A stretch of 64,000 nucleotides of DNA from Spirochaetia bacterium. GTDB lineage: Bacteria; Spirochaetota; Spirochaetia; SZUA-6; Bin103. Each line of letters begins with the position of its first letter. The stretch's first letter is position 1. The DNA is taken from the NCBI GenBank assembly GCA_965198005.1, contig CBDAOI010000004.1, positions 1,984,001 to 2,048,000 on the forward strand, given 5' to 3'. Below the pieces are notes generated by a model, which did no database searches, had not been told where the DNA came from, and worked only from the letters and a program-made list of their open reading frames with translations. The position numbers and the translations under genes were made by a program. Positions 1-64,000 of this stretch are shown piece by piece.

Positions 1-310
1 CCGGCTCGCCGATGCGGTCGGCATCTCCCACAACAACCTCGCCTCCTATGAGGCCGACCGCGTCATGCCCTCGTTCCAGAACGCGGTGAAGCTGTGTCAG
101 TTCTTCAACGTCCCCCTCGAGTATCTGCTGGTCGGTCAGAAGGCCGACTTCCGCTATCACGACCTCAGGCTCGCCGAGCTGTTCCTCCAGGCCGATGCGC
201 TGCCGGCCGAGTACCGCACCATCATCAAGGCGTACCTGCGCAGCGTGATGACGCACGCGGCCGAGAAGGAGCGCCTGATCGCTAGCGCCGCCGAGCCGGA
301 GCTGCCGTAG
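1..310 (+). CDS. XRE-family HTH transcriptional regulator, 5'-truncated by window edge
   Basis: Near-identical to 14832-15141; LADAVGISHNNLASYEADRVMPS HTH-XRE pattern. Confidence 0.85.
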   Translation, partial: RLADAVGISHNNLASYEADRVMPSFQNAVKLCQFFNVPLEYLLVGQKADFRYHDLRLAELFLQADALPAEYRTIIKAYLRSVMTHAAEKERLIASAAEPELP

Positions 311-410
311 GGAGAGGAAACCGAGAGCGCAGATCGCGCGAAGAAAGTGCTTGACTGCTGGGAACCGAGTGCGAAAGCGCCTGGCAACCAAGTACCAGGA
401 GGTGCGATCG

Positions 411-1007
411 ATGGTGAGCTTTCAGGTTTTCGGTCAGCCGGCGCTGCGGTTCAAGGTGGCGGCGCGCGCGGTGCTGTTTGCCGGCAGCCGCCGCGGGCAG
501 GTGGAGCAGCCGGTCTGCCGCGCGCTGGTCGAGCGGTTCCGCCGCCACGGGTTCGGGTTCTTCGTGGGCTGCGCGACCGGCGTCGATGCGGCGTTCCGCG
601 CGGCGCTGGCCCACTCAGCGTGCGGCCCCGACGAGGTGTTCGTCGGCTGCGCGTTCGGCCAGCGCGCACGGCGCTGCCGGGCCGAGGGGCTGTTCGCCTC
701 GGCGGTGGTGCCCGAGGGCATCCCGCCCCGGGCGGCGCTGGCGCGGCGCACCCTGTGGCTGGTCAAGCGCAGCTCGCTGGTGGTGCTGTTCCCCGAGCGG
801 CCCGCCGACCGGCAGTGGGGTCCGGGCTCGCGGCTTGCCTATCGCTCGGCGCTCTACCACCTCAAGCCGACCTTCGTGGTGGCCTCACGGCCGCCTGTCG
901 CTCCGGCGTTCTGTCAGGTGGTGGCCGCCGACCTGTTCGCCACGGTCGACGGCTACTGGGTGGTGCCGCACACCTTCCGCGACGGCCTCTGCGACGACGA
1001 GTACTGA
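411..1007 (+). CDS. DprA/Smf-like SLOG-superfamily protein, copy 1 (198 aa)
   Basis: AGGAGGT RBS before ATG 411; VLFAGSR, FFVGCATGVD, ALARRT, VVLF and GPGS motifs resemble the SLOG/DprA Rossmannoid fold. Confidence 0.65.
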   Translation: MVSFQVFGQPALRFKVAARAVLFAGSRRGQVEQPVCRALVERFRRHGFGFFVGCATGVDAAFRAALAHSACGPDEVFVGCAFGQRARRCRAEGLFASAVVPEGIPPRAALARRTLWLVKRSSLVVLFPERPADRQWGPGSRLAYRSALYHLKPTFVVASRPPVAPAFCQVVAADLFATVDGYWVVPHTFRDGLCDDEY

Positions 1008-1510
1008 GGGTCCAGATCGGAGCATCCGCTTCCCGCTGACCGGCAAGGCCACGCCCATGCACAGCCCGGCGCTCGCCGACCTGCTCGGTCGCCTTCCGGC
1101 CCCCCCTCCGGACCAAGAAGCAGCCCACAGCCCCCGACCTCGTGTCGTGGTCTGTGGGCCGTATGCCACCCGTGGCGCCAGGGAGGGCGCCACGGGTGGA
1201 GGTTGCTGGATACGGACTCTGCCGCGGCCGATGAAGCGGCGACACCACCGTGATCCGCGCCGGCACCACCGGCCAACTGTCACTAACGGTGCGCCCGCGA
1301 CATCAGCACAATGGCGATACGTGCGATCCGGCAAAAGGGCCCATTGGCCGATTCAGAACGTGCGCGAAGGCCCCTTGTTCGCGACCGACCGTGTCTGCCC
1401 ACGAACGGACGACGCGTCAGTCGTGTGATGAGGTACATAGTGCCCGGCTTCGCTGTGACGACGAGTATGGAGAGTGCACCGATGAGAGACGTACGAGAGA
1501 TCAGCGTCGA
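1008..1510 (+). repeat. Mosaic SLOG-flanking repeat (hairpin 1166-1199, core palindrome 1398-1432)
   Basis: Homologous to 15839-16300 (+), 10280-10693 (-) and 39110-39380 (+). Confidence 0.85.
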
Positions 1511-1569
1511 TGAGGCGCCGACGTCGCAGTTCAGGCAGCCGAAGCCGGAGCACTGCCTGCGCCGCTCGT

Positions 1570-1885
1570 CATCGACCACCTCGGCCGCTTTGTGCCGCCG
1601 GTCGGCGTCGATCACTCCACCTTTCGGTTGTTGCTACGCCTCGTCAGTGGCGGCAGGTGCTGGGTCAAGCTGTCGGCGCCATACGAGTCGTCTGCGGCCG
1701 GCAACCGCTGTTGCCAATCTACGCGCCACGGCCCGCGAGCTCGTGCGAGCCGCGCCGGAGCGGCATGCTGTGGGCGAGCAACTGGCCGCACCCGAACCAT
1801 TGCGGCATCTACGACGATGCCATGCTCCTTGACCTGTTGCTCGGCTGGGCCGACGACGAAGGCACCCGCTGTCGCAGCAGCTCGA
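1570..1885 (+). pseudogene. Amidohydrolase_2 (LigI-like) C-terminal fragment, frameshifted
   Basis: CWVKLSAPY and LWASNWPHP motifs lie in different frames. Confidence 0.65.
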
Positions 1886-1889
1886 ATGG

Positions 1890-2168
1890 TCAGACCCCGA
1901 TTGTCTCGGCAGCGATCACGCTCTCCCTCAGGTCTTCGATGGACTGCAGCGCCTCTTCGCGAGACCGGAATGGGCCACGCGAGAAAACGACTTCCCCAGT
2001 CTCGAGCTTGAGAGAAAAGGTGTACTCGTCATTCTCATTCTGTGAGATTTCAAAGCTCGCCGGGTGTGGCACGTGATCCAAAGCGATCACAAACCGCTTG
2101 GGTTGTCCAGGGCGGTAGAAGACACCTCGTTTGCCACCTGTGAAGTCGTATTCGTCGCGCATAACCAT
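1890..2168 (-). CDS. Putative antitoxin: BrnA-like N-terminus plus DUF1508/YegP-like domain
   Basis: MRDEYDFTGGKRG start; FEI..N.EYTFSLK..TGEVV.S..F.S.EEA pattern; directly downstream of BrnT. Confidence 0.55.
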   Translation of the reverse strand: MVMRDEYDFTGGKRGVFYRPGQPKRFVIALDHVPHPASFEISQNENDEYTFSLKLETGEVVFSRGPFRSREEALQSIEDLRESVIAAETIGV

Positions 2169-2169
2169 A

Positions 2170-2463
2170 CTACCCCTCAGTATACTCCTTTCGTTCCGCG
2201 GCGGTCGCCGGCCGAGAAGAGATGATCCGAATCAACTCGTCGTTCTCTTTCTTGTACGCGTGGGTGTAGACCACGACGAGTAGCCGATTTGATGATGCCC
2301 GTCCACTGGTGATCCATCGCTCTTCCTCAGGCGTGGAGTGCTGTGCATCAGGAACGGTGAGGGCAAGAGGGTCATCGAACACGCTGGTTGCCTCAAAGAA
2401 GTTCACTCCGTGCTTACGCTCATTTGAGATTGCCTTCCTATCGTCCCATTCAAACGTAATCAT
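2170..2463 (-). CDS. brnT: BrnT-family toxin (DUF497)
   Basis: FEWDDRKAISNERKHGVNFFEA...EERWITSG...IRIISSRPAT. Confidence 0.85.
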   Translation of the reverse strand: MITFEWDDRKAISNERKHGVNFFEATSVFDDPLALTVPDAQHSTPEEERWITSGRASSNRLLVVVYTHAYKKENDELIRIISSRPATAAERKEYTEG

Positions 2464-2716
2464 CAACGTGCTCGCAGATTGAGGTTCCGATCATACTCGA
2501 CAGACGGCGTCCACTGGTGATCCATCGCTCTTCCTCAGGCGTGGAGTGCTGTGCATCAGGAACGGTGAGGGCAAGAGGGTCATCGAACACGCTGGTTGCC
2601 TCAAAGAAGTTCACTCCGTGCTTACGCTCATTTGAGATTGCCTTCCTATCGTCCCATTCAAACGTAATCATCAACGTGCTCGCAGATTGAGGTTCCGATC
2701 ATACTCGACAGACGGC
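2301..2716. repeat. Perfect 208-bp tandem duplication giving a truncated second brnT (2450-2671, -)
   Basis: gtccactggt at 2301 and 2509, with identical sequence following each. Confidence 0.9.
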
Positions 2717-2749
2717 GCGGTTGAGACGCCAGCCGCGATGATTGCTGAG

Positions 2750-3045
2750 GTGAGGCTACCAGACCTCCGACAGGTCGACAGCAACGTCCGCGGGCGTCGC
2801 CAATACCACCCGATCGGTGTGAGCGCCACGCCCCACGTGGTTACCCGGTTCCGGATGATAGACCAAGACCTGCTGTGCGTCGGGATCGGCTCGGTGAGAT
2901 TCGCCCGACATGCATCCGGCTGCACCACGTCGAATGGTGATAGCTGCACGTCGAACGGCGCGTCGAACAACGCGCCGCGGCCGCTGGCCTCCAGTTGTTG
3001 GTAGTTTCGTGACTCGGACTCCGGACGCCGCCCCGAGCTTTCCAT
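2750..3045 (-). pseudogene. Uma2-family endonuclease fragment
   Basis: GRGALFDAPFDVQLSPFDVVQPD motif; frame breaks afterwards. Confidence 0.6.
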
Positions 3046-3059
3046 TGGACAGCCAAACG

Positions 3060-3365
3060 CTCGCCCTCTATGGCGCGGGAACGCCTGTGCTGGGCGCGCG
3101 GCGGATCGCGTCCGACGGGACGCACGAACGGACGAACCGTCAGTTACCTGTGCACTTCGCCGACTGGGTCTGCGGTGCCCGATGATGCGCCGACACTACG
3201 ACGCCAGGCGCCGCCTCGAGCTGACCGGCCACGTCACGCCCATACCCACCCCAGCGCTGGTTGACCTGGTCGGCCGCGTTCCGGGCGCGCCTCCGGAATA
3301 GCCAACGGGCTCCCAGCCCCCGACGTCCTGTCGCGGCCTGGGAGCTACATGCCACCCGTGGCGGC
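3060..3365 (+). repeat. Mosaic repeat containing 39-aa ORF 3182-3301
   Basis: Inverted homolog of 9715-10010. Confidence 0.85.
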
Positions 3366-3512
3366 ACGGCGGCGTCATCCCGGCCCGAGCGAAGGGTCGG
3401 CATCAAGAATCTCGGCGTCGGGGTAGAGGTGATCAATCGGTGCCCCGTGCGGTTGCAGCGCCGGCGTCCAACGCCTCGATGGCCGGGCGACCTCAGCTCG
3501 GGGTGAGCTGGC

Positions 3513-4463
3513 CTATGGCCGTGCCGAGGCGGCGGCACCGTAGCGGCCGAGGCGGCCGCGCAGCCGCGGGTCGAGCAGGTCGCGCACCGCGTCACCGAAC
3601 ATGTTGAGGCTGTAGACGACGACGGTCAGGCACAGCCCCGGCCACAACGCCAGATGAGGCGCTACCTCCATGTACCGCCGCCCCTCGCGGCTGAGCATGC
3701 CGCCCCAGCTCGGTATGTCCGGCGGCAGGCCGAAGCCGAGAAAGCTCAGCGCCGCCTCCGACATGATCACCCCGCCGACGTTGATGCTGAAGATGATGAT
3801 GATGGGCGCGGCGATGTTGGGCAGCACGTGGCGCAGCAGCGAACGCCGGCGCGAGCTGCCGATTGCCTGCGCCGCCTGGAAGTAGACGTTCTCCTTCACC
3901 CCCAGCACTGCGCCGCGCACCACCCGCGAGGCCGGGATGCCGCCCGACACCCCCAGCACGATGATGATCTGCGCCATCCCGCGGCCGGCAATCGACATGA
4001 TCGTCAGCAGCAACAGCAGCCCCGGGAACGCTATCCAGGCGTCGACGAAGCGCTGCGTCACCAGGTCCAGCCGCCCGCCGATGAAGCCGGTGGTGCCGCC
4101 GATCAGCACCGCCACCACGACGTTGAGGGCCGTGGCGGCCAGCCCCACCGTCAGCGACAGTCGCGCACCGTGGATGAGGCGGCTCAGCAGGTCGCGCCCC
4201 ACGTGGTCGGTGCCCAGCAGGTACTGGGCCGAGGGGGCCTGCAGGCGATCGCGCAGATGGATTTCCTCGAAGCGATAGGGCGCCAGCCCATCGGCGAAGA
4301 TGCTGACCAGCACCAGGAGCAGGATGACGATGCCGCCGGCGGTGCCCAACGGCTGCTCACGCACCAGCCGGCCGAAGAACCGCCGCGCTCCAGCCTGCCC
4401 AGCCGCAGCCGCCCCAGCGGCCGGCTCGGCGCCGGCCGGCGTCAGCTGTGATACGTCACCCAC
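3513..4463 (-). CDS. ABC transporter permease, DppC/OppC type
   Basis: LGTDHVGRDLLSRLIHGARLSL; SWGGML; GDAVRDLLDPR. Confidence 0.93.
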   Translation of the reverse strand: MGDVSQLTPAGAEPAAGAAAAGQAGARRFFGRLVREQPLGTAGGIVILLLVLVSIFADGLAPYRFEEIHLRDRLQAPSAQYLLGTDHVGRDLLSRLIHGARLSLTVGLAATALNVVVAVLIGGTTGFIGGRLDLVTQRFVDAWIAFPGLLLLLTIMSIAGRGMAQIIIVLGVSGGIPASRVVRGAVLGVKENVYFQAAQAIGSSRRRSLLRHVLPNIAAPIIIIFSINVGGVIMSEAALSFLGFGLPPDIPSWGGMLSREGRRYMEVAPHLALWPGLCLTVVVYSLNMFGDAVRDLLDPRLRGRLGRYGAAASARP

Positions 4464-4486
4464 GGGCTTCCCTCATTGCTTTTGCC

Positions 4487-5488
4487 TCACTCGTAGCGAA
4501 TCCGCGGGTCCAGCGACGCGTACAGCAGATCGGTCAGCAGGTTAACGAACACCACCACCGTGGCGAAGAACAGGTTCACCCCCGACACCACCGGGTAGTC
4601 GCGGTCATTAAGCGCATGAAGCATCAGCCGCCCCAGCCCCGGCAGGTTGAAGATGTTCTCGATGATGACCGAGCCGCCCACCAGGATCGGCAGCTGCATG
4701 CCCACCAGCGTCACCACCGGGATGATGGCGTTCTTGACCGCGTGGCGTAGGATCACCGACCGCTCCAGCAGACCCTTGGCCCAGGCAGTGCGAATATAGT
4801 CCTGCCGCAGCACCTCCAGCATCATGGTGCGCGTCATGCGCATGGTGCTGGCCGACAGGTAGGTGCCAAGGATCAGGCTAGGGATGAGGAACATACCGAG
4901 GTTGCCGAGTGGGTCTTCCGTGAAAGGAACCCACTTCATCGGTGGCGACCAGGCCCACCAGATGGCCGGGTAGATCATCACCATCGTTCCCAGCCAGAAG
5001 TTGGGCGTCGCCAGCCCCATGATGGCGACCGACCGCCCCACGTAGTCGGCGGCGGTGTACTGGCGCACCGCCGAGTAGATGCCGACCGGCAGGGCTATCA
5101 CCAGCCCGATTACGATTGCCATGACACCGAGCTCAATGGTTACCGGCAATCTACTTAATATCTTCTCCTCTACCGTCCAAGTGCCAAGCAGTGATTTGCC
5201 AAGGCTACCCTGGAGGAGACCTTTAAACTGGGACTCACCGGTAACCCAGTCAGCGGTCGGCAACACTCCTATCCAGCGTCCATACTGCACGTAGACGGGC
5301 ACGTCTAATCCCAGTATACGCATAACAGCTTCACGGTCAATCACCCCCGCTGCTTGCAATTCCTGCCTACCCACCATTACGTCTATTACATCGCCGGGGA
5401 TGAAGCGCACCGAGAGAAAGACCAGGATGCTCAATATGAACAAGGTGGAGATTATGAGCAATAACCGCCTGATGATATAGGCTCTCAT
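4487..5488 (-). CDS. ABC transporter permease, DppB/OppB type
   Basis: MRAYIIRRLL start; QDYIRTAWAKGL; RDYPVV; LDPRIRY. Confidence 0.93.
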   Translation of the reverse strand: MRAYIIRRLLLIISTLFILSILVFLSVRFIPGDVIDVMVGRQELQAAGVIDREAVMRILGLDVPVYVQYGRWIGVLPTADWVTGESQFKGLLQGSLGKSLLGTWTVEEKILSRLPVTIELGVMAIVIGLVIALPVGIYSAVRQYTAADYVGRSVAIMGLATPNFWLGTMVMIYPAIWWAWSPPMKWVPFTEDPLGNLGMFLIPSLILGTYLSASTMRMTRTMMLEVLRQDYIRTAWAKGLLERSVILRHAVKNAIIPVVTLVGMQLPILVGGSVIIENIFNLPGLGRLMLHALNDRDYPVVSGVNLFFATVVVFVNLLTDLLYASLDPRIRYE

Positions 5489-5636
5489 GTGATACACCTG
5501 ATTGCGATTCCCCCCGTCATTCCGGCGAAAGCCGGAATCCACTTAGACAATCTCGTCGCCTTCTCTCCCCCCATCATTGCGGTGAAAAACCTGCCCCGGA
5601 CTGGATCCGGGGCCGCAATCCACTTAGACAATCTCG

Positions 5637-5975
5637 TCATATCCCGACACGTCGGGATCGGGACGAAGGGTCTGGGGAGTGTGGGGGGCTGCGATCCCAT
5701 GCGTCGGCCAAATCTTCCCAGTAGGGATTCAACGATTCAAAAAGGGCGACCTTCTTGCTGCGGAGCCAGCCTTTAATCTGTTTCTCCCGCGCAATTGCCG
5801 ACTCGACGTCGTCTGTAGCCTCGTAATGCACGAGCTTTGAGATGTTATACCTCTTAGTAAAACCGTCCACCACCTTGAGGCGGTGTTCATACACTCGACG
5901 CGTCAGGTCGTTGGTCACCCCAGTGTAAAGCGTTCCTCTATAGCTGGCCATGAGGTAAACGTAGTACTGGCTCAT
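5637..5975 (-). CDS. GIY-YIG nuclease (UPF0213-like) flanked by REP-like palindromes
   Basis: YYVYLMAS..GTLYTGVTNDL.RRVYEH...AIAREKQIKGW.R.KK; flanking GTCATTCCGGCGAAAGCCGGAATCC (5516-5540) and GTCACCCTGAG..GAAGGGTCT. Confidence 0.85.
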   Translation of the reverse strand: MSQYYVYLMASYRGTLYTGVTNDLTRRVYEHRLKVVDGFTKRYNISKLVHYEATDDVESAIAREKQIKGWLRSKKVALFESLNPYWEDLADAWDRSPPHSPDPSSRSRRVGI

Positions 5976-6269
5976 TACCTGTCTAAGCCCCCGCACCCAG
6001 AACCGCTCCTCCGCCTTAGGCGGATCATGAACGATGAAAATGGCTGTGCATTTGTCACCCTGAGTCCTTCCAGGAAGGACGAAGGGTCTGGGGCGGTGCG
6101 CAGTTTCCATTGGCGGGGTGGCCTCGCATTGCATACGAGCCACACGCCCCCGACCCCAGATTCTTCGCCTGCGGGCTCAGACGCCGTCCTGAGCCTGCCG
6201 AAGGAATGACATTTTATCAGGAATGACGGCTCCCTCCCAAGTGTCTCTCAGGCAGTCATCAATGACTAT

Positions 6270-6306
6270 GGGAGCTGGGAAGCTTGAGCCTCCCAGCTCC
6301 CTTTTT
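6270..6306. terminator. Stem-loop downstream of SBP gene
   Basis: GGGAGCTGGGA-agcttgagcc-TCCCAGCTCCC-TTTTT; the U-tract is on the + strand. Confidence 0.55.
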
Positions 6307-6336
6307 CCCTAAGGTGAGCCACAAGGGGTGAACCCA

Positions 6337-8295
6337 CTAACGACCCATTGCTTCCTTCAGCTCACTATCAATCCAGAGGCGGGCGAGGATGGACATATAT
6401 TGCATATCTCCCATCGAGTATTCACCGTTAAAACCTTCGACCCACGGCTGGCTCACCTGAAACCTTGGTTCCAGAGGACCCCATATCTGATTGTGCTGCT
6501 TTATCACGGCCAAATCAAACTCTCTAGATGCCTGCATCTCCTCCTCAACGGTGGTAGCGGCCAAAAAGGCATCATAGGCGGCGGTCAGCTCAGGGGTCTC
6601 GACTCCGCCCACGTAGTCGCGCGTAGATGGATTGTCCGAGCGATAAGCGCGCGTGGACCAGGCAGGGCTCGAAATGGCCATGCCGCCACCGGTAGATGCC
6701 TGCATCTCCTCCTCAACGGTGGTAGCGGCCAAAAAGGCATCATAGGCGGCGGTCAGCTCAGGGGTCTCGACTCCGCCCACGTAGTCGCGCGTAGATGGAT
6801 TGTCCGAGCGATAAGCGCGCGTGGACCAGGCAGGGCTCGAAATGGCCATGCCGCCACCGGTCATCTCATAATCATGTGCTCCTCTCTTAGCGACCCAAGT
6901 CGCCGTGTCATATATATTAATCGTTACATCAACGCCAATATCAGCAAAGTAGCCGGCAGCTATTTCCACATAGCCCAAATCCGAGATGTCGCGGTGAGAA
7001 TAGTCGACCTTGAATCGAACGCCGTCCGCGCCCCGCGGATATCCAGCCTCGTCAAGGAGCTTCTCAGCACCTTCCGGGTCATACCTGTAGTATTGCTTGA
7101 GCTCTTCGGGCCACTCTTCAACTGGGGTGTAATACCCCTTGACGAAAGACACCGCAGGAGATTCCCACTTTGCTAAACCGGCATAGTAGGTATCGTTAAT
7201 CGTCTCGAGGTCCAGTGCCATCTGCAGTGCGTGGCGTACCCTGATGTCGTCAAAGGGCGCGTTGCGAATGTTCAGACCAATGGCAGCAAACGCCGCCTGG
7301 TGATAAAAGCTCGCCTCGAGTTCGGGGTTGGTCTTCTGGAGGCTCTTTACCACGTCTAGGGATTTTATTTCACCGACGCCGGCTTTAGCTGTTATATCAA
7401 TCTTACCCGAGCGTAGTGCCGATATACGTGTTGCTTCTTCTGCCATATAGAGGGCACTTACCTGGTCAATATAGGGCAGGCGGTTCTCAGGGTATTTTTC
7501 GTCGTAGCCCCAGTAGGCAGGATTCTTGGTCCAGGTGATAGAGACGTCTTCGACATAGTCAGTCAGCTCAAAGGGCCCGGTGCCGACCACGTTCTTCCAA
7601 TCCGTATAGTCGCCGTATTGCTCGATTACCTCGGGGGGTAATATCCAGTGCAAAGCTTCGTTGATGATAACCTCTAGCGCATAGACGGACGGCTCCGTCA
7701 GCTTAAAAACAACCGTATATTTGTCGGTGGCCTCTATCGATTCCCATGGCATATTGACAGCAACTCTAGGACTAAGGGGACGTTCGGTGAAGTCACCCAG
7801 AACGGTATTACGCTGCCAGGTATATACGACATCATCGGCAGTTAGCTCCCGACCGTTCATCGGTGCCTTGTTATGCCAGTAAACCCCCTGGCGGATGTGG
7901 AAGATGTAAGTCAGTGGGTCGGGCGTTTCCCAGCTTTCCGCCAGAGACCCTGTGAAGATAAACGTAGGGACATAGGGGTTTCTAAAGTCAAATTCTTTCC
8001 TATCTAGTCCCCAGTCCCCGAGGGCGAGAGTCTCATTAACACTGGCTATGAGGAAGCCCGCATAGCCGCCAGTAACAAAGGGGTCAGTAGTAGAGTAATC
8101 TAATCTATAGGGAAAGGTTAATGTCCCGCCATACTCTGGTGCCACCACGACCTTGCCGGTGGTCGGGTCGGTCACATACTTCTTGTCAGCCGCGGCTGCC
8201 GGTGCCTCTTCTGCGCCAGCGGCCCACAGGCCGGTTGCGGGCAAAACGAGGACCAACGCAATCGCGAAGGACCTTGCAAAAAATATCTTCATCAT
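6337..8295 (-). CDS. ABC substrate-binding protein family 5, with 56-aa internal duplication
   Basis: Signal peptide; LAESWE, VGTGPF and LLDEAGY motifs; 168-bp perfect repeat 6525-6860. Confidence 0.93.
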   Translation of the reverse strand: MMKIFFARSFAIALVLVLPATGLWAAGAEEAPAAAADKKYVTDPTTGKVVVAPEYGGTLTFPYRLDYSTTDPFVTGGYAGFLIASVNETLALGDWGLDRKEFDFRNPYVPTFIFTGSLAESWETPDPLTYIFHIRQGVYWHNKAPMNGRELTADDVVYTWQRNTVLGDFTERPLSPRVAVNMPWESIEATDKYTVVFKLTEPSVYALEVIINEALHWILPPEVIEQYGDYTDWKNVVGTGPFELTDYVEDVSITWTKNPAYWGYDEKYPENRLPYIDQVSALYMAEEATRISALRSGKIDITAKAGVGEIKSLDVVKSLQKTNPELEASFYHQAAFAAIGLNIRNAPFDDIRVRHALQMALDLETINDTYYAGLAKWESPAVSFVKGYYTPVEEWPEELKQYYRYDPEGAEKLLDEAGYPRGADGVRFKVDYSHRDISDLGYVEIAAGYFADIGVDVTINIYDTATWVAKRGAHDYEMTGGGMAISSPAWSTRAYRSDNPSTRDYVGGVETPELTAAYDAFLAATTVEEEMQASTGGGMAISSPAWSTRAYRSDNPSTRDYVGGVETPELTAAYDAFLAATTVEEEMQASREFDLAVIKQHNQIWGPLEPRFQVSQPWVEGFNGEYSMGDMQYMSILARLWIDSELKEAMGR

Positions 8296-8314
8296 TTCTT
8301 CCTTGGATGTTATT

Positions 8315-8505
8315 TCGGGAGTATTGCGGAGCGGATTGCCGCTCCCTGGCTACTCTGACGCCCGCAACCGCGGGCGCGCCCGCCAACGCGGGCGACCAGT
8401 CTGAGTCAAATTTGTGAAGCGCGCGGCGTGTGACTCACCGGGTTCACCCGGGCTCACGCCGCGCGCGCGTGCGGTTCTTTCAGTATCATTCGAACCTCCT
8501 TCTTC
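8315..8505 (-). promoter_or_regulatory. Conserved SBP leader: SD + uORF MILKEPHARAA* (8454-8489) + two predicted pseudoknots
   Basis: Conserved in three SBP leaders; pairings gcgcgcggcgtg/cacgccgcgcgc, tgagtca/tgactca, ctgg/ccag and gagta/tactc. Confidence 0.75.
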
Positions 8506-8834
8506 GCTAGATCTACGTCGGGATCTGCGCTACAACGCCACGCGTGGCGGTGGTCTGAGCAGCAGTGAGTCTGAATGGCCGGCAACGCCGGCGGTGGGTT
8601 TTGCGGGCAGTCAGTCGCGGGCAGCGATCCGGGACGGCTGCGGTCGACGGGAAGGGCGCGGGCGGTCCGCATGCCGGTTCGGCGATGGACCGAGCCGGCG
8701 CCACGGATAGCTACGGCGGTGGTGAAGGCGACGGCGTGCGCGGGGTCGCGTAGGGCGCGATCAGCCGGAGCGGTTAGTTGTTTCTCGGTCTCGGTTTGAA
8801 AAGTTGGGGGAGGGGGATGCACTGGCTGCGTCAC

Positions 8835-9625
8835 AACTAACCGGTCACTGCGCTGCCTGTCATCGTGACCCTTCATGACCATCCGTCGAACCCCAGGTGA
8901 GGCACGCTAGCATAGGCGCGGCGCGCCGTCAACGACTCGTGGGGGTCACCGGGGTGAGCGAAGGTCACCGGCAACCCGTCACTGCGCTGACTGTCACCAT
9001 GGCGCTTCATCTCCGATCCGTCCGACCCCAGGCGAGGCAAGCTTGCTATGGACGCGACCACCCGGTCAACCACTCGGAGCTCACCAAACGTGAGCGCCAA
9101 CCGGTCACTGCGCTGACTGTCATCATGGCGCTTCATCGGCATCCGTCGACCCCAGGCCAGGCATGATAGCGTGGGCGCGGCGCACTGTCAACGTTTCGGA
9201 GCTCACCAAACGTGACCGCCAACCGGCCACTGCGCTGACTGTCATCATGGCGCTTCATCATCGATCCGTCGAACCCCACCCCAGGCGAGGCAAGCTTGCT
9301 ATGGACGCGACCACCCTGTCAACGACTCGGACGTCACCGACCGTGACCGCCAACCGGTCACTGCGCTGACTGTCATGATGGCGCTCCATCCGCATCTGAT
9401 CAACCCGAATCACCATCTTCCGCGGGCGACTCAGAAAAGTCAACGGCGATTCTGGCCTCGTGCACCTTGCCACGCCCGGCTCTGCGATTCGGCTGAACTT
9501 GCGCGCCTCACCCCTAACCAGTCACTGCGCTGCCGCCATCCTGGCGCGTCGTCGTGGCGCATCATCTGCATTCGCCGAACCCCTAACGGTGCAGTCTCTC
9601 GCGAGCGCGGCCACCCTGTCAACAG
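8835..9625 (-). repeat. Tandem array of promoter-like units pointing to the SBP operon
   Basis: TTGAC(N) on - strand near 8932, 9069, 9191, 9322, 9443 and 9622, with shared gtcactgcgctgactgtcatcatggcgc block. Confidence 0.85.
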
Positions 9626-9649
9626 CGCCGCCCCCTGCGTGCGCGGCCG

Positions 9650-10693
9650 ACCGGCAGCCGGGGCGGTGTCACGCCCGATGCCCGGTGACCTCCACCCGTG
9701 GCGTCTCCCTGGCGCCACGGGTGGCATGTAGCTCCCAGACCGCGACAGGACGTCGGGGGCTGGGAGCGGTTTTGCTATTCCGGAGGCGCGCCCGGAACGC
9801 GGCCGACCAGGTGAACCAGCGCCAGGCTGTGTATGGGCGTGACGTGGCCGGTCAGCTCGAAGCGGCGCCTGGCATCGTAGTGTCTGTGCATCATCGGGCG
9901 CCGCAGACCGAGTCGGCGAAGTGCACAGGTAACTCATCACACGACTGACGCGTCGTCCGTTCCTGGGCCCCGTCCATGGGGCCCAACACAGGCGTTCCCG
10001 CGCCATGGAGGGCAAGCGTGCGGCTGTCCTGTGGACAGCTCGGGGCGCGTCCGGAGCAACGTGCACCATCATGCTCACCAGCGCCGAGTCATGGAACCCG
10101 CTGGCCGAACCGGTCAGTCTGAAAGCAGCGACTGGCATCGCAGGGTCTGTGCATCATCGTGGCGAAGGTCGGAGGCCACGCCACACGAGCCGTGAACCCG
10201 CTCCCCACCGACCGTCGGCAGGCCGCTCGGGGAACAACACCACTGACCTCGGGGTGAGTCCGGCGGGGAAGCCGGCACCAGGTACCTCACCACACGACTG
10301 ACGCGTCGTCCGTTCGTGGGCAGACACGGTCGGTCGCGAACAAGGGGCCTTCGCGCTCCCTCTGAATCGGCCAATGGTAGCGCTGCCACCTCCCATGTGC
10401 CTCCGCCCGCGGACTGCGTCGCTGCCGGCCGATGCCCCATGGGCTACGACAAGGTGCGCCGCCGCTTCATCGGCCGCGGCAGAGTTCGTAATCGGTGACC
10501 TCCACCCGTGGCGCCCTCCCTGGCGCCACGGGTGGCATACGGCCCACAGACCACGACACGAGGTCGGGGGCTGTGGGCTGCTTCGAACTCCGGAGGCGGG
10601 TCCGGAAGGCTGCTCAACAGGGCAGCCATCGCCGGGCTCCGCATGGGTGCTGCGGCGCCGGTCAACTCGAAGCGGATGCTCCGATCTGGACCC
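9650..10693 (-). repeat. Mosaic SLOG-flanking repeat: two hairpins, two core palindromes, degenerate SLOG fragment and 39-aa ORF 9775-9894
   Basis: Reverse-complement homology to 1008-1432 and 3060-3365; VVLFPERPADGRWGAGSRL remnant near 10180-10245. Confidence 0.85.
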
Positions 10694-11290
10694 TCAGTAC
10701 TCGTCGTCGCAGAAGCCGTCGCGGAAGGTATGGGGCACCACCCAGTAGCCGTCGACCGTGGCGAACAGATCGGAAGCCACCACCCGGCAGTAGGCCGGCG
10801 CCGCAGGCGGCCGCGAGGCCACTACGAACAGCGGCTTAAGATGGTAGAGACTCGATCGAAACACGTGCCGGGAGCCTGGACCCCACTGCCGGTCGGCAGG
10901 CCGCTCGGGAAACAGCACCACCAGCGAGCTGCGCTTGACCAGCCACAGGGTGCGCCGCGCCAGCGCTGCGTTGGGCGGGATGCCCTCGGGCACCACCGCC
11001 GAGGCGAACAGCCCCTCGGCCCGGCAGCGCCGTGCGCGCTTGCCGAACGCGCAGCCGACGAACACCTCGTCGGGGCCGCATTCTGAGTCAGCCAGCGCCT
11101 TGCGGAAGGCGGCATCCACCCCGGCCGCGCAGCCCACGAAGAACCCAAACCCGTGCCGGCGAAACTGCTCGATCAGCGCTCGGCAGGTCGAGGGCTCCAC
11201 CTGCCCGCAGCGGCTGCCGGCCAACAACACCGAACGCGCCGCCACGTTGAACTGCAGCGCGGCATCGCCTGCTACCTGAAATGTCACCAT
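10694..11290 (-). CDS. DprA/Smf-like SLOG-superfamily protein, copy 2 (198 aa)
   Basis: Same length as and clear paralog of 411-1007; same TTGACT...AGGAGGT upstream block. Confidence 0.65.
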   Translation of the reverse strand: MVTFQVAGDAALQFNVAARSVLLAGSRCGQVEPSTCRALIEQFRRHGFGFFVGCAAGVDAAFRKALADSECGPDEVFVGCAFGKRARRCRAEGLFASAVVPEGIPPNAALARRTLWLVKRSSLVVLFPERPADRQWGPGSRHVFRSSLYHLKPLFVVASRPPAAPAYCRVVASDLFATVDGYWVVPHTFRDGFCDDEY

Positions 11291-11346
11291 TCATCGCACC
11301 TCCTGGTACTTGGTTGCCAAGCGATTTCGCACGCTGCTCCCGGCAG

Positions 11347-12327
11347 TCAAGTATTTTCTGTGCGCGATGGCCGCTCTCCGTTTCCTCCACTGGAGTTGCG
11401 TTCTCGCGGATGGTAGAGGCTGTGCACACGCTTCAGATCGCCGATCTCGACACGGAGGTACTTCTGGGTGGTCTTCAGCGAGGCGTGGCCGAGCAGCTTG
11501 GCGATGTACATGACGTTGGCCTCGTTGCGAAGCATGTGCGTGGCGACCGAGTGGCGAAAGGTGTAGCAGGTCAGGTCTTTCTTCAGCCCCACCTCGGCGG
11601 CGATCTTCCACATCACCGAGCGGTTAATGGTGCTCGCGTTGAAGGGGTTGCCCCAACCCGATAGGAACAACAGGCCCGGATCGTCGGCGCGTCCGCGCAG
11701 GAAGTACTTGCGACCCTTGCGCAGATACTCGGCGATGTAATGGCAGGCGTACTGACCGATGGGGACCACACGCGACTTGCCGCCCTTGCCCTTCATGATG
11801 GTGACCGTCTGTTCCTTGAGATCGAGATCTGCAACTCTGAGCTGGCAGAGCTCTGTGGTGCGGATGCCGCAGGCGTACAGCAGCTCGACGATGGCGCGGT
11901 TGCGCAGCCCCTCGGGACCGATCGGCTTGATCTGCTCGAGCAGACCTGAGACCTCATCCTCCGACAACACATTCCGAATCAGCTTCTGCTCCTCCTTGGG
12001 GAACTCCAGCACGCTGGTGGGGTCCCGGAGGATGAAGTCGCCGCGCAGTAGATAATGGAAGAACTTGCGCACCGACCGCAGGATCAGGTTCTGCGTGGCA
12101 TGCGTCAGCGCCCCGATGCGCGGATCCTCATGCTCGGCCAGATGCCGTTGATAGTCGAGGATCGTGTCCTTGGTGACCTGCTCGACCGTGTCGATGCGAG
12201 GGTAGCGCTGCTCCAGGAATGCCAGGAAGCGCTTGGTGTTAGCCCCGTAGGTCTCGAGGGTGCGGGCGGCGAAGTGATGGGCGCGCAGGTAGTCGCGAAA
12301 ACCGTCCAGGTGGCGCTGGAACTTCAT
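11347..12327 (-). CDS. XerC/XerD-type tyrosine recombinase
   Basis: SAM-like N-terminus; LYACGIR, GKGGKSR, YTFRHS (HxxR His replaced by Tyr), LLGH and TTQKY. Confidence 0.92.
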   Translation of the reverse strand: MKFQRHLDGFRDYLRAHHFAARTLETYGANTKRFLAFLEQRYPRIDTVEQVTKDTILDYQRHLAEHEDPRIGALTHATQNLILRSVRKFFHYLLRGDFILRDPTSVLEFPKEEQKLIRNVLSEDEVSGLLEQIKPIGPEGLRNRAIVELLYACGIRTTELCQLRVADLDLKEQTVTIMKGKGGKSRVVPIGQYACHYIAEYLRKGRKYFLRGRADDPGLLFLSGWGNPFNASTINRSVMWKIAAEVGLKKDLTCYTFRHSVATHMLRNEANVMYIAKLLGHASLKTTQKYLRVEIGDLKRVHSLYHPRERNSSGGNGERPSRTENT

Positions 12328-12493
12328 GCTTGCTCCTTTCCGTTGCCGTCCGCTGCCGGTGAGACACCTTCGGGCACAGTCTAAACAGGGTATACGTTCA
12401 AATACGGGGTTCGGGGGTCCGGGTGCGGCTATCTCCTTGCAGGAGAGTTGGTTACCGCATCCGAACCTGAATGTTCGGGTGTGTTCAGCTCGT

Positions 12494-14672
12494 TCAGGTC
12501 GCCGCGCCCGCAGCGGCAGGTTGGGCCTTGATCCTGGCAGTCAGATCCTCGGGGCTGAGGATCGTGGTGAGGAAATCGAGGTCGCTGTAGTGTGCCGACA
12601 GCCGGTACTGATTGGCAAGACCACTGCGCGCCTTGATGAGCTGGATGTACTCGTAGTCGGCGAGGGTGCGGAAGTTGTTGCGGACCTGGGCGAACGACCA
12701 CGAGGTATAGGCTACGGATCTGGCTGCGCTGAAAGACCACCTGCTCGGCAACGACGCCCTCCGCATCGGCTTTGTCGGTGACGTACTTCTTGATGAGCTC
12801 CAGCAGCTCTCTGGCCGGCCGTGGCAGATCATCGAGGGTGTTGTCCAGCACGCCGTCGGAGAGCAGCTCGTGAGCGAGCCGGTAGTCGGCGACGGTGCAC
12901 TCGATGTATTCGAGGGTCTCGCCGCCGTCCAACGTCAGCTGCTTGCGCTTGCGCTGGTACTGATACAGGAAGCAGATGGCGTTGATGAGCCGCAGGAACT
13001 TCTCGTGGTCGCGCCGGGTCTTCAGTGTGGAGGCCGGGAAGGTCAACACCTCCGCATAGGGGTTGAAGACCAACACCGGCTCGAGCAACCGCTGCGCGAA
13101 GTGGTGGCGCTCGGTGATTCGATCCAGACTCCGTCGCTGGAGGAAGCCGTCGACGGTGTAGTTGGTGCGCTGCCGGTCGTGGATGAGCCGGGTCTGGTCC
13201 TCTGACTCGTCGATGCCCACGACGAAGCTGCGGCTGAGGTTGTCGGGGTTCACGTCGCCTTTGGTGGTGGTCTCGGCCAGCGAGATCGGCCCGTTCACGG
13301 TGATGGTCTCGGTCTTCACCTGGCCGGTGACCGGGTCCTTCATCGGCACCGCCTTGGTGATGGAGCGCCGCGAGATGAGCTCGCGCAGCGGGTAGTCGGA
13401 GCCCTCGCTGCCGTGCTTCTCGCCGATGACGATGAAGCAGTGCTTGAGGTCGTCCTTGCCGTAGTAGTAGAGCGCCTGCGCCGACAAGTCGCTGACGCTC
13501 TCCACATCCTCGGGCGGACACAGCTGCTCGGTCACCTCCACCAGCATGCTCTTGCCGGCGCTGCTGCGCGAGATGATGATCGCATGCAGCGGGTTGTGCA
13601 TCAGGCGCGAGGTCATCACCAGGTAGAGCAGGAGCTTGTTCTTGCGCTCCCGGACGTAGCCAAGCTCGGTGTAGTCGCGGTCGATCTGGTCGACCAGGTC
13701 GGAGCCCTTCAGCAACTCCATCCCGATCTGCCGTTGATGGTCGGTCAGCGCGCGGTGCTTCTCGATCACGTCGATGATCTGGGTCAGGTCGCTCTCGATC
13801 TGCGCTTGGTCGCTCAAGCCGAAGCGGTCCATCAGCTGATAGGTGAAGTTCTGTCGGTCGCGGTTGCGGTACAGGTCGATGGAATCCACGAATGCGCTCT
13901 GGTCGAGCTGGGCCTTGATGTTGGCCTTCATGCGGGTGGTGTGCTCAGCGAAGCTGCCGATGACCCGGTAGGTCACCTGTGGGAACCGAAACAGGAAGCC
14001 GCCCTCGATCTCGGTCACCGCATCTGAGATGGACGCCTCACCACCGTCGCGGTCCAGGAGTCGCTGGAGTGAGGCGCGCACCTCAGAGCTGGGCAAACCG
14101 TCGAGCTCGATGGGCACGCGACGCGCCGAGACCCCGGCGCGCGTGAGATCGGCGAACAAACGCGCGCGTCCCTCGAAGGTGAAGGTGACAGCGCGGATGC
14201 CCTGGTCCTGTGCGAACTTCAGGTACTTGGCGTCGCTGCCGAACGGAAACGTCGTATGCGGAAAGTCATGCTGGATGAGCGTGAGCGCGTCGAGGGGGCT
14301 CTCGACGAAGGGGGCGTTGAAGATGCCATCCTCGCCAATCATGACCAGGGGCCGCTTGGCGCGCGGGCTCAGTTTGTATCCGACGACGTTGACGACTGTC
14401 CCTGCCTCATCGAGGACCGGAATCGTCACGCAGCCCTGCAGCATGACGCGCCCGTTCTTGATGGCGCCGCAACGCTCGAGCTCTATGCGCAGCTCCTGGT
14501 CGCGCGCCAGATGCTCGGCGACCTGGTCGGCGCAGTAGCCGAGCCGGAAGCTCTCGAATACGAACGACTCAGTGATACCGGCTCGTGCGAGCGCGGCACG
14601 TGGGCGGGGATCCGAGGCCAGCGGTTCCGTGCAGAGGCCGGTCAGCTGTTCGAGTGCGTTGGCTTGATTCAT
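12494..14672 (-). CDS. DNA primase-like/P-loop helicase-like protein of an integrative element; frameshift near 12720
   Basis: FRLGYC, VTIPVLDEAGTVVNVVG and ESPLDAL (DnaG/Toprim-like); SRSSAGKS Walker A; likely true C-terminus (YTSWSFAQVRNN...) lies in ORF 12494-12832. Confidence 0.75.
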
Positions 14673-14772
14673 ATGGGCTCCCCATATACAGGACGTAGTA
14701 GTACCCTATATAGGGGGTGCGTGGCAACCCTTGCGGTACAATTTTTCGCACGATTGTGCGTATGCTGCAGCT
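14670..14772. promoter_or_regulatory. Divergent primase/HTH control region with palindromes
   Basis: ATATGGG-ct-CCCATAT and CCCTATATAGGG; AT-rich relative to flanks. Confidence 0.5.
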
Positions 14773-15141
14773 ATGGCTTCGCTCGGCACCCACCTCAAGG
14801 GCCTCCGAAAGCAGTCCGGGCTCTCCTACCGCCGGCTCGCCGATGCGGTCGGCATCTCCCACAACAACCTCGCCTCCTATGAGGCCGACCGCGTCATGCC
14901 CTCGTTCCAGAACGCGGTGAAGCTGTGCCAGTTCTTCAACGTCCCCCTCGAGTATCTGCTGGTCGGTCAGAAGGCCGACTTCCGCTATCACGACCTCAGG
15001 CTCGCCGAGCTGTTCCTCCAGGCCGATGCGCTGCCGGCCGAGTACCGCACCATCATCAAGGCGTACCTGCGCAGCGTGATGACGCACGCGGCCCAGAAGG
15101 AGCGCCTGATCGCTAGCGCCGCCGAGCCGGAGCTGCCGTAG
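14773..15141 (+). CDS. XRE-family HTH transcriptional regulator
   Basis: LGTHLKGLRKQSGLSYRRLADAVGISHNNLASYE..RVMPS...LCQFFNVPLEYLL. Confidence 0.9.
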   Translation: MASLGTHLKGLRKQSGLSYRRLADAVGISHNNLASYEADRVMPSFQNAVKLCQFFNVPLEYLLVGQKADFRYHDLRLAELFLQADALPAEYRTIIKAYLRSVMTHAAQKERLIASAAEPELP

Positions 15142-15241
15142 GGAGAGGGAACCGAGAGCGCAGATCGCGCGACGAAAGTGCTTGACTGCTAGGAACCGAG
15201 TGCGAAAGCGCCTGGCAACCAAGTACCAGGAGGTGCGATCG

Positions 15242-15838
15242 ATGGTGAGCTTTCAGGTTTCCGGTCAGCCGGCGCTGCGGTTCAAGGTGGCGGCGCGCTC
15301 GGTGCTGTTTGCCGGCAGCCGCCGCGGGCAGGTGGAGCAGCCGGTCTGCCGTGCGCTGGTCGAGCGGTTCCGCCGCCACGGGTTCGGGTTCTTCGTGGGC
15401 TGCGCGACCGGCGTCGATGCGGCGTTCCGCGCGGCGCTGGCCCACTCAGCGTGCGGCCCCGACGAGGTGTTCGTCGGCTGCGCGTTCGGCCAGCGCGCAC
15501 GGCGCTGCCGGGCCGAGGGGCTGTTCGCCTCGGCGGTGGTGCCCGAGGGCATCCCGCCCAACGCAGCGCTGGCGCGGCGCACCCTGTGGCTGGTCAAGCG
15601 CAGCTCGCTGGTGGTGCTGTTTCCCGAACGGCCTGCCGACCGGCAGTGGGGTCCGGGCTCGCGGCTTGCCTATCGCTCGGCGCTCTACCACCTCAAGCCG
15701 ACTTTCGTGGTGGCCTCACGGCCGCCTGTCGCTCCGGCGTTCTGTCGGGTGGCGGCCGCCGACCTGTTCGCCACGGTCGACGGCTACTGGGTGGTGCCGC
15801 ATACCTTCCGCGACGGGTTCTGCGACGACGAGTACTGA
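15242..15838 (+). CDS. DprA/Smf-like SLOG-superfamily protein, copy 3 (198 aa)
   Basis: Near-identical to copy 1, with patches matching copy 2. Confidence 0.65.
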   Translation: MVSFQVSGQPALRFKVAARSVLFAGSRRGQVEQPVCRALVERFRRHGFGFFVGCATGVDAAFRAALAHSACGPDEVFVGCAFGQRARRCRAEGLFASAVVPEGIPPNAALARRTLWLVKRSSLVVLFPERPADRQWGPGSRLAYRSALYHLKPTFVVASRPPVAPAFCRVAAADLFATVDGYWVVPHTFRDGFCDDEY

Positions 15839-16630
15839 GGGGTCGAGAGCGGAGCATCCGCTTCGAGTTGACCGGCAAGGCCACGCCCATGCACAGCCTG
15901 GCGCTCGCCGACCTGCTCGGTCGCCTTCCGGCCCCCCCTCCGGACCAGCGAAGCAACCCACAGCCCCCCGACCTCGTGTCGTGGTCTGTGGGCCGTATGC
16001 CACCCGTGGCGCCAGGGAGGGCGCCACGGGTGGAGGCCACCGATTACGAACTCTGCCGCGGCCGATGAAGCGGCGGCATGACGTGGCAGCGCTACCTCTC
16101 ACGTCACCACCATCCGCGCCGGCACCACCGGCCAACCGTCACTAGCGGTGCGCCCGCGGCATCAGCACAATGGCGATACCTGCGATCCGGCAAAAGGGCC
16201 CATTGGGCGATTCAGAATGCGTCCCAAGGCCCCTTGTTCGCGACCGACCGTGTCTGCCCACGAACGGACGACGCGTCAGTCGTGTGATGAGGCTTCGCCG
16301 AGTCGGTCTGCGGTGCCGCGGTGCCCTGGCGCTGCTTCGGGCTGACCGGCCACGTCACGCCCATAACGAGCGCGGCGCTTGTCGACCTGGTCGGCCGCGT
16401 TCCGGGCGCGCCTCCGGAGTAGGACGCGGATGTTACTACCGAATAGCGAAGGTATTGTAAACAGCCGGTGCAGCTCTGACTCGCGCAGGGGATCGAGAAT
16501 AGCCACCAGGCTCCCAGTCCACGACGTCCTGTCGCGGGCCGGGAGCTGCATGCCACCCGTGGCGCCATGGAGGGTGCCTCGGGTGGAGGTCACGCTGCAT
16601 CAGACGTGATACCGCGGGGGGTGCCGGTCG
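15839..16630 (+). repeat. Mosaic SLOG-flanking repeat
   Basis: Hairpin ~16000-16033; core palindrome 16257-16291; ~100 bp identical (inverted) to 22450-22552. Confidence 0.85.
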
Positions 16631-17745
16631 GCGCTGTTGACAGGGTGGCCGCGCTCGCAAGAGAGTGCACCGTTAGGGGTTCGGCGAATGCAGATGATGC
16701 GCCCCGACGACCGCCAGCGCGGTGGCCGGTGATGTTCGGTGACGTCCGAGTCGTTGACAGGGTGGTCGCCTCCATAGCAAGCTTGCCTCGCCTGGGGTGG
16801 GGTTCGACGGATCGATGATGACGCGCCATGACGACAGTCAGGACAGTGGCCGGTTGGTCGGTGACGTGCGAGTCGTTGACAGGATGGCCGCGTCCATAGC
16901 AACCTTGCCTCGCCTGAGGTGGGGTTCGACGGATCGATGATGACGCGCCATGACGACAGTCAGGACAGTGGCCGGTTGGTCGGTGACGTCCGAGTCGTTG
17001 ACAGGATGGCCGCGTCCATAGCAAGCTTGCCTCGCCTGAGGTGGGGTTCGACGGATCGATGATGAAGCGCCATGATGACGCGCCAGGATGGCGTAAGCGT
17101 AGTGACCGGTGGCCGGTGATGTTCGGTGACGTGCGAGTCGTTGACAGGCTGGTCGCGTCCATAGCAAGCTTGCCTCGCCTCGGCTTCGACGGATCGATGA
17201 TGACGCGCCATGATGACGCGCCAGGATGGCGTAAGCGCAGTGACCGGTTGGCGGTGACGTTCGGTGACCGCCGAGTGGTTGAAAGGGTCGTCGCGCCCAC
17301 GCTATCATGCCTGGCCTGGGGCGACGGATGCCGATGAAGCGCCATGATGACGTGCCAGGATGGCGTTGGCGCAGTGACGGGTTGCCGGTGACCTTCGCTC
17401 ACCCCGGTGACCCCCACGAGTCGTTGACGGCGCGCCGCGCCTATGCTAGCTTGCCTCGCTTGGGGTCCGACGGATGGTCATGAAGCGCCATGATGACGCG
17501 CCAGGATGGCGACAGCGCAGTGACCGGTTGCCGGTGACGCCGCGCGATGAGCGCGTTGGGTCGCTGTTGACACGGATTTGGGCGGCGGCGTACAATCTTC
17601 GGCGAATGGGCACCGACAGCATCCAGCCCAGTCGCCGGCCAGCGGTGACGAAGCGCGATGAGCGGGTTGGGTCGCGCTTGACACGGATTTGGGCCGGCCT
17701 CTACACTCGTCCGCGAATGGGCACCGACAGCATCCAGCCCAGCCG
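16630..17745 (+). repeat. Tandem array of 9 promoter-like units (period 111-145 bp)
   Basis: TTGAC(A/G) or TTGAAA at 16637, 16754, 16876, 16998, 17141, 17279, 17424, 17567 and 17678. Confidence 0.9.
17567..17596 (+). promoter_or_regulatory. Near-consensus sigma70 promoter
   Basis: TTGACA-N18-TACAAT; sister copy TTGACA-N18-TACACT at 17678. Confidence 0.7.
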
Positions 17746-17944
17746 CCGACTACCGACTACCGACTACCGACTACCTAACCGCGCGACAGCCAGCCGCTCG
17801 GCGCCGGTGCTGACCGCGGCACCATCGATCCGCGCGGCACACAGCCGTGCGTGTGGCGGCGGACCGCGTCGGCCGCAACCTCCACCAGTCTACATCAACC
17901 GGCGTTGCCGGGACTTCAGAAGAGAGGGGCACATCTGCGCCCGA

Positions 17945-18118
17945 CCGAGGGGGTGCAAAATGATACTCAAAGAGCCGCACGCGCGCGCGGCGTGAGCCGG
18001 GGTGAACCCGTTGAGTCACACGCCGCGCGCTCTTAGTGAATTTGACTCAGACTGGCCGTCTGCGTTGCGGGCATGAGAGTAGCCAGGGAGCGGCAAGTCG
18101 CTCCGCAATACTCTCGAA
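17945..18118 (+). promoter_or_regulatory. Conserved SBP leader: uORF MILKEPHARAA* (17960-17995) + two predicted pseudoknots
   Basis: Same peptide as 8454-8489 with synonymous changes (ctg/ctc, gaa/gag); same stems. Confidence 0.75.
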
Positions 18119-18139
18119 AATCAAGATCCGGAGTTACGC

Positions 18140-19939
18140 ATGAACTTTGTAAAAATTAGAATGACCTTCGCGTTTGCGTTGGTCCTCGTAATGACCGCAA
18201 CCGGCCTCTGGGCCGCTGGCGCAGAAGAGGCGCCGGCAGCCGCCGCCGACAAGAAGTACGTGACCGACCCCACCACCGGGAAGGTGGTGACCGCGCCAGA
18301 GTACGGCGGGATAATCACCTTTGCCAGGCGGGGTGACCCTCCGCATTGTGACTCCTTTTTCTCGCACGCGCCGGGAGTGGTCACTAGTGGCGTTGCCGAG
18401 AAGCTAGTCCACGGGAACTGGGGAATAGATAGGGACGAACGCGACTTTCGGACTGGCTTCAATCCTCCATCTGCCATGATAGGACAACTGGCTGAAAGCT
18501 GGGAACAACCCAACGACACAACTTATATCTTCAACATCCGCCAGGGCGTTCACTGGCATGATAAGCCCCCGATGAACGGTCGGGAGTTAACTGCCAAGGA
18601 TATAGAATATAACTATCAGCGTTATACTGGTCTAGGCAGCGGCTTCACCGAACCTAGCCCCTATATTGGGGATTTGCTCACCCGTGAGCCATGGGAATCG
18701 ATAACCGCTACCGACAAATGGACGGTTGTTTTTAAGCTGAAGAGGCCATCAGCCACTGCGCTGCATACTATCTTCGATAGCGCGTACAATTTTATATACC
18801 CCCCCGAGGTAATCGAGCAATACGGTGACTTAAAGGATTGTAAGAACCTGGTCGGCACCGGGCCCTTTATGCTAACTGAGTTGGTCGAGGGCAGCTCTGC
18901 GACCTGGATGAAGAATACTGACTACTGGGGCTACGACGAAAAGTACCCAGAGAACCGCCTGCCCTACGTTGACGAGTTAAGGGGCCTGATTATGCCAGAA
19001 GACCCAACACGTCTGGCGGCACTGCGCACGGGTAAGATTGATTACCTAGGTCACCTCGGCACCTCTCAAATATTTACTATCGACGAGGCAGAGAGCCTCC
19101 GGCTGACCAACCCTGAAATCGAACTGCATACGTTTGTCTTGCGGTCAGAAAACTCTTTTGTTGCTGGCATACGCCCCGACAACCCGCCCATTAACGACCT
19201 CAAGGTACGCATAGCAATGCAGAAGGCGTTGGACCTTGAGACAATTAACAATACCTACTTTAGGGGTTGGGCAGACTGGAAACCTATGGGGATTAATGGC
19301 ACTGGTTTAAAGGGGTATCACATCCCATTTGACGAGTGGCCCGAAGAGCTCAAGCGAGAATATACCTATGACCAGGAAGGGGCCGAAGCGCTCCTTGATG
19401 AGGCCGGGTATCCGCGCGGCGCCGACGGCATTAGATTCAAGACCGTCTTGAACCACCTCGATCGGTGGGATTTAGGCTTTAGAGAATTGGTTGCCTCCTA
19501 CTGGGCTGAGATTGGCGTTGATATTGAGATTAGGGAGATGGACGGAACCAAAATTGGCGCTATGATACGCGAACATACTTATGAAGGTATCGCCGATGGA
19601 ACTCCGGGCTACGAGGAGGGACCTCTGAAGCAGGTAGCCTGGTTTACCTCGGACTCATCATGGAACCCCCCTAATGTCAGTGACCCGGTTTATGACGCCA
19701 TGATTGAAGCCGCCGAAGCTGCTACCGGTGAGGAGCAGAAGAGGCTGATTACAGAGGCAGATATGTACGTTATAAAAAACCACTGGTTTATATGGGGTGG
19801 TAGAGCTCCACAGTTTAGCGCGAACCAGCCGTGGCTCATAGGTCATAACGGTGAAATGGCACTAGGAACCATGGACTTTATTGGCCCCTTCGCCCGCTTC
19901 TGGATTGATTCCGAGCTGAAGGAAGCAATGGGTCATTAG
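18140..19939 (+). CDS. ABC substrate-binding protein family 5
   Basis: Signal peptide; LAESWE, VGTGPF and LLDEAGY motifs. Confidence 0.93.
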   Translation: MNFVKIRMTFAFALVLVMTATGLWAAGAEEAPAAAADKKYVTDPTTGKVVTAPEYGGIITFARRGDPPHCDSFFSHAPGVVTSGVAEKLVHGNWGIDRDERDFRTGFNPPSAMIGQLAESWEQPNDTTYIFNIRQGVHWHDKPPMNGRELTAKDIEYNYQRYTGLGSGFTEPSPYIGDLLTREPWESITATDKWTVVFKLKRPSATALHTIFDSAYNFIYPPEVIEQYGDLKDCKNLVGTGPFMLTELVEGSSATWMKNTDYWGYDEKYPENRLPYVDELRGLIMPEDPTRLAALRTGKIDYLGHLGTSQIFTIDEAESLRLTNPEIELHTFVLRSENSFVAGIRPDNPPINDLKVRIAMQKALDLETINNTYFRGWADWKPMGINGTGLKGYHIPFDEWPEELKREYTYDQEGAEALLDEAGYPRGADGIRFKTVLNHLDRWDLGFRELVASYWAEIGVDIEIREMDGTKIGAMIREHTYEGIADGTPGYEEGPLKQVAWFTSDSSWNPPNVSDPVYDAMIEAAEAATGEEQKRLITEADMYVIKNHWFIWGGRAPQFSANQPWLIGHNGEMALGTMDFIGPFARFWIDSELKEAMGH

Positions 19940-19962
19940 AGGCTTCATCCCCTTTTTTTTGC

Positions 19963-20016
19963 GAGCTGGGGAGCCGCCTCCGAGCGCACTATTGAGCGGC
20001 TTCTCGGCTCCTTTTT
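19963..20016 (+). terminator. Probable intrinsic terminator after SBP
   Basis: gagctggggagccgc...gcggcttctcggctc-cttttt. Confidence 0.55.
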
Positions 20017-20074
20017 CCGCTTGTCTAGGAGAAGAAGGACCAAGGCGAATTGGGAGAACTTATAAGTGATACCT

Positions 20075-20412
20075 ATGGTCAAATAGAATCAATCGATCTA
20101 AAATCGGTGGTGCTGGATCCTCGCAATCCTTGAAGAGATCCTAGAGGAATCTCCCACGGCAGCAATAAAGGTGCTATGGGAATCGGAGGATCAATCTTGT
20201 ACTAGCGCTCTTTGGTCATGTACTGTCGGAAGATGGGAAATTGATTGGAAAAGGGATGAAATGATGTACATAATCGAGGGTGAATCGGAACTCGCAGATC
20301 AGTTCGGACACTCTCAAGCATTTGCGGCGGGTGATTTTTCATGTTAGCAGGAGGCTAAGACGATGTGGAATGTAGAACGGCCTCTTCTGAAGATCTTTTA
20401 ATTTTCGCCGAT
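20075..20412 (+). pseudogene. Cupin (DUF861-like) remnant between SBP and permease
   Basis: LWSCTVGRWEIDWKRDEMMYIIEGESEL..GDF then frame break. Confidence 0.5.
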
Positions 20413-20436
20413 GAATCCCGAAAGGTTCTGGCTGCC

Positions 20437-21402
20437 ATGAGAGCCTACGTCATCAGGCGGCTCTTACTACTCCTCCCCACACTGTTTATCATGTCCGTCC
20501 TGGTCTTTCTGTTGGTCCGCTTGATCCCCGGCGATGTAATAGACGCTATGGTGGGTGAAATTGTGTTCTATGGTAGAGGTGATACAGCAGTAGACCGTGA
20601 AGCTCTTGAGCGCATGCTTGGATTAGACGTACCTGGCTACGTGCAGTATGGACGTTGGATAGGAGATATTATTCTGCATGGCACCCTTGGCGACTCACTG
20701 ATTGGCGGTTGGAGAGTGGAGGAGAGGATACTAGGTAGACTGCCGGTAACTATTGAGCTTGGCCTCATGTCGATCGTCATTGGGCTGGTGATAGCACTGC
20801 CGGTCGGCATCTACTCGGCGATTCGCCAGGATACGGCCCCCGATTTCCTGGGGCGCTCCGTCGCCATCATCGGCCTGGCAACGCCGAACTTCTGGCTGGG
20901 GATCATGGTCATGCTATACCCGGCAGTGTGGTGGGGCTGGTCGCCACCGATGGAACTGATTCGGTTCACGGAAGACCCGCTGGGCAGTCTCGGAGTGTTC
21001 ATCATCCCGAGCCTGATTCTGGGTACCTACCTGTCTGCAGCCACCATGCGGATAACGCGGACGATGATGCTAGAGGTGCTGCGGCAGGATTACATCCGGA
21101 CGGCCTGGTCGAAGGGTCTCAAGGAGAGGGTGGTTGTGGTACGGCACGCTGTCAAGAATGCCCTCATCCCGATCGTTACCCTGGTGGGCCTGCAGTTTCC
21201 TATCCTGGTGGGTGGCTCGGTCATCATGGAGAACATATTCAACCTACCGGGGGTGGGTCGTCTCATGGTGGCCGCGCTCACCGACAGAGACTACCCGGTG
21301 GTCTCCGGAGTAAACCTGTTCTTCGGCACGGCGGTCGTGGGGGCCAATCTCATGATCGATCTGGTTTACGGCTACCTGGATCCGCGGGTCCGTTACCAAT
21401 AG
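20437..21402 (+). CDS. ABC transporter permease, DppB/OppB type
   Basis: MRAYVIRRLL; QDYIRTAWSKGL; LDPRVRY. Confidence 0.93.
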   Translation: MRAYVIRRLLLLLPTLFIMSVLVFLLVRLIPGDVIDAMVGEIVFYGRGDTAVDREALERMLGLDVPGYVQYGRWIGDIILHGTLGDSLIGGWRVEERILGRLPVTIELGLMSIVIGLVIALPVGIYSAIRQDTAPDFLGRSVAIIGLATPNFWLGIMVMLYPAVWWGWSPPMELIRFTEDPLGSLGVFIIPSLILGTYLSAATMRITRTMMLEVLRQDYIRTAWSKGLKERVVVVRHAVKNALIPIVTLVGLQFPILVGGSVIMENIFNLPGVGRLMVAALTDRDYPVVSGVNLFFGTAVVGANLMIDLVYGYLDPRVRYQ

Positions 21403-21413
21403 CACGCGCGGGA

Positions 21414-22289
21414 ATGGCTGCTTTCCTTGTCAGGCTGTGGCGAGAGAAATCACTCGGTGCTATCAGCGGGATCATCATCCTGATATTGATTCTCGTGGCT
21501 ATCTTTGCCGATGCTGTGGCCCCGTATGAGTATCTCGAGATACACTTGGCAGACCGGCTGACCGGCTCATCAGCCGCGTATCCGCTGGGTACCGACCACT
21601 TGGGACGAGACCTGTTGAGCCGCATCATCTACGGGGCGCGGCTGTCGTTGATCGTCGGTCTGTCGGCGACTGCAGTGAATGTCGTGGTCGCCGTGCTGAT
21701 CGGCGGCACGTCAGGATTCTTCGGCGGACGACTCGATCTTGTCGTGCAGAGATTCGTCGATGGCTGGATGGCCATCCCGGGACTGCTGCTGTTGTTGACG
21801 ATCATGTCCATCGTAGGGAAGGGGATGCCACAGCTGATACTGGTCCTGGGGATATCAGGAGGCATCGGCGGCTCGAGATTGATCAGAGGCGCCGTGATAG
21901 ACATCAAGGAGAATGCCTATTTCCAGGCGGTCGAGGTGATTGGCGCCTCGAAGTGGCGGACATTCATCGGCCATGTCCTGCCCAACATCATGCCGGTCGT
22001 GATCATCGTCTTCAGCATCAACGTCGGCGGGGTGATCATCAGTGAGGCTTCGCTGAGCTTCCTCGGCTTCGGTCTGCCCCCCGACGTTCCCAGCTGGGGA
22101 GCGATGCTCAGCCGCGAAGGGCGTCAGTACATGCAGCAGGGGCCATGGCTGGCTCTCTGGCCCGGTCTCTGCCTGACGATTGTCGTCTACAGTCTGAACA
22201 TGTTCGGCGACGCGGTGCGTGACCTGCTTGACCCGCGGCTGAGGGGTGGCGGGGGACGCCTGGGAGCCGATGCCGCCAGGTCGGTCTAA
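21414..22289 (+). CDS. ABC transporter permease, DppC/OppC type
   Basis: LGTDHLGRDLLSRIIYGARLSL; GDAVRDLLDPR. Confidence 0.92.
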   Translation: MAAFLVRLWREKSLGAISGIIILILILVAIFADAVAPYEYLEIHLADRLTGSSAAYPLGTDHLGRDLLSRIIYGARLSLIVGLSATAVNVVVAVLIGGTSGFFGGRLDLVVQRFVDGWMAIPGLLLLLTIMSIVGKGMPQLILVLGISGGIGGSRLIRGAVIDIKENAYFQAVEVIGASKWRTFIGHVLPNIMPVVIIVFSINVGGVIISEASLSFLGFGLPPDVPSWGAMLSREGRQYMQQGPWLALWPGLCLTIVVYSLNMFGDAVRDLLDPRLRGGGGRLGADAARSV

Positions 22290-22354
22290 GAGAGCGCGCC
22301 TGCGGCCGCGCGCGCGGGTGCCCGTCCACCCCACTCAGCAGGCAACCTTCGGGG

Positions 22355-22634
22355 TGTCACGCCGGATGCTCGGTGACGTCCACCCGTAGCGCCCTCCCTG
22401 CGCCACGGGTGGCATGTAGCTCCCGGCCCGCGACAGGGGCGTCGTGGGCTGGGAGCCTGGTGGCTATTCTCGATCCCCTGCGCGAGTCAGAGCTGCACCG
22501 GCTGTTTACAATACCTTCGCTATTCGGTAGTAACATCCGCGTCCTACTCCGGAGGCGCGCCCGGAACGCGCCCGACCAGGTCAACCAGCGCCGGGCTGTG
22601 TATGGGCGTGTTCGGCCGGTCAGTCCGAAGCAGC
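22355..22634 (-). repeat. Mosaic repeat, left part (continues at 25086-25321 after IS66)
   Basis: Inverted homolog of 16290-16620. Confidence 0.85.
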
Positions 22635-22713
22635 GTAAGCGTCCGGTGGCCCCCACCTACCGCGGCTGAGAATGGAGGGTTCATAGTCTCTCGACCGAAG
22701 ATAGGAGGGGCGA

Positions 22714-23034
22714 ATGAGACTGGGACGAGAGCACTGGATAGGGCAGGTGGAGGCGTGGCGCAGCAGCGGTCTGAGCCAGGCGGAATACTGCAAGCGCCAC
22801 CAGGTGGTGTACAACACGATGAACGGGTGGGCGCGCCGGCTGGCGGCCGAGCGAGAGGACGCCGATCGACCGCTGGTGGAGCTGAAGGCGTCACCGACCA
22901 TGACCGCCAGCGACCTGGAGCATCGCCCGGCGATCGAGCTGGTGGTGGCGGGCCGGTATCTGCTGCGGCTGTGGCCCGGGACGCGGTGCGAGCAGCTGCG
23001 TGAAGTGATCACCGTCCTGGAGGAGCGGCAGTGA
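22714..23034 (+). CDS. tnpA: IS66 accessory protein TnpA
   Basis: W...VEAWRSSGLSQAEYCKRH...W motif; position in element. Confidence 0.85.
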   Translation: MRLGREHWIGQVEAWRSSGLSQAEYCKRHQVVYNTMNGWARRLAAEREDADRPLVELKASPTMTASDLEHRPAIELVVAGRYLLRLWPGTRCEQLREVITVLEERQ

Positions 23035-23384
23035 TCGGGCTGGATCTGGGCGAGGCGCGGATCTTCGTGCGCCCTGGGGCCACCGACATGCGCAAGCAGA
23101 TCAACGGACTGGCGCTGATCGTGCAGGAGCAGATGCAGATGAGCCCGTTTGATCCGACGCTGTTCGTGTTCTGCAACGCACAGCAGCGGATTCTCAAGGC
23201 GCTGTACTGGGACCGCACCGGGTTCTGTCTGTGGATGAAGCGGTTGGAGAAACATCGGTTTCCCTGGCCGCGCAACGCCGCCGAGGCGCGCCAGCAGATC
23301 GACGAGAGCCAGCTGCGGCTGCTGCTGAGCGGCGTGAATTTCTGGAGCCGGCACGAGGAACTCTTCTATACAAAGGTGGGCTAA
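23031..23384 (+). CDS. tnpB: IS66 accessory protein TnpB
   Basis: TDMRKQINGL...LFVFCN...LYWDRTGFCLWMKRLEK..FPWP. Confidence 0.93.
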   Translation: MIGLDLGEARIFVRPGATDMRKQINGLALIVQEQMQMSPFDPTLFVFCNAQQRILKALYWDRTGFCLWMKRLEKHRFPWPRNAAEARQQIDESQLRLLLSGVNFWSRHEELFYTKVG

Positions 23385-23436
23385 ACCCCTGGGCTAACCA
23401 TTGCCTGCCCGACATTGTCCGTGCTAGTTTTGGTTC

Positions 23437-25020
23437 GTGGCCGACAGCCTGACCCTCACCAGAGAGAACCAGAAGCTGCGGTCCGAGAACCAGGAGCTAA
23501 CCGTCCAGACCAACGAGCTGACCATCGAGGTTAGACAGCTGGCCATTAAGCTGGAGGTCGTCAACGACGAGCTGGCCAAGATCAAGAGCCGATTCTTCGG
23601 CCGTGCCAGCGAGAAGCTGAGCGTCGAGGAACGGCAGCAGATGCGGCTGTTCGACGAGGCGGAACAGGCCGCCGCCGAGAATCAGGAGCAGCCAGCCCCG
23701 ACCGAGGCGGCCACCGAGGTGCCGACGCACACCCGCCGCAAGCCGGTACGTCGGCCACTGCCGGAGTCACTTCCTCGCGAAGAGGTGGTGGTGGACATCA
23801 GCGACCAGGACAAGCACTGCAAGTGCGGTCACCAGATGGTACGCATCGGCCAGGAGGTCTCCGAGCGCCTCGACGTGATCATGCCGAAGGTGAAGGTGAT
23901 TCGCACGGTGCGGCCCAAATACGCCTGCCATCACTGCGAAGGCTCCGGGGACGAAGATCGACCTGCGGTGCGCATCGCGCCGGTGCCCAAGACGCTGATC
24001 CCGAAGGGCATCGCCACAGCCGGGCTGCTGGCCTTCATCGTCACCGCCAAGTTCTGCGACGCGTTGCCGCTCTACCGGCAGCAGAGTCAGTTTGCCCGCA
24101 TCGATGTGGATCTGCCACGCAGCACCATGGCCGACTGGATGCTGACTACCGCTGTCGCGTGCGAGCCGGTGATGAAAGAGATGCAGCGCAAACTGCGTTC
24201 AGGCCCGGTGCTGCAGGTGGACGAGACCAGGATCCAGGTGATGAAAGAAGAGGACCGAGCCAACACCACCCAGAGTTACATGTGGGTGGCCCGCGGTGGT
24301 CCGCCCGGCGAGCCGGTGCTGATCTATCACTATGCCCCCAGTCGTGGCGCGCCGGTGGCCGAACAGATGATCGGCGACTACGAAGGGTTTGTGCAGACCG
24401 ACGGCTACGAGGCCTACGATCGCAGATGCGCAGGCGATGGCATCGCCCATGTGGGTTGCTGGGCGCACGGCCGGCGCGGGTTCACCGACGCCAAGGAAGC
24501 TGCCACCAAGACCGCCAAGAAGGCGGGCGCCGCCGAGCAGGCGCTGGCGTTCATCGCCAAGCTGTATGGGGTTGAGTCACAACGCGACAGCTATGCCAGC
24601 CTCGATGAGTTCAACCAGGCCAGGCGAGCCCAGGTGGAGCCGATCCTCGAGAAACTGCGGACCTGGCTCCATGCCAAGAGCGACCAGGTTCTGCCTGGTT
24701 CAACGCTCGGCAAGGCGGTCGCCTACATGCTCGGGCAGTGGCCCAAGCTGACCCGCTACCTGGACTCCCCCCACCTCACTCCCGACACCAACGCCGTCGA
24801 GCAAGCCATCCGACCGTTCGTGCTGGGTCGCAAGAACTGGCTGTTCTCCGGCAGCCCACGCGGCGCGGCCGCCAGCGCCACTCTCTACAGCCTCATCGAG
24901 ACCGCCAAGGCCAACCGCCTCGAGCCCTACCACTACCTACGCGAACTCTTCGAGAAGCTGCCGCTGGCCAAGACTCCCGCCGACTACCGAGCTCTCATCC
25001 CCAAACGACGGGTCTACTAA
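23437..25020 (+). CDS. tnpC: IS66 transposase TnpC
   Basis: Coiled coil, Zn ribbon, VDET, QTDGY, CWAHGRR, RKNWLFSGS. Confidence 0.95.
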   Translation: MADSLTLTRENQKLRSENQELTVQTNELTIEVRQLAIKLEVVNDELAKIKSRFFGRASEKLSVEERQQMRLFDEAEQAAAENQEQPAPTEAATEVPTHTRRKPVRRPLPESLPREEVVVDISDQDKHCKCGHQMVRIGQEVSERLDVIMPKVKVIRTVRPKYACHHCEGSGDEDRPAVRIAPVPKTLIPKGIATAGLLAFIVTAKFCDALPLYRQQSQFARIDVDLPRSTMADWMLTTAVACEPVMKEMQRKLRSGPVLQVDETRIQVMKEEDRANTTQSYMWVARGGPPGEPVLIYHYAPSRGAPVAEQMIGDYEGFVQTDGYEAYDRRCAGDGIAHVGCWAHGRRGFTDAKEAATKTAKKAGAAEQALAFIAKLYGVESQRDSYASLDEFNQARRAQVEPILEKLRTWLHAKSDQVLPGSTLGKAVAYMLGQWPKLTRYLDSPHLTPDTNAVEQAIRPFVLGRKNWLFSGSPRGAAASATLYSLIETAKANRLEPYHYLRELFEKLPLAKTPADYRALIPKRRVY

Positions 25021-25519
25021 CCGTTTTCCACCGCTCCTTGCCGCCCACACCGGCGGTGCGGTTCCCCGGACGCTTACGAAGCAGCGCCTGGCATCATGTT
25101 GTTGGCGCATCATCGGGCACCGCAGACCGAGTCGGGGAAGTGTACAGGTAACTCATCACACGACTGACGCGTCGTCCGTTCGTGGGCCCCGTCCATGGGG
25201 CCCACCATAGGCGTTCCCGCGCCATGGAGGGCGCGGGCGATTGCGCGCGTCCGGAGTCACCACCCATCACGCTCACCAGCGACGGGTCATGGAACCCGCT
25301 GACCGAACCGGTCAGTCTGAATGCGCATTCCGGTGAACCTTTCCAGTGAATCCGGTGGAACGTTACCACCGCCGACGCGTGAGGCGTCATCTCGATGCTG
25401 GTTAGAAGTGGTAAGTTTGGTCCTCCCCCGGAGGGTAGGTCAAGGTGTATTCGGGTGATTGTCAGAGCACTGCTCCCTCTTAAAAACAGGTGGCGGTAAA
25501 AGGGGGTGGGGGTCCGGGG

Positions 25520-26341
25520 GAGCGCAGCGAGGCTAGCTGCTGAACTTGCGGGTGTAAGTCCCGCCGGCGCAAATCCCAGTGTGGCGCCGTAGTTATATCC
25601 GGCAGTCGACAGGGGCGACTCTGACGGCTGAAAGCCCGGAAGTAAACGTACTCAGGGGAGGGCGTGAGCCCGACCGACCAATGGCCTAGGAGGAGGCTAA
25701 CAACCAGAAGGGCCGTAGCGAGAGCGAACGGACTAATCGCCGAAAACCTCCCCAGCGGGAAGTTGGTTGCTGGATCTCGGAGTGCCAAGGGTTTCCTCCT
25801 CCTACCCGATGGCCAGTGCTGCTGCGGAAGAAACTGGGAAGTGCACGCGGTAGGCTCCCGGCGGAAGTTGAAGGCGGCAATTCTGGATAGTTCAGCAGTG
25901 AAAGCCCGGAAGGTGTGCTGCTCAGGCAGGATGATCCTCGAATGCCAAGGACCGGACCTATAACCGCTGGATGGCGGGAAGTGGAACGGAGAGCAGCAGA
26001 CTGGCGGATGAGGCCACCAAGCGACGATGGCCGCGACAACATAACGCGGCTGGAGCGAGGGCCTCAGGGCTCAGGAGGAGCCAGTGGAAATGCACCGCCC
26101 GGACACTGAGCCGGGGAACGGTGGATACAGCCGTTGGCTCGAAGCGATGGTCAAACCGGGGACAGCGCCCACGTAGCCAAGGATCAGGCTGAGCGTGGTT
26201 GCTATCGTACCGGGAAGGGCCGCCGTGAGCTTGCGGGCACCTGAGCTTCGAGCCGTACTGTGGGAAAACCCGACGTACGGAATCTCAGGGGGGGCGCTGG
26301 AAACGTGGCCTACGGGCGCGCGCGCCAGCGCTCTACCCGAC
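25520..26341 (+). ncRNA. Group II intron lacking an intact intron-encoded protein
   Basis: Domain V GAGCCGTACTGTGGGAAAACCCGACGTACGGAATC; domain VI ending CTCTACCCGAC; tentative 5' end GAGCG; no RT ORF. Confidence 0.75.
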
Positions 26342-26529
26342 GGGGGCGCTTGATCCTGTGGACATTGTGGATAACTTCCCTCACCGGATTGTGCTCCCGC
26401 TTGTGCTCTGCCCTCGGAACCCGCAATTGCGACGTGCTCCCCATGCCCGCTACGCCATCTGCGGTCCGGTCGCCGCGACCCCGCCGCAGGCCGGCGCCGG
26501 CGTCCGACCATCCAGTGCCGAGTGCGGTC

Positions 26530-26820
26530 GTACCTCTGGACTGGAAGGAGAAGTCGAACTCCTCGACGGTGTTCAGGAACGGGAAGCGAGCCTGTCTGAC
26601 CGAGCGCTGGATGCGGGTCTGTTGGCGATGGGAGATCTCCTCGATGATCCGCACGCCGAGGAACGCCCGGCACGACCAGCCATGAATCTCCGCGCGATCG
26701 AGCAACTGCCGCCAGCGGCGGCGGGTGTTGGCCACCGGGTTGAGCCGGCGCAGCAACGGATCGAACTCCACGGTGGCCGGATCGTAGGGCGGCGAGTGCG
26801 AGGTGGCGGTGCTCATCGCC
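26530..26820 (-). pseudogene. IstB-like fragment
   Basis: IEEISHRQQTRIQRSVRQARFPFLNTVEEFDFSFQ. Confidence 0.7.
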
Positions 26821-27067
26821 AAGGCAGCTCCTGAGAAACTACCTGTTTCTGCCATGCCTGCACCGGCCCCGGGCCGGTGGGTAGCTCCTGAGATGGTGCG
26901 GATGCGCGCTCGACAGGCCCCGTGAGCGCCCGCTGCACGCGAATCAGGTAGGTCACGGAGAAAAAATCGTCCATAGCGGCCCTGTGCGGCGTTTTCTGAG
27001 GGGAGGTGGTGTTGCAACACCCCCTGGAAATGCCGGGACAACCGCCGATTCAGGAGAGGCCAGACTC

Positions 27068-27811
27068 TCATCGCACCTCCTCGGCAGCCTGCGGCTTGCG
27101 CAGCGACTCCCCCTGGAGATCGATCCTGACCGAGTGGTGGATCAGGCGATCGCAGATAGCATCGGCGATGGTAGCATCGCCGATGACCTGGAACCAGCTA
27201 GCCACGGGCAGTTGGGAAGCGAACACGGTGGAACGGCGCCCGACCCGATCTTCCAAGACCTCCAGCAGGGTGAGCCGGGCCGGGCCATCAAGGTGCTGGA
27301 GACCAAAATCGTCAAAGACAACCACATCGGTTCTGGCGATTTGGTCGATCTGTTTGAGGTAGCTGCCATCGGCCACCCAGAGCCTGGTCTGCGGGAAGAA
27401 CTTGGTGCAGTTGAAATAGCGGGTCTTGAAGCCGTGCAGACACGCCTGATGGCCGATAGCTGAGCAGAGGAAGCTTTTGCCCACCCCGGTGGGGCCGGTG
27501 ACGATGACGTTGCGGTGCTCCTGCACCCAGCTGCCGTCGGACAGGCGCAGCACCAGATTCTTGTCGAGATTGCGCGCGCGACCAAAGTCGATCTGCTCGA
27601 AGCTGGCCTGATAACGGAACCGGGCGCCCTTCAGCAGCCGCGCCAGCCGGCGGTTGTGGCGCTCATCCCACTCCGCATCGACCAGATGGCCGATCAGTTC
27701 ATCGGCGGTGTACTTGGCGCCGATACCGCCCTCCAGCACCCCGCGGAAGGCACGCTGCATCCCCCACAGCCGCATCTGGGTCAGCTTTTCCTGGGTCGCT
27801 TGGTTGTTCAT
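27068..27811 (-). CDS. istB: IS21 helper ATPase IstB
   Basis: GPTGVGKS Walker A; VVFDDFG; ADAICDRLIH; GESLR. Confidence 0.95.
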   Translation of the reverse strand: MNNQATQEKLTQMRLWGMQRAFRGVLEGGIGAKYTADELIGHLVDAEWDERHNRRLARLLKGARFRYQASFEQIDFGRARNLDKNLVLRLSDGSWVQEHRNVIVTGPTGVGKSFLCSAIGHQACLHGFKTRYFNCTKFFPQTRLWVADGSYLKQIDQIARTDVVVFDDFGLQHLDGPARLTLLEVLEDRVGRRSTVFASQLPVASWFQVIGDATIADAICDRLIHHSVRIDLQGESLRKPQAAEEVR

Positions 27812-29373
27812 CAGCGTTCCTCCTGGAAGTGGTAGTAGTCATTGCCGCGAATATTGGCGTGTAGCGGCAGGGACGGCTGGTTGGCGGACAGCTGCTCGGG
27901 TTCGATCTTGTCCAGACCGTTGGCCAGGATGTTCTTAACTGCCTTATATGAGTGGTAGCGGAACTCCAGCGCCCGACCACAAGCCCGCTCCAGGCGCTCC
28001 TCACCATACTTGCGGTGCAAGTTGATGATGCCCAGGGCCACCTTGAAGCCCTGCTCCGGATGCTCACGCTCGTCCAGCACCTTGCCGACCAGGGCCGCGA
28101 CCTCAGGGCCGATCTCACCCGCCCAGCGCAGGATGCGTTCGGGGCTCCAGTCAGCGTAGAAACGGTGCTGCGGCGGCATATGGTCGGTAACGGTGGTGTA
28201 GCCGCCAGCGGTCCGCGCGCGCTGGTGAGCTGCCACCCGCAGATGGTCGTGATAGATCTCCACCATGCGGTCGTTGTACAGCACCTGTACTCGGGTGCCT
28301 TTGAGCCGCCACGGCACGCTGTAGTAGTGACGGTCCTCGCGGAGCTCGATGTGGTAGTTGAACTGCACCTTCAGATCCAGCGTCTGCATCAGCTCGAAGC
28401 GCTCCGCGGGCAGCGGTTGCAGGGCATCGCGCTCGATCCGATCGAACAGCTCGCGCCGTGAGTAGGGCAGCCGTTGGAAACGCGTGGCGTTGTGCGCATC
28501 GACCAGCGGCCTGATTGCCGCATTCAGCTCATCGATGCTGTAGAAGGTGCGGTCGCGCAGCTTGGCGTACACCCGCTGATACATCAGGCGCACGGTTTGC
28601 TCGACCAGAGCTTTGTCCTTGGGCTTGCGGCTGCGGGCGGGCAGCACCACCATGCCGTAGTGACGGGCGAACGCCGCGTACGCACGGTTCAGATCCGGCT
28701 CATAGGGGTCCGCCTTGGTCACCGCCGACTTCAGGCAGTCCGGTACGATCCCCGCCGGCACCCCACCGATATAGTCCAAGGCGCCCACGCTGGCAGCAAT
28801 CAGGTCTTCCTTCTGCTGCGTCTCGACTGCCTCAAGATAGCCGAGATGACTGGCTCCCAGCACCGCCACGAAGGACTCCACCTCCCGACTGACGGCGCGG
28901 TGCCGCTCGCTGACCGTCAATTTCTTGCCGGCAAAGTCCACAAACAGCTTGTCGCCGACTTTGTGCTCGATATGCATCGTCACCTCGTCGCCGTCACGCC
29001 ACACTTGATAGTGATAACAGAACTGCGAGTAGCTGTACCCGTCCGGCTCCTCCTGACGGTACTCCTCCCAGATCTGCTGGATCGTCACCCCGACCCTCTT
29101 CAATTCTCGTGTACAGCGCTCAAACCAGGCGCCCAACTCACCGTAGCGTGCGTCCGCTGCCCGACCACCGGCAAGCAGCTCCACGAGCTCGCTGTCGCTG
29201 ATTCCCCTGATCTGCTCGTAGCTGAGCCCGGTCGCCGCAAAGTCCCGTGCGTACTGGCTCACTACCGGATGCGATACCCGCAGTGCACGACCGATCTGTC
29301 GATAGCCGAGCCCTTTGTCCCGCAGACGAATAATGTCTCTGATCTTGCGCATGCTGATCCTCTCGTTGGCCAT
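27811..29373 (-). CDS. istA: IS21 transposase IstA
   Basis: HTH N-terminus; LFVDFAG, VPDCLKSAV, KPKDKALVE, HANIRG..YY. Confidence 0.95.
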   Translation of the reverse strand: MANERISMRKIRDIIRLRDKGLGYRQIGRALRVSHPVVSQYARDFAATGLSYEQIRGISDSELVELLAGGRAADARYGELGAWFERCTRELKRVGVTIQQIWEEYRQEEPDGYSYSQFCYHYQVWRDGDEVTMHIEHKVGDKLFVDFAGKKLTVSERHRAVSREVESFVAVLGASHLGYLEAVETQQKEDLIAASVGALDYIGGVPAGIVPDCLKSAVTKADPYEPDLNRAYAAFARHYGMVVLPARSRKPKDKALVEQTVRLMYQRVYAKLRDRTFYSIDELNAAIRPLVDAHNATRFQRLPYSRRELFDRIERDALQPLPAERFELMQTLDLKVQFNYHIELREDRHYYSVPWRLKGTRVQVLYNDRMVEIYHDHLRVAAHQRARTAGGYTTVTDHMPPQHRFYADWSPERILRWAGEIGPEVAALVGKVLDEREHPEQGFKVALGIINLHRKYGEERLERACGRALEFRYHSYKAVKNILANGLDKIEPEQLSANQPSLPLHANIRGNDYYHFQEER

Positions 29374-29599
29374 GGCCTCTCCTTCCCCGCTGCTGCGGGA
29401 ACCAGAAGCCTGCTCGATAAGAGACGCACATGCGCGTCGGTCCATTCCGGTCATCCCTACCACCCATTCCGGTAGCCACCCAAAATTGGAAGGCTTGCCC
29501 CGGAATCGCTGGTAAGGTTGCCCGGATTCGGTGGTAAGGTTCACCGGAATGACTGGTAGGGTTCGCCCGGAATCCACATTCGGACGCGCAGCTCCGCGC

Positions 29600-31280
29600 G
29601 CTGAACGCCGCGTTCCTGCTGGGTCTCGGCGACCCATCGCCGTTGCGGACCGAGGCCCGTAAGCTGCTGCAGCGGGTTGCCAGGGGCAGCGCCTCCTCCT
29701 CCTCGGTGGCGACGGAGGCGACGGAGGCGGCGGTGGCGACCTTCTACCTGGAGTCCCTCGACCGAATCGCCACCGAGATCGCTAGCGCCGCGGCGCCTCA
29801 TCGGGAGCTGCGCGAGCTGGCACACTGGCTGCGGCGGCACCAGCGGGGCGACGAACAGCGGGGCGGCGACCCACGCGGCGACGAGCAGCGGGCAGCGCCG
29901 AGCGTGTGTGGCAGGTGTTCATGCCCGAGGGCGTTGGCATCCAGGACGACCACGATGCGCAGGTGCGACAGCTTCGCGATCGGCGGACCGTGCGGATCAC
30001 GGCCCTCAATCCGTCGCCGTTGCAGCATCCGGCACGGCAGATTCTGTTCACCGCCAACGTGCTGCTCGGCTTGCCAGCCGCGGGCGCCAGCGAGCTGTCT
30101 GAAGACCTGCATGCGCGCGTAGCGAAGGTGGCGAGCGAGCCTCAGCTGTTCTGGTACGACCACCCCATCCCCATCGGCACCCCGCCGAGTAGCAACGAGA
30201 TCCTCTATGGGCTGCGCGCCCTCGACGACGCGCTCGAACAGGAGCGTGTGCGCGGCAATCTGCCTGCGCGGCAGCGAGCCACCTGCGTGCTGTCGGTCTG
30301 CACCACCCACGCCGGGCTGCAGCGGCTGGCAAGTGAGTACGTGAGCGACCTGTTGCGTGCCGCCGGTGGCATGCGCAACCTGGAGGTGTACGTCTTTACC
30401 GAGTCGGACACGTCGCAGCTCATCGAGCAGCTCCTACTGCCGACGGCCGTGGCCGAGAATCCGGATGCCGCCGCCCTGCTGCAGATCTTCGGCGTCGATG
30501 GCCGTTACGCACGCCACTACAACTTCCTGAAGGCGATCGCCGCGATCTGGCAGGTGGTGGTCGATCCCCAGCTTCGCGCCACCTTCAAGATCGATCTCGA
30601 TCAGGTGTTTCCGCAGCCGGAGCTGGTGGAGCAGGCCGGCGGGTCGGCCCTGGAGCTGCTGCGCACGCCGCTGTGGGGCGCGATCGGACGCGATTCGTGG
30701 GATAACGAGGTCGAGCTGGGCATGGTCGCCGGGGCGTTGGTCAATCAGACCGACATCGGCGCCGGGCTGTTCACCCCCGATGTGCGCTATCCGCAGCAGC
30801 CGCCGCCGCTGCTGCCGGACGAGGTGCTGTTTACCAGCAGGGTGCCGCAGGCGTTGTCGACGGCGGCGGAGATGATGGCGCGCTACGACGGGCTACCGGC
30901 GGGCCGGGAGGGGGCGGAGGCGGCGCAGCCACCGCGCCTGGATGGCCGGACCCGGTGCCTGCAACGCATTCACGTCACCGGCGGCACCAACGGCATCCTG
31001 CTAGATGCGCTGCGTCGGCACCGACCCTTCACCCCGTCGTTCGTGGGTCGCGCCGAGGACCAGGCCTACCTCCTGTCGACCTTCGGCGGCGGCCCCCTCG
31101 GTGGCGGCCACCGCAGGCTCGGCTACGCGCACGCCGCCAGCCTGATTGCGTCACGACAAGCACGAGCTGATCCCCGAGGCGATCGAGGCAGCCCGCACCG
31201 GGCGCCTGGTGGGCGACTACGTGCGCATCCTCATCTACTCGGCGTACGCCGACGCCATCGGCGACCGAGCCGAGGTCAAG
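29600..31280 (+). pseudogene. Large conserved-looking hypothetical protein, frameshifted and truncated
   Basis: ORFs 29643, 29906 and 31146 join across frameshifts; FWYDHPIPIG, FKIDLDQVF and GRAEDQAY motifs. Confidence 0.5.
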
Positions 31281-31419
31281 AGGGCCGGTCGTCGTCGAGC
31301 GATACGCGGTGGTGCGCGTGGTGCGCGGCTGCAGTGCCACCGACGAGGACCGCATCTGGCACCAGCGCTTGGAGGCGAGCGGCCGCCTCCAGCACCGCCT
31401 GCATTTCCGCTGCATGCAT
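31276..31419 (-). pseudogene. AbiEii-like nucleotidyltransferase N-terminal fragment
   Basis: AVLVGGTAAAHHAHHRVSLDDD. Confidence 0.6.
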
Positions 31420-31479
31420 ACCAGTAGTGAGTTTACTCACTATCCGGCCCGGCGTCGAGGGCTTGGCAGAGACGCTCCA

Positions 31480-31960
31480 GCGTGTTGCTGACAAGCCGCG
31501 GTCGTGGCGTAGCGGTGGTGCAGTCGGTTAGCCAATTCGACGCCGCCGAGGAAGAGAGGGCGTTCATGCGTGCCGTGGTTGCCGGGCTTGCGGACCTGGA
31601 CGCTGGCCGGGAGGTTGCGTTGGCCACAGCAAGGGAGCGGCTCGATCTCCGCTAGGTGAACCCGCGCGTCGCCATCAGGCTCGCGGAGTCCGCGCTGGCG
31701 GATCTACAGGCACTCAGGAGATGGTTACGATGACCAGGATCTCTCGGATGTAGGCAGTCGGGTGGCGACGGAGATCTTGTCGCGTATCGACAGCCTTGCG
31801 GACCATCCAGACCTGGGACGGGTGGTGCCAGAATATGATCAGCGGTTTCTCCGCGAGCTCATCCATCCATCGTTCGTATCGTCTACCGCCGCGGCAGCAA
31901 CCTCGTCCAGATCGTGTGGCGGAGCGAGCGGTTGCTCCAGCTACCCGACGACGAGTGACA
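31480..31960 (+). pseudogene. Phd-type antitoxin C-terminal fragment plus frameshifted RelE/ParE toxin
   Basis: RGVAVVQS...GLADLDAGR; LADHPDLGRVVPE...RELIHP. Confidence 0.65.
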
Positions 31961-32321
31961 GTCTGACGCGGGAGGCGAGGCACCGCTGCCGTCGATGCGC
32001 GCGGCTAGGCTCGCCATCTACGCTGACTCGCCTCAGTCTGTTGTATGGAACTCTTCCCGGAGAACGCGGCGCAGGGTCTCCTCGTCGACGGGGCTGGGGG
32101 CCTTGCCGAGAAATTGCCGGAGCGCTTCGTTGCGCTCGAGGTCCATCGACCCGTCGGCGTGATACAGCGCCTCGGCGCCGCCTCGCCAGACCATTAGCTG
32201 CCGCGGCAGTGGCCAACGGCGGGGGGTGGTCGGAACTGGCCGCGCCAGCTACGCGAGTAGGCCGGCGGCGGGTGGTCGGCACTGGTCATAATTTCCGCCT
32301 GGTCGTATTATATGACCACTT

Positions 32322-32552
32322 ATGAACACGCGGACGATCGGTGCAGCGAAATTCAAGGAGCAGTGCCTGGCGCTTCTCGACGACCTCCCCCGCGACGGCC
32401 TGATCGTTACCAAACACGGCAAGCCGGTGGCACGGGTTGTGCGCTATCCAGTGCAACCGCGCCAGCTGATCGGCGCGTTACGAGGGAAGCTAGCCGTACG
32501 CGGTGACATCCTCACCACGGGAGTGACGTGGGATGCCGCTGCTGAATCTTGA
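32322..32552 (+). CDS. Phd/YefM-family antitoxin
   Basis: IGAAKFKEQCLALLD...IVTKHGKPVARVV. Confidence 0.88.
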   Translation: MNTRTIGAAKFKEQCLALLDDLPRDGLIVTKHGKPVARVVRYPVQPRQLIGALRGKLAVRGDILTTGVTWDAAAES

Positions 32553-32907
32553 TACGCACATTCTCGTGCACGCCCTCACCGGCGACCTGAGACCTACGGA
32601 GGAGTCGATGCTGATCGAGCACGACTGGGGAGTGGCGGCCATCGTCTTCTGGGAGCTGGCGAAGTTGTCGCAGCTTGGCCGGCTCGACGTCGATCTCGGC
32701 GACGCCGAGGTCCAGAGTGTGCTGGCCAGCCTGCACGTTTGGCCGCTCGACCTCGACGTAGCCCGGGCCTCGATCGACCTGGACTTTCGCGGCGACCCGG
32801 CCGACGAGCTGATCGCGGCGACCAGCGTGGTGCACAACATCCCCCTGCTGACTCGAGACCGGCAGATGCTGAAGTCGACGCGGGTACCGCTGGCGCGCGT
32901 GACCTAA
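32533..32907 (+). CDS. vapC: VapC PIN-domain toxin
   Basis: LDTHIL...WELAKL...DPADELIAATS...LLTRD. Confidence 0.88.
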   Translation: MPLLNLDTHILVHALTGDLRPTEESMLIEHDWGVAAIVFWELAKLSQLGRLDVDLGDAEVQSVLASLHVWPLDLDVARASIDLDFRGDPADELIAATSVVHNIPLLTRDRQMLKSTRVPLARVT

Positions 32908-33072
32908 TCTAAGCCGGCCAAGGACAGCACGCCGTCTGGTCCCGCTCACCGCCGCCCATGCCCACTGTCAATCGTGCGCACTTCAGTTGGGGCCCCATCT
33001 ATGCCAATGCCGAACTCAGCGGGCGCAGCTCGGTTACGGCCCCCAGGGACTCCAGGAACATGCCCAAATCTC

Positions 33073-33828
33073 TCACCTGGGTTCGTGGGCGTGCAGGAAA
33101 TCGCGCACCTGTTGGATGGTCTGGGCTAGCATTTCGGGTTGGTCTGCCCAGGGGAAGGGCGTAACTTCGGCGTGTGGCGCCAGCGCGACAACGTCCATGG
33201 ATGTCTGGTAGGGGTGCGCTGGTGCGTCATCGGGCATGACCAGGATCGGCGTGGGGCACGATCGCGCGAAGTCGCGGGACACGCTGTAGACGAAGTCAGG
33301 CTGCGCACGATAGAGGTTGTGGAGGTACGATTCGATCGTGCGGGCGGTGATCTCGGGGCGCTGCGCACGCAGCTCGGGGGCCCAAGCATCGCGACCGGCG
33401 TTGTACATGACATCCGGGTCCTGCGGCCGGTGCCCGACTGGCTGGCACAGCACGCTGGCCACGACGCGGTCGGGTGCCTGCTGCATGAGTTTGAAGCCAA
33501 AGGGGCCGCCGATGCAGTAGCCCATGTAGAGGAACTGCTCGATACCGAGGTGGTCCATGAGACCCAGTTGGTCGCCGGCGAACGCGCCCCACGGATCGTC
33601 GACCGGGACTGGCCCGGTGGACTCACCACCGATGGCGTTGCGTTGGTCCATGGCGATGCAGCGAAACTCGTCCTGAAACGCATCCATGGCATTGAAAACG
33701 GCTCCCGGCCAACCGTCGACGCGTGAGTTCAAGCCACCGCCGGGGGTGACCAGGAGGGGGAAGCCGGAGCCGGCCTCCTCGTAACGGATGCGGACGTCGC
33801 CGCGCTGAAAAAACGGCATAGGGGCCAT
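33073..33828 (-). CDS. Alpha/beta hydrolase
   Basis: IRYEEAGSGFPLL..PGG; MDQRN; GYCIGG nucleophile elbow with Cys. Confidence 0.85.
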   Translation of the reverse strand: MAPMPFFQRGDVRIRYEEAGSGFPLLVTPGGGLNSRVDGWPGAVFNAMDAFQDEFRCIAMDQRNAIGGESTGPVPVDDPWGAFAGDQLGLMDHLGIEQFLYMGYCIGGPFGFKLMQQAPDRVVASVLCQPVGHRPQDPDVMYNAGRDAWAPELRAQRPEITARTIESYLHNLYRAQPDFVYSVSRDFARSCPTPILVMPDDAPAHPYQTSMDVVALAPHAEVTPFPWADQPEMLAQTIQQVRDFLHAHEPR

Positions 33829-33851
33829 GCTTGCACACTGTAAGACGACAC

Positions 33852-34150
33852 TCAATTGTGGTGCGGTCGTTGGCCTGGCTGGCATCTCGTCCGCGTCTGG
33901 GTATAGAGAATCTGATAGAGCGCGGCCTTGGCTCCGCTCACTCCCCGGGCAAACTCTTCCATCCGGGGAGCCATTCTCTGAAAGGCCTCTCTTCGTCCCG
34001 ATGCGTTCGCCCGCGCAGCCGCATGCTTGATGTACGTCGGGCTGGCATCGAACTCTTCCACGAGGAAGTCGATCTCTTCACCGCTCAGAAATCCCGGGAC
34101 AACGCAGAAGCCCCGTTCATCGAGCGAGGCGGCGATCGGCGCGCATGCGG
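33852..34150 (-). pseudogene. Possible 2OG-Fe(II)/PhyH-like N-terminal fragment
   Basis: LDERGFCVVPGFLSGEEIDFL. Confidence 0.35.
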
Positions 34151-34368
34151 ACGTTGCCCTACCGTAACAACGCGAGACGAGGAGGCGCGAGTGGCGAAGA
34201 TAGAGGCCGCCGATAGAACCGCGTCGTTGGAGCTTCTTGTGCGGAAGTCTGCCGAGTCATCGGCGAACCTCCATCGCCACTGCTGTCTAGAGGGTCCTTC
34301 TTCACGGCGCTCCGGCGCTCCCGGCTCACTTTACTCATGAGTAATATCCAGCAATAATGATATTACTC

Positions 34369-35061
34369 ATGGCCGAAATTGCGCGCTATCTGCGCGAGCC
34401 GGTGCGGGCCGACCTCGCCGAGAAGATGGTGTTCGTCGGCGGCGCGCGTCAGGTCGGCAAGACCACGTTCGCCCAGACATTCCTGGGCACGGCCGCGTCA
34501 GCGAGCCCGGCGTATCTCAACTGGGATAACACCAAGACTCGCGCGGCGCTCATCCGCGGCGAGTCGCCGCCCCGCCAGCCGCATGAGACGGCCGAACGTT
34601 GGCTGGCCATTCTCGAGCGCGTGTATCTGTGCTTCCGCATCGCGCCCTACGGGGCGCCCCGGATTCGGGCGGTCAAGAAGGAGCAGAAGCTCTACCTGAC
34701 CGACTGGTCGCGCGTGCCCGATGCCGGCGCGCGGTTCGAGAACTTCGTTGCCTGCCAACTGCTGAAATACTGCCACCTGGTCGAGGACACCGAGGGTTAC
34801 GCGATGGAGGTGCGCTACCTTCGCGACACCGACAGGCGCGAGGTCGACTTCGTGGTGCTGCGCGACCGGCAGCCGCTGTTCGCGGTGGAGTGCAAGACCG
34901 GCGAACGGAGCGTCAGCGCCGCAGCCCGCTACTTCCGCGAGCGCACGCCGATTCCGCGCTTCTACCAGGTCCACCTCGGTGCCGCCGACTGGGGAGATGC
35001 TGCCGGTGCCGTGCGCGTGGCGCCCTACCACGTGTTTTGCAGCGAGCTGGGATTGCCATAG
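34369..35061 (+). pseudogene. AAA_14/DUF4143 ATPase with internal deletion
   Basis: GARQVGKT Walker A joined directly to KLYLTD...FENFVA...REVDFV...VECK. Confidence 0.75.
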
Positions 35062-35105
35062 TCGATGACTTGCGATCGCCAGGAGCCTTATGATACGTAC
35101 CGCCA

Positions 35106-35368
35106 TGGCAACCTCGCTCACGCTCAGCATCGACGAAGCCATAATCAGGAGGGCGAAGGTGTTGGCCAAAGACCGTCGAACCACGCTGTCCCGGTTGGTA
35201 GAGGATTATCTGCGATACGTCACCGCAGGCAACGACGAGACACCTCCCGTTAGCATGCATGTGCAGGCAATTGCGGAGTCCCTCGAGATGCCATCGGGCC
35301 TCACGTACGACGATCTGAAGGAGCAGTACTTGCTCGAGAGGCATCTCGGTGCAAAGAATCCTGATTGA
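35106..35368 (+). CDS. DUF6364-like RHH antitoxin, followed by truncated PIN start
   Basis: LTLSIDEAIIRRAK..AK...TLSRLVEDYL; downstream ILIDSDVVLD remnant. Confidence 0.7.
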
Positions 35369-35508
35369 TTCCGACGTCGTGCTCGATTGTTTGTCTCGCG
35401 GGAGCCACATCACACGATCGCCCTGCACTGAGCCCGGTTGAGCTCATGCGGCTCGACGGCTTCGCGACCGAACAGCCAACCTCACGGTAGGTTCGGAGGG
35501 TTGAGGCG

Positions 35509-36327
35509 ATGGAGCTCGGACTGGAAGGCAAGCGCGGGATCGTCGTTGGCGGCAGCCGCGGTATCGGCAAGGCAATCGCACGCGAGCTGGCCCGCGAAGG
35601 GGTGGACCTGGCGGTCGTGTCCCGCGCCCCCGACTCGCTGGCCGCTGCGGCCCGGGAACTGGAGGCGGAGAGCGCGCGGCGGGTGGTGCCGATCGCTGCC
35701 GACGTCACCAGCCGCGAGCAGGTGGACCGCATGGTCGCCACCGCCGCGGATTGGCTTGGTGGCCTGCACATCCTCATCAACAGCGGCTCGCTGCCGGGCG
35801 GCTCGCCGACCGCGGTCGGACGCATCGAGACGATCGTCGACGAGGACTTTCTCCAGGACTTCAACGTCAAGTACCTCGGCGCCCTGCGCTGCGCCCGAGC
35901 CGCGATCCCCCATCTGAAAGCGCAGCGCTGGGGCCGCATCATCAACATCAGCGGCCTCAACGCACGGCGCGCCGGCAACCTGAGCGGCGGCGCGCGCAAC
36001 GCCTCGCTGGTGCACCTCACCCGCACCCTGGCGCTGCAGCTCGGCCGCGACGGCATCACCGTCAACTGCATCCATCCCGGCGAAACCCGCACCGAACGGA
36101 CACCGGGGCTGCTGGCCGCGCGCGCCCACGAGCTGGGCGTGGCGCCCGTGGAGGTCGAAGCCCACGACTACGCCGCCGGCGGCGCCAAGGCGAACGCCAT
36201 CGGACGCATGGTCGAAGCCGCCGAGATCGGCCACCTGGCGGTGTTCCTCGCCTCCGACAGGGCGTGGGCGGTTTCCGGCGAGGTTATCGCCGCCGACGGT
36301 GGTGGCGGCCCCGCTGTCTACTATTGA
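35509..36327 (+). CDS. SDR-family oxidoreductase
   Basis: GGSRGIG; VNCIHPG; FLASD.A..VSG....DGG. Confidence 0.9.
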   Translation: MELGLEGKRGIVVGGSRGIGKAIARELAREGVDLAVVSRAPDSLAAAARELEAESARRVVPIAADVTSREQVDRMVATAADWLGGLHILINSGSLPGGSPTAVGRIETIVDEDFLQDFNVKYLGALRCARAAIPHLKAQRWGRIINISGLNARRAGNLSGGARNASLVHLTRTLALQLGRDGITVNCIHPGETRTERTPGLLAARAHELGVAPVEVEAHDYAAGGAKANAIGRMVEAAEIGHLAVFLASDRAWAVSGEVIAADGGGGPAVYY

Positions 36328-36417
36328 AAGATGTGTGAATAATGTGGGCCCATGTGATTGAAGTGGGCCCCCGAAGTGGGCTCGGGTGACCACCCCGTCT
36401 GTCTGCCCGGACAGCGC

Positions 36418-36750
36418 TCACAGCAGCTTGTCTACGGCAACCAGGATCGCCACAGCGGCAGCGATGGCGGCGCCCAAGCGGATCGTCAACCGCTCCTGGA
36501 GCTTGCTGATCTCGCCGCGCAGGCTGGCCTCCATCTGATTCGTCTCGCCACGCAGGGTTGCCAGCTCCAGAAGAACGTCTCCTGCTTCTGGTTGTTGACC
36601 ACCTCTCGATAGACACGGCGGGAATGGCTCAATCTCCCGCTGAAGAACCACGTGCGCCGCCGAGCGCGCGCTTGTGGGTCCCAGGTGAGGCCCAGGTAGC
36701 CGAAGTCCACCTCCATGACTTCCCCCGCGATCGTCGCCCGCCGCATCACT
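36418..36750 (-). pseudogene. IS21 IstA fragment joined to a DUF1640-like C-terminal fragment
   Basis: GEVMEVDFGYLG...RLSHSR; LRGEISKLQERLTIRLGAAIAAAVAILVA. Confidence 0.55.
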
Positions 36751-36924
36751 GGCCGGATCTTCTTGGGAAATCGCCGGTGAATATAGCGGCGTACCGTCGT
36801 CTCCGAGTACGGCGGGCGAGCCAGTTTCGCAATCGCGATTCAATTACTCGCGCTCGCCTGTCAGAGTCGGCAGGACGTCCGCCAGGGTGATGCCGAAGAC
36901 CCACAAGAGCTTTCGCCACCCGGG

Positions 36925-37175
36925 CCTGGAGCGTCCGAGTATCTGGTAATTGGCGAATCACCTTTCGGTTCGAGAATGGAAATGCCTATGTCGTCGACTA
37001 TCAGGACTACCAGAATCAGAAACGGCGCCCACTCATCCGGGAGGGGTCTCAGACGACACTATCTGGAGCCGCTCAACTTGACCGTGTCGGAGCTTGCGGC
37101 AGATTTGAACTACGATTTGTGGGCCGCTGCCTCGAAATCAGGGGAGTGGGAGAAGGTCGAAACGCTCATCACAGG
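36925..37175 (+). pseudogene. Degraded higBA pair
   Basis: WSVRVSGNWRITFRFENGNAYVVDYQDY then THPG..RRHYLEPLNLTVSELA. Confidence 0.65.
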
Positions 37176-37196
37176 CGAGCGGCCGCCTCCAGCACC

Positions 37197-37478
37197 TCGG
37201 AGTCCGCGCTCGCGGATCTACAGGCACTCAGGAGATGGTACGATGACCAGGAGCTCTCAGATCTAGGCACCCGGCTGGTGACGGAGATCCTTTCCCGTAT
37301 CGACAGCCTTGCGGACCATCCAGATCTGGGACGCGTGGTGCCAGAATTCGATCAGCGGTTTCTCCGCGAGCTCATCCATCCACCATTTCGTATCGTCTAC
37401 CGCCGCGGCAGCAACGTCGTCCAGATCGTGCGGGTGTGGCGGAGCGAGCGGCTGCTACAGCTACCGGAAGACGAGTGA
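37197..37478 (+). pseudogene. RelE/ParE toxin, 5'-truncated paralog of 31657-31960
   Basis: ESALADLQALRRWY...GRVVPEFD...FRIVYR...VRVWR. Confidence 0.7.
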
Positions 37479-37676
37479 ACGTACGACGCGGGAGGAGTGG
37501 CGCAGCTGCTCGACGGTGTTGCGTGACTCGACGTCGGTGATCAAGACGGCAGGACGTAGCTGACAACCCCTAACGGGGTTCTCGTGAAGTCCCTGGTCGC
37601 GCCGCTTCGCCGACAGTCTGTGATTGCCCTCGAGCTTGACCCACGCACTGTTACACGTGTAGTATACGTGTTGTTC

Positions 37677-37925
37677 ATGCGGCGAAAGCTCACCATCACG
37701 ATTGACGAAGCTGTCTACCGAGGTCTGTACAAAAAGGTAGGCCCCAGAAAGATCGCTCGGTTCATAGAAGAGATCGTGCGCCCGCATGTGGTCGACGCCG
37801 ATCTCGATTCGGCCTACCAGGAGATGGCCCACGACGAGGCGCGAGAGCGGGACGCTGAGGAGTGGTCGGAGGCACTACTGGACGACGTGGCGCCTGGGTC
37901 GACGAGCCGTAATGAACCGCGGTGA
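37677..37925 (+). CDS. Antitoxin partner of MazF/PemK
   Basis: MRRKLTITIDE...AYQEMAHDEARERDAEEWSE; overlaps toxin start. Confidence 0.78.
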   Translation: MRRKLTITIDEAVYRGLYKKVGPRKIARFIEEIVRPHVVDADLDSAYQEMAHDEARERDAEEWSEALLDDVAPGSTSRNEPR

Positions 37926-38235
37926 GGTGTGGTGGGTCTCGTTTGAATCGGCTCGAGGAGGCGAAGTTCGGAAGCGACGCCCGGCCATCATCGTGAGCAA
38001 CGACGCATCGAATCGTCATCTCAGTCGCGTGCAAGTCGTGCCGCTGACATCAGCTACTCGAAGAGTGTATCCGAGCGAGGCACTGGTACATGTTGGCAGC
38101 CGACGACAGAAGGCCATGGCCGATCAGATCACGACCGCTGCCAAGCACCGGCTGACCGAGCGGCTTGGCATCGTGAGAGGCGAGGAGATGGACTCGGTCG
38201 AACGTGCCTTGCGAATCCAGCTCGGACTCACGTAG
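37912..38235 (+). CDS. mazF: MazF/PemK endoribonuclease toxin
   Basis: RGEVWWV...GGEVRKRRPAIIVSND...VVPLTS...DQI. Confidence 0.9.
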   Translation: MNRGEVWWVSFESARGGEVRKRRPAIIVSNDASNRHLSRVQVVPLTSATRRVYPSEALVHVGSRRQKAMADQITTAAKHRLTERLGIVRGEEMDSVERALRIQLGLT

Positions 38236-38299
38236 AGCTGGAACCGCAGCAACGACGGTGGTCCGGCCCGCCTGGAGCGATGAAAGGACGTTCAGAAGG

Positions 38300-38530
38300 A
38301 GGGGGGCGAGAGGTTCCAGGGTTTCGATTCGGTTGTCGTGGACAACAAGTACGACGACGGCGACCGGAAACCGCCCGGGGTTTTGCTGGTGCTGGAGGTT
38401 CTGGTCAACGGTGGCGACACATCGAACTCGGTCGCAGCCCTGCCGAGCCGCTCGCCGTTGCGGACGCCTGCCCAGCCATTTCTCCGTGGCACGGTCTGCA
38501 CCTCGTGGCCTTCCAGGAGCCGAGAAAAAC
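38300..38530 (-). pseudogene. DUF5615 PIN-like fragment
   Basis: GHEVQTV...GWAGVRNGE...FDV...DQNLQHQQN across frames. Confidence 0.55.
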
Positions 38531-38629
38531 TGACGCGTGAGTCAGTGTGCCCGGCCGAAAGACGAGACGACCGGTTGCGGTTGATAACGATGTATCCGTC
38601 CCGCAAATACCATCGCCAACGGGGGAGCA

Positions 38630-38926
38630 ATGGCTGACGTACAAATGGACTACCTCGATGACGAGGAACGAGAGCTCATAGAGAGTATCGAGGGAGCACC
38701 CCACTTCGGCGAGCGGCTCGATCCAGAGGAGGAGAACAGATTCCGGGAGTTGCTGAAGGTCGCCGCGCGCAGGAAGCCGAAGGACACCAAGATCACCCTG
38801 CGGATAGCGTCCGACGATCTGGTGGCTATCAAGGCACTGGCGCGTCGGCTCGGCGTCGAATACCAACCGCTCATCGTAGAGGTGATCCACCAATATGCGC
38901 GCGGCCAGCTCAAACGCTCCAGCTGA
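38630..38926 (+). CDS. CopG/BrnA-like antitoxin, preceded by a toxin C-terminal remnant
   Basis: LDDEERELIESIE...KITLRI...IKALA...GVEYQ.LI..VIH; upstream LITMYPSRK. Confidence 0.72.
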   Translation: MADVQMDYLDDEERELIESIEGAPHFGERLDPEEENRFRELLKVAARRKPKDTKITLRIASDDLVAIKALARRLGVEYQPLIVEVIHQYARGQLKRSS

Positions 38927-39109
38927 CGCCGACGAGTCTTGATGTCAGCGTGGCGTAACGGCGCGCTGCAGCGTTAACCGCACGCGCCCGTTCGCACGCT
39001 ATCAGTACCAGCTCCCCCGGTTGGACGAGTTCCGAACCTACTGCTACAGCCATCACTTGGCTGAGGTGCCGGCAGCGTCGCGCGCGACGTAGAGCGAGCA
39101 CGAGCTGAA

Positions 39110-40072
39110 CTGTGCGCCAAGGCCCCTTGTTCGCGACCGACCGTGTCTCGGTTGATTGGAGACGGCCTTAGCGCCAGCGCCAGTCGCAGACTGACGTTCT
39201 CAGTTAGCGTCGCTCGGCCGCGAACGCCACATCTCTCCGATGGCCCGCACTGTCCGGTCACGGAGCCCACGAACGGACGACGCGTCAGTCATGTGATGAG
39301 GTACCTGGTGCCCGCCTTCGCTGTGACGACGAGTATTGAGAGTGCGCCGATGAGAGACGTACGAGAGACCAACGTCGAGATCGATGCGGTCGCCGGGCGA
39401 ACTACCTGGCACGCTTCCCGGACCCAGCTCTATGGGACCACCTAATTCGGTACACTTCGCCGACTCGGTCTGCGGTGCCCGATGATGCACAGACACTACG
39501 ATGCCAGGCGCTGCTTCGGGCTGACCGGCCAGGTCACACCCATCCACAGCCCGGCGCTCGTCGAACTGGTCGGGCGCGTTCCGGGCGCGCCTCCGGAGTA
39601 CCGACGGGCTCCCAGCCCACGACGTCCTGTCGCGGGCCGGGAGCTGCATGCCAGCCGTGGCGCCAAGGATGGGGCCACGGGTGGAGGTCACCGTGCATCC
39701 GGCGTGATACCGCTGGGGTTCCCGGTTGGCGCCGCGAACTTCGTTCGCGCACACCCACGGGTCGGCGCTGTTGACAGGGTGTCTAAATCGCGAGAGAGTG
39801 CACCGTTAGGGGTTCGGCGAATGCAGATGACGCGCCATGATGACAGTCAGCGCAGTGACCGGTTGGCGCTCACGTTTGGTGAGCTCCGAGTCGTTGACCG
39901 GGTGGTCGCGTCCATAGCAAGCTTGCCTCGCTTGGGGTCGGACGGATCGGAGATGAAGCGCCATGACGACAGTCAGCGCAGTGGCCGGTGGCCGGTCATG
40001 TTCGGTGACGTCCGAGTGGTTGAAAGGGTGGTCGCGCCCACGCTATCATGCCTGGCCTGGGGCGACGGATGA
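39110..40072 (+). repeat. Mosaic repeat plus three promoter-like units, without an adjacent SLOG gene
   Basis: Core palindrome 39266-39300; TTGACA 39771, TTGACC 39894 and TTGAAA-N18-TATCAT 40020-40049. Confidence 0.85.
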
Positions 40073-40107
40073 GTAAAGGGAAACATTAACTAAGGAGGCA
40101 GAGAAGG

Positions 40108-41082
40108 ATGTCTATACTTATTACCGGCGGAACAGGTTGGGTGGGTACTGGCCTGGCGCATAGACTGGTAGAGAGGGGAGAGGACGTCATATTGTTTGAC
40201 ATCGCTCCGCAAATGGAGCGCTTCGCGGAGATCAAGAACAATGTAAAGGTTGTCCAGGGAGACGCAAAGGTCTTGCCTGAAGTGTTGAATGTCGTCAAGG
40301 AAAATAACGTAGAAGGCATATTGCACCTTGTAATGCCTAAATCCCCTACCCCCTGGGCCGCTTATGAAGGGCATGTCCCCGGAATAATGAATGTACTGGA
40401 AGCGGCGCTACTCTTCGAGGTTAAGACGGTGTTGTTCACCAGCAGTATGATGACCTACGGGCTGGGAATACCTACTGAAACCATCACTGATGAGACACTA
40501 CAACGGCCTGCTAGCGAGTACGGTGTAACGAAGCTATATGGTGAGCTTATTGGCAGATCCTACCGGAAGAGATTTGACCTTGACTTTCGCTGCATACGAT
40601 ACCCCAACATCTTTGGTCCCGGATTTTTGCGGGCTCTCCATCCGAAAACTCAGTATGTTGGCTGGATGATTCTAAATGCAGCCCTTGGCAGGCCTGCCGA
40701 ATGTACTGTCAGCGAAGACACCAAGATTCCTGTCATGTACTATGAAGATGCTATGCTGGCTACACAAATGCTGTATGATGCACCGAAAGAGCAAATTGAG
40801 ACCGTGTGCTATAACGTAGTATCGGTATTCCCATCACTAACGGCCAAGGAGGTAGAGCTGGCTATAAAGAAGTTCATTCCGGAAGCTAAATTTACCTATA
40901 AGCCGGACCCATGGGCCATGGATTATATCCGCAATATCAATAACATCGATGACAGCCGAGCTCGTGAGGAATGGGGGTGGGAGCCATTGTATGCCGATTT
41001 CGAAAAAGGAGTGGCCGATTTCATCAAAGAAGTAAGATCGAAACCTGAGTACTACAGCCGGGTCGCGTTAGCAAGCGCATAG
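40108..41082 (+). CDS. NAD-dependent epimerase/dehydratase (extended SDR), low GC
   Basis: TGGTGWVG; YGVTK; RBS AAGGAGG. Confidence 0.9.
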   Translation: MSILITGGTGWVGTGLAHRLVERGEDVILFDIAPQMERFAEIKNNVKVVQGDAKVLPEVLNVVKENNVEGILHLVMPKSPTPWAAYEGHVPGIMNVLEAALLFEVKTVLFTSSMMTYGLGIPTETITDETLQRPASEYGVTKLYGELIGRSYRKRFDLDFRCIRYPNIFGPGFLRALHPKTQYVGWMILNAALGRPAECTVSEDTKIPVMYYEDAMLATQMLYDAPKEQIETVCYNVVSVFPSLTAKEVELAIKKFIPEAKFTYKPDPWAMDYIRNINNIDDSRAREEWGWEPLYADFEKGVADFIKEVRSKPEYYSRVALASA

Positions 41083-41275
41083 CTAGAGTGCGACCCGAGA
41101 CTAGGATGAATATTGCAAGGAGATACAAAAGAGGGATGCAAGCCTACATAATCAGAAGTACCCTCTGGACGCAAGCAGGCGATATGCGATTTCCCAAGGC
41201 GCCCGATATAGTAGTACGCTCGTCCCTCGGTAGTCGGGAAATTAATAATTATCCGTAATAATAAGGGAGGAAACA

Positions 41276-42040
41276 ATGCCATTGCGGGAGAATAAGTTAA
41301 AAGCAAAGTTGAAAAGAGGTGAAGTTATCACCGGAACATTCACGAAGCTCCGCGGACCATACGTGGTGGAGGCTTTTGCAGAGGCTGGTGTGGACTACAT
41401 AGATATGGACGCTGAGCATACGAATTTTGATATGAAAGAGCTAGTGGAGACCGTCAATTATGCTCACCTGGCTGGTGTCACACCTATGGTACGCCTTCCT
41501 GCCTTGGAGCAACATTTCATCACTAGACTGCTAGACAACGGCTGTCAATGTCTGGTCCTACCAAGTATCAGCACCGGAGCGGAGGCCCGGCGGTTCATTG
41601 AGTTTGCTAAATTCCACCCCGAAGGAAAGCGTGCGATGGCCCTGTACGGGGTACCTGATTTACCGGCAGCGTGCGCTCACGCTAACGCCAACACGTTGCT
41701 CGGCCTTATTATTGAGACTCCGGAGGCACTCGAGAACTTGGACGAGATTCTCATTCCCGGGATAGACCTGGTCTGGATAGGCCATACCGATCTCTCACAT
41801 CTCTTGGGTATAGCCGGCCAGTTTGACCATCCCAAGATAACTGAAGCCAGAGAACACGTCCGTGCAATGTGCCAGACGAAAGGTATAGCGTTCTGTCAGT
41901 GGGCTTTACCGCCCACTCCAAGCAAGGTGAAATCATTGTTGGAGAGTGGCATTCGTTGGATAGCGTATGGATCGGATTTATTTTTTCTGGAGCGTGAAGC
42001 GCGAAATGCGGTCGATGAGATCGCAGCTTGGCGCGGTTGA
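41276..42040 (+). CDS. HpcH/HpaI aldolase family, low GC
   Basis: DMDAEH; RLLDNG; IIETPEALENLDEI; IGHTDLS..LG..GQFDHP. Confidence 0.9.
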   Translation: MPLRENKLKAKLKRGEVITGTFTKLRGPYVVEAFAEAGVDYIDMDAEHTNFDMKELVETVNYAHLAGVTPMVRLPALEQHFITRLLDNGCQCLVLPSISTGAEARRFIEFAKFHPEGKRAMALYGVPDLPAACAHANANTLLGLIIETPEALENLDEILIPGIDLVWIGHTDLSHLLGIAGQFDHPKITEAREHVRAMCQTKGIAFCQWALPPTPSKVKSLLESGIRWIAYGSDLFFLEREARNAVDEIAAWRG

Positions 42041-42217
42041 TGAGGTGAGTGAGCAGGATTATCTCACCCCGGTAATATCGGGTTTAGACTACATCAAACT
42101 TGACGACGAGGCTGTGAAACGCTGCTCACGAGCGGTGCGGTACTCATCGAGAAGGCAAGATAGTGCCAGTTCCGATGCGTCTGCCGGCAATCCATCAATC
42201 ACCATCCTATCGATGAT

Positions 42218-42492
42218 GTGGATTGGGAGCCCCCCACAGACCCGGACGTGCGGAACTACCGCATCCGGTTCCTCAAGTCACAGCGTCGCTGCCGAGAAGG
42301 AATGTACGATCCTGGCCGGCGGAAGGCGGTAGTATCGCAATATCCGAACGTAACGCTCCCACGGCATCGAGTTGTCGCGGCTGCGTCGGTTGAGCCAGCG
42401 CCGCCACGTGCGGCGCACTTGGCGCCGAAAGTTCTCGATGGACCGGTAGTTACCGGTGACGCCGTAGTAGGCGTAATGGCCAAGGAGCTTCC
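42218..42492 (-). mobile_element. Group II intron 3' remnant (maturase domain X + domain V)
   Basis: LLGHYAYYGVTGN...W.RWLNRRS; GAACCGGATGCGGTAGTTCCGCACGTCCGG. Confidence 0.8.
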
Positions 42493-42697
42493 GCGAACGC
42501 CACATCTCTCCGATGGCCCGCACTGTCCGGTCACGGAGCCCACCGTTCCTCGTACCAGAGTGCAGCTTGCTCGAGCTCGGCCACCATCCAGCCCACTGCC
42601 GTTTCAGCTCGCTCGCCGCCATAGTGCCCATATTGGATAGGGGAGTTCTTCTGGCTATTAGTGCGGACAGGATCGAGATCAGCGCAGAGGTTACCGC

Positions 42698-43696
42698 TCA
42701 GGGCAGGGCCGGATGCGTGACCAGCAGCGTCTCTCCGACCGCTACCTGCGCCAGCCGCGTTCGCCGGCCGTCGGGCCATTCGACCTCGACGTCGCACTCG
42801 GTTTGGCCGCCCAGACCGAACACCTGCACCAGCGGGTTCTGCGACAGGTAGTTGCTGCCCAGCGTGAGCTCACGCATACGCACCCGTGTGTCGCCGGCGC
42901 CAGTCGTCGTCACGGTGATACGCGCTCCCACCGCTTCGGTGTTGGGCGGCAGGCCACGCAGCTGAACCCGCAGGAAGTTCGCGCCACGCGACTCGTTTTC
43001 CCAGAGTGTCGCGCCTTCGTGCAGGAGGAGGATGTCGACGTCGCCGTCGTTGTCGAAGTCGGCGCACACCGCGACCCGACCGAGCTCGGTGTCGTCCAGA
43101 CCCAGGGGCCCGGCGCGATCGGTGAAGGTCCCATCACCGGCGTTGACGAAGGCGCGTGAGCGGTCGGCGGTGTAGTCGGCCTCGTACGAGCTTCCCAGGC
43201 CGACCCATCCATTGGTGTGATAGATGTCGAGGTCACCGTCGTTTTCGAAGTCGATGGCGCACGCCGCCCAGCCCCAACCGCCGTCGACCACGCCGGCCTG
43301 GTCGGTGGCGTCGACGAAGGTGCCGCCGTCGTTGCGGTAGAGCCGGTTGCCACGAAACGGATCCGGCGTCTCACCCTCGCCGTAGAAGACGCTGCTGACG
43401 AACCAGTCGAGGTCGCCATCGGCGTCGAAGTCGGCCACGAGCCCATGCCGTGATCGTCGATCATCACGCCGGTATCGGTGACGTTGCGGAACGTGCCGTC
43501 GCGGTTGTTGAGGAACACCTGCGACCGGTTGAAGTCGGCCACGAACAGCAGGTCCGGATAGCGGTCGTCGTCGATGCGGGCGAACGTCGGGGTGAACGTC
43601 CAGTCGCGCTGGCGGGACTGGTGGCCTTCGGCGAAGGGCTCCTGCGGATCGGGTAACGTCAGGATGGACGGCGAGATGCCGGCTGCGACGCTTACC
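42698..43696 (-). pseudogene. CRTAC1-like FG-GAP/ASPIC-UnbV protein, 5'-truncated and frameshifted
   Basis: Paralog of 49890 and 58881 genes; DFD.DGDLD repeats. Confidence 0.8.
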
Positions 43697-44590
43697 TTAG
43701 GGCCGGCGCAAGAATAAGTACCTAGTTTTGCCTGTTGTTTCAGGACCGGGGACGGATGGTGTAGTTGCGCAGTGGTTGGACTTGGTGAGGTTCGAGGGCG
43801 ATGGAGGCGAATTCAGTATTGGATACCTTGAGGCCCCTCGGGTACTGCTGATCAACCAAGTGGGCGGCCACGCGGAGTCCGGTCTGTGTGGTGGAGGTGC
43901 GGATGTGGTTGAGGACGGTGTCGTAGTCGCGCAGCGGGACGCCGGCCCAGTTTTTGCTGATCTCGCTGAACAGGCGATGGTCGATGGGGTTCCACTTGGA
44001 GGCGCCCGCGGGATAGTGACAGACGGTGACGGAGAGCTGGTGGGGGTCAACGAGGCGGGTCTGGAGGGCATACTTGAACCTGCGGATGCGTGGCGAGTTG
44101 CTGCCGCCTGAGTCGGCGAGCACCAGCAATTCGTGAGCGCCGGGGTAGCGCTCGCTGCCATCGGACAGCCACCATCTGAGCACGTTGTCGACGGCGAAGT
44201 CAGCGGTATCATGGGAGGTTCCAACAAACACAGCGCCGAAATTGGCGCGGGTGTCGTAGACGCCGTAAGGGATGGCGATGCCGTCGGCCTGGGAGCGGAA
44301 GTCGTGGTCAAGAACGAGCCGAGGAGCCCGGCCCCAGGAGCTGCCGGAGTTCTTGAAATTGCCGACCAGCTCGCGCTTCTTGGAATCGATACTGACGATG
44401 GGTAGGTCCCGTTCGGCGAACTTCATGCGCTGCTGGGCGATGTAGGTGAACTGCTGGTCGCGGTCTGGGCCGGAGCCGGCAGCGACGCGCTTGTGGTTGA
44501 CGCGGAGGCGATAGTCGAGATCCTTGAGGATCCGGGCCACCGTCCTGGGACAGACCTGGATGTCGAGGGTAGCGAGCTGTTGTGAGATCT
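43697..44590 (-). mobile_element. ISAzo13-family transposase, 5'-truncated (ORF 43740-44540)
   Basis: SIDSKKRELVGNFKN; DHDF; ADSGGSN; SKWNPIDHRLFS. Confidence 0.88.
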
Positions 44591-44594
44591 TTGC

Positions 44595-45270
44595 CTAAGA
44601 AAAACTGCCAAGATCCACGTAGCTCGTGCACCGGGCTGAGGAGCGGGCCGAGCACGCCGCAGGGGCAAGCGGAAATAGCCTCGAAACTTCCATCTTCGGC
44701 GGCGAGCCGATTTACGGCGTGCTCACACTCGACCTTCGCCATGGCGTAGCCGACCTCGCCTTTCTCGACGAGGTTATCCGTATTCCATTGGTCATCGTCA
44801 TCGCGGTTGTCGGATGCCCAATCGGCTTCAGTGAAGCGATGGCCCGGCGGTGACGGATGGCCAATCGCTGCGAACGAGCTCGTGTATACGAGACGTCGGA
44901 CCGTGCCCGCTTTGCGCACGGAGTCAACAACGTTCTGGGTTCCGCTGATCGCGCCGTCGTACACCTGTTGGGGGTTGTTCGCGCCCCCGTAACCCATCGG
45001 TGTGCCAACGTGCAACACGGCCGAACAGCCAGCGAAACACTCGTCGTAGCTACCCGCTGCGAGGAGGTTCGCCTCATGCAGCGTGACGGTGCCCGGATGT
45101 TGATCGTTCAACGCGAGCAGGAACTCCGTTTTCTGCGGATCCGTGGCGTCACGTACGCAGGCGCGCACGTCATAGCCGCGGTCGAGCAGTGCAATGACGG
45201 TGTGCGCACCGATGTAACCGGATGCGCCTGTGACGGCAACGGGGCCATCAGACGACGTGACTGCAGGCAT
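44595..45270 (-). pseudogene. Dihydroflavonol-reductase-like extended SDR, 3'-truncated by ISAzo13
   Basis: VTGASGYIG; YTSS; YAMAK. Confidence 0.8.
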
Positions 45271-45327
45271 CGATTTTCCTTTCTCTCATGATTCTGTCTA
45301 CACTGTTGCCGCTTCGGATGAAGAGCG

Positions 45328-45480
45328 TCAAGCGGGCTCGATCACGTCCGGATCGATCTCGACGCCCAGGCCAGGACCGCTTGGCACCCGCATTAATCCA
45401 TCTTCGACCATGGGAGCGTCCTTGAACATCGAGTGATAGGAAGAGTAATCGAGAACCGAACGAGCGTAAAGCACCCGCGA
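45328..45480 (-). pseudogene. Enolase/mandelate-racemase superfamily C-terminal fragment
   Basis: DGLMRVPSGPGLGVEID. Confidence 0.6.
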
Positions 45481-45740
45481 GGTGCAGCGGGGGTCGTGAC
45501 TGATCAGCACGAGGGCGAGCGGGTGGCTGTGGCAGCGGTAACGAGGGCTGTCGCAGGCGGGTGTGGCAAGAATGCCGCGGATAAGGGGGCTGACTCGGGT
45601 TGGATGAGACTCGATGAAGACGCCGCCGCGACCGGCGGGCAGCGGGCGCGGGCGTGCGCTCCTTGCCCTGCGTGGAACCGCCATGCGATCCAAGCGGTTC
45701 GACGCTGCGCCGAGTACCCGTTCAGTTCAGGGTGGTCGGA

Positions 45741-46003
45741 TCAGGGCAGGGCCGGATGCGTGACCAGCAGCGTCTCTCCGGCCGCTACCTGCGCCAGCCG
45801 CGTTCGCCGGCCGTCGGGCCATTCGACCTCGACGTCGCACTCGGTTTGGCCGCCCAGACCGAACACCTGCACCAGCGGGTTCTGCGACAGGTAGTTGCTG
45901 CCCAGCGTGAGCTCACGCATACGCACCCGTGTGTCGCCGGCGCCAGTCGTCGTCACGGTGATGCGCGCTCCCACCGCTTCGGTGTTGGGCGGCAGGCCAC
46001 GCA
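45741..46003 (-). pseudogene. ASPIC/UnbV 3' fragment, near-identical to 42698-42960
   Basis: Direct sequence identity. Confidence 0.8.
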
Positions 46004-46147
46004 GAGCGCCCTAGCGCTGCTAGCGCCTGCTGGAATTTTCGCTCGAATTGGGTCGGATAGGTAGGATGAGGAGGCTGAGGCCGACCAAAAGTGGCCTCGT
46101 AGCGCGCTGAGCCGGGCTTGAGTATCGAGGGCGCGGGGCTGTAAGAG

Positions 46148-47356
46148 CTACGCGAGAGCCTGGAACGCCTTCGCGGTTGCCGTCAGCGCCTGCTCGATGT
46201 CGGCTTCGGTGTGCGCGATCGACAGGAACATGTTGTGCCACGGGTGCAGGTAGACGCCGTTCTGCAGGGCGTGGGTGCAGAACGCCATGCCCTTCTCCAT
46301 CTTCGGGTCGTCCTCGAACATGACGGTGGGGATCTGCGGGGGGCCGCTCTGGCGGATCGCGTGGCCGTAACGGGTGGATTGCTCCGCGAGGCCGTCACGG
46401 AACAGTTGACCCATGCGCGCGGTCAGGGCCGGAGCGTCGACCTCGGCGAGAAGATCGAGCGTCTCGATGGCCGCCGCCAGCGGCGCCGCTTGGTACCAGA
46501 GCGATCCGGTCACGAAGATTACCGCGGCCGCTTCGCGGTAGGGCTCGCTCCCGAGGATGGCCGACAGAGGCTCGCCGTTGGCGATCGCCTTTCCCCAGGC
46601 CGATAGGTCAGGCTGGATTCCCAGCAACGACCAGCTCGCATCCAGGGACAGACGCAGTCCGGCGCGGACATCATCCAGGATGAGCGCCGCGCCCTCGGCG
46701 TCGCAGATCGCGCGCGCCTTCCGGGCGAATGCCGGGTCGGGGAGCTCCTGATGGTAGCCGGCGTCGTGCTTGAACGCCGAGACGACGATGCCCGCGAGGT
46801 CTCCCGAGACCGCCTCGGCAGCTGCGGCGAGGCTGTCGATGTCGTTGTAGGTGTAGGTCGGAAAACGCGCGTGCTCTTCCTCCGGCGTGCCGCGCGACAT
46901 CCGATTCGCCCACGGCTGTGAGCCGTGGTACGCGCCGCTCGCGACCAGGATGTTCCGCTTCTCGCTCCTGGCGCGGGCCACCATGTTGCAAACGGTAGTG
47001 GCGTCGTTTCCGTTCTTCGCGAAGATTGCCCAATCGGCGTGGCTCACCTGGCGCACGAAGCGCTCAGCCAGGTCGACCATGGCCGGCGGCGGGCCGTTGG
47101 CGATGTCCAGCAGATCCCGCTGCGCGTCGGCAGCAGCGGCGATCCGCCGGTTGCCGTACCCTGCGATCATCGGACCATAGGCGCACATGAAGTCTACGTA
47201 CTCGTTGCCGTCCACGTCCCAGAGGCGGCAGCCGTCGGCCCGTTGAAAGTACTGGGGATAGCCCGCCGGCATCTTCCGATAGACTGACATGTGGCCGTAC
47301 ATGCCGCCGGGGATCACGCGCTCGGCGCGTTTTCGGAGTGCTGCGTCGTTGTTCAT
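46148..47356 (-). CDS. Class-III aminotransferase (GSA-aminomutase-like)
   Basis: GCRLWDVDGNEYVD; LILDDVRAGLR; WGKAIANG. Confidence 0.9.
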   Translation of the reverse strand: MNNDAALRKRAERVIPGGMYGHMSVYRKMPAGYPQYFQRADGCRLWDVDGNEYVDFMCAYGPMIAGYGNRRIAAAADAQRDLLDIANGPPPAMVDLAERFVRQVSHADWAIFAKNGNDATTVCNMVARARSEKRNILVASGAYHGSQPWANRMSRGTPEEEHARFPTYTYNDIDSLAAAAEAVSGDLAGIVVSAFKHDAGYHQELPDPAFARKARAICDAEGAALILDDVRAGLRLSLDASWSLLGIQPDLSAWGKAIANGEPLSAILGSEPYREAAAVIFVTGSLWYQAAPLAAAIETLDLLAEVDAPALTARMGQLFRDGLAEQSTRYGHAIRQSGPPQIPTVMFEDDPKMEKGMAFCTHALQNGVYLHPWHNMFLSIAHTEADIEQALTATAKAFQALA

Positions 47357-47462
47357 GTTCCAGACCCCGCTTTGCTAACTTGCATGCTTACCATACACTG
47401 GCCTGGCGGAGGATTGCCAACTGTCAGAACGAACGATCGCCGGCTACTGCTGGCCGCAGAGC

Positions 47463-48932
47463 GTGGAAGCCGGGGAGAGGGTCTCCGTGTTTTGCCACAC
47501 GGAAACGGAGCGCTTCGAAGTCTCTGTGGTTCGGCAAGGACTGGAGGTCACCGAGGTGTACCGAAAGGCCGGCCTTGCGGGCAAAGAGCAAGTGCTCGGC
47601 ACCGAACTATCTGTGACAGGCTGCGACTGGAAGCCGGCACTCGAGATCGGGGTGGATCCCAGCTGGCCGTCCGGGTTCTACCTGGTCCGGCTGCGCGCGG
47701 CGGAGGGAGAGACCGCGGAGGCTTTCTTCGTCGTCCGCTCGCAGCAGCGCCACGATGCGATGCTGGTTCTGTCGACCTCGACCTGGGCCGCCTACAACAA
47801 CTGGGGCGGCCCAAGCTTCTATACTATGAGCTATGAAGGTGGGGTAATGCCCTCTGACGTGATGCCCGGGGGCCACGTTTCCGCGACGCAGCGACCGCTG
47901 CCGAAGGGCTTTCTCGCCAGGCCCGAGCCCCAGAGGTACCGCGCAGCTGGTGTGCAAGATCTTGCGGCCGGCGAGCTCGAGGCGTTCGAGCAAGCCGGTC
48001 ATTCGCTGTGGTCCTTCGCTGCCGGCTGGGCGGGGTGGGAGCATCTCTTCGTTCGCTGGGCGGAGCGGGAGGGTCTCACGCTGGATTACGCCGTCAGCCA
48101 CGATCTGGACCGCGATCAGGACTTGCTCAGCGGCTACTCCCTCTACCTGTCGGTCGGGCACGACGAGTACTGGTCTGGGGGGATGCGCGACACGGTGGAG
48201 GGTTACGTCGACTCGGGCGGGAACGCTGCCTTCTTCTCCGGCAACACATCCTTCTGGCAGGTTCGATTCGAGCGAGGATACGAGCAGGTCGTGGGGTACA
48301 AGCTGGCGTTCGAGGACGATCCGGTGTACGGAACCGAACGGGGCCAGAGCCTCTCCACCATGTGGTCGGACCCGCTGGTCGCGCGACCGGAGAACCACAT
48401 GACCGGCGTCTCGTTTACCCGAGGCGGCTATGCCCACATGCGTAATGCGCCGCATGGCTCAGGCGGCTACACCGTGTGGAGGCCCGCCGACTGGACCTTC
48501 GAGGGACTCGGTTTGTTTTGCGGCGATCTCCTCGGCTCCGATCCGGTGGTCGTAGGCTACGAGTGCGACGGTTGCGATCTCACCCTGCGAGACGGCCTGC
48601 CGGTGGCAACGGGTCGCGACGGAACCCCCGAGGACTTCGTCGTCCTTGCCACAGCTCCAGCCCACCTATGGGAAACGCACGAGGGGGCGGCGGCGGGCCT
48701 GCCGGACGGCTACGTCGGCGAGCTGAACTGGGTGGCGAAACGGTTGGGCGGCGCGGACACGCCCGAAAACCGCGAGAAGTATGCAAGCGGGCGCGCTGTG
48801 ATGGGGCGCTTCCGGCGGGGCCGTGGTGAGGTCTTCACGACGGGCTGCACCGACTGGGTGCACGGGCTCGGCGATCCGGTGGTCGCTCAGGTGACCCGGA
48901 ACGTGCTCGATCGCTTCCTAAAAACGAGATAG
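47463..48932 (+). CDS. N,N-dimethylformamidase beta-subunit family protein (start uncertain)
   Basis: WPSGFY; TWAAYNNWGG; SVGHDEYWS; FFSGN..WQVR; GYECDG. Confidence 0.82.
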   Translation: MEAGERVSVFCHTETERFEVSVVRQGLEVTEVYRKAGLAGKEQVLGTELSVTGCDWKPALEIGVDPSWPSGFYLVRLRAAEGETAEAFFVVRSQQRHDAMLVLSTSTWAAYNNWGGPSFYTMSYEGGVMPSDVMPGGHVSATQRPLPKGFLARPEPQRYRAAGVQDLAAGELEAFEQAGHSLWSFAAGWAGWEHLFVRWAEREGLTLDYAVSHDLDRDQDLLSGYSLYLSVGHDEYWSGGMRDTVEGYVDSGGNAAFFSGNTSFWQVRFERGYEQVVGYKLAFEDDPVYGTERGQSLSTMWSDPLVARPENHMTGVSFTRGGYAHMRNAPHGSGGYTVWRPADWTFEGLGLFCGDLLGSDPVVVGYECDGCDLTLRDGLPVATGRDGTPEDFVVLATAPAHLWETHEGAAAGLPDGYVGELNWVAKRLGGADTPENREKYASGRAVMGRFRRGRGEVFTTGCTDWVHGLGDPVVAQVTRNVLDRFLKTR

Positions 48933-49035
48933 CTCGGCGTCAAAAGAGCGTAGCGATAGTCAACTAGGACCTGATCACCGCCCTCGGGCGCCCCGCAGCT
49001 ACCAAGAAAGCCGCCACGCCTCCTCGGCTATACGA

Positions 49036-49420
49036 CTACCCGCGGGCACAGGTACGCCAACGAACAGCGGTCCCGCCGAGGAATGTCTCTATCTCGTCCT
49101 CCAGCTCGACGTCAGCTGCCAGAAGCTCGACGAGCTGAAAGGCGGTTGCCCGATCCTTGCCCTCCAGTTCACGAAGCAGCGTGTCATAGGCCCTGATCGC
49201 CTGCTGCCCATTGTTCAGCACGTAGCCGAGAATGAGGCCGACCTCGTTGAGCTCGGGAATGCGATAGCCGTCGATCCGCGCCAGGTCGGGCAGCTCGGCG
49301 GGGCTTGCGGAATCGCCCCGCCGAGCCGTGCGATGCGATCGGCGATCTGTTCCGCTCGCGAGCGACTGGCATCAGCGACCTCCTGTATCTTGGCTCTCAG
49401 CAAGAACTCAGACTGCCCCG
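49036..49420 (-). pseudogene. Ferritin-like (bacterioferritin/Dps) remnant
   Basis: AEQIADRIARLGG; AIRAYD...D.AT..L..LLA. Confidence 0.55.
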
Positions 49421-49519
49421 CGATTCGGTTCAGTACCGCGCCGCACCATTAGCTCGTGAGTCCTCATAGGCAAACAGCCCTTAGTGGTCGAAGATCGGAC
49501 GCCGCGGCGCGCTCTCCTC

Positions 49520-49715
49520 GAGCAGCCCCGCTGGCCCCGCCTGCAACGGGCAGGTGCAGGTTGTCCACGACATGCTGGGGCTCTTCACCGACTTCACTCC
49601 CAAGCACGCCAAGCGGTACGCTGAGCTAGGTGGGGCGACGAAAGCAGGCCGTGGCCGACTACCTTCGAGAGGTGTCCGAGGGCAGTTTTCCTACCGAAAA
49701 GGAAAGCTACACGGG
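49520..49715 (+). pseudogene. panB: PanB C-terminal fragment
   Basis: [27 protein letters not shown]...EV..GSFP. Confidence 0.7.
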
Positions 49716-49889
49716 ACTGCTCAGCCGGCGGCGGTCACGGAGATCCGTGTCTATCCGTGTGGATCCGTAGTCGGCTGTCTTTCCGGGTCCTCGACACGGA
49801 GCCGTCTGGTCCCGGCCAACCGCCGCCCGGGCCCCCTCTGGAGCGGGCGCACGTCTGTTGGAGCCCCAAAAAGAGCAAGAGCGGCGGAC

Positions 49890-51581
49890 CTACCTGAGCG
49901 CCGGGTGGCTGACCTGCAGGGTCTGCCCGGCGGCCACGTCTGACAGCTGGGTGCGCCTGCCGTCGGGCCACTCGATCTCGACGTCGCATGCGGTCGCGGC
50001 GCCGAGGCCGAACACCTGCTCGAGGGGATTCTGCGACAGGTAGTTGCTGCCGAGCGTTAGCTCGCGCATGGCGCTGCGCGTCTGGCCGGCGTGGGTGGTG
50101 CGCACGGTGATGCGGGCGCCGACCGCCTGGGTGTTGGGCGGCAGGCCACGCAGCTGAACCCGCAGGAAGTTCGCGCCACGCGACTCGTTTTCCCAGAGTG
50201 TCGCGCCTTCGTGCAGGAGGAGGATGTCGACGTCGCCGTCGTTGTCGAAGTCGGCGCACACCGCGGCACGGCCGAGCTCGGCGTCGTCCAGACCGAGGGG
50301 CCCGGCCCGATCAGTGAAGGTGCCATCACCGGCGTTGACGAAGGCGCGCGAGCGGTCGGCGGTGTAGTCGGCCTCGACGGTGCTTCCCAGCCCGACCCAG
50401 CCGTTGGTGTGATAGATGTCGAGGTCGCCGTCGTTTTCGAAGTCGATGGCGCACGCCGCCCAGCCCCAGCCGCCGTCGACCACGCCGGCCTGATCGGTGG
50501 CGTCGACGAAGGTGCCGCCGTCGTTGCGGTAGAGCCGGTTGCCGCGAAACGGATCCGGCGTGTGGCCCTCACCGCCGTAGTAGACGCTGCTGACGAACCA
50601 GTCGAGGTCGCCGTCGTTGTCGAAGTCGGCCACGGCCGAGCCCATCCCGTGGTCGTCGATCATGACGCCGGTATCGGTGATGTTGCGAAAGGTGCCGTCG
50701 CCGTTGTTGAGGAACGCCTGGGAGCGATTGAAGTCGGCGACGAACAGCAGGTCGGGGTAGCGGTCGTCGTCGATGCGGGCAAAGGTGGGGGTGAAGGTCC
50801 AGTCGCGCTCGCGGGACGGGTGGCCCTCGGCGAACGGCTCCTCCGGATCGGGCAGCGTCAGGATGGAGGGCGAGATGCCGGCGGCGACGCTGACGCTGGT
50901 GAAGCGGATGCGCTCGCCGCTGCTGTCGTTACGCCACAGATGCTCGGTCTCGGGGGCCTCATCGGCGCTGCGTTGCAGCGGCGGCCCGTAGGCGACGCCG
51001 GCGCCGCGCCACGAGCCCCAGTGGGCGAGCGCCAGGTCGAGGTCGCCATCCAGGTCGTAGTCGCCGAACGCCGCCGAGAAGGTCTGCTCGGCATTCATGG
51101 TGTCGATGCCGGAACCGGCGGTGACGTCGTGGAAGGTGCCGTCGCCGTTGTTGCGGAACAGCAGCGACGGGTCGTCATGCAGCCCGCCAAGGAACAGATC
51201 CAGGTCGCCGTCGCCATCGATGTCGGCGAAGGTGGCGCCGGCGTGGCGGTAGTTGAGGCCCGCGGAGCGGGTGTAGGCCAGGCCGGCCGCCGCTGCCACC
51301 TCCGTGAAGCGGAGGCCGCCGTCGTTGCGGTACAACAGATTGGGGCCGATGTCGCCGCGGACGATGAACAGGTCGATGTCGCCGTCGTTGTCGTAGTCGC
51401 CGGCGGCGACGCTGCTTCGCGCCATCAGCCCGACGAAGGCAAACCCGTCGACGTCGAGGAACCCACTCTCGAACTCGATGCCGGAGCGGTCGGTGACCTC
51501 GCGGAACAGGGCATCGGCGCCGGCGGGGAGGCAGCCCAGTGCCAGGGCGAGCGCCGCGCCGGCTCGGAGCGCGCCGCTCAC
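49890..51581 (-). CDS. CRTAC1-like secreted FG-GAP/ASPIC-UnbV protein
   Basis: GTG start overlapping dppC stop (GTGA); signal peptide; [11 protein letters not shown] repeats. Confidence 0.88.
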
Positions 51582-52546
51582 TCCCCGGCGGCCGGGGTTT
51601 CCAGCAGCCGCCGCGCGCCCCGGCTGCGGTCGTAGCGGCCGGTACCGCCGCGCAGCCGCGGGTCGAGCAGGTCGCGCACCGCGTCGCCGAAGTTGTTCAG
51701 GCAGTACACAGTGATGGTCAGAGCCAGCCCCGGCCACAGAGCAAGATGAGGCGCCTGCTCCATGTACCGCCGCCCCTCCCTGCTCAGCAGGCCGCCCCAG
51801 CTCGGCACCTCGATCGGCAGCCCGAAGCCGAGGAAGCTCAACGACGCCTCGCTGATGATGACGCCACCGATGTTGATGCTGAAGATGACCACCAGCACCG
51901 GCGCAATGTTGGGAATCACGTGGCGGAGAATTGTCCGACCCGTGGGACTGCCGACGGTCCGCGCAGCCTGGAAGTACATGTTCTCGCGCACGCCGATGAC
52001 CGCGCCGCGCACCACCCGCGAACCGACGATGCCGCCCGAGACGCCGAGGGTAACGATGATCTGCGGTATCCCGCGGCCGACGATCGACATGATCGTCAAC
52101 AGCAGCAGCAAGCCGGGGAACGCCATCCAGGCATCGACGAATCGCTGGGTAACCAGATCGAGCCGGCCGCCGACAAAACCCGACACCCCGCCCACCAGGA
52201 GGGCTACCACGACGTTGAGCGCCGTGGCCGACAGACCGACGAATAGCGACAGCCGCGCACCGTAGATGATGCGCGTCAGCAGGTCGCGGCCCAGGTGATC
52301 GGTGCCCAGCCAATGCGCCGCCGAGGCCCCCTGCAGCCGGTTCTTGGCGTTGACCTCGAAGATGTCGTAGGGCGCCAGCGTGCCGGCAAAGATGCTGACG
52401 ATGATCAGCAGCGCCACCACCACGGCGCTGGCCGTGCCTAGGGGCTTCTCTCTGATCAGCCGCGTAAAGAAACGAGTTGATGATCGCTTGGCCTGCGTAA
52501 CCGAGCCGGCCGAAGGGGCCGCGGTGGCGGTGGCAACATCACCCAT
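51578..52546 (-). CDS. ABC transporter permease, DppC/OppC type
   Basis: LGTDHLGRD; GDAVRDLLDPR. Confidence 0.93.
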   Translation of the reverse strand: MGDVATATAAPSAGSVTQAKRSSTRFFTRLIREKPLGTASAVVVALLIIVSIFAGTLAPYDIFEVNAKNRLQGASAAHWLGTDHLGRDLLTRIIYGARLSLFVGLSATALNVVVALLVGGVSGFVGGRLDLVTQRFVDAWMAFPGLLLLLTIMSIVGRGIPQIIVTLGVSGGIVGSRVVRGAVIGVRENMYFQAARTVGSPTGRTILRHVIPNIAPVLVVIFSINIGGVIISEASLSFLGFGLPIEVPSWGGLLSREGRRYMEQAPHLALWPGLALTITVYCLNNFGDAVRDLLDPRLRGGTGRYDRSRGARRLLETPAAGE

Positions 52547-52558
52547 GCTGGGCCCCCA

Positions 52559-53515
52559 CTACTGGTACCGAACCCTCGGGTCCAGAGCGACGTAGAGCAG
52601 ATCGATGAGCAGGTTGATCACCAGCACTCCGGCGCCGAAGAACAGGTTTACTCCCGAGACCACCGGGTAGTCGCGATCCTGCAGCGCCACCAGCATCAGC
52701 TGGCCCATGCCGGGCAGATTGAAGATGTTCTCGATGATCACCGACCCGCCCACCAACAGCGGAACCGCCAGGCCGATGGCGGATAACACCGGGATCATCG
52801 CGTTCTTGATGGCGTGGCGAAGAACGACCATCCGCTCGCGCAGACCCTTGGCCCACGCCGTACGCACGTAGTCCTGGCGCAGCACCTCGAGCATCATCGT
52901 ACGCGTAATGCGCATCGTGCCTGCCGAGAGGGCGGTGCCGAGGATGATGCTGGGGATGATGAACACCCCCAGGCTTTCCCATGGGTTCTGCGAGAACCGC
53001 ACCATGATGATGGGGGGTTGCCAGTTCCACCACAGCGCCGGGTAGATGATCACCATCAAGGCCAGCCAGAAGTTGGGTGTGGCCAACCCCAACACGGCGA
53101 CCGTCCTCCCCGCATAGTCGGCGGCGGTGTCCTGACGAATGGCGGAGAAGATGCCCACCGGCAGGGCGATGACCATGGCGATGACCAGCGCCATCAGCCC
53201 CAGCTGGAAGGTGGGTCCAGCGCGCACCCAGATCTTGGCTTCCACCGTGTCCTTGCCGAGCAGGGAGTCGCCCAGCGTGCCGCGCAGCAGGATGTCGCCG
53301 ATCCAGCGTACGTACTGGACATGGACTGGGACGTCGAGCCCGAGGATGCGCTCCAGCTGCTCGCGGTCCAGCGGCTCGGCAACGTAGTCCATCCGGCTCT
53401 CCAGCGCGCTGATGATGTCGCCAGGGATGAAGCGGACCGAGAGGAACACCAGCGCGCTGAGAATCAGCAGCGTGGGCACCATGAGCAGGAGTCTCCTGAT
53501 CACGTAGGCTCGCAA
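52559..53515 (-). CDS. ABC transporter permease, DppB/OppB type
   Basis: TTG start; QDYVRTAWAKGL; LDPRVRY. Confidence 0.93.
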   Translation of the reverse strand: MRAYVIRRLLLMVPTLLILSALVFLSVRFIPGDIISALESRMDYVAEPLDREQLERILGLDVPVHVQYVRWIGDILLRGTLGDSLLGKDTVEAKIWVRAGPTFQLGLMALVIAMVIALPVGIFSAIRQDTAADYAGRTVAVLGLATPNFWLALMVIIYPALWWNWQPPIIMVRFSQNPWESLGVFIIPSIILGTALSAGTMRITRTMMLEVLRQDYVRTAWAKGLRERMVVLRHAIKNAMIPVLSAIGLAVPLLVGGSVIIENIFNLPGMGQLMLVALQDRDYPVVSGVNLFFGAGVLVINLLIDLLYVALDPRVRYQ

Positions 53516-53537
53516 GTTAGTTTCCTCTGGTGATAGG

Positions 53538-53568
53538 GGTGGGGTGGCAGCCGATCTGCCACCCCACC
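53538..53568. terminator. Intercistronic stem-loop (also at 62565-62589)
   Basis: GGTGGGGTGGCAG-ccgat-CTGCCACCCCACC; no clear U-tract. Confidence 0.45.
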
Positions 53569-53576
53569 GTTAGCGA

Positions 53577-55394
53577 CTAATTGACGTATTGGTCGCGAAG
53601 CTGCTCGTCGATCCAGAGGCGGGCGAAGAACACCGGCCCCCAATCCATGAAGCCCAGAACTATCTCGCCGTTGTAGCCGACGATCCACGGCTGCAGGACA
53701 AAGTGCTGGGGAATGCGCGGCGACCACAGGTACCAGTGGAGCTCGGTCAGCCGCATGTCCGCCTCTTTCGAGAGCCGGGTGTACTCCGCCTGATCGGTCG
53801 TCTCAACAGCGGCGTCGATCAGTGCGTTCAGCTCCGGGTCGTCCCCCAGGGGAATGTTCCAGGTCGCGCCGGGATAGGCGGTACCGCGGAGCGTGCCCGC
53901 CGGATCGCCGGTGGTAGTGCCGGATTCGCGGCTGGTCATCCCCTCCGCCGCGCCGCTCTGCGCGAACGCTACGTAGGTTGCGCCCTCCATGGGATTGATC
54001 TCTACCGTGACGCCGATCTCGCGCCAGTACGCCGCCGCTAGCTCGAAGTAGCCGAGGTCGCGGCCCTCCCACACGTCCCAGGGGACGGTGAAGCGGACGC
54101 CATCGGCGCCGCGTGGATAGCCGGCCTCGTCCAACAGCCGCTCGGCGCCCACCGTGTCATAGCTGTAGTAACCCTGCAGCTCGGCCGGCCACTGCTCGAA
54201 GGGGGTGTGATACTTGCCAGAGTAGAAGCCGATGAGGCCCTCCGGCTTCCATTCCGCGCGCCCCTTGAAGTAGTCGTCGTTCATGGTCTCCAGGTCGAGG
54301 GCCATCTGCATCGCGTGGCGCACGCGGATGTCGCTGAACGGCTCCATGGTGACGGCGAAGCCGCCGACCGTCTCGGCACGGAATAAGCGCTTGTAGTACT
54401 GCAGCTCGGGATTGCTGGCCTGCAGGTTGTCGATGTCGTCCATCGAGACGATCTGTGCGGTACCATTATTGGAAAGGGAGTCGATCTTGCGGCTGCGCAC
54501 GGCCGCCATGTGTGTGGCCGGCTCCTTCATCAGCACGCCCTGGACGCTGTCGATGTAGGGCAACCGGTTCTCCGGGAATTTCTCGTCGAAACCCCAGTAA
54601 TCGTCGACCCGTTCCCAGGTCATGGTGCTGTCCTCCACCCAGTCGACCAGCTGGAACGGTCCGGTGCCGACATTGACGCGATAGTCCTGGATGTCACCGT
54701 GCTGCTCGATGACCTCGGGCGCGATGATGCTGGCGTTTCGGATCGTCCAGATAATGTTGAGGAGCGGCTCGCGCAGCGTGCGGGTGAACTTGAACTCGAC
54801 CGTACGGTCGTCGAGGGCGGTCACCGACGCGAACTGCCCGGTGAGGGCCATGGCCGGCGATGGCTCGGTAAAGCCACTGCCGTTGCCGAGAATCCGGTGG
54901 TAGGTGAACTCGACGTCCCTGGCGGTCAGCTTGCGGCCGTTGACCGGCGGCTTGTCGTGCCAGAACACGTCGTCGCGCATCGTGAAGATCATGGTCAGGT
55001 CGTCGGGCATCTCCCAGCTCTCCGCCAGCCATCCCTTGAACACCGACTCCGGAAGCACGTCGCTCCGATAGTCGAAGATGCTGCGATCGAGCGCCCAGTC
55101 GCCGATGGCCAGCTTCTCATTCACACCGCTCATTGCCGGGTTGGCGTGATGGCTGAACCAGGGGTCGGAGCTCGGCGGGAAGGACTTCGCGGCAAAGCTG
55201 ATCGAGCCGCCGTACCGCGGCGCCAGGACCATCTCACCGGTCGCGGGGTCGCGAACCATCGTTCGGTCGGCGGCCGCCGCGGTGTCGCTCTCGCCGCCAC
55301 CGCCGGCGAAGGCGCCGGTCGCGGTCAAAACCAGGACCAGCGCAATCGCGAGGGTCCTTGTAGTGCGTACGATATAATTCATGGTTTTCTCCAT
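53577..55394 (-). CDS. ABC substrate-binding protein family 5 (start 55394 or 55382)
   Basis: Signal peptide; LAESWE; VGTGPF; LLDEAGY. Confidence 0.93.
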   Translation of the reverse strand: MEKTMNYIVRTTRTLAIALVLVLTATGAFAGGGGESDTAAAADRTMVRDPATGEMVLAPRYGGSISFAAKSFPPSSDPWFSHHANPAMSGVNEKLAIGDWALDRSIFDYRSDVLPESVFKGWLAESWEMPDDLTMIFTMRDDVFWHDKPPVNGRKLTARDVEFTYHRILGNGSGFTEPSPAMALTGQFASVTALDDRTVEFKFTRTLREPLLNIIWTIRNASIIAPEVIEQHGDIQDYRVNVGTGPFQLVDWVEDSTMTWERVDDYWGFDEKFPENRLPYIDSVQGVLMKEPATHMAAVRSRKIDSLSNNGTAQIVSMDDIDNLQASNPELQYYKRLFRAETVGGFAVTMEPFSDIRVRHAMQMALDLETMNDDYFKGRAEWKPEGLIGFYSGKYHTPFEQWPAELQGYYSYDTVGAERLLDEAGYPRGADGVRFTVPWDVWEGRDLGYFELAAAYWREIGVTVEINPMEGATYVAFAQSGAAEGMTSRESGTTTGDPAGTLRGTAYPGATWNIPLGDDPELNALIDAAVETTDQAEYTRLSKEADMRLTELHWYLWSPRIPQHFVLQPWIVGYNGEIVLGFMDWGPVFFARLWIDEQLRDQYVN

Positions 55395-55404
55395 AAATGT
55401 ATTC

Positions 55405-55575
55405 TCGAGAGTATTGCGGAGCGGATTGCCGCTCCCTGGCTACTCTCAGGCGCGCAACGCTTGCCGCCAGTTTGAGTCAAATGGCTGAAGCGCGCGGCGT
55501 GTGACTCACCGGGTTTAGCCGGGCTCACGCCGCGCGCGCCCACGGCTCTTTGAGTACCATCTTGACCTCCTTCTT
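55405..55575 (-). promoter_or_regulatory. Conserved SBP leader: SD + uORF MVLKEPWARAA* (55525-55560) + two predicted pseudoknots
   Basis: AAGGAGGT SD; same four stems as the other copies. Confidence 0.75.
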
Positions 55576-55867
55576 CCTCACGTCGGGGTGCCTCGCGGCG
55601 ACTGTGGTGAGGGAGTACGAGCGTGAATGGCCGGCAACGCCGGCGGTGGGTTTTGCTGGCAGTCGGTCGCGGGCGGCGACCCGGGACGGTTGTGGTCAAC
55701 GGGAAGGGCGCGGGCGGTCTGCATGCCGGTTTGGCGATGGACCGGGCCGGCGCCACCGATAGCTATAGCTACGGCGGTGGTGAAGGCGCCCGCGGGCGCG
55801 GGGTCGCGAACGGGGCGATCAGCCGGAGCGGTTAGTTGTTTGTCGGTTCGAAAAGCTGGGGGGGGGG

Positions 55868-57507
55868 CATAAGCGCTAACTTGTTGTGGGGGCCTACAGG
55901 GGTCGTGCATGACTTTACTGTGCAACCGTACCACGGACGTGCGACTCGGATCAACCAGCCGCGTCGAAAAAATCGAAGAAATCTGGCAGCTCATGGCTCT
56001 ACGGTGCGACCGTAGCACGGACCCGTGACTCGGGTCAACTACCTGCGTCGAAGAAATCTGGCGGCTCATGGCTCTACCGTGCGACCGTAGCACGGACCTG
56101 CGACTCGGGTCAACCACGCAGATCGAAGTAAGCTGACAACTGAGACAGCCGGCGCCGTGGCGGCTCAGGCGGCTCACCGCCGCCGGGGCGCCGCTTTTGG
56201 CCAGCGCCGCAATCCGCGAGATAGCGTGCCACTGGTGAACCATGCGCGCCAGTGGCAGAGCCGGTTCGATGGTGCGGGTGACCTGGCCCAGCACGAACCT
56301 GAAGTCACGCCACGCACGGGGTGGCCGCTGACGGCGCCAACTCGTATCCCCAGGGGGAAATAGCGCTGGCATGGCGGATCAGCTTCTCGACCAGGAGCGC
56401 AACCAGCAGCTTGCCGTACAGCCACGCTTTGGCGCTGTCGTCGTCGTATTTCGGCAGGTGGCCCAACTGCGCCAACGATTTGAACCGTTTGAACACCAAC
56501 TCCACCTGCCAGCGAATGCGATACCACTCCAGAATCTCGGCGGCACTGAAGGTCGCCGCCGGAAAGGTGGTGAACACGATCACGTATTCGGCAAACCTCA
56601 GCGTGTCCGCTTGCGTCCGCTTACCCCTGCGTGCTGCTTCCTGGCGGACTTTGCGGTGCGCCAGCTTGATCGCTGCTGCCGACTTGCGCAGCGCGCACAC
56701 TCGACCGGGTACGGTTCTGGCCGGTTGTGCTCTGTCATCCTTGATCACCACCTGCGTTGTCCACGACTTGGTGGCGCCGGCACGCTTCAGCGAACTGACC
56801 GCGGCGAGCAGGTCGAACCGCTCACCCTGGGTTGTGCGCAGCCCCAGCGCACCGGTATTGACGCGTACGATGAGCTGACCGCCGGCGGCCGCCACATAAC
56901 CGATACCGCGGGCTGTCGAGTAACCGCGATCGGCCACTACATGATCGCCGGCGCGGATCGGGAACTGAACCAACGATTCGCCGGTGCCCGGCCCCTCGGT
57001 TGGCGTGAGCCTGAAGAAGTCGCACGCCAGCGACGGCAGGCATACGCTCCAGTGGATGCGCCACAGCGCTCCGGTCTTGCCCGGTTCCTTCACGGTGGTG
57101 GCGTCAAACGCCCTGATTTGAAAGCCGCCGTCGGTCGCCACCGCGATGCCGTGTTCCTGAAACAGCCGAACGCACAGGGCGTACAACCAGTCCTTTGATT
57201 TCCGCAGGCGCTTCAGCAGAGCTACATCGGACAGATCGGCGAGATTCGCCTGCCGCGCCCGCACCACGGTCTCACGCAACGAGTGCCCGCAGCCCAGATG
57301 GATCAAGAGCGTGCGCAGCAGGTTGTCCACCGATTTGTACTTGCGCAACCCCTTCAGCGCCCCGGCACCCTCCGCCAACTCCCGCCAGTCACTCGGCAGG
57401 AACGACACCAGCAGTTCCCAATCCTCGTCCACCGCGCTTGCCCTCCCCGTCGCGTATCTGGATTCACGATACGCCAATCGGGCAGCAAAAACAAGTTAGC
57501 GCTTATG
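55868..57507 (-). mobile_element. IS4-family insertion sequence
   Basis: Perfect 18-bp IRs CATAAGCGCTAACTTGTT / AACAAGTTAGCGCTTATG; poly-G on both flanks. Confidence 0.9.
56305..57477 (-). CDS. IS4-family DDE transposase
   Basis: FDATT; ADRGY; Y.IRWQVELVFKRFKS (YREK motif). Confidence 0.92.
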   Translation of the reverse strand: MAYRESRYATGRASAVDEDWELLVSFLPSDWRELAEGAGALKGLRKYKSVDNLLRTLLIHLGCGHSLRETVVRARQANLADLSDVALLKRLRKSKDWLYALCVRLFQEHGIAVATDGGFQIRAFDATTVKEPGKTGALWRIHWSVCLPSLACDFFRLTPTEGPGTGESLVQFPIRAGDHVVADRGYSTARGIGYVAAAGGQLIVRVNTGALGLRTTQGERFDLLAAVSSLKRAGATKSWTTQVVIKDDRAQPARTVPGRVCALRKSAAAIKLAHRKVRQEAARRGKRTQADTLRFAEYVIVFTTFPAATFSAAEILEWYRIRWQVELVFKRFKSLAQLGHLPKYDDDSAKAWLYGKLLVALLVEKLIRHASAISPWGYELAPSAATPCVA

Positions 57508-57519
57508 GGGGGGGGGATT

Positions 57520-57945
57520 GATGCACCGGTCGCGTCACCGCCAACCGGCCACTGTGCTTACGCGCCCCATGCCATCCTGGCACGTCATCATGGCAGTTCA
57601 TCACCGATCCGTCGAGCCCCACGCGAGGCAAGCTAGCATAGGAGCGGCGCGGCGTCAACGACTCGTGGGCGTCACCGGGGTGAGCGAAGGTCACCGGCAA
57701 CCGGTCACTGCGCTGACGCCGGAATCTCAGGGGGGGCGCTGGAAACGTGGCCTACGGGCGCGCGCGCCAGCGCTGGCGCGTCATCGTGACGCGTCATTTG
57801 CATTTGCCGAACCCCTAACGGGGCACTCTCTCGCGAGTGCAGCTACGTCCCCCTTGGCCGGGGCCTCTCGGGCTGCCCCCTTGGCCCCACGGGTGGGCAT
57901 GCCGCCGGCCGCTGCGGAGGCGCGCCCGGAAAGCGCCCGACCAGG
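57520..57945 (-). repeat. Promoter-like unit array and mosaic repeat remnant
   Basis: Homologous to 8820-8990 and 9520-9610; TTGACG-N17-TAGCTT unit near 57658. Confidence 0.8.
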
Positions 57946-58088
57946 TCGTTCTGTCCCGCGTAATCATAGATCCGTGAGTCGGGGGAGTCGTCCAATCCAA
58001 GACTGATCACGTGTTCGGAACCCGGGAACTTATCGCCCAACGTCTGAAGGAGGCTTCGTGGAAGATTCTGGTCGAGAAGAAGTTTCAC
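57843..58088 (-). pseudogene. DUF5615 PIN-like toxin, 3'-truncated by the repeat
   Basis: MKLLLDQNLP...HV..LGL....D..I..YA. Confidence 0.75.
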
Positions 58089-58312
58089 CCGTGACTGGAG
58101 GCCAGCCTTCGTTCCCTTGCTGCGGCGAACTGAAGGACTGCCAGTACGTCATCGCGGGTAAGTTCGGGGAACTCACTCAGAAGCTCGTCCGTTGACATTC
58201 CTCCCGCCAGGTATTCGAGAACGTCGTAGACCGTGATGCGGGTCCCTCGAATGCACGGCTTGCCCGAACGCCGGGCCGGATCAATGACTATGTGATCCAG
58301 GAGATCTTTCAT
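58085..58312 (-). CDS. DUF433 antitoxin
   Basis: DPARRSGKPCIRGTRITVYDVLEYLAGGM..DELL..FPELT..DV.A.L.FAA. Confidence 0.9.
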   Translation of the reverse strand: MKDLLDHIVIDPARRSGKPCIRGTRITVYDVLEYLAGGMSTDELLSEFPELTRDDVLAVLQFAAARERRLASSHG

Positions 58313-58880
58313 GGCATCTCAGGATAGCTGAGATGCCGAGTGGTGAACACGGCTTCATGAGGCCCCGGTTGTCGCGCCTTCACCTGGGCACCGCCACGAC
58401 CGCGCATAGTCTCGCTGTTCGAGCATCACCTTTCCGTACCTCGCTCCACACGCGCACGGGGTCTTGTCGCACAGTTCGGTGCCAACGGTCGTCGCAAAAA
58501 AACGACGAACCGCCGGCGAAGCTGCCTCAGGACCAGAAAGAGCTCCGTTCGTGTGAGAAGCCTGTAACAGTCCGGCGTCGAGGTCGAGCGCCCTTCGGTC
58601 GTGCTCTGCTTGCCTTCGCAAGCGCCGCAACCTTGGGCAATAGCGCCCGCGAGTCCGAGCCATTGAAACCAAGGACGTAACGGGTGAGGTCCGAAGGTCG
58701 GCGCAACTGCGCCAGCCGGCGGCGGTCACGGAGATCCGTGTCCATCCGCCCTATCCGTAGTGGGTTATCTTTTCCGGGTCCTCGATACGGAGCCGTCTGG
58801 TCCCGGCCAACCGCCGCCCGGGCCCCCTCTGGAGCGGGCGCACGTCAGTTTGGGCCCCAAAAAGAGAAAGAGCGGCTGAC

Positions 58881-60599
58881 CTACCTGAGCGCCGGGTGGC
58901 TGACCTGCAGGGTCTGCCCGGCGGCCACGTCTGACAGCTGGGTGCGCCTGCCGTCGGGCCACTCGATCTCGACGTCGCATGCGGTCGCGGCGCCGAGGCC
59001 GAACACCTGCTCGAGGGGATTCTGCGACAGGTAGTTGCTGCCGAGCGTTAGCTCGCGCATGGCGCTGCGCGTCTGACCGGCGTGGGTGGTGCGCACGGTG
59101 ATGCGGGCGCCGACCGCCTGGGTGTTGGGCGGCAGGCCACGCAGCTGAACCCGCAGGAAGTTCGCGCCACGCGACTCGTTTTCCCAGAGTGTCGCGCCTT
59201 CGTGCAGGAGGAGGATGTCGACGTCGCCGTCGTTGTCGAAGTCGGCGCACACCGCGGCACGGCCGAGCTCGGCGTCGTCCAGACCGAGGGGCCCGGCGCG
59301 ATCGGTGAAGGTGCCATCGCCGGCGTTGACGAAGGCGCGCGAGCGGTCGGCGGTGTAGTCGGCCTCGATAGTGCTGCCGAGGCCGACCCAGCCGTTGGTG
59401 TGATAGATGTCGAGGTCGCCGTCGTTCTCGAAGTCGATGGCGCACGCCGCCCAGCCCCAGCCGCCGTCGACCACGCCGGCCTGGTCGGTGGCGTCGACGA
59501 AGGTGCCGCCGTCGTTGCGGTAGAGGCGGTTGCCACGAAACGGATCCGGCGTCTGGCCCTCCCCGCCGTAGAAGACGCTGCTGACGAACCAGTCGAGGTC
59601 GCCATCACCGTCGAAGTCGGCCACCGCCGAGCCCATGCCGTGGTCGTCGATCATCACCCCGGTGTCGGTGACGTTGCGGAACGTGCCGTCGCCGTTGTTG
59701 AGGAACGCCTGCGAGCGATTGAAGTCGGCCACGAACAGCAGGTCCGGGTAGCGGTCGGCGTCGATGCGGGCGAACGTCGGGGTGAAGGTCCAGTCGCGCT
59801 CGCGGGACTGGTGGCCTTCGGCGAAGGGCTCCTCGGGGTCCGGCAGCATCAGGATCGATGGGGAGATGCCGGCAGCGACGCTGACGCTGGTGAAGCGAAT
59901 CCGCTCCGCGCTGCTGTCGTTGCGCCACAGGTGCTCGGTGTCGGGCGGCCGGTCGGGGTCGCGGCGCACGGCCGGGCCGTAGGCGACGCCGGCCCCGCGC
60001 CAGGTGCCCCAGTGCGCGAGGGCCATGTCGAGGTCGCCGTCCAAGTCGTAGTCGCCGAAGGCGGCCGAGAAGGTCTGCTCGGCGTTCATCGTGTCGAGGC
60101 CGGAGCGAGCGGTTACGTCGTCGAAGGTGCCGTCGCCGTTGTTGCGGAACAGCAGCGACGGATCGCCGTGCAGACCGCCGAGAAACAGATCGAGGTCGCC
60201 GTCGCCGTCCAGGTCGGCGAACGTAGCTCCGGCGTGCCGGTAGTTGAGGCCCGCCGCGCGGGTGTAGGCCAGGCCGGCCGCCGCCGCCACCTCGGTGAAA
60301 CGGAGCCGGCCGTCGTTGCGGTACAGCAGGTTGGGGCCGATGTCGCCGCGGACGATGAACAGGTCGATGTCGCCGTCGCCGTCGTAGTCGCCGGCTGCCG
60401 CGCTGCTCCTGGCCATCAGCCCGACGAAGGCGAACCCCTCGACATCAAGGAACCCGCTCTCGAAATCGATGCCAGAGCGGCGGGTGACGTCGCGGAAGAG
60501 GGGGTCACCGGCGGCGATCGGTTCGGCGGGGGTCGCGGACGAACGCAGCGCGAGCGCGGCGATGAAGGCAACTGCGCCGAGCCGCCGGACGCAGCTCAT
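58881..60599 (-). CDS. CRTAC1-like secreted FG-GAP/ASPIC-UnbV protein
   Basis: GGAGGA RBS; signal peptide; paralog of 49890-51581. Confidence 0.88.
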   Translation of the reverse strand: MSCVRRLGAVAFIAALALRSSATPAEPIAAGDPLFRDVTRRSGIDFESGFLDVEGFAFVGLMARSSAAAGDYDGDGDIDLFIVRGDIGPNLLYRNDGRLRFTEVAAAAGLAYTRAAGLNYRHAGATFADLDGDGDLDLFLGGLHGDPSLLFRNNGDGTFDDVTARSGLDTMNAEQTFSAAFGDYDLDGDLDMALAHWGTWRGAGVAYGPAVRRDPDRPPDTEHLWRNDSSAERIRFTSVSVAAGISPSILMLPDPEEPFAEGHQSRERDWTFTPTFARIDADRYPDLLFVADFNRSQAFLNNGDGTFRNVTDTGVMIDDHGMGSAVADFDGDGDLDWFVSSVFYGGEGQTPDPFRGNRLYRNDGGTFVDATDQAGVVDGGWGWAACAIDFENDGDLDIYHTNGWVGLGSTIEADYTADRSRAFVNAGDGTFTDRAGPLGLDDAELGRAAVCADFDNDGDVDILLLHEGATLWENESRGANFLRVQLRGLPPNTQAVGARITVRTTHAGQTRSAMRELTLGSNYLSQNPLEQVFGLGAATACDVEIEWPDGRRTQLSDVAAGQTLQVSHPALR

Positions 60600-60616
60600 T
60601 CCTCCGCGGCCGCGAG

Positions 60617-61579
60617 TCATACCGCCCGCTGCTGGCCGGTGCCTGCGTCGTAGCGACCCGAGCCACCCCTGAGCCGTGGATCCAGCAAGTCGCGCACGGC
60701 GTCGCCGAAGTTGTTCAGGCAATACACCGTAATGGTGAGTGCCAGCCCCGGCCACAGCGCGAGGTGCGGCGCCTGTTCCATGTACCGCCGTCCCTCTCTG
60801 CTTAACAGCCCGCCCCAACTCGGAACCTCGATCGGCAACCCAAAGCCGAGGAAGCTCAACGACGCCTCGCTGATGATGACGCCACCGATGTTGATGCTGA
60901 AGATGACCACCAACACCGGCGCGATATTGGGAATCACGTGGCGCAGAATCGTTCTGGCCGTGGGACTGCCCACCGTCTGGGCCGCCTGAAAGTACACGTT
61001 CTCGCGCACACCGATCACCGCACCGCGCACCACCCGTGAGCCAACGATGCCGCCAGACACGCCGAGGGTGATGATGATCTGCGGCACGCCGCGGCCCACG
61101 ATCGACATGATCGTCAGCAGCAGCAGCAGGCCGGGGAAGGCCATCCAGGCATCGACGAACCGTTGCGTGACCAGGTCGAGTCTCCCACCGATGAATCCTG
61201 AGACACCGCCAATCAGCAGGGCTACCACGACGTTGAGCGCGGTCGCTGAGAGGCCGACGAACAGCGACAGCCGGGCGCCGAAGATGATCCGAGTAAGGAA
61301 GTCGCGGCCCAGATGGTCGGTACCCAGCACGTGCTCCACTGACGTACCTTGCAGCCGGTTCTTCGCGTTGATTTCGAAGAAGTCGTAGGGCGCCAGCACA
61401 TCGGCAAAGATGCTCACGAAGACGAGCACCACGACTATCGCCGCGCTCACCGCCCCGAGCGGCTTCTCTCTGACCAGCCGAATCAGGAACCGTCGCGCGG
61501 CCCGCGCAGCCCCGGCCGCTGGCTGACCTTTCCTCGGCGCATTTCCCGGCGCGGTGTCGTTCGGACTCGCGTCACTCAT
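60617..61579 (-). CDS. ABC transporter permease, DppC/OppC type
   Basis: Paralog of 51578-52546. Confidence 0.93.
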   Translation of the reverse strand: MSDASPNDTAPGNAPRKGQPAAGAARAARRFLIRLVREKPLGAVSAAIVVVLVFVSIFADVLAPYDFFEINAKNRLQGTSVEHVLGTDHLGRDFLTRIIFGARLSLFVGLSATALNVVVALLIGGVSGFIGGRLDLVTQRFVDAWMAFPGLLLLLTIMSIVGRGVPQIIITLGVSGGIVGSRVVRGAVIGVRENVYFQAAQTVGSPTARTILRHVIPNIAPVLVVIFSINIGGVIISEASLSFLGFGLPIEVPSWGGLLSREGRRYMEQAPHLALWPGLALTITVYCLNNFGDAVRDLLDPRLRGGSGRYDAGTGQQRAV

Positions 61580-61592
61580 TCCTGTGACCGCA

Positions 61593-62546
61593 CTACTGGT
61601 AACGCACCCGCGGGTCCAGATAGACATACAACAGATCGATGAGCAGGTTGATCAGCAGGACCCCGGTGCCAAAGAACAGGTTCACTCCGGAGACGACTGG
61701 GTAGTCGCGATCCTCCAGCGCCACCAGCATCAGCTGCCCCATGCCAGGCAGGTTGAACATTGTCTCGATGATCACCGACCCGCCCACCAGCAGCGGCACC
61801 GCCAGGCCGATGGCGGACAACACGGGGATCATCGCGTTCTTGACGGCGTGGCGAAGAACGACCATCCGCTCGCGCAGCCCCTTGGCCCACGCCGTGCGTA
61901 CGTAGTCCTGGCGCAGCACCTCGAGCATCATCGTGCGGGTGATGCGCATCGTTCCAGCCGAGAGGGCGGTTCCGAGGATGATGCTGGGGATGATGAAGAC
62001 GCCCAGGCTCTCCCACGGATTATCGAGGAACCTCACCATGATGATGGGCAGTGACCGGTCCCACCATAGCGCGGGGTAGATGATCACCATCAGGGCCAGC
62101 CAGAAGTTGGGTGTGGCCAACCCCAGCACCGCCACCGTTCTGCCTGCGAAGTCGCCGGCGGTGTCCTGACGAATCGCCGAGTAGATGCCGACCGGCAGGG
62201 CAATGACCATCGCGATGCTCAGCGCCATCAAACCCAGTTGGAACGTCGGTCCCACGCGCCTCCAGATCTTGGCTTCGACGGTGTCCTTGCCGAGCAGGGA
62301 ATCGCCCAGCGTGCCGCGCAGGAGGATGTCGCCGAGCCAGCGAACGTACTGGATATGGATCGGCTGATCGATCCCGAGGATCCGCTCCAACTGCTCGCGG
62401 TCGAGGGACGAGAGGGAGTTCGTCCGACTCTGCATGGCGTCGATGATGTCTCCGGGAATGAAGCGGACCGAGAGGAACACCAACGCGCTGAGGATCAACA
62501 GGGTGGGCACCATCAGCAGGAGTCTCCTGATCACGTAGGCTCGCAA
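61593..62546 (-). CDS. ABC transporter permease, DppB/OppB type
   Basis: Paralog of 52559-53515. Confidence 0.93.
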   Translation of the reverse strand: MRAYVIRRLLLMVPTLLILSALVFLSVRFIPGDIIDAMQSRTNSLSSLDREQLERILGIDQPIHIQYVRWLGDILLRGTLGDSLLGKDTVEAKIWRRVGPTFQLGLMALSIAMVIALPVGIYSAIRQDTAGDFAGRTVAVLGLATPNFWLALMVIIYPALWWDRSLPIIMVRFLDNPWESLGVFIIPSIILGTALSAGTMRITRTMMLEVLRQDYVRTAWAKGLRERMVVLRHAVKNAMIPVLSAIGLAVPLLVGGSVIIETMFNLPGMGQLMLVALEDRDYPVVSGVNLFFGTGVLLINLLIDLLYVYLDPRVRYQ

Positions 62547-62600
62547 CTAAGTTCCTCCGCTGATGGGGTGGCAGCGGATCTGCCACCCCACCGTTACCGA

Positions 62601-64000
62601 CTAATTGACGTATTGGTCGCGAAGCTGCTCGTCGATCCAGAGTCGAGCGTAGATCACCGCCCCAGTATCATTGAAGCCGAGGGACAGCTCGCCGTTGAAG
62701 CCAACGATCCACGGCTGATGGACCACCCAATGGGTAGTGCGCGGCGACCACAGGTACCAGTGCAGCTCGGTCAGGTACATATCGGCCTCTTTTGAGAGCC
62801 GGGTGTACTCCTCGAGGTCCGTCGTCGAGAGAGCGGCGTCGATCAGCGCTTCCAACTTCGGATCGCTGCCCCCGGGGATGTTCCAGGTCGCGTCGGTATA
62901 GCTTACGATGCGGAGCAAGCTTGCCGGACTCATTGTGGTGTGCCCGACTTCGCGGGCGGTCAGCCCCTCCGCCGCGCCACTGCGTGCGTGCGCCCCGAAG
63001 GCTGCGCCGTCCGTAAAAGTGTTGATCTCCACCGCGACGCCGATGTCGCGCCAGTACGCCGCCTGCAGCTCCTCGAAGCCGAGATCGCGGCTCTGGTTCG
63101 AGTCGTAGGGGACCGTGAAGCGGATGCCGTCGGCGCCGCGTGGATAGCCCGCCTCGTCCAGCAGCCGCTCGGCGCCCTCCGGGTCATAGCTGTAGTAGCC
63201 CTGCAGCTCGGGCGGCCACTCCTCGAACGGCGTGTGATACGGTCCCGAGGTTACGCCGATCATGCCCTCCGGCTTCCAATCCGCGTGCCCGTTGAAGTAG
63301 TCGTTGTTCATGGTCTCGAGGTCGAGGGCCATCTGCATCGCGTGGCGCACCCGGATGTCGTTGAACGGCTCCATGGTGACCGCGAGGCCGACGCTCGTTT
63401 CGGAGCGGAACTGCCGCTTGTGGTACGCCAGCTCGGGATTGCTGGCCTGCAGGCTCACGATCTCGTCGGTCGAGGTGATAAACGCGGTGCCGGCCCCGTC
63501 GAGAAAGTCGATCTTGCGGGCACGGACGGCCGCGAGGCGGGCAGCCGGCTCCCTTATCACTACGCCCTGGACGCTGTCGATGTAGGGCAGCCGGTTCTCC
63601 GGGAACTTCTCGTCGAAGTCCCAGTAGTTGTCGACCCGTTCCCAGGTCAAGAGGCTGCCCTCTACCCAGTCGACCAGCTGGAATGGTCCGGTGCCGACGT
63701 TGACGCGATAGTCCTGCACGTCACCGTGCTGTTCGATCACCTCCGGCGCGTAGATCTGCCCGTTTTCTACGGTGAAGATGATGTCGCGCAGCGGCTCGAG
63801 CAGTGGGCGGGTGAACTTGAACACCACGGTGCGGTCGTCGGTGGCGGTCACCGACGCGAACTGCCCGGAGAGAGCTCCGGCGAGCTCCGGCGAGACCTCG
63901 GTGAAACCACTTCCCAGGCCCAGAAGCCGGTGAAAGTTGTACTCGATGTCCTTGGCAGTCAGTTTGCGCCCGTTCACCGGCGGCTTGTCGTGCCAGAAGA
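62601..64000 (-). CDS. ABC substrate-binding protein family 5, 5' end outside the window
   Basis: Paralog of 53577-55394. Confidence 0.92.
   Translation of the reverse strand, partial: FWHDKPPVNGRKLTAKDIEYNFHRLLGLGSGFTEVSPELAGALSGQFASVTATDDRTVVFKFTRPLLEPLRDIIFTVENGQIYAPEVIEQHGDVQDYRVNVGTGPFQLVDWVEGSLLTWERVDNYWDFDEKFPENRLPYIDSVQGVVIREPAARLAAVRARKIDFLDGAGTAFITSTDEIVSLQASNPELAYHKRQFRSETSVGLAVTMEPFNDIRVRHAMQMALDLETMNNDYFNGHADWKPEGMIGVTSGPYHTPFEEWPPELQGYYSYDPEGAERLLDEAGYPRGADGIRFTVPYDSNQSRDLGFEELQAAYWRDIGVAVEINTFTDGAAFGAHARSGAAEGLTAREVGHTTMSPASLLRIVSYTDATWNIPGGSDPKLEALIDAALSTTDLEEYTRLSKEADMYLTELHWYLWSPRTTHWVVHQPWIVGFNGELSLGFNDTGAVIYARLWIDEQLRDQYVN

Follow-up and report, generated by a model that had tools for sequence, protein, structure and literature searches.

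The window, a stretch of 64,000 nucleotides from a spirochaete genome, contains an imperfect mirror of ~20 kb. This mirror is best explained as a little-known mobile element that lies between two of ~150 uptake operons and bears a DprA-like gene in each of its long inverted ends, and not as an operon-capture machine. We give this explanation as a whole a probability of about 0.6. According to it, the centre of the mirror (positions 10458–16077, 5.6 kb) is one intact-looking copy, E1, of a conserved tyrosine-recombinase mobile element, and the adjoining ABC operons, leaders and promoter-like arrays are resident host loci of a ~150-member, ATPase-less SBP5/permease family.

The mirror, described in a first-pass annotation, is real. 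The non-coding arms 8296–10693 (reversed) and 15839–18139 are collinear, module by module. Inverted pairs were found for the SLOG arms (10691–11387/15145–15841, 697 nt, 87%; 314–1241/10460–11387, 928 nt, 86%), the ABC genes (4493–5215/20674–21396, 79%; 3528–4265/21537–22274, 73%; 7316–7750/18688–19122, 76%), the arrays (9219–9356/16720–16857, 93%; 8859–8987/17369–17497, 95%) and the bracket repeats (3142–3377/9699–9934, 91%; 16356–16529/22437–22610, 95%). In the explanation given above, the mirror would arise from the inverted ends of the element together with its placement between two divergent ABC family members. The features are as follows:

2–310, +: HTH gene (XRE type) of a second copy, E0, 5' part cut by the window edge (Pfam HTH_3, 4.5e-09); primase upstream of the window
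314–1241, +: right inverted-repeat arm of E0, with SLOG-like gene 411–1007 and X core 1026–1203 (palindrome 1166–1199)
3019–3363, −: X repeat copy just downstream of permC of the left operon (86% to 9713–10056)
3513–8295, −: left ABC operon, with permC 3513–4463, permB 4487–5542, GIY-YIG ORF 5637–6143 and SBP5 6337–8295, no ATPase gene (called by Pfam BPD_transp_1, OppC_N, SBP_bac_5 and GIY-YIG)
8296–8838, −: left-operon leader, containing an 11-codon uORF (8454–8489) behind a strong Shine-Dalgarno sequence, a C-rich tract and GC hairpins
8839–9396, −: left tandem array, 122-bp units, sigma-70-like hexamers pointing at the SBP gene
9541–10377, +: X', a degenerate second copy of the arm end, with double hairpin, palindrome 9692–9724 and SLOG fragment 10175–10246
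10458–11387, −: left terminal inverted repeat of E1, with X core 10493–10675 (palindrome 10502–10535) and SLOG-like gene 10694–11290
11347–12327, −: Xer-like tyrosine recombinase (Phage_integrase, 1.7e-40; below the XerC/XerD/IntI cut-offs; 50% to XERb of L026)
12429–14672, −: primase-helicase-like protein, 747 aa, no Pfam match of its own, many homologues with PF08275 DNAG_N and PF27228
14731–15141, +: XRE-type HTH regulator, divergent from the primase gene (HTH_3, 1.2e-13; RstR-like, 58 bits, below cut-off)
15145–16077, +: right terminal inverted repeat of E1, with SLOG-like gene 15242–15838 and X core 15858–16043 (palindrome 16000–16033)
16200–16717, −: X' copy of the right arm (palindrome 16553–16586)
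16693–17775, +: right tandem arrays, 122-, 138- and 111-bp units, three sigma-70-like sites pointing at the SBP gene
17776–22289, +: leader and right ABC operon, with SBP5 18140–19939, permB 20365–21402 and permC 21399–22289, no ATPase gene
22353–25321, +: X copy downstream of permC (22353–22635 and 25077–25321), split by an IS66 insertion (22636–25076)

The GIY-YIG ORF inserted in the left operon and the IS66 element splitting the right-hand bracket repeat had been overlooked in the first-pass annotation.

Genes and proteins of the element

E1 is organised as a divergent pair of operons, HTH–SLOG and primase–Xer–SLOG, both ending in terminal inverted repeats of ~0.93 kb. Two copies of one SLOG gene form the bulk of these repeats (~1 kb), and a double-hairpin module closes each of them. 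The mobile core of Xer, primase-like and HTH genes proposed earlier is present, and the calls of an XRE-type HTH, a Xer-like tyrosine recombinase and two operons with an SBP5 and two permease genes were borne out by Pfam. The core is bracketed by inverted DprA/SLOG-like genes, as had been claimed, and members of the element family have this arrangement in common.

The SLOG assignment holds at the level of the fold. The predicted structure of the protein (pLDDT 93.9) retrieved DprA (5mll, 4e-05), ShosA (8zva), YpsA (2nx2) and the SLOG domain of ThsA (7uxs) as top Foldseek matches (probability 1.0, TM ~0.53); with LOG (5zbj) included, TM values were 0.45–0.54. By its modelled fold, the small protein belongs to the DprA/SLOG superfamily. 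It matched none of the curated sequence families in Pfam, NCBIfam and PHROG. Among 120 homologues listed, 119 lack a Pfam domain; PF13517 is present in the remaining one, which matches only 43% of the query.

The Xer protein exhibits a PF00589 Phage_integrase catalytic domain (139.1 bits) and a PF13495 SAM-like N-terminal domain (42.8 bits), which places it in the tyrosine recombinase superfamily; in relatives with a tandem pair of recombinases, its orthologue is the second one. Its scores are below the equivalog cut-offs for chromosomal XerC/XerD (XerC subfamily, 260.8 vs 371; XerD, 224.1 vs 329.6; XerC, 213.9 vs 335.15) and below those of the IntI-type integron integrase models TIGR02249/PRK15417 (135 bits vs 265; 67.2 vs 435). 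The primase call stands through homologues only, as the window protein itself has no Pfam match. Many of the 120 homologues listed carry PF08275 beside PF27228, three are named DNA primase, and the homologue in G032/L026 reached 27.6 bits for DNAG_N (cut-off 26). The 747-aa protein contains a GKS Walker-A-like motif; no sequence match was found in the PDB, and its AlphaFold (AF2) model is unusable (mean pLDDT 47).

Relatives, other copies and known systems

A search for xer, primase, HTH and SLOG synteny across the phylum and metagenomes, suggested in the first-pass annotation, showed that the layout recurs fully in one distant genome (G032, 35% GC) and partly on many metagenome contigs. In G032, the order is SLOG(−) HTH(−) PRI(+) XERa XERb SLOG(+), with two tandem Xer genes and inverted repeats of ~1.25 kb (5817–7071/12695–13950, 96%). 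This was the only fully assembled two-armed relative seen. A further genome (G133) contains HTH, PRI, XERa, XERb and SLOG, and its contig starts with an inverted copy of the stretch before SLOG. Metagenome loci (n = 80) showed Xer followed by SLOG in 13 cases, HTH followed by SLOG in seven and SLOG alone in 60, mostly on contigs of 1–4 kb, with no other neighbour among the five query proteins. Within the phylum, SLOG was found in 6 and primase relatives in 32 of 401 sampled genomes, a patchy occurrence as for mobile DNA. An IMG/VR scan with the primase profile yielded no relative. The cargo of the relatives lies inside the arms and looks defence-like, never ABC (an SMC-like ATPase with HNH; a pPIWI-associated nuclease with RelA/SpoT; an SNF2 helicase).

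The genome of the window has one intact copy, one xer-truncated copy and 29 SLOG matches, six of them full length. The truncated copy, E0, starts 2.9 kb upstream of the window; C4:1981137–1985433 matches positions 11966–16292 at 96–98%, and tblastn with L031 is a further basis for E0. The HTH-SLOG-repeat arm annotated earlier at 1–1510 indeed exists, and its belonging to this second copy had been missed. E1, with arms only 87% alike vs 96% in G032, may be old or chimeric. The element may moreover be defective in the window lineage, since it lacks both XERa and a 96-aa ORF that is found 3' of SLOG in at least 80 other loci.

Elements of the SE, GInt, RIT and Tn554 types, as outlined in PMC10214605, resemble this element in tandem tyrosine recombinases (XERa–XERb in the relatives), terminal inverted repeats and cargo. 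Their inverted ends are given there as 19–34 bp, with no replication gene, whereas this element has ~1-kb ends encoding a DprA/SLOG-fold protein, a primase-helicase-like gene and an XRE repressor, and the window copy carries one recombinase only. By gene-set description, one recombinase (two in relatives) plus primase, HTH and SLOG corresponds neither to the recombinase trio of RIT nor to SE (intA-tfp-intB-srap) or GInt (ginABCD). Conjugation genes were not seen in the element. A tyrosine-recombinase family with ~1-kb inverted ends, each encoding a DprA/SLOG-fold protein, fits none of the five recognised transposon groups in the outline of PMC10214605, and literature searches found no description of such a SLOG-ended family. 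Polinton-like viruses/PgVV, in the account of PMC4642659, likewise combine long terminal inverted repeats with a tyrosine recombinase and a protein predicted to be a primase or primase-helicase, and can integrate; they are described as ~20-kb eukaryotic viruses with capsid genes, whereas no capsid or packaging gene was seen here.

Class 1-type integrons share with this locus only the idea of a tyrosine recombinase beside promoters reading into exchangeable genes. Their cassettes are promoterless and end in attC, next to attI/Pc. Here, there is no IntI-type integrase, each 'cassette' is an operon of three genes (4.5 kb) with a leader of its own, and the repeats, judged by their layout, comprise tandem units resembling promoters and a double hairpin of 185 bp rather than an attC site beside each gene. 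P4-type satellites are also integrative elements with a tyrosine recombinase, and tycheposons reportedly carry a replicative primase/helicase module. The tycheposons of Prochlorococcus, in the description of bioRxiv 10.1101/2020.12.28.424599, are integrative elements with a tyrosine recombinase too, but use tRNA genes for integration and have direct repeats in place of long inverted ones. No tRNA gene was found at positions 1–30000 or at 20 related loci.

End modules and the neighbouring ABC operons

What had been annotated as a mosaic repeat is the element's 185-bp double-hairpin end module, X, dispersed to 61 loci and often found at ABC operon borders; the genome contains 29 of its palindromes. 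REP/BIME sequences are short GC-rich palindromes scattered at operon 3' ends and paired in opposite orientation. X is similarly dispersed, but differs in being the end module of a recombinase element. The module comprises two hairpins, the first with arms that co-vary and an invariant NTCCNT loop and the second, after it, with the complementary loop, and both are present in the window's X. A perfect stem of at least 8 bp around the loop was found after SLOG in 44 of 69 loci and in none of 69 shuffles, at a distance of 314–401 nt (one at 493) and with 18 different arm sequences. Judged by its sequence, the module is a clear candidate recognition site. The hairpins could also be plain bidirectional terminators, as they lie between convergent genes in 8 loci.

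The ABC family comprises ~150 paralogous SBP5-permease loci (150 SBP loci, 117 full operons) and makes up 9.5% of all bases. A leader like that in the window (LEAD) is found upstream of 82 of the 150 SBP loci and arrays (ARR) upstream of 34, mostly far from any element; only nine are preceded by SLOG DNA at a distance of up to 3 kb. The 'cargo' on either side is therefore not specific to the element. Between the right operon and its nearest paralogue, similarity is confined to the three genes and the 190-bp leader: it stops at the leader and at the permC stop, and array and repeat are absent. In line with the outward promoter arrays of the first-pass annotation, the arrays contain promoter-like hexamer pairs, three on the right and one on the left vs 0.3 expected, all aimed at ABC genes. 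The targets of the 'orphan' arrays are an epimerase/aldolase pair (40.1 kb) and an IS4-type transposase (57.5 kb). Outward repeat units with TTGAC boxes also follow the hairpins in L040, a distant relative, so that such promoter-like repeats may belong to the element after all.

The element ends are nevertheless tied to ABC borders in a non-random manner. An ABC gene lies no more than 2.6 kb from five of the six full SLOG arms (0.21 expected per arm), and therefore some functional or targeting link remains likely. X copies downstream of permC are orientation-biased (19 of 22 in one orientation); together with the arm adjacency, this is not fully explained by mere neighbourhood. In G403, the orthologue of the right operon (98% over 17948–22343) lacks the element but has retained the array, X' and the outermost 43 bp of its right repeat. 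The opposite side is unlike the window's left flank, so this locus does not qualify as a clean empty site. Neither an empty site elsewhere nor an excision product or a target duplication was found.

Mechanism, alternatives and meaning

In the mobile-element explanation, Xer (a pair in relatives) would recombine at or near the terminal hairpin module, the primase-helicase would replicate the freed copy and the HTH protein would keep the element silent. The SLOG/DprA-like protein might handle single-stranded DNA or a nucleotide signal. The element would re-enter sites already holding copies of its own end module, which would be supplied by the copies littering ABC operon borders. Nested X/X' layers and repeated element-ABC adjacency would follow from such re-entry, without operon capture.

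An unlikely alternative, yet one with several observations in its favour, is that dispersed X copies and remnants of arms provide portable homology or serve as secondary sites of recombination, duplicating and rearranging neighbouring ABC operons and expanding the family without dedicated capture. Positions 421–9390 are collinear with C2:25607–10315 (SLOG, X, ABC, leader and array, 76–97%), and a same-genus 7-Mb genome contains repeated [primase tail-XER-SLOG]-ABC units. ABC operons are flanked by X at 38 of its 61 loci, X downstream of permC is mildly clustered on the permease tree (13 changes vs 15.9 in shuffles; 2.7% of shuffles ≤13), and the G403 breakpoint lies inside the palindrome. Against it, X is undetectable downstream of 97 of 119 operons and upstream of 134 of 150 SBP loci, and HSP ends are not piled up in the palindrome spacer (4 of 84 at 16010–16039). 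The permeases are only 60–80% identical, compared to 85–98% for element copies, so much of the ABC expansion is older than these copies. Quite doubtful is the further idea that the end modules, double hairpins with outward promoter-like units, are Xer-recognised portable 'bookends' which this lineage of sponge-associated spirochaetes has co-opted for duplicating, reshuffling and driving ~150 ABC importer modules that lack an ATPase of their own and share four ATPase pairs.

We consider very unlikely the integron-like platform of the first-pass annotation, where Xer would capture, shuffle or invert ABC cassettes at the repeats and promoter arrays would express them. It would agree with the order SLOG-X-X'-array-leader-SBP shared by both window arms, C3:283835 and C4:1610704, with the inverted X copies bracketing each window operon, with the operon-directed promoter-like sites and the L040 units, and with a low-GC epimerase/aldolase pair in the place of the ABC operon behind X and array. 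Capture of nutrient-uptake cassettes is, however, not supported in view of the size of the family and the rarity of nearby SLOG DNA, and the low integrase score and the relatives' non-ABC cargo inside the arms speak against an integron-like role. X is upstream of only 16 of 150 SBP loci and arrays of only 34, and the operons have a conserved leader of their own (82 of 150). Further points count against ABC operons as element cargo: arrays and upstream X are scattered over the permease tree as in shuffles (ARR, 23 changes vs 23.0; X, 12 vs 11.4), the ABC duplication unit excludes both, and the window operons do not form a pair of nearest paralogues.

It is highly improbable that inverted palindromes serve Xer for flipping the core, or ABC segments bracketed by X, and that this changes the operon read from element promoters. 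The palindromes at the two E1 ends do have inverted spacers (CTCCCT vs AGGGAG), and an opposite-strand joint 10461/16224 occurs in contigs of two of four runs. A recombinase within long inverted repeats is known from FLP/FRT of the yeast 2-micron plasmid, which the arrangement recalls. Inversion of a symmetric SLOG...SLOG unit would alter nothing obvious, however, and within the X pair the arrays would move together with the ABC operons; the shorter side of the joint is 29–32 letters and can come from another copy, and perfect palindromes are unlike the two different half-sites expected for the relatives' two different Xer proteins. That the mirror is a foldback or collapsed repeat can practically be dismissed: exact 100% tandem duplications (2300–2717 and 6525–6861) make some local assembly doubt fair and short-read contigs are too fragmented to span it, but the arms diverge by 5–27% where a foldback chimera should be near identical, G032 has the same layout, the right arm is conserved at 98% in G403, and contigs cover 30 of 30 bins of 8000–18500 in three of four runs and 28 in the fourth.

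The element family offers a new model for the movement and replication of recombinase elements with long inverted ends, and its end module, with co-varying hairpin arms and a fixed loop, is a candidate site that can be tested at the bench. About one tenth of the host DNA is taken up by ~150 related importer operons that have no ATPase gene, and element ends lie at their borders above chance. The ways in which symbiont genomes widen their range of uptake systems would look different if the element had helped to build the family than if it only homes to these borders. Were the 'bookend' reading true, whole operons would be handled as cassettes by a recombinase, in a system convergent with integrons but with a different recombinase and sites and a DprA-like accessory protein.

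Gene content and conservation of the element

Features of the window (positions in the window; percentages are identities)
2–310 and 14731–15141: XRE-type HTH genes (Pfam)
2300–2717: exact (100%) tandem duplication, 208 bp
3142–3377/9699–9934: bracket repeat, far side of left operon, 91%
5637–6143 (−): GIY-YIG nuclease ORF, between SBP and permB of left operon
6525–6861: exact (100%) tandem duplication, 168 bp, in frame within SBP gene
10691–11387/15145–15841: small (SLOG) genes, inverted pair, 87%
11347–12327: Xer-like tyrosine recombinase (Pfam)
16356–16529/22437–22610: bracket repeat, far side of right operon, 95%
22636–25076: IS66, three ORFs, inserted in a copy of end module X and splitting the right-hand bracket repeat
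25546–25723: group II intron domains
27068–29637: IS21-type istA/istB pair
43740–44540: ISAzo13-type transposase
56305–57495: IS4-type transposase, separating array 57607–57720 from its SBP operon
Either side of the core: two ABC operons, each SBP_bac_5 plus two BPD_transp_1 (Pfam)

The Xer and HTH calls of the first-pass annotation hold in Pfam. The 198-aa SLOG protein matched no Pfam, PHROG or NCBIfam model. Its AlphaFold model, built from an alignment (pLDDT 93.9), matched DprA, ShosA, YpsA, the SLOG domain of ThsA and LOG (probability 1.0, TM 0.45–0.54), and by this fold match of a predicted model the SLOG assignment is correct at superfamily level. The 747-aa primase-like protein had no family match, its alignment profile gave 0 matches to PDB sequences at E up to 1, and its AlphaFold model (6-row alignment, mean pLDDT 47.2) was too low in confidence for a fold search. 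PF08275 (DnaG core) lies beside PF27228 in many of the 120 listed homologues, three of which are named DNA primase, and the homologue in the distant relative G032 scored 27.6 against a cut-off of 26. The primase call is thus carried by homologues, the window protein itself matching nothing, and primase-helicase-like, rather than proven primase, describes it best. An IMG/VR scan with the primase alignment gave 161 pattern matches, 0 of them confirmed.

The synteny search of the phylum and of metagenomes, proposed earlier, recovered the Xer/primase/HTH/SLOG core most fully in G032 and in part at many other loci. Among 401 sampled genomes of the phylum, 32 had relatives of the primase-like gene (PRI) and 6 had SLOG; the best three primase matches were in genomes that also have SLOG. 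The gene order in G032 (35% GC) is SLOG(−) HTH(−) / PRI(+) XERa XERb SLOG(+), with tandem recombinases XERa and XERb and inverted repeats of 1.25 kb at 96% identity (5817–7071/12695–13950). G133, a further relative, carries HTH, PRI, XERa, XERb and SLOG, and its contig starts with an inverted copy of the sequence preceding SLOG. Wherever detectable, the upstream neighbour of SLOG was a co-oriented XER or HTH gene (26 genome-bin and 80 metagenome loci); in a few genome-bin loci, cargo or a primase fragment separates the two. The 80 metagenome loci, mostly on 1–4 kb contigs, comprised 13 with XER, 7 with HTH and 60 with SLOG alone. Among all these loci, no contig carried SLOG twice, as would be expected where long inverted repeats break assemblies. 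The layout conserved in relatives indicates that the SLOG genes, paired in mirror image, form the terminal inverted repeat of the element itself. Judged by its sequence, the window core is a copy of a conserved mobile element.

In the intact-looking copy E1 (10458–16077) every gene is open and XERa is absent. Another copy, E0, begins outside the window, 2.9 kb upstream, and is 96–98% identical to E1; its xer gene is truncated after codon 122, and its right end is the arm at 1–1510. SLOG matches in the genome number 29, of which 6 are full length. In relatives, the cargo site lies inside the element, between core and SLOG arm, and the cargo is of defence type, never ABC genes: an SMC-like ATPase with HNH (L044), a pPIWI-associated nuclease with a RelA/SpoT domain (L053) and an SNF2 helicase (L027). 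Near a contig end, locus L030 (G216:C4) has XER-XER-PRI, from a more distant subfamily of the element, on an inverted repeat at least 5.6 kb long (6499–12163/13837–19501), whose copies are 100% identical and lie 1.7 kb apart; this repeat is either a true mirror duplication or an assembly foldback.

The window covers 1984001–2048000 of contig C4 in a source genome of 4.89 Mb, with 4 contigs and 65.8% GC. Sponge metagenomes and coded organisms are among the sequencing runs that share a third to over half of the window's sampled words. The ~20-kb mirror described by the first-pass annotation is borne out by inverted pairs of small genes, ABC genes, arrays and bracket repeats, with identities of 79% and 73% for the permeases, 76% for the binding proteins and 93–95% for the arrays. 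Both non-coding arms are collinear, module after module. A foldback chimera cannot account for the mirror, since the arms are 5–27% divergent. The 23 public runs listed consist of short contigs, and none spans the mirror; a single 'opposite strands' joint (10461/16224) in contigs of 2 of 4 runs (side 29–32) carries no evidential weight, nor do stretches left uncovered by contigs.

Other mobile DNA is densely packed in the window (IS66, group II intron, IS21-, ISAzo13- and IS4-type). IS66 and the GIY-YIG ORF had been overlooked; the stretch holding the latter occurs once in the genome (coverage 1) and may be an insertion resembling a homing endonuclease. The tandem duplications reflect either very recent events or assembly error, and the one at 6525–6861 lengthens SBP to 652 aa, compared to 599 aa in its mirror partner. 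At 39260–42040, X and an array are followed by a co-oriented, low-GC (0.50) epimerase and HpcH-type aldolase pair, with no ABC operon.

Hairpin end module and putative attachment site

Directly 3' of SLOG, most relatives (at least 80 loci) have a 96-aa ORF of unknown family (e.g. L040 6073–6363), which is absent from the window's genome and gave no usable match in an Atlas look-up. G032 has an unrelated 125-aa ORF in its place, which is not conserved elsewhere. Past the 96-aa ORF, a perfect 8–21 bp stem around the 6-nt loop NTCCNT was present in 44 of the 69 loci whose sequence extends far enough. The stems occur in 18 arm-sequence versions, and shuffling gave such a stem in 0 of 69. A second hairpin of complementary loop type (AGGAC/AGGAT) follows. 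X in the window contains both, an inner GTCCT-loop hairpin and then a 14-6-14 palindrome, CCACCCGTGGCGCC-AGGGAG-GGCGCCACGGGTGG, which sits 44 bp inward from where the inverted repeat ends on its outer side. As a discrete unit of 185 bp (15858 to about 16043), X is found at 61 loci in the genome, with 29 palindromes; breaks in repeat homology showed no pile-up in the palindrome spacer. The covarying arms and the fixed loop point to a hairpin recognised as a structure, for which terminator, priming site and recombination site are all candidate roles. Its position between convergent genes in 8 loci speaks for at least a partial role as terminator. At gathering threshold, Rfam gave the group II intron (25546–25723) as its sole match in the window; in L040, L078 and L101, a spurious miRNA hairpin was all it gave at E up to 0.1.

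In relatives, the sequence past the hairpins corresponds to the 3' end of a signal-peptide gene of 225 aa, namely its final 26 codons. This gene is whole and convergent to SLOG in 8 loci (e.g. L090 2829–3509 (−)), the stub occurs alone in at least 8 others (including L040, L044, L073, L088, L097, L098 and L100), and L082 has it twice in tandem. The recurring stub looks like an attachment-site duplication at the 3' end of the 225-aa gene. Past its hairpins, the distant relative L040 has outward TTGAC-bearing repeat units.

ABC operons and their borders with the element

By tblastn, 139–149 near-full-length paralogues of each ABC gene were found in the genome, the permeases mostly 60–80% and the binding proteins 40–60% identical. 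There are 150 SBP loci and 117 complete operons, amounting to 466,523 bp or 9.5% of the genome. GC content is lower in the genes (SBP 0.57, permB 0.60, permC 0.62) than in the genome (0.658). No ATPase gene was present in the ~150 SBP5/DppB/DppC-type loci, including those at 3513–8295, 18140–22289, 51578–55439 and 60617–63998, and the Dpp/Opp ATPase tail domain had just 8 matches (four pairs) genome-wide; many importer modules may share a few ATPases.

Upstream of the 150 SBP loci we found the leader in 82, arrays in 34, X in 16 and SLOG DNA in 9. Upstream arrays were co-oriented only in 33 of 34 cases and in both orientations in one. X lay within 1.5 kb downstream of permC in 22 of 119 cases, in one orientation in 19. 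Array and X features are scattered over a FastTree phylogeny of 94 permB+permC pairs (39 of 133 left out because they lacked an adjacent partner or had an internal stop): arrays required 23 changes (23.0 ± 1.5 in shuffles), upstream X 12 (11.4) and downstream X 13 (15.9; ≤13 in 2.7% of shuffles). The right operon shares only 17949–22286 with its nearest paralogue in the genome, and 17948–22343 with a 98% orthologue in G403, a genome of the same genus. These extents and the tree scatter indicate an ABC unit of leader plus three genes, with arrays and X coming and going independently. The arrays do carry promoter-like sites aimed at the operons, as had been claimed (3 and 1 versus 0.3 expected).

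The link between element ends and operon borders exceeds chance. An ABC gene lies within 2.6 kb on the outer side of 5 of 6 full SLOG arms (probability for a random point 0.21), arms that are not independent given an evident segmental duplication (421–9390 collinear with C2:25607–10315). For a random 5.6-kb interval, divergent SBP starts on both sides have a probability of 0.00125. Arms at the 5' side of ABC genes read SLOG-X-X'-array-leader-SBP in four loci and several relics, X' being a degenerate second arm-end copy; at the permC 3' end, the palindrome lies 90–107 nt past the stop in four loci. Beyond X', the sequence continues as a homologue of the permC 3' flank in its long form. Six divergent SBP pairs are adjacent and under 12 kb apart. 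The window's pair contains E1; another contains a frameshifted SLOG and distant recombinase relics, and one more contains other tyrosine-recombinase genes (22–27% to Xer), these two pairs being at C3:684839–694015 and C4:353914–360568. In G403 (8 Mb; L144/L145, G403:C5:3618000–3650000, relative positions 15983–16190) the right-operon orthologue has retained the array and X' along with the outermost 43 bp of the right inverted repeat; homology to the window stops inside the palindrome, and the 18 kb upstream contain no element gene. As an empty site this locus is not clean.

On the simplest reading, the element would integrate beside gene ends and later re-enter at relics of its own end modules; relics would accumulate at the ~150 near-identical operon borders of this lineage. 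Capture and expression of ABC operons by the element, as the first-pass annotation proposed, is unsupported, the operons being a genome-wide family and the relatives' cargo never ABC. This role is improbable, and keeps what small weight it has from the link between ends and borders and from the outward units of L040. That interpretation as a whole is supported in part, namely in its Xer/HTH/SLOG mobile core.

Relation to known mobile elements

Tyrosine-recombinase transposons are divided into ICE/IME, SE, GInt, RIT and Tn554 (five groups; PMC10214605); in the accessible part of that source, none of them combines a primase-like gene with a DprA-like protein encoded in inverted ends of ~1 kb. 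Tycheposons, according to the part available (bioRxiv 10.1101/2020.12.28.424599), are likewise integrative and cargo-carrying, but target tRNA genes; no tRNA gene was found as a target in 1–30000 or in 20 related loci. Polinton-like viruses, as described in the available part of PMC4642659, are similar in their long inverted ends, tyrosine recombinase and primase, but are eukaryotic and capsid-encoding. The suggested analogy to integrons fails, as Xer is not an integron-type integrase and the 'cassettes' are of a different nature. No account of the element or of the ABC expansion was found in the literature, where supplementary tables may hold relevant data. The element family is a new form of recombinase-based mobile DNA.

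Follow-up and report, generated by a model that had tools for sequence, protein, structure and literature searches.

What does a stack of nine similar repeats, each bearing a promoter-like hexamer, do in front of a bacterial gene? The question is raised by positions 16635-17748 of a 64,000-nt stretch of DNA (hereafter the window, meaning that stretch at its full length) from a sponge-associated spirochaete, an uncultured symbiont. An initial annotation had seen nine tandem hexamers here and proposed that they form an expandable promoter array that tunes the expression of cargo genes, an array of small-RNA or small-peptide genes, or accumulated recombination scars. Nine hexamer starts are indeed present, at 16637, 16754, 16876, 16998, 17141, 17279, 17424, 17567 and 17678, and they belong to seven head-to-tail units of 109-129 bp and two units of 111 bp. 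A profile built from the units gives seven nhmmer matches on the + strand across 16635-17538, and Tandem Repeats Finder reports periods of 122 (16693-17079, 3.2 copies, 92% matches), 138 (16980-17537, 4.0 copies, 80% matches) and 111 (17532-17748, 2.0 copies, 87% matches). The array and the genes downstream are laid out as follows.

16635..16743, + strand: unit 1, type F, the first of the array (nhmmer, clustering, sequence); TTGACA at 16637-16642, 18 nt, GAGAGT (sequence)
16748..17259, + strand: units 2-5, type A, the amplified type (Tandem Repeats Finder, nhmmer, clustering); TTGACA at 16754, 16876, 16998 and 17141, 18-nt spacer, CAAGCT, or CAACCT in unit 3 (sequence)
17273..17392, + strand: unit 6, type C; TTGAAA at 17279, 18-nt spacer, TATCAT
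17418..17538, + strand: unit 7, type B; TTGACG at 17424, 17-nt spacer, TAGCTT
17532..17748, + strand: second module, type H, two 111-bp units (Tandem Repeats Finder, promoter scan, clustering)
17746..17775, + strand: 7-nt microsatellite, CCGACTA x 4.3, between the stack of units and the proximal leader
17776..18139, + strand: proximal leader (sequence; identity boundary against the sister species)
18140..19939, + strand: SBP_bac_5 solute-binding protein gene, family 5 (Pfam PF00496, E 1.5e-58)
20365..22289, + strand: two ABC permease genes (BPD_transp_1 with BPD_transp_1_N; BPD_transp_1 with OppC_N)

All nine units of the array (9/9) carry TTGAC(A/G) or TTGAAA followed after 17-18 nt by nAnnnT, and the second hexamers listed by the initial annotation (TACAAT, TACACT, TATCAT, TAGCTT and CAAGCT) all occur at that distance. 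The first H unit (TTGACA-18-TACAAT at 17567-17596) matches 11 of 12 consensus promoter positions, the second (TTGACA-18-TACACT at 17678-17707) 10 of 12 and unit 6, of type C, also 10 of 12. A strict consensus scan of 16000-18300 returns three promoter-like sites against 0.3 +/- 0.5 in 50 shuffles, more than chance would provide, and the three units that pass it are the only three of the nine whose second hexamer has at least four of six consensus matches. The type A hexamer CAAGCT has two of six behind its 18-nt spacer and fails the scan. Units 4 and 5 contain an additional internal stretch of ~13 nt.

What, then, do these units precede? The SBP_bac_5 gene at 18140..19939 is the first gene 3' of the array, and the proximal leader before it holds an 11-codon upstream ORF (17960-17995) with a purine-rich stretch on its 5' side. 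The genes downstream of the array are an Opp/Dpp-type ABC-transporter operon and not mobile-element cargo. The same association holds across the genome, where nhmmer finds 147 unit matches at 53 places, 43 of which lie within 2 kb upstream of, and co-oriented with, an SBP-like ORF. There are 162 such ORFs in the 4.9 Mb genome (133 matches lie above the Pfam cut-off); 117 of them lack a full unit, 23 carry exactly one and 22 carry between two and seven, a split which suggests one unit as the basic state and arrays as its amplified form. Among the genera searched, the unit family was found in one Spirochaetia genus only. The cargo framing of the initial annotation was therefore off the mark, since what the arrays serve are SBP_bac_5 ABC-transporter operons of the chromosome.

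Elsewhere in the window the initial annotation had placed six hexamers at 8.9-9.6 kb on the - strand, three at 39.8-40.0 kb on the + strand and remnants at 57.5-57.8 kb on the - strand, and nhmmer recovers units at each of these places.

8830..9624, - strand: six-unit sister array, order F J A C A B (Tandem Repeats Finder, nhmmer, clustering)
39769..40071, + strand: three-unit array, order F A C (nhmmer, clustering)
57534..57840, - strand: array remnant, two unit matches (nhmmer)

The first of these, in which Tandem Repeats Finder reports a period of 122 on the other strand (8967-9390, 3.4 copies), is directed at an SBP gene at 6337-8295 (-). The third unit of the second array ends ~22 nt into the transcribed block and gives way to low-GC DNA carrying AAGGAGG and the start codon (ATG, 40108) of a gene for an NAD-dependent epimerase, with the join 36 nt upstream of that ATG. 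Judged from its sequence, this arrangement appears to be a natural promoter fusion in which the epimerase gene would supply its own Shine-Dalgarno sequence, and we count it for the promoter reading. Between the remnant and an SBP gene at 53577-55394 (-) sits a DDE transposase ORF (56305-57477, -).

Mobile genes of this kind bear on the proposal that the units are recombination scars, or a mobile-element promoter cassette serving its cargo. A Xer-like integrase gene (11347-12327) lies between the two divergent arrays, a paralog of it is found 1.5 kb from another array, and some arrays have insertion sequences or a group II intron reverse transcriptase next to them. Yet 43 of the 53 arrays serve chromosomal SBP operons, and only 11 of 34 tyrosine-recombinase-like ORFs fall within 10 kb of an array, in zones that by our own arithmetic make up about a fifth of the genome. 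Nor did we find integron-like features: the units abut directly, with neither spacers nor inverted-repeat sites between them. The mobile genes seem to have inserted later, separating arrays from their operons, and we consider an origin of the arrays as scars or as a mobile cassette highly improbable. The Xer protein named in the initial annotation is present; its HTH and SLOG proteins were not confirmed, the other ORFs between the divergent arrays matching no Pfam family at E up to 0.1.

Are the promoter elements kept where the units are compared with one another? For this comparison 108 full units were retrieved by profile and not via the hexamer. Exact TTGAC, the most conserved block of the unit, is present in 102 of them, nAnnnT follows 16-18 nt after the -35 in 104, and both elements occur in 98. 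GTTGA and TTGAC are the top two of 122 five-column windows by conservation, with minor-letter fractions of 0.004 and 0.011, where the mean over all columns is 0.167. When promoter positions are set against the rest of the unit, a comparison on which the initial annotation had staked its promoter reading, the -35 block thus comes out first and the -10 signature is retained almost throughout. Conservation covers the whole unit and not the hexamers alone: the constant block follows the -35 in rank, with the windows AGCGC, GCAGT and GATGA and blocks such as AGCGCAGTG and GATGA. These counts have to be read with some caution, as the units are young paralogs that recombination has probably homogenised and the conserved hexamers are consequently weaker proof of selection than the numbers imply. 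A table of conservation within types was set aside since the types are defined on the same hexamer and spacer that would be scored.

Read in order, one block consists of a TTGAC(A/G) -35, a GC-rich spacer of 17-18 nt, a -10 with A2 and T6, and ~85 nt of constant sequence whose GTGAC direct repeats adjoin the -35 that follows; the constant block described in the initial annotation agrees with the consensus of the 108 full units. Clustering of the ~35 nt after TTGAC yields discrete types, chiefly A with 49 copies, B with 32, C with 13, F with 8 and H with 7, and by eye the promoter geometry is constant in the consensus sequences of types A, B, C, F, G, H, I, J and K, whose spacers are unrelated. 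Discrete types that vary in number between arrays had been anticipated correctly. Their order had been thought to vary as well and is instead largely fixed, with F in first place in 8/8 arrays that contain it and B in last place in 14 of the 22 arrays with at least three typed units.

We favor a model in which unequal recombination has multiplied modules made of a sigma-70-type promoter and the start of its leader, each adding a start site, and we give this reading a probability of roughly 0.55. Positions 16635-17748 would be the distal part of the region that controls an Opp/Dpp-type operon, which opens with the gene for a family-5 solute-binding protein. The building block would be an ordinary promoter with its leader start, as used by a very large family of paralogous operons, and unequal recombination or slippage between copies may have reiterated this block head to tail, here to seven copies plus two of a second module with near-consensus hexamers. 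Each copy would most likely be a live sigma-70-type promoter and, since no terminator separates the copies, transcripts started upstream would continue across the copies that follow and on into the proximal leader and the operon. In this way the stack would add start sites and yield a nested set of long leaders, and the gain or loss of copies would alter operon output. We infer that all copies fire, that more copies mean more output and that changes in copy number are under selection. Among the alternatives offered by the initial annotation, the expandable promoter array is the one favored by -35 conservation, by nAnnnT in 104/108 units, by copy-number differences and by RNA-library contigs. 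Points against it include the length of the leader, which at up to 1.5 kb would be costly and unusual, the many sister genes (117 out of 162) that manage without a full unit, and the failure of six of the nine units in the strict scan.

Three studies each contribute an RNA library with contigs that map on the array. Over bins 16670-17737 their mean word depth is 166-564, 40-180 and 13-69, in contigs that carry no start, strand or level. Over bins 14000-16669 the corresponding depths are 0-33, 0-2.7 and 0-1.4, with 36-344 in the DNA-type run X15, a contrast that serves as a control for DNA carry-over only, the bins being too coarse and the contigs unfit to place a start. One contig (17064-17178), without any differing letter, spans the -35 and -10 of unit 5, and a second (17482-17631), with one differing letter, spans both elements in the first H unit, which suggests that RNA begun farther upstream reads through these internal promoters, with the caveats that RNA libraries can contain DNA and that contigs of paralogous arrays can map here at 95% likeness, so that part of the RNA signal may belong to other loci. 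Contig joints that skip about one unit (for example from 17079 to 17234) were rejected as copy-number variation at this locus because the intervening letters fit paralogous units that lack the 13-nt insert.

Variation in copy number is seen between species. The ortholog in the sister genome G003 shares 96.8% DNA identity over 2059 nt, from window position 17948 onward, and has three units where this window has seven plus two; another 7-nt repeat occupies the orthologous place of the CCGACTA microsatellite. Three further pairs of orthologous loci of sister species have 5 units versus 1 full and 1 partial, 0 versus 3 full and 1 partial, and 0 versus 2 full and 1 partial. On the strength of these sequence comparisons, copy number is probably a fast-evolving dial on transporter expression.

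The main rival explanation starts from the same variability and holds that the array is a neutral minisatellite: a single unit (the last B or H, or the first F) would be live, and the other copies, by-products of unequal recombination between 110-145 bp repeats, would be tolerated and without effect of their own, passively retained as leader or as upstream DNA. Sister species differ freely in copy number and even in whether units are present, 117 of 162 genes lack a full unit, the second hexamer is weakest in the amplified type A and only three of nine units pass the strict scan, all of which this explanation would accommodate. Units of one type are 80-95% alike, and the conservation of the hexamers may reflect recent duplication or homogenisation only. 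Tandem repeats are, according to the accessible part of one report, common in origin and unstable in bacteria (PMC4907049). Neutral reiteration sits less well with minor-letter fractions of 0.004-0.011 at the -35 against the mean of 0.167, or with a second hexamer whose A and T are retained in 104/108 units. At several loci (arrays 6, 10 and 26 among them) the unit nearest the operon is a type A unit, upstream units also bear RNA-library contigs, and arrays of three to five units recur in the genomes of three other species. We regard the neutral explanation as a serious contender but an unlikely one.

A further explanation places the working part of the unit in its constant block, with its GTGAC repeats, AGCGCAGTG and GATGA, as a platform for a shared regulator or for an RNA-binding factor on the long leader, so that reiteration would multiply binding sites and not starts. 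AGCGC, GCAGT and GATGA are the best-kept windows after the -35, and a common site would fit co-regulation of the whole operon family. Across the 108 units the tail has two or three GTGAC copies, mostly direct repeats, whose spacing of 10-16 bp (read from the consensus) is about one helical turn. As a separate observation, some units can pair GTCAC with GTGAC, and one compensatory variant was seen by eye. What tells against such a platform is that the ORFs adjoining arrays have no Pfam match and no regulator was found there, and that the units have no conserved RNA fold. A GGA platform of the CsrA type was rejected, as no CsrA gene was found in the genome (90% complete). We rate this explanation as rather improbable in its own right; it is compatible with the promoter reading and may be a layer added on it.

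Could each unit instead be a gene for a small RNA or peptide, with its own promoter? Promoter-like hexamers followed by ~85 conserved nt with several ATG triplets are what such an array would look like. The expected accompaniments were absent, however. A consensus fold of 40 units from five genomes reaches -5.08 kcal/mol with 1 of 11 pairs compensatory, which amounts to no consensus fold, and single-unit folds have no common shape. Rfam gave no match in 16500-18200 at E up to 1; across the whole window at the gathering score its only match was a group II intron piece at 25546-25723. No terminator-like sites were found on the + strand in 16000-18300, and a terminator hairpin at the 3' end of the unit was rejected because the direct-repeat form dominates across the 108 units. 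No reading frame is shared by the units, since their length differences (13, 5 and 1 columns) are not multiples of three. The small-RNA and small-peptide proposal of the initial annotation accordingly finds scarcely any room. CRISPR repeats and the repeats of type III toxin-antitoxin systems, which are short (about 25-40 nt), were ruled out by the period of 111-145 nt and the lack of unique spacers, and the toxin-antitoxin reading is also opposed by the identity of the downstream gene, a solute-binding protein. A search for the FlaA family gave no match anywhere, controls included, and so carries no information.

Modular intergenic repeats are familiar from other bacteria. Pneumococcal BOX elements and enterobacterial BIMEs are genome-wide, lineage-specific and variable in the number of their inner modules. 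Both are built of stem-loop modules and are not known to be promoter copies, and BIMEs lie mostly after or between genes. Unlike these elements, the units described here have no conserved stem-loop and are positioned strictly upstream of, and co-oriented with, the genes they precede. The literature that we searched contained no description of these arrays, nor of stacked promoters in front of transporter operons in sponge spirochaetes.

Copy-variable tandem promoter repeats are already known from Mycobacterium tuberculosis, and the present arrays are probably a variant of such repeats. In the accessible part of that report, copy-variable, tandemly repeated promoter sequences lie upstream of dop, lpdA and cysG, and their copy number changes between close strains and is proposed to alter promoter strength (PMC12817950). 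As here, promoter units stand head to tail directly upstream of genes and vary in copy number among close relatives. As far as that part of the report goes, the spirochaete arrays differ in that units of one family stand before operons of one paralogous family at 43 loci, with several units at 22 of these; in that units are 110-145 bp long and include a putative transcribed leader of ~85 nt; and in that they form ordered mosaics (F, A repeated, C, B) whose variation is seen between species. Engineered clusters of core-tac promoters (MCPtacs), also sigma-70 promoters stacked head to tail, gave stepwise stronger transcription up to five copies, as described in the accessible part of that work (PMC3293061); those are synthetic, identical, short core promoters in E. 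coli, whereas the arrays here are natural and have longer units, mostly with a weak second hexamer. Several co-directional promoters before one operon are likewise found in the P1/P2 pairs of E. coli, usually two unrelated promoters where up to nine repeated ones stand 111-145 bp apart here. For tandem promoters with start distances >35 bp, the accessible part of that study models interference through polymerase occupying the downstream promoter (PMC8830795).

These findings raise the possibility of a promoter-dosage system over the whole gene family, in which stack number would be a heritable, fast-mutating rheostat that sets each of some 20-40 operons separately, and in which recombination at the arrays would also exchange control regions and flanks among operons. 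A swap of this kind is seen between G000 and G003. We advance this broader idea tentatively and would sooner expect it to fail than to hold. If one unit only fires, the array is an ordinary minisatellite of local interest. An unusual share of this genome is given to peptide-type uptake systems, and with it comes the question of how so many near-identical operons are set differently. If the promoter reading is true, stacked promoters would be a simple, mutation-driven answer to it, a natural counterpart of engineered tandem-promoter clusters, and promoter copy-number variation would extend from the few loci described in M. tuberculosis to a system that spans a whole operon family of an uncultured symbiont. 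If the dosage reading is also true, a sponge symbiont could re-weight its uptake repertoire without dedicated regulators.

Taken as a whole, our analysis leads us to favor, at a probability of roughly 55%, a model in which the repeats that precede many family-5 solute-binding protein operons (SBP; SBP_bac_5, PF00496) are stacks of sigma-70-type promoter and leader-start modules that are made by unequal recombination and add start sites. The initial annotation had placed tandem units with promoter motifs at four places in the window, and Tandem Repeats Finder together with a profile search bears this out at all four (7+2, 6, 3 and 2 units). The profile derives from 79 BLAST-retrieved, near-full copies of a single unit; the three tandem arrays on the + strand, identified in sequence 16400-18000, overlap one another.

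16693-17079, + strand: tandem array, period 122, 3.2 copies, 92% matches (Tandem Repeats Finder)
16980-17537, + strand: tandem array, period 138, 4.0 copies, 80% matches (Tandem Repeats Finder)
17532-17748, + strand: tandem array, period 111, 2.0 copies, 87% matches (Tandem Repeats Finder)
8830-9624, - strand: unit array, six units (profile)
39769-40071, + strand: unit array, three units (profile)
57534-57840, - strand: unit array, two units (profile)

The profile search resolves 16635-17538 into seven units, and the two 111-bp units that come after them constitute a second unit family. The nine first hexamers, which start at 16637, 16754, 16876, 16998, 17141, 17279, 17424, 17567 and 17678, read TTGACA, TTGACG or TTGAAA. 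Downstream lie a 7-nt microsatellite (CCGACTA x 4.3 at 17746-17775), which separates the promoter stack from the proximal leader, and an 11-codon upstream ORF within that leader (17960-17995) that has a counterpart in the genome of a sister species (G003).

Clustering of the 44 nt beginning at each TTGA(C/A)N hexamer yielded discrete types, and rarer ones exist besides the five listed here.

Unit types, copies, second hexamer and position in arrays
Type A: 49 copies; CAAGCT; mid-array, the amplified type
Type B: 32 copies; TAGCGT or TAGCTT; usually last
Type C: 13 copies; TATCAT; mid-array
Type F: 8 copies; GAGAGT; first
Type H: 7 copies; TACAAT or TACACT; after B at some loci

Arrays follow a grammar in which a first unit (F, or Q, J or L-M) is followed by repeated A, sometimes C, then B, at some loci H H, and finally the leader; in the array at 16635-17748 the order is F A A A A C B H H. 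The earlier proposal that discrete types recur in different order and number thus holds for the types and for their number, whereas their order is mostly kept: F leads all eight arrays that contain it and B closes 14 of the 22 arrays with at least three typed units. Immediately 5' of the first unit in all eight F-type arrays is a well-kept module of ~350 nt (window 16256-16632, mirrored at 9625-10117), parts of which are found again at roughly 25-40 genomic places. None of its ORFs that were tried matched a Pfam family, and it may represent either what is left of a gene or an additional control element.

The profile search found 147 unit hits in 53 places genome-wide, 33 of them with at least two hits. 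To the 3' side of the nine-unit array, at a distance of 392 nt, is an SBP gene (18140-19939; PF00496, E 1.5e-58) that two ABC permease genes follow, and the array at 8830-9624 likewise faces an SBP gene (6337-8295, - strand) with permease genes after it. A purpose-built profile of the downstream proteins, applied to ORFs of at least 350 aa, gave 162 SBP-like ORFs; the Pfam model scored 133 matches, every one above cut-off, from 226 first-look candidates. A same-strand SBP-like ORF begins within 2 kb downstream of 43 of the 53 unit places, with a median of 532 nt separating the last unit and the longest-ORF start. Among the ten remaining places, three have an SBP gene farther on, behind inserted DNA (a DDE transposase ORF in the case of 57534-57840), two adjoin mobile-element genes (IS110 transposase and reverse transcriptase; reverse transcriptase), a fusion with an epimerase operon accounts for one, and four stand before other or unknown genes. 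The 2 kb before the 162 SBP-like genes hold no full unit in 117 cases and one in 23, with two, three, four, five and seven units in 4, 8, 4, 4 and 2 cases, and on these counts the single unit is the basic state. One of the two seven-unit arrays is in the window and the other just beyond its end. Mean GC content is 58% for the SBP genes and 66% for the genome, and composition dips to 50-55% GC over both the SBP operon (18000-22000) and the epimerase-aldolase cluster (40000-42000).

That the hexamers might be no better kept than the rest of the unit was assessed on 108 full units picked by profile rather than by hexamer. GTTGA and TTGAC were the best kept of 122 five-column windows, with minor-letter fractions of 0.004 and 0.011 against 0.167 over all columns. 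Exact TTGAC occurs in 102 of the 108 units, nAnnnT 16-18 nt downstream in 104, and both in 98, and consensus sequences compared by eye share this geometry across types with unrelated spacers. A within-type conservation table was set aside as biased, the types being defined on the very letters scored. A strict promoter scan accepted three of the nine units (C and both H), where shuffled sequence gave 0.3 +/- 0.5; type A, the one that is amplified, matches weakly (CAAGCT, 18-nt spacer). The third unit at 39769-40071 (TTGAAA-18-TATCAT) is truncated ~22 nt into its transcribed part and abuts low-GC DNA that supplies the AAGGAGG and ATG (40108) of the epimerase gene, the layout expected if this unit acts as that gene's promoter.

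An array of small RNA or peptide genes had also been considered. Small-RNA genes are not supported, given a weak consensus fold (-5.08 kcal/mol, 1 of 11 pairs compensatory, in 40 units from five genomes), no Rfam match in 16500-18200 at E up to 1 and no terminator-like site on the + strand of 16000-18300; the unit-end hairpin is not kept among units, its usual form being two or three GTGAC direct repeats. Peptides are opposed by unit lengths that differ by 13, 5 and 1 columns, differences that no reading frame would tolerate.

The metatranscriptome runs that contain the stretch are available as contigs, which give no start, strand or level. On 14000-22000 we compared three RNA libraries from three studies with one DNA-type run. 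All three libraries have contigs on the array (bin depths over 16670-17737 of 166-564, 40-180 and 13-69), although paralogous arrays may contribute at 95% likeness and the libraries may contain DNA; the leader and the SBP gene are also covered. The 2.6 kb directly upstream has nearly no RNA-library contigs yet is covered by the DNA-type run, a control for DNA carry-over only. Two contigs of one run (X13), 17064-17178 with no differing letter and 17482-17631 with one, span the -35 and -10 of unit 5 and of the first H unit, respectively, which argues that RNA begun farther upstream reads through internal promoters.

We envision a scenario in which every extra unit would provide one more start site and, with no terminators, each transcript would continue into the operon; amplification of the mostly weak type-A units would fit such additive use. 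The array spacing of 111-145 bp exceeds the 35 bp within which, in an E. coli model described in an excerpt of PMC8830795, one polymerase occludes the next start, and, according to an excerpt of PMC3293061, engineered tac clusters became stronger step by step as copies were added, up to five. A second layer may come from the constant block: its GTGAC direct repeats, spaced about one helical turn apart immediately before each -35, could bind a shared regulator.

Unit DNA was found in five of 10 other genomes of the genus and in none of 20 outside it (8 from a sister genus, 12 from elsewhere in the order, in other families). Scanning 185,579 species, each represented by one genome, for an exact pattern returned 42 loci, of which the profile confirmed 18: 17 in three records titled 'MAG: Spirochaetia bacterium' and one on a contig of 4.1 kb that carries a Chloroflexota MAG label. 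A same-strand SBP-like frame lies downstream in 15 of the 18. The other 24 (Bradyrhizobium and others), in which the profile did not confirm units, were discarded as chance matches.

Comparison with G003 reveals turnover. The ortholog of SBP 18140-19939 is 97% identical in amino acids, and its DNA is 96.8% identical along 2059 nt that start at window 17948; farther upstream, identity is 70-82% and the orthologous array has three units. In the place orthologous to 17746-17775, after that array, is a different, longer 7-nt microsatellite (locus L023, 6065-6130). Three further gene pairs (93-96% identity) carry 5 units versus 1 full and 1 partial, 0 versus 3 full and 1 partial, and 0 versus 2 full and 1 partial. 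The remaining earlier proposal, accumulated recombination scars, is disfavored by integrase-like ORFs, only 11 of 34 of which lie within 10 kb of an array. Some G003 array flanks (loci L005, L024) match flanks of other arrays in this genome (contig C4, 378-380 kb and 410 kb; window 11.5-12.6 kb), and on this evidence paralogous loci seem also to recombine at the arrays or at the leaders that follow them. For one G003 array, the flank on the upstream side and the gene on the downstream side match different arrays of this genome. The window's integrase region adjoins another SBP gene in G003, and ORFs between the two divergent arrays have no Pfam match except the integrase at 11347-12327.

At three arrays, inserted DNA directly follows the last unit: an IS110-family transposase together with a reverse transcriptase (C1:204286-208785, L079), a DDE_Tnp_1 transposase (window 56305-57477) and a 460-aa ORF without Pfam match (C4:393837-398336, L083), which suggests a hot spot for insertions at the junction between array and leader. 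In the neighbouring operon, an inserted GIY-YIG nuclease-domain ORF (5637-6143, - strand) separates the SBP gene from the first permease gene, and a mobile-element cluster at 23437-29637 contains IS66 transposase, IS21-type istB and Mu-like transposase ORFs and a fragment of a group II intron domain (Rfam RF02003, 25546-25723). Two perfect (100% identical) tandem duplications, 6525-6861 (period 168 bp x 2.0, in frame by length within SBP gene 6337-8295) and 2300-2717 (period 208 bp x 2.0), are either very recent or assembly artefacts. Upstream of SBP gene 53577-55394 is a tandem repeat of another kind, with a 75-bp unit in about 2 copies (55973-56135), and repeats with a period of 75 precede three more SBP-like genes elsewhere in the genome.

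A search of the literature returned no description of these arrays. Copy-variable tandem promoters are already known as a kind, since repeated promoter sequences of variable copy number, proposed to alter promoter strength, are reported for M. tuberculosis dop, lpdA and cysG in an excerpt of PMC12817950; repeated promoters in general are discussed in an excerpt of PMC4907049. The anatomy and distribution described here are solid and unusual, and the function of the arrays is argued from sequence logic and contig-level RNA evidence. What is new is the scale, in that members of a single unit family precede 43 operons of one paralog family and stand in multiple copies at 22; the arrangement of unit types as an ordered mosaic, with a leader start inside each unit; and the host, an uncultured sponge-associated genus of Spirochaetia.

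Follow-up and report, generated by a model that had tools for sequence, protein, structure and literature searches.

What is the segment at 17945..18118, which lies just ahead of a transporter gene and seems to hold both a tiny reading frame and several RNA helices? The question was addressed in a window of 64,000 nucleotides (the whole stretch of DNA that was analysed) from the 4.9-Mb genome of a bacterium recorded as Spirochaetia. The answer starts from a leader of roughly 190 bases that stands before about eighty nutrient-binding-protein (SBP) genes and comprises a very small translated gene together with two RNA folds of the knotted kind. This leader probably couples the expression of the SBP genes to ribosome activity.

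The leader and the genes behind it

The segment belongs to a lineage-specific 5′ leader of Opp/Dpp-type transporter operons that exists in many copies and is referred to here as type A. Its layout combines a part with the mini-ORF and helix P1 and a part with the pseudoknot PK2, which nearly always occur together (domains 1 and 2 jointly in 76 cases, alone in 5 and 3). The features of the focal copy and of the two further copies in the window are as follows.

17948..17953, +: Shine-Dalgarno of the mini-ORF, AGGGGG here and GGAGG in most copies
17960..17995, +: mini-ORF, ATG ATA CTC AAA GAG CCG CAC GCG CGC GCG GCG TGA, encoding MILKEPHARAA and a stop
17983..17994, +: P1 5′ strand, GCGCGCGGCGTG, pairing with 18019-18030
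17996..18011, +: P1a, variable inner hairpin within the P1 loop, 4 both-side-changed pairs in alignment A4
18012..18018, +: candidate PK1 5′ strand, TGAGTCA, complementary to 18043-18049 and abutting the P1 3′ strand
18019..18030, +: P1 3′ strand, CACGCCGCGCGC, pairing with 17983-17994
18031..18042, +: variable linker, loop 3 of PK1, mean majority fraction 0.61
18043..18049, +: candidate PK1 3′ strand, TGACTCA, complementary to 18012-18018
18052..18056, +: PK2 stem 1, 5′ strand CTGGC, pairing with 18082-18086, 97% of cells paired
18057..18074, +: P3, variable hairpin, loop 1 of PK2, 2-3 both-side-changed pairs, doubled in the copy at 8313-8501
18075..18081, +: PK2 stem 2, 5′ strand GAGAGTA, pairing with 18109-18115, compensatory changes in type A
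18082..18086, +: PK2 stem 1, 3′ strand GCCAG, pairing with 18052-18056
18087..18104, +: P4 hairpin, loop 3 of PK2, 4 both-side-changed pairs in A4
18109..18115, +: PK2 stem 2, 3′ strand TACTCTC, pairing with 18075-18081
18116..18139, +: variable spacer rich in A/U, containing the SBP Shine-Dalgarno GGAG at 18130-18133, mean majority fraction 0.64-0.75
18140..19939, +: SBP_bac_5 gene, 599 aa, first of an opp-like operon (Pfam PF00496, E = 1.5e-58)
20365-21402 and 20928-22289: permease genes of the focal operon
8313..8501, −: second window copy, 185.5 bits, mini-ORF at 8454-8489 (MILKEPHARAA), doubled P3 hairpin
6337-8295: SBP gene behind the second copy (SBP_bac_5 search)
55403..55572, −: third window copy, 181.8 bits, mini-ORF at 55525-55560 (MVLKEPWARAA)
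53577-55394: SBP gene behind the third copy (SBP_bac_5 search)

An nhmmer search of the genome returned 85 matches to the leader family, the three window copies included, and an SBP_bac_5 paralogue lies directly downstream of 82 of them. A covariance model of the leader also gave 85 matches in this genome, together with 62, 43, 35 and 33 in four congeners, with at most 116 candidates scored per genome. Numbers of this size greatly exceed chance. Within the window, three SBP_bac_5 genes have a visible start and all three carry the leader, as the original prediction had claimed; the features of the three copies were found where it had placed them, and the peptides read as it had written them. 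A fourth SBP_bac_5 gene is truncated by the window end, and its leader lies just outside (nhmmer match C4:2048627). As a hint of transcription, RNA-library contigs (Logan) from three studies bridge 17818-17981 and 18086-18192; such contigs show neither starts, ends nor strand and may include DNA.

The original prediction did not recognise a known RNA family here and proposed an Rfam scan as a check. At gathering thresholds, the sole Rfam 15 match in the whole window was to a group II intron domain (25546-25723), while a permissive scan of 17850-18200 returned only FsrA (11.2 bits compared with a gathering score of 80, E = 8.3). Neither is a relevant match, in agreement with that assessment, and in the full-text literature no paper was found describing the leader or the SBP expansion. 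The proposed analogy to tmRNA, which likewise has a short reading frame ending in alanines and pseudoknots nearby, did not hold. ARAGORN found 0 genes in the window and RF00023 gave no match at the locus. Unlike tmRNA, the leader has no tRNA-like domain, possesses its own Shine-Dalgarno and start codon, and would act in cis on its mRNA; we therefore rejected the reading of the leader as a tmRNA. Six RF00023 matches were found in the genome, all of them outside the window: one is over the cut-off (C4:1961081-1961428, 134.7 bits) and five are weaker (18-32 bits). The former is predicted to be a separate tmRNA gene, and ARAGORN returned nothing at this locus.

The mini-ORF and the folds around its stop

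All 81 copies of this genome that were compared carry an SD-like purine run, a start codon and an in-frame stop, which bears out the claim that the SBP genes have a cis-acting leader whose mini-ORF is coding. The start is ATG in 75, GTG in 3, TTG in 1 and CTG in 2 copies. Translation would stop at codon 12 in 65 copies, at codon 7 (TAG) in 14 and at codon 15 in 2, so that two stop positions account for 79 of the 81. Within codons 2-6, 54 variant cells are synonymous compared with 14 non-synonymous ones, and third-position variants in codons 3-6 are all synonymous (CTC 57/CTG 23, AAA 78/AAG 2, GAA 60/GAG 18, CCG 70/CCT 4/CCC 4/CCA 3). Since the mini-ORF is intact in every copy and its variation is mostly synonymous, it is translated and constrained as the peptide M-I-L-K-E-P. 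One copy (L045) has a 6-nt in-frame deletion which keeps the frame. Among 38 copies from relatives, five have ATT instead of ATA and three place a stop after Pro6; the most diverged of them include three without a canonical start and eight whose ORF differs in length (9 to 48 codons).

Behind Pro6 the peptide is much less uniform. Codon 7 is the most variable one (His, Tyr, Trp, Glu, Arg or stop), and the 65 eleven-codon copies, in which five further sense codons follow Pro6, sometimes end in Val, Thr or Gly-Ala. The predicted Ala-Ala-stop ending is thus correct for the focal copy, MILKEPHARAA, while it fails for the 14 of 81 copies that read MILKEP-stop and for these other endings. Because the 14 copies stop at Pro6-TAG, the Ala-Ala tail is dispensable; it is the forced reading of a GC stem, and the weight that had been given to it as a possible degron feature was not upheld. 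After Met, the ten codons of the mini-ORF specify eight different residues, with Ala (three times) as the sole repeat, and no series of codons for a single amino acid that could serve regulation is present. The leader shares a translated leader ORF with the trp and his attenuators. In contrast to these, it lacks a single-amino-acid codon run, the U-tract is missing in most copies, and no antiterminator was found.

Two other functions for the stop region were considered and rejected. A recoding signal (read-through or frameshift) does not fit, as there is no conserved longer product, the post-stop indels (10 and 22 nt) would break the frame, and 14 of 81 copies have the earlier TAG. A SECIS-like element or read-through UGA with a hairpin does not fit either, since several copies have lost P1a and the lengths of the indels are again not divisible by three.

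The P1 5′ strand spans codons 8-11 of the mini-ORF together with two bases of its stop, the first and second, so the end of the mini-ORF is embedded in a strong 12-bp helix, as originally predicted. In alignment A4, 93.4% of the cells in the proposed helices are paired, compared with 28-56% when the partner strand is slid. Both sides changed in 21 pairs, versus 7.7 ± 1.6 in shuffled alignments (0 of 500 reach 21) and 7-13 when slid; the result on alignment A3 is similar. The leader copies are related, and such cell counts overstate the number of independent events. The majority fraction is 0.90-0.98 in helices (0.96-0.98 in the P1 strands) compared with 0.49-0.64 in linkers, in keeping with the view that stems are kept while linkers vary. 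P1a illustrates the latitude outside the stems: 10 nt are deleted in some copies and a 22-nt expansion is found in others.

The claim of two tandem pseudoknots stood for PK2 and, to a lesser degree, for PK1. Compensatory changes argue for P1 (97.8-97.9% of cells paired, three pairs changed on both sides) and for PK2, which is well supported, with three both-side-changed pairs in stem 2 and two in stem 1 among type A leaders. Type-B leaders add to this: PK2 stem 1 is replaced as a whole by CCTCGCT/GGCGAGG with the topology kept, and stem 2 in 15 copies reads GAGAGTG/CACTCTC (8), GAGAGTA/TACTCTC (4) or GAGAGCA/TGCTCTC (1), whereby pair 7 is A-T in 5, G-C in 8 and C-C in 2, and pair 6 is T-A in 14 and C-G in 1. 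P1 probably forms an H-type pseudoknot by pairing of TGAGTCA with TGACTCA (PK1), a weakly supported assignment that rests mainly on complementarity: the 5-bp core hardly varies, compensatory change is limited to 2-3 pairs, and at the two ends 34 and 16 of 85 sequences leave the pair open. Both would be compact H-type pseudoknots with a zero-length loop 2.

When the P1 5′ strand was masked, the helix of the PK1 3′ strand became a hairpin in the minimum-free-energy fold, and no competing helix was found in this fold. The SBP Shine-Dalgarno region is variable and is not visibly sequestered in either predicted fold. The folds also display a possible competition of AUACUC in the mini-ORF with PK2 stem 2, and of the Shine-Dalgarno with TACTCTC; there is no variation at these positions.

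Spread and exchange of the leader

The leader was found in seven of ten other species of one genus, which comprises uncultured high-GC bacteria with public records titled Spirochaetia, and the design is retained with many copies each in five species. The covariance model detected it in none of 13 sister-genus genomes and in 0 of 81 genomes from 26 other genera of the order, the larger search being run with stricter filters. BLAST over relatives gave no leader match beyond the genus. A strict pattern scan of genome_contigs returned 51 stretches, all from MAGs titled Spirochaetia, Spirochaetaceae, ‘bacterium’ or ‘Tectimicrobiota’, and the same kind of scan of metagenomes returned three contigs with the leader.

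Leader presence goes with the expansion of the SBP gene family. This genome has at least 151 SBP matches (150 of 264 first-look candidates scored), while G007 has 28 with 5 leaders, G009 and G010 have 5 and 3 with 0 leaders each, and the sister-genus genome G011 has 1.

The copies have been homogenised by gene conversion. Identity to one other locus reaches about 100% between positions −400 and +350 relative to the leader, compared with 52-84% for the remainder of the gene, which points to a conversion tract of about 750 bp in which the promoter region, the leader and the signal-peptide codons were copied as a block. Sequence conservation thus stems partly from gene conversion, and high identity alone proves little. 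On the SBP tree, leader type is distributed almost at random, with 36 label changes compared with 39-52 in 200 label shuffles. The type-B leaders lack P4, have changed loop sequences and carry quite different tiny ORFs of 1-3 codons, including ATG-TAG, suggesting that the leader may function without a universal need for the peptide as such.

How the leader may work

The best explanation, to which we assign a probability of about 0.45, is that the mini-ORF is a ribosome-occupancy sensor which gates premature termination or the presentation of the ribosome-binding site; the association of the leader with SBP expansion was counted towards it. Ribosomes would initiate strongly on the mini-ORF and translate M-I-L-K-E-P and a variable tail, the last codons and stop lying inside P1. 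In toeprinting, the 3′ boundary of a ribosome is about +15 nt from the P-site codon, and by this usual boundary the ribosome would lie over P1 at both stop positions. While it terminates or pauses at Pro6-TAG or Ala11-TGA, it would cover at least 9 of the 12 nt of the P1 5′ strand, so that P1 and PK1 would be melted meanwhile. The presence or absence of this ribosome would then decide the fate of the transcript. The most likely output would be to shield the long 5′ UTR, with its C-rich tract, from Rho-type premature termination or decay, and the ribosome might in addition determine the way in which the ribosome-binding site behind PK2 is presented by it. As about 80 paralogues have the leader in common, the sensed signal would have to be a global one, such as translational or nutritional status, instead of the substrate of one transporter.

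The sequence context bears on these outputs in several ways. Upstream of the mini-ORF, 81% of the 81 copies contain a stretch of 60 nt in which C minus G is 0.25 or more, a feature shared by 19% of 300-nt windows drawn at random; this C-rich tract is some 150-200 nt away from the mini-ORF. The genome has a gene for Rho (698 bits). Behind the mini-ORF stop the RNA is structured and rich in G (the maximum of C minus G has a median of 0.10), hence a tna-style rut site right behind the stop is absent; with the C-rich tract upstream of the mini-ORF, a ribosome there could block Rho only as a roadblock. P1 was rejected as a general intrinsic terminator, since the U-tract is missing in most copies: of the 8 nt that follow P1, at least 5 are T in 13 of 76 copies and at most 2 in 41 of 76. 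A terminator scan flagged nothing on the plus strand of the leader, and no alternative terminator/antiterminator pair was found.

Two groups of known leaders resemble the sensor reading in part. The ermC and cat leaders rely on melting of a hairpin by the leader peptide’s ribosome, and in pyrBI the ribosome masks the terminator; here as well, a ribosome on a short leader ORF would occupy one strand of a downstream helix. Unlike in these systems, there is no antibiotic-resistance context, P1 does not sequester the downstream Shine-Dalgarno, most copies have no U-tract, and P1 probably belongs to a pseudoknot, as its stem 1. The tnaC-tnaA leader of Escherichia coli combines an arrest peptide with Rho-dependent termination. 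It is similar in having a short translated leader ORF under peptide constraint, a proline before the stop codon (here in a subset of copies), and a C-rich, G-poor tract in the leader region of a genome that encodes Rho. In contrast, the C-rich tract here is upstream of the mini-ORF and not behind the stop, where a GC-rich pseudoknot is located instead, the peptide has 6-11 residues compared with 24, and about 80 operons are served compared with one.

The strongest competitor to the sensor reading is a constitutive expression cassette, in which the leader, with no switch, would stabilise the mRNA 5′ region, keep ribosome and polymerase coupled, insulate the A/U-rich SBP ribosome-binding site and thereby give uniformly high output; synthetic bicistronic designs are its artificial counterpart. 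The block-wise copying of promoter region, leader and signal-peptide codons between paralogues, the near-random placement of leader types on the SBP tree and the tandem promoter-like repeats upstream of the focal copy all speak for such a cassette. So do the unsequestered SBP Shine-Dalgarno and the different tiny ORFs that precede the same kind of pseudoknot in type B. However, the amino-acid constraint on MILKEP and two precise stops against P1 exceed the needs of a generic loading site. The usual targets of 5′ stabilisers are not evident either, as neither RNase J (5′-to-3′ exonuclease) nor RNase E/G was found in the genome, which is 90% complete; RNase Y is present. For lack of these nucleases, a reading of the leader as an xrRNA-like barrier to a 5′ exonuclease was likewise set aside. 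We regard the cassette as possible, if somewhat unlikely.

An RNA that binds a ligand or protein would use the pseudoknot or pseudoknots as an aptamer, or as an operator for a global repressor, with the mini-ORF as expression platform. The compact shape of both pseudoknots and the conserved unpaired nucleotides (CGCAA 0.91, the GA joint 0.86 and the P4 loop GCAA) would suit this. PK2 also adjoins the ribosome-binding site, as do the pseudoknot translational operators of phage T4 gene 32 and E. coli rpsO, H-type folds of this kind lying just 5′ of the site. Unlike in those two, PK2 stops 24-30 nt short of the SBP start codon and excludes the Shine-Dalgarno, and the regulated genes encode periplasmic binding proteins, with no cognate autoregulatory protein. 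The mgtA/mgtL leader is a further parallel, a riboswitch with uORF interplay. Such interplay is also described for atypical B12 riboswitches of Mycobacterium tuberculosis in the accessible part of PMC11260477. To the extent of that part, these leaders and ours are alike in a structured 5′ RNA with a translated upstream ORF in the long leader of a high-GC bacterium, and they differ in that here there is no known aptamer or identified ligand and the copy number per genome is massive. Against a binding RNA stand the lack of an Rfam match and of any candidate ligand or protein, the type-B leaders, in which PK2 persists without P4 and with altered loops so that a fixed binding pocket is not evident, and the confinement to part of one genus, where divergence is too small to tell an aptamer core from shared ancestry. 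This reading is unlikely.

Still less probable is an arrest peptide that senses a metabolite, as TnaC and SpeFL do, and in which nascent MILKEP and a small molecule would block release or elongation at codon 7. The amino-acid-level conservation extends up to and including Pro6, and the stop directly behind this proline in a subset of copies here and in relatives is suggestive. C-terminal proline motifs hinder termination, an effect described for the Pro-Pro motif of YbeL-PP in the accessible part of PMC3834316. On the other hand, most copies continue for five sense codons, codon 7 is the most variable one, six residues barely reach into the exit tunnel, and type-B leaders work with ORFs of 1-3 codons; the gene context suggests no ligand, since 80 different SBPs share the leader. 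Finally, functionless non-coding DNA, kept alike solely by gene conversion among recently amplified paralogues, would account for the nearly identical 750-bp tract and the narrow taxonomic range, but is highly improbable given the fine-scale contrast of helices and linkers within the tract, the excess of synonymous changes, the compensatory pairs above both controls, the whole-helix replacement in type B and the persistence of the design in five species.

Within the preferred sensor reading, a bolder version would make the leader a new class, in which the six-residue nascent MILKEP and a stop set against a pseudoknot form a pause module gating more than 80 transporter operons simultaneously, and gene conversion swaps the cassettes (type A with MILKEP, type B with start-stop or three-codon ORFs) and thereby reassigns whole sets of uptake systems to other regulatory inputs while the proteins stay unchanged. 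We consider this version improbable. If the sensor mechanism is true, a single cis-element would govern the largest gene family of this genome, which has about 130-150 binding-protein genes in 4.9 Mb, roughly 80 of them with the leader, and the mini-ORF stop built into a pseudoknot would be a compact natural design. The system offers a testable case for how a symbiont-type bacterium may coordinate a huge arsenal of uptake systems, for the homogenising and reshuffling of regulatory cassettes among paralogues, and for the question whether a very short nascent peptide and an RNA barrier can jointly make ribosomes pause. Even as a constitutive cassette, the leader would represent an uncatalogued structured RNA family with a well-supported pseudoknot topology.

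The leader, its genes and its surroundings

In the window, the leader at 17945-18118 and its two further copies are composed as follows:

17948-17953 (+), purine-rich Shine-Dalgarno sequence of the mini-ORF, 5' of the ATG at 17960
17960 (ATG) to 17993-17995 (TGA stop) (+), reading frame of the mini-ORF, MILKEPHARAA
17983-17994 / 18019-18030 (+), helix P1, GCGCGCGGCGTG / CACGCCGCGCGC, strands exactly complementary
18012-18018 / 18043-18049 (+), second helix of the proposed first pseudoknot (PK1), TGAGTCA / TGACTCA, complementary; TGAGTCA abuts the P1 3' strand
18052-18056 / 18082-18086 (+), stem 1 of the second pseudoknot (PK2), CTGGC / GCCAG, crossing stem 2
18075-18081 / 18109-18115 (+), stem 2 of PK2, GAGAGTA / TACTCTC, crossing stem 1
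18087-18104 (+), hairpin P4, between the crossing PK2 helices
18140 (+), start of the focal SBP gene (SBP_bac_5)
8313-8501 (-), second copy, aligned throughout with the focal one
55403-55572 (-), third copy, aligned throughout with the focal one

The original prediction had placed these features at three sites, and inspection confirmed them at all three. Each leader precedes an SBP_bac_5 gene that is the first of an opp-like operon, while a fourth SBP gene is truncated by the window end. The window SBPs are diverged: identity to the first is just 54% and 48% for the other two. No Rfam family matches the leader, in line with the original prediction, which recognised none, and full-text literature searches returned no description of it. 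The proposed analogy to tmRNA is not supported; the leader is not a tmRNA according to ARAGORN on the window and RF00023 on the genome.

A profile built from the three copies gave 85 matches in the genome, a 90% complete assembly of 4.89 Mb in 4 contigs, and 82 of them lie directly upstream of a gene paralogous to the window SBP. These SBPs share 29-61% protein identity with the query, its own gene (100%) aside, and leader DNA identity is 81-94% among the BLAST matches listed, with two further at 100%. Separate half-profiles matched 81 times for the 5' half (mini-ORF, P1 and PK1) and 80 times for the 3' half (PK2); the halves co-occur in 76 cases, with the 5' half alone in 5 and the 3' half alone in 3, so the leader is a single unit. 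The SBP family itself is huge: a search at E <= 1e-40 gave at least 151 matches, with 150 of the 264 first-look candidates scored, and there are 154 HSPs of 250 residues or more, 127 of which include the N-terminus.

Upstream of the focal leader lies a tandem-repeat array (16693-17748, periods of 111-138 nt), whose units carry TTGACA followed by a -10-like hexamer, with sigma-70 consensus scores of 11/12 at 17567-17596 and 10/12 at 17678-17707. The array looks like stacked promoter-like modules. Two long ORFs in this region, 16590-17417 (-) and 17474-17995 (+), have no Pfam match. A C-rich, G-poor tract holds 4.3 repeats of the heptamer CCGACTA at 17746-17775. Mobile-element genes sit between the transporter operons, and two FG-GAP/ASPIC (UnbV) repeat proteins adjoin permease genes of two opp-like operons:

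11347-12327, tyrosine recombinase
23437-25020, IS66 transposase
25546-25723, group II intron domain match (RF02003, 51.1 bits)
26310-27811, IstB-like ATPases
27811-29637, Mu-type transposase
49890-52313 (-), FG-GAP/ASPIC protein; the ORF as called overlaps the permease ORF 51578-52546
56305-57477, DDE_Tnp_1 transposase
58881-60818 (-), FG-GAP/ASPIC protein

Mini-ORF coding and RNA structure

The sequence marks the mini-ORF as genuinely coding. In each of the 81 copies in the genome, a start codon (ATG 75, GTG 3, TTG 1, CTG 2) follows a Shine-Dalgarno sequence, and an in-frame stop is present. At codons 3-6, variation is nearly confined to the third position, where it is always synonymous (CTC 57/CTG 23; AAA 78/AAG 2; GAA 60/GAG 18; CCG 70/CCT 4/CCC 4/CCA 3). 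Over codons 2-6 of the 81 copies, 54 variant cells are synonymous and 14 non-synonymous, counts which are not independent events, as the copies share kinship. Codon 7 is variable (CAC 59, TAG 14, TAC 5, and TGG, GAG and CGC 1 each), and the product is an 11-mer in 65 copies, has 14 codons in 2, and ends as MILKEP-stop in 14 because codon 7 is TAG there. Among 38 copies from relatives, many of them picked as most diverged, 5 have synonymous ATT for ATA, one has an in-frame deletion of 6 nt, three repeat the TAG form, 3 are without a canonical start and 8 are of other lengths. Thus, of the predicted conserved peptide ending in Ala-Ala-stop, the coding of MILKEP stands, but the Ala-Ala tail is absent in 14 of the 81 copies; the Ala-Arg-Ala-Ala tail simply results from translating the GC stem and is dispensable as a peptide.

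The structure from the original prediction, including both pseudoknots, was tested on a MAFFT alignment (A3, 59 sequences) and a model-fitted alignment (A4, 85 distinct sequences). The pseudoknot counts in A4 are free of fitting bias, because the pseudoknot helices lie outside the model.

Base pairing in the two alignments (A3; A4)
Cells in standard pairs: 93.4%; 93.4%
Cells in standard pairs, partner slid: 31-51%; 28-56%
Pairs changed on both sides: 13; 21
Pairs changed on both sides, shuffles: 5.1 +/- 1.3; 7.7 +/- 1.6 (observed count reached in 0/500 each)
Pairs changed on both sides, partner slid: 7; 7-13

P1 is near-invariant with 3 compensatory pairs, and the hairpin in its loop (P1a) is deleted, short or extended by 22 nt among copies. 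The hairpins in loops 1 and 3 of PK2 (P3 and P4) have several compensatory pairs, and stem 2 of PK2 has 3. Both proposed pseudoknots follow one plan, in which the stem 1 5' strand, a loop-1 hairpin and the stem 2 5' strand are followed, with no loop 2, by the stem 1 3' strand, loop 3 and the stem 2 3' strand.

Further evidence came from a second leader type. Among the 127 SBP N-termini, 70 have the leader described so far (type A) no more than 450 nt away; of the remaining 57, 51 resemble one another in their upstream sequence. These type-B leaders (45 elements by profile search; e.g. C2:465296-465372 and C4:1290656-1290732, outside the window) carry a Shine-Dalgarno sequence and a different tiny ORF, such as ATG-TAG or ATG-(CAG/CGG/GAG)-AAC-TGA. 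Their pseudoknot has the topology of PK2, with a wholly different stem 1 (CCTCGCT/GGCGAGG), no P4, and a stem 2 that is the same as in type A or compensated (GAGAGTG/CACTCTC 8, GAGAGTA/TACTCTC 4, GAGAGCA/TGCTCTC 1 and GAGAGTC/CACTCTC 2 among 15 fully aligned). This independent covariation makes PK2 secure. The general plan across both types is a tiny ORF, then a pseudoknot, then the ribosome-binding site. Of the two tandem pseudoknots originally proposed, PK2 is thus well supported, as is P1, while PK1, with a near-invariant 5-bp core, just 2-3 compensatory pairs and poorly paired ends, is plausible.

Taxonomic range and cassette exchange

By BLAST, 7 of 10 further congeneric species carry the leader; 30 genomes from outside the genus gave no match. 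With 172 positions and 36 nested pairs, a covariance model matched 85 times in the window's genome and 62, 43, 35, 33, 5, 1 and 1 times in seven congeners; there were zero matches in three other congeners (two being single-contig genomes), in 13 sister-genus genomes and, under stricter filters, in 81 genomes from 26 other genera of the order. Leader copy number tracks SBP copy number across genomes: one congener (G007) has 28 SBPs and 5 leaders, two others (G009, with 5 SBPs, and G010, with 3) have zero leaders, and a sister-genus genome (G011) has 1 SBP. In public records, the pattern occurs in MAGs titled Spirochaetia bacterium, plus one Spirochaetaceae, one "bacterium" and one "Tectimicrobiota"; among metagenome contigs, 3 matched under a strict pattern. 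The leader stretch is also present in RNA libraries labelled sponge metagenome. Contigs assembled from RNA libraries of three studies span the unique junctions 17818-17981 and 18086-18192. These bridging contigs, which are blind to starts, ends and strand and may contain DNA, are consistent with co-transcription of leader and gene.

The focal locus (C4:2001536-2002286) shares a tract of about 750 bp at ~100% identity with the locus at C3:894897 (C3:894497-895247), spanning the promoter region, leader and signal-peptide codons (~400 nt 5' to 350 nt 3' of the leader). Beyond it, identity drops to 52-84%, and overall protein identity between the two is 56-58%; the shared stretch is a product of gene conversion or recombination. 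Across copies, a few discrete types of upstream module, of linker and of Shine-Dalgarno/signal-peptide region are combined in mosaic fashion. When leader type (A, B or none) was mapped on a FastTree of 119 SBP paralogues (first 60 residues trimmed, 35 of 154 HSPs omitted as short or N-terminally incomplete, no support values), it changed 36 times, compared with 39-52 (mean 46) in 200 label shuffles. Leader type is thus almost random on the tree, which suggests frequent 5'-cassette exchange among paralogues. Conversion alone is insufficient to explain the conservation, and selection acts in addition, since within the same tract the majority fraction is 0.90-0.98 in the helices and in codons 1-6 of the mini-ORF, compared with 0.61 in the loop-3 linker, 0.64 in the spacer ahead of the SBP Shine-Dalgarno sequence and 0.49 in the sequence just upstream. 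Several other leader-gene pairs on different contigs have identical scores and alignments (C2:7727/C3:799083, C2:13083/C4:693007 and C1:4928/C4:1735505), and may be recent duplications or assembly redundancy.

Possible working of the leader

When a stop codon occupies its A site, a ribosome protects about 12-13 nt on the 3' side of that stop. At the TGA (codon 12) it would cover the whole P1 5' strand, and at the TAG (codon 7) 9 of its 12 bases, so that P1, and therefore PK1, would be unable to form while the mini-ORF end is occupied. With this strand masked in fold prediction, TGAGTCA/TGACTCA still forms a hairpin and the nested part of PK2 is unchanged.

As for the output, P1 is not an intrinsic terminator in most copies, and a terminator scan gives no candidate. 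Behind the mini-ORF stop there is no rut site of the tna kind. A C-rich, G-poor 60-nt window lies ~150-200 nt 5' of the mini-ORF in 81% of copies (19% of random windows), C-runs of at least 8 (range 8-28) occur upstream in 15 of 81, and Rho is encoded. Occlusion of the SBP Shine-Dalgarno sequence is not visible in predicted folds. RNase Y is present; searches of this 90% complete genome found neither RNase J nor RNase E/G. In light of these output options, we tentatively favor a ribosome-occupancy gate, with a probability of roughly 0.45. The gate would operate through premature termination or RNA decay within the long leader, and PK2 would modulate how accessible the ribosome-binding site is. 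The main rival, an expression cassette that does not switch, seems rather unlikely.

In the erm/cat and pyrBI leader-peptide systems, the ribosome sits on one strand of a helix. The gate would resemble them in this respect, and the tna leader in its working, but the leader lacks defining features of each of these systems. A proline ahead of the stop codon is known to impede termination, reportedly also in the native Glu-Pro ending of YbeL. The Pro-Pro motif of YbeL-PP is described in PMC3834316, and an interplay of a riboswitch with an upstream ORF in M. tuberculosis in PMC11260477. Combined, the leader family is real, uncatalogued and lineage-restricted, and the function that we infer for it would fall into cis-regulation by a leader ORF and a structured RNA.
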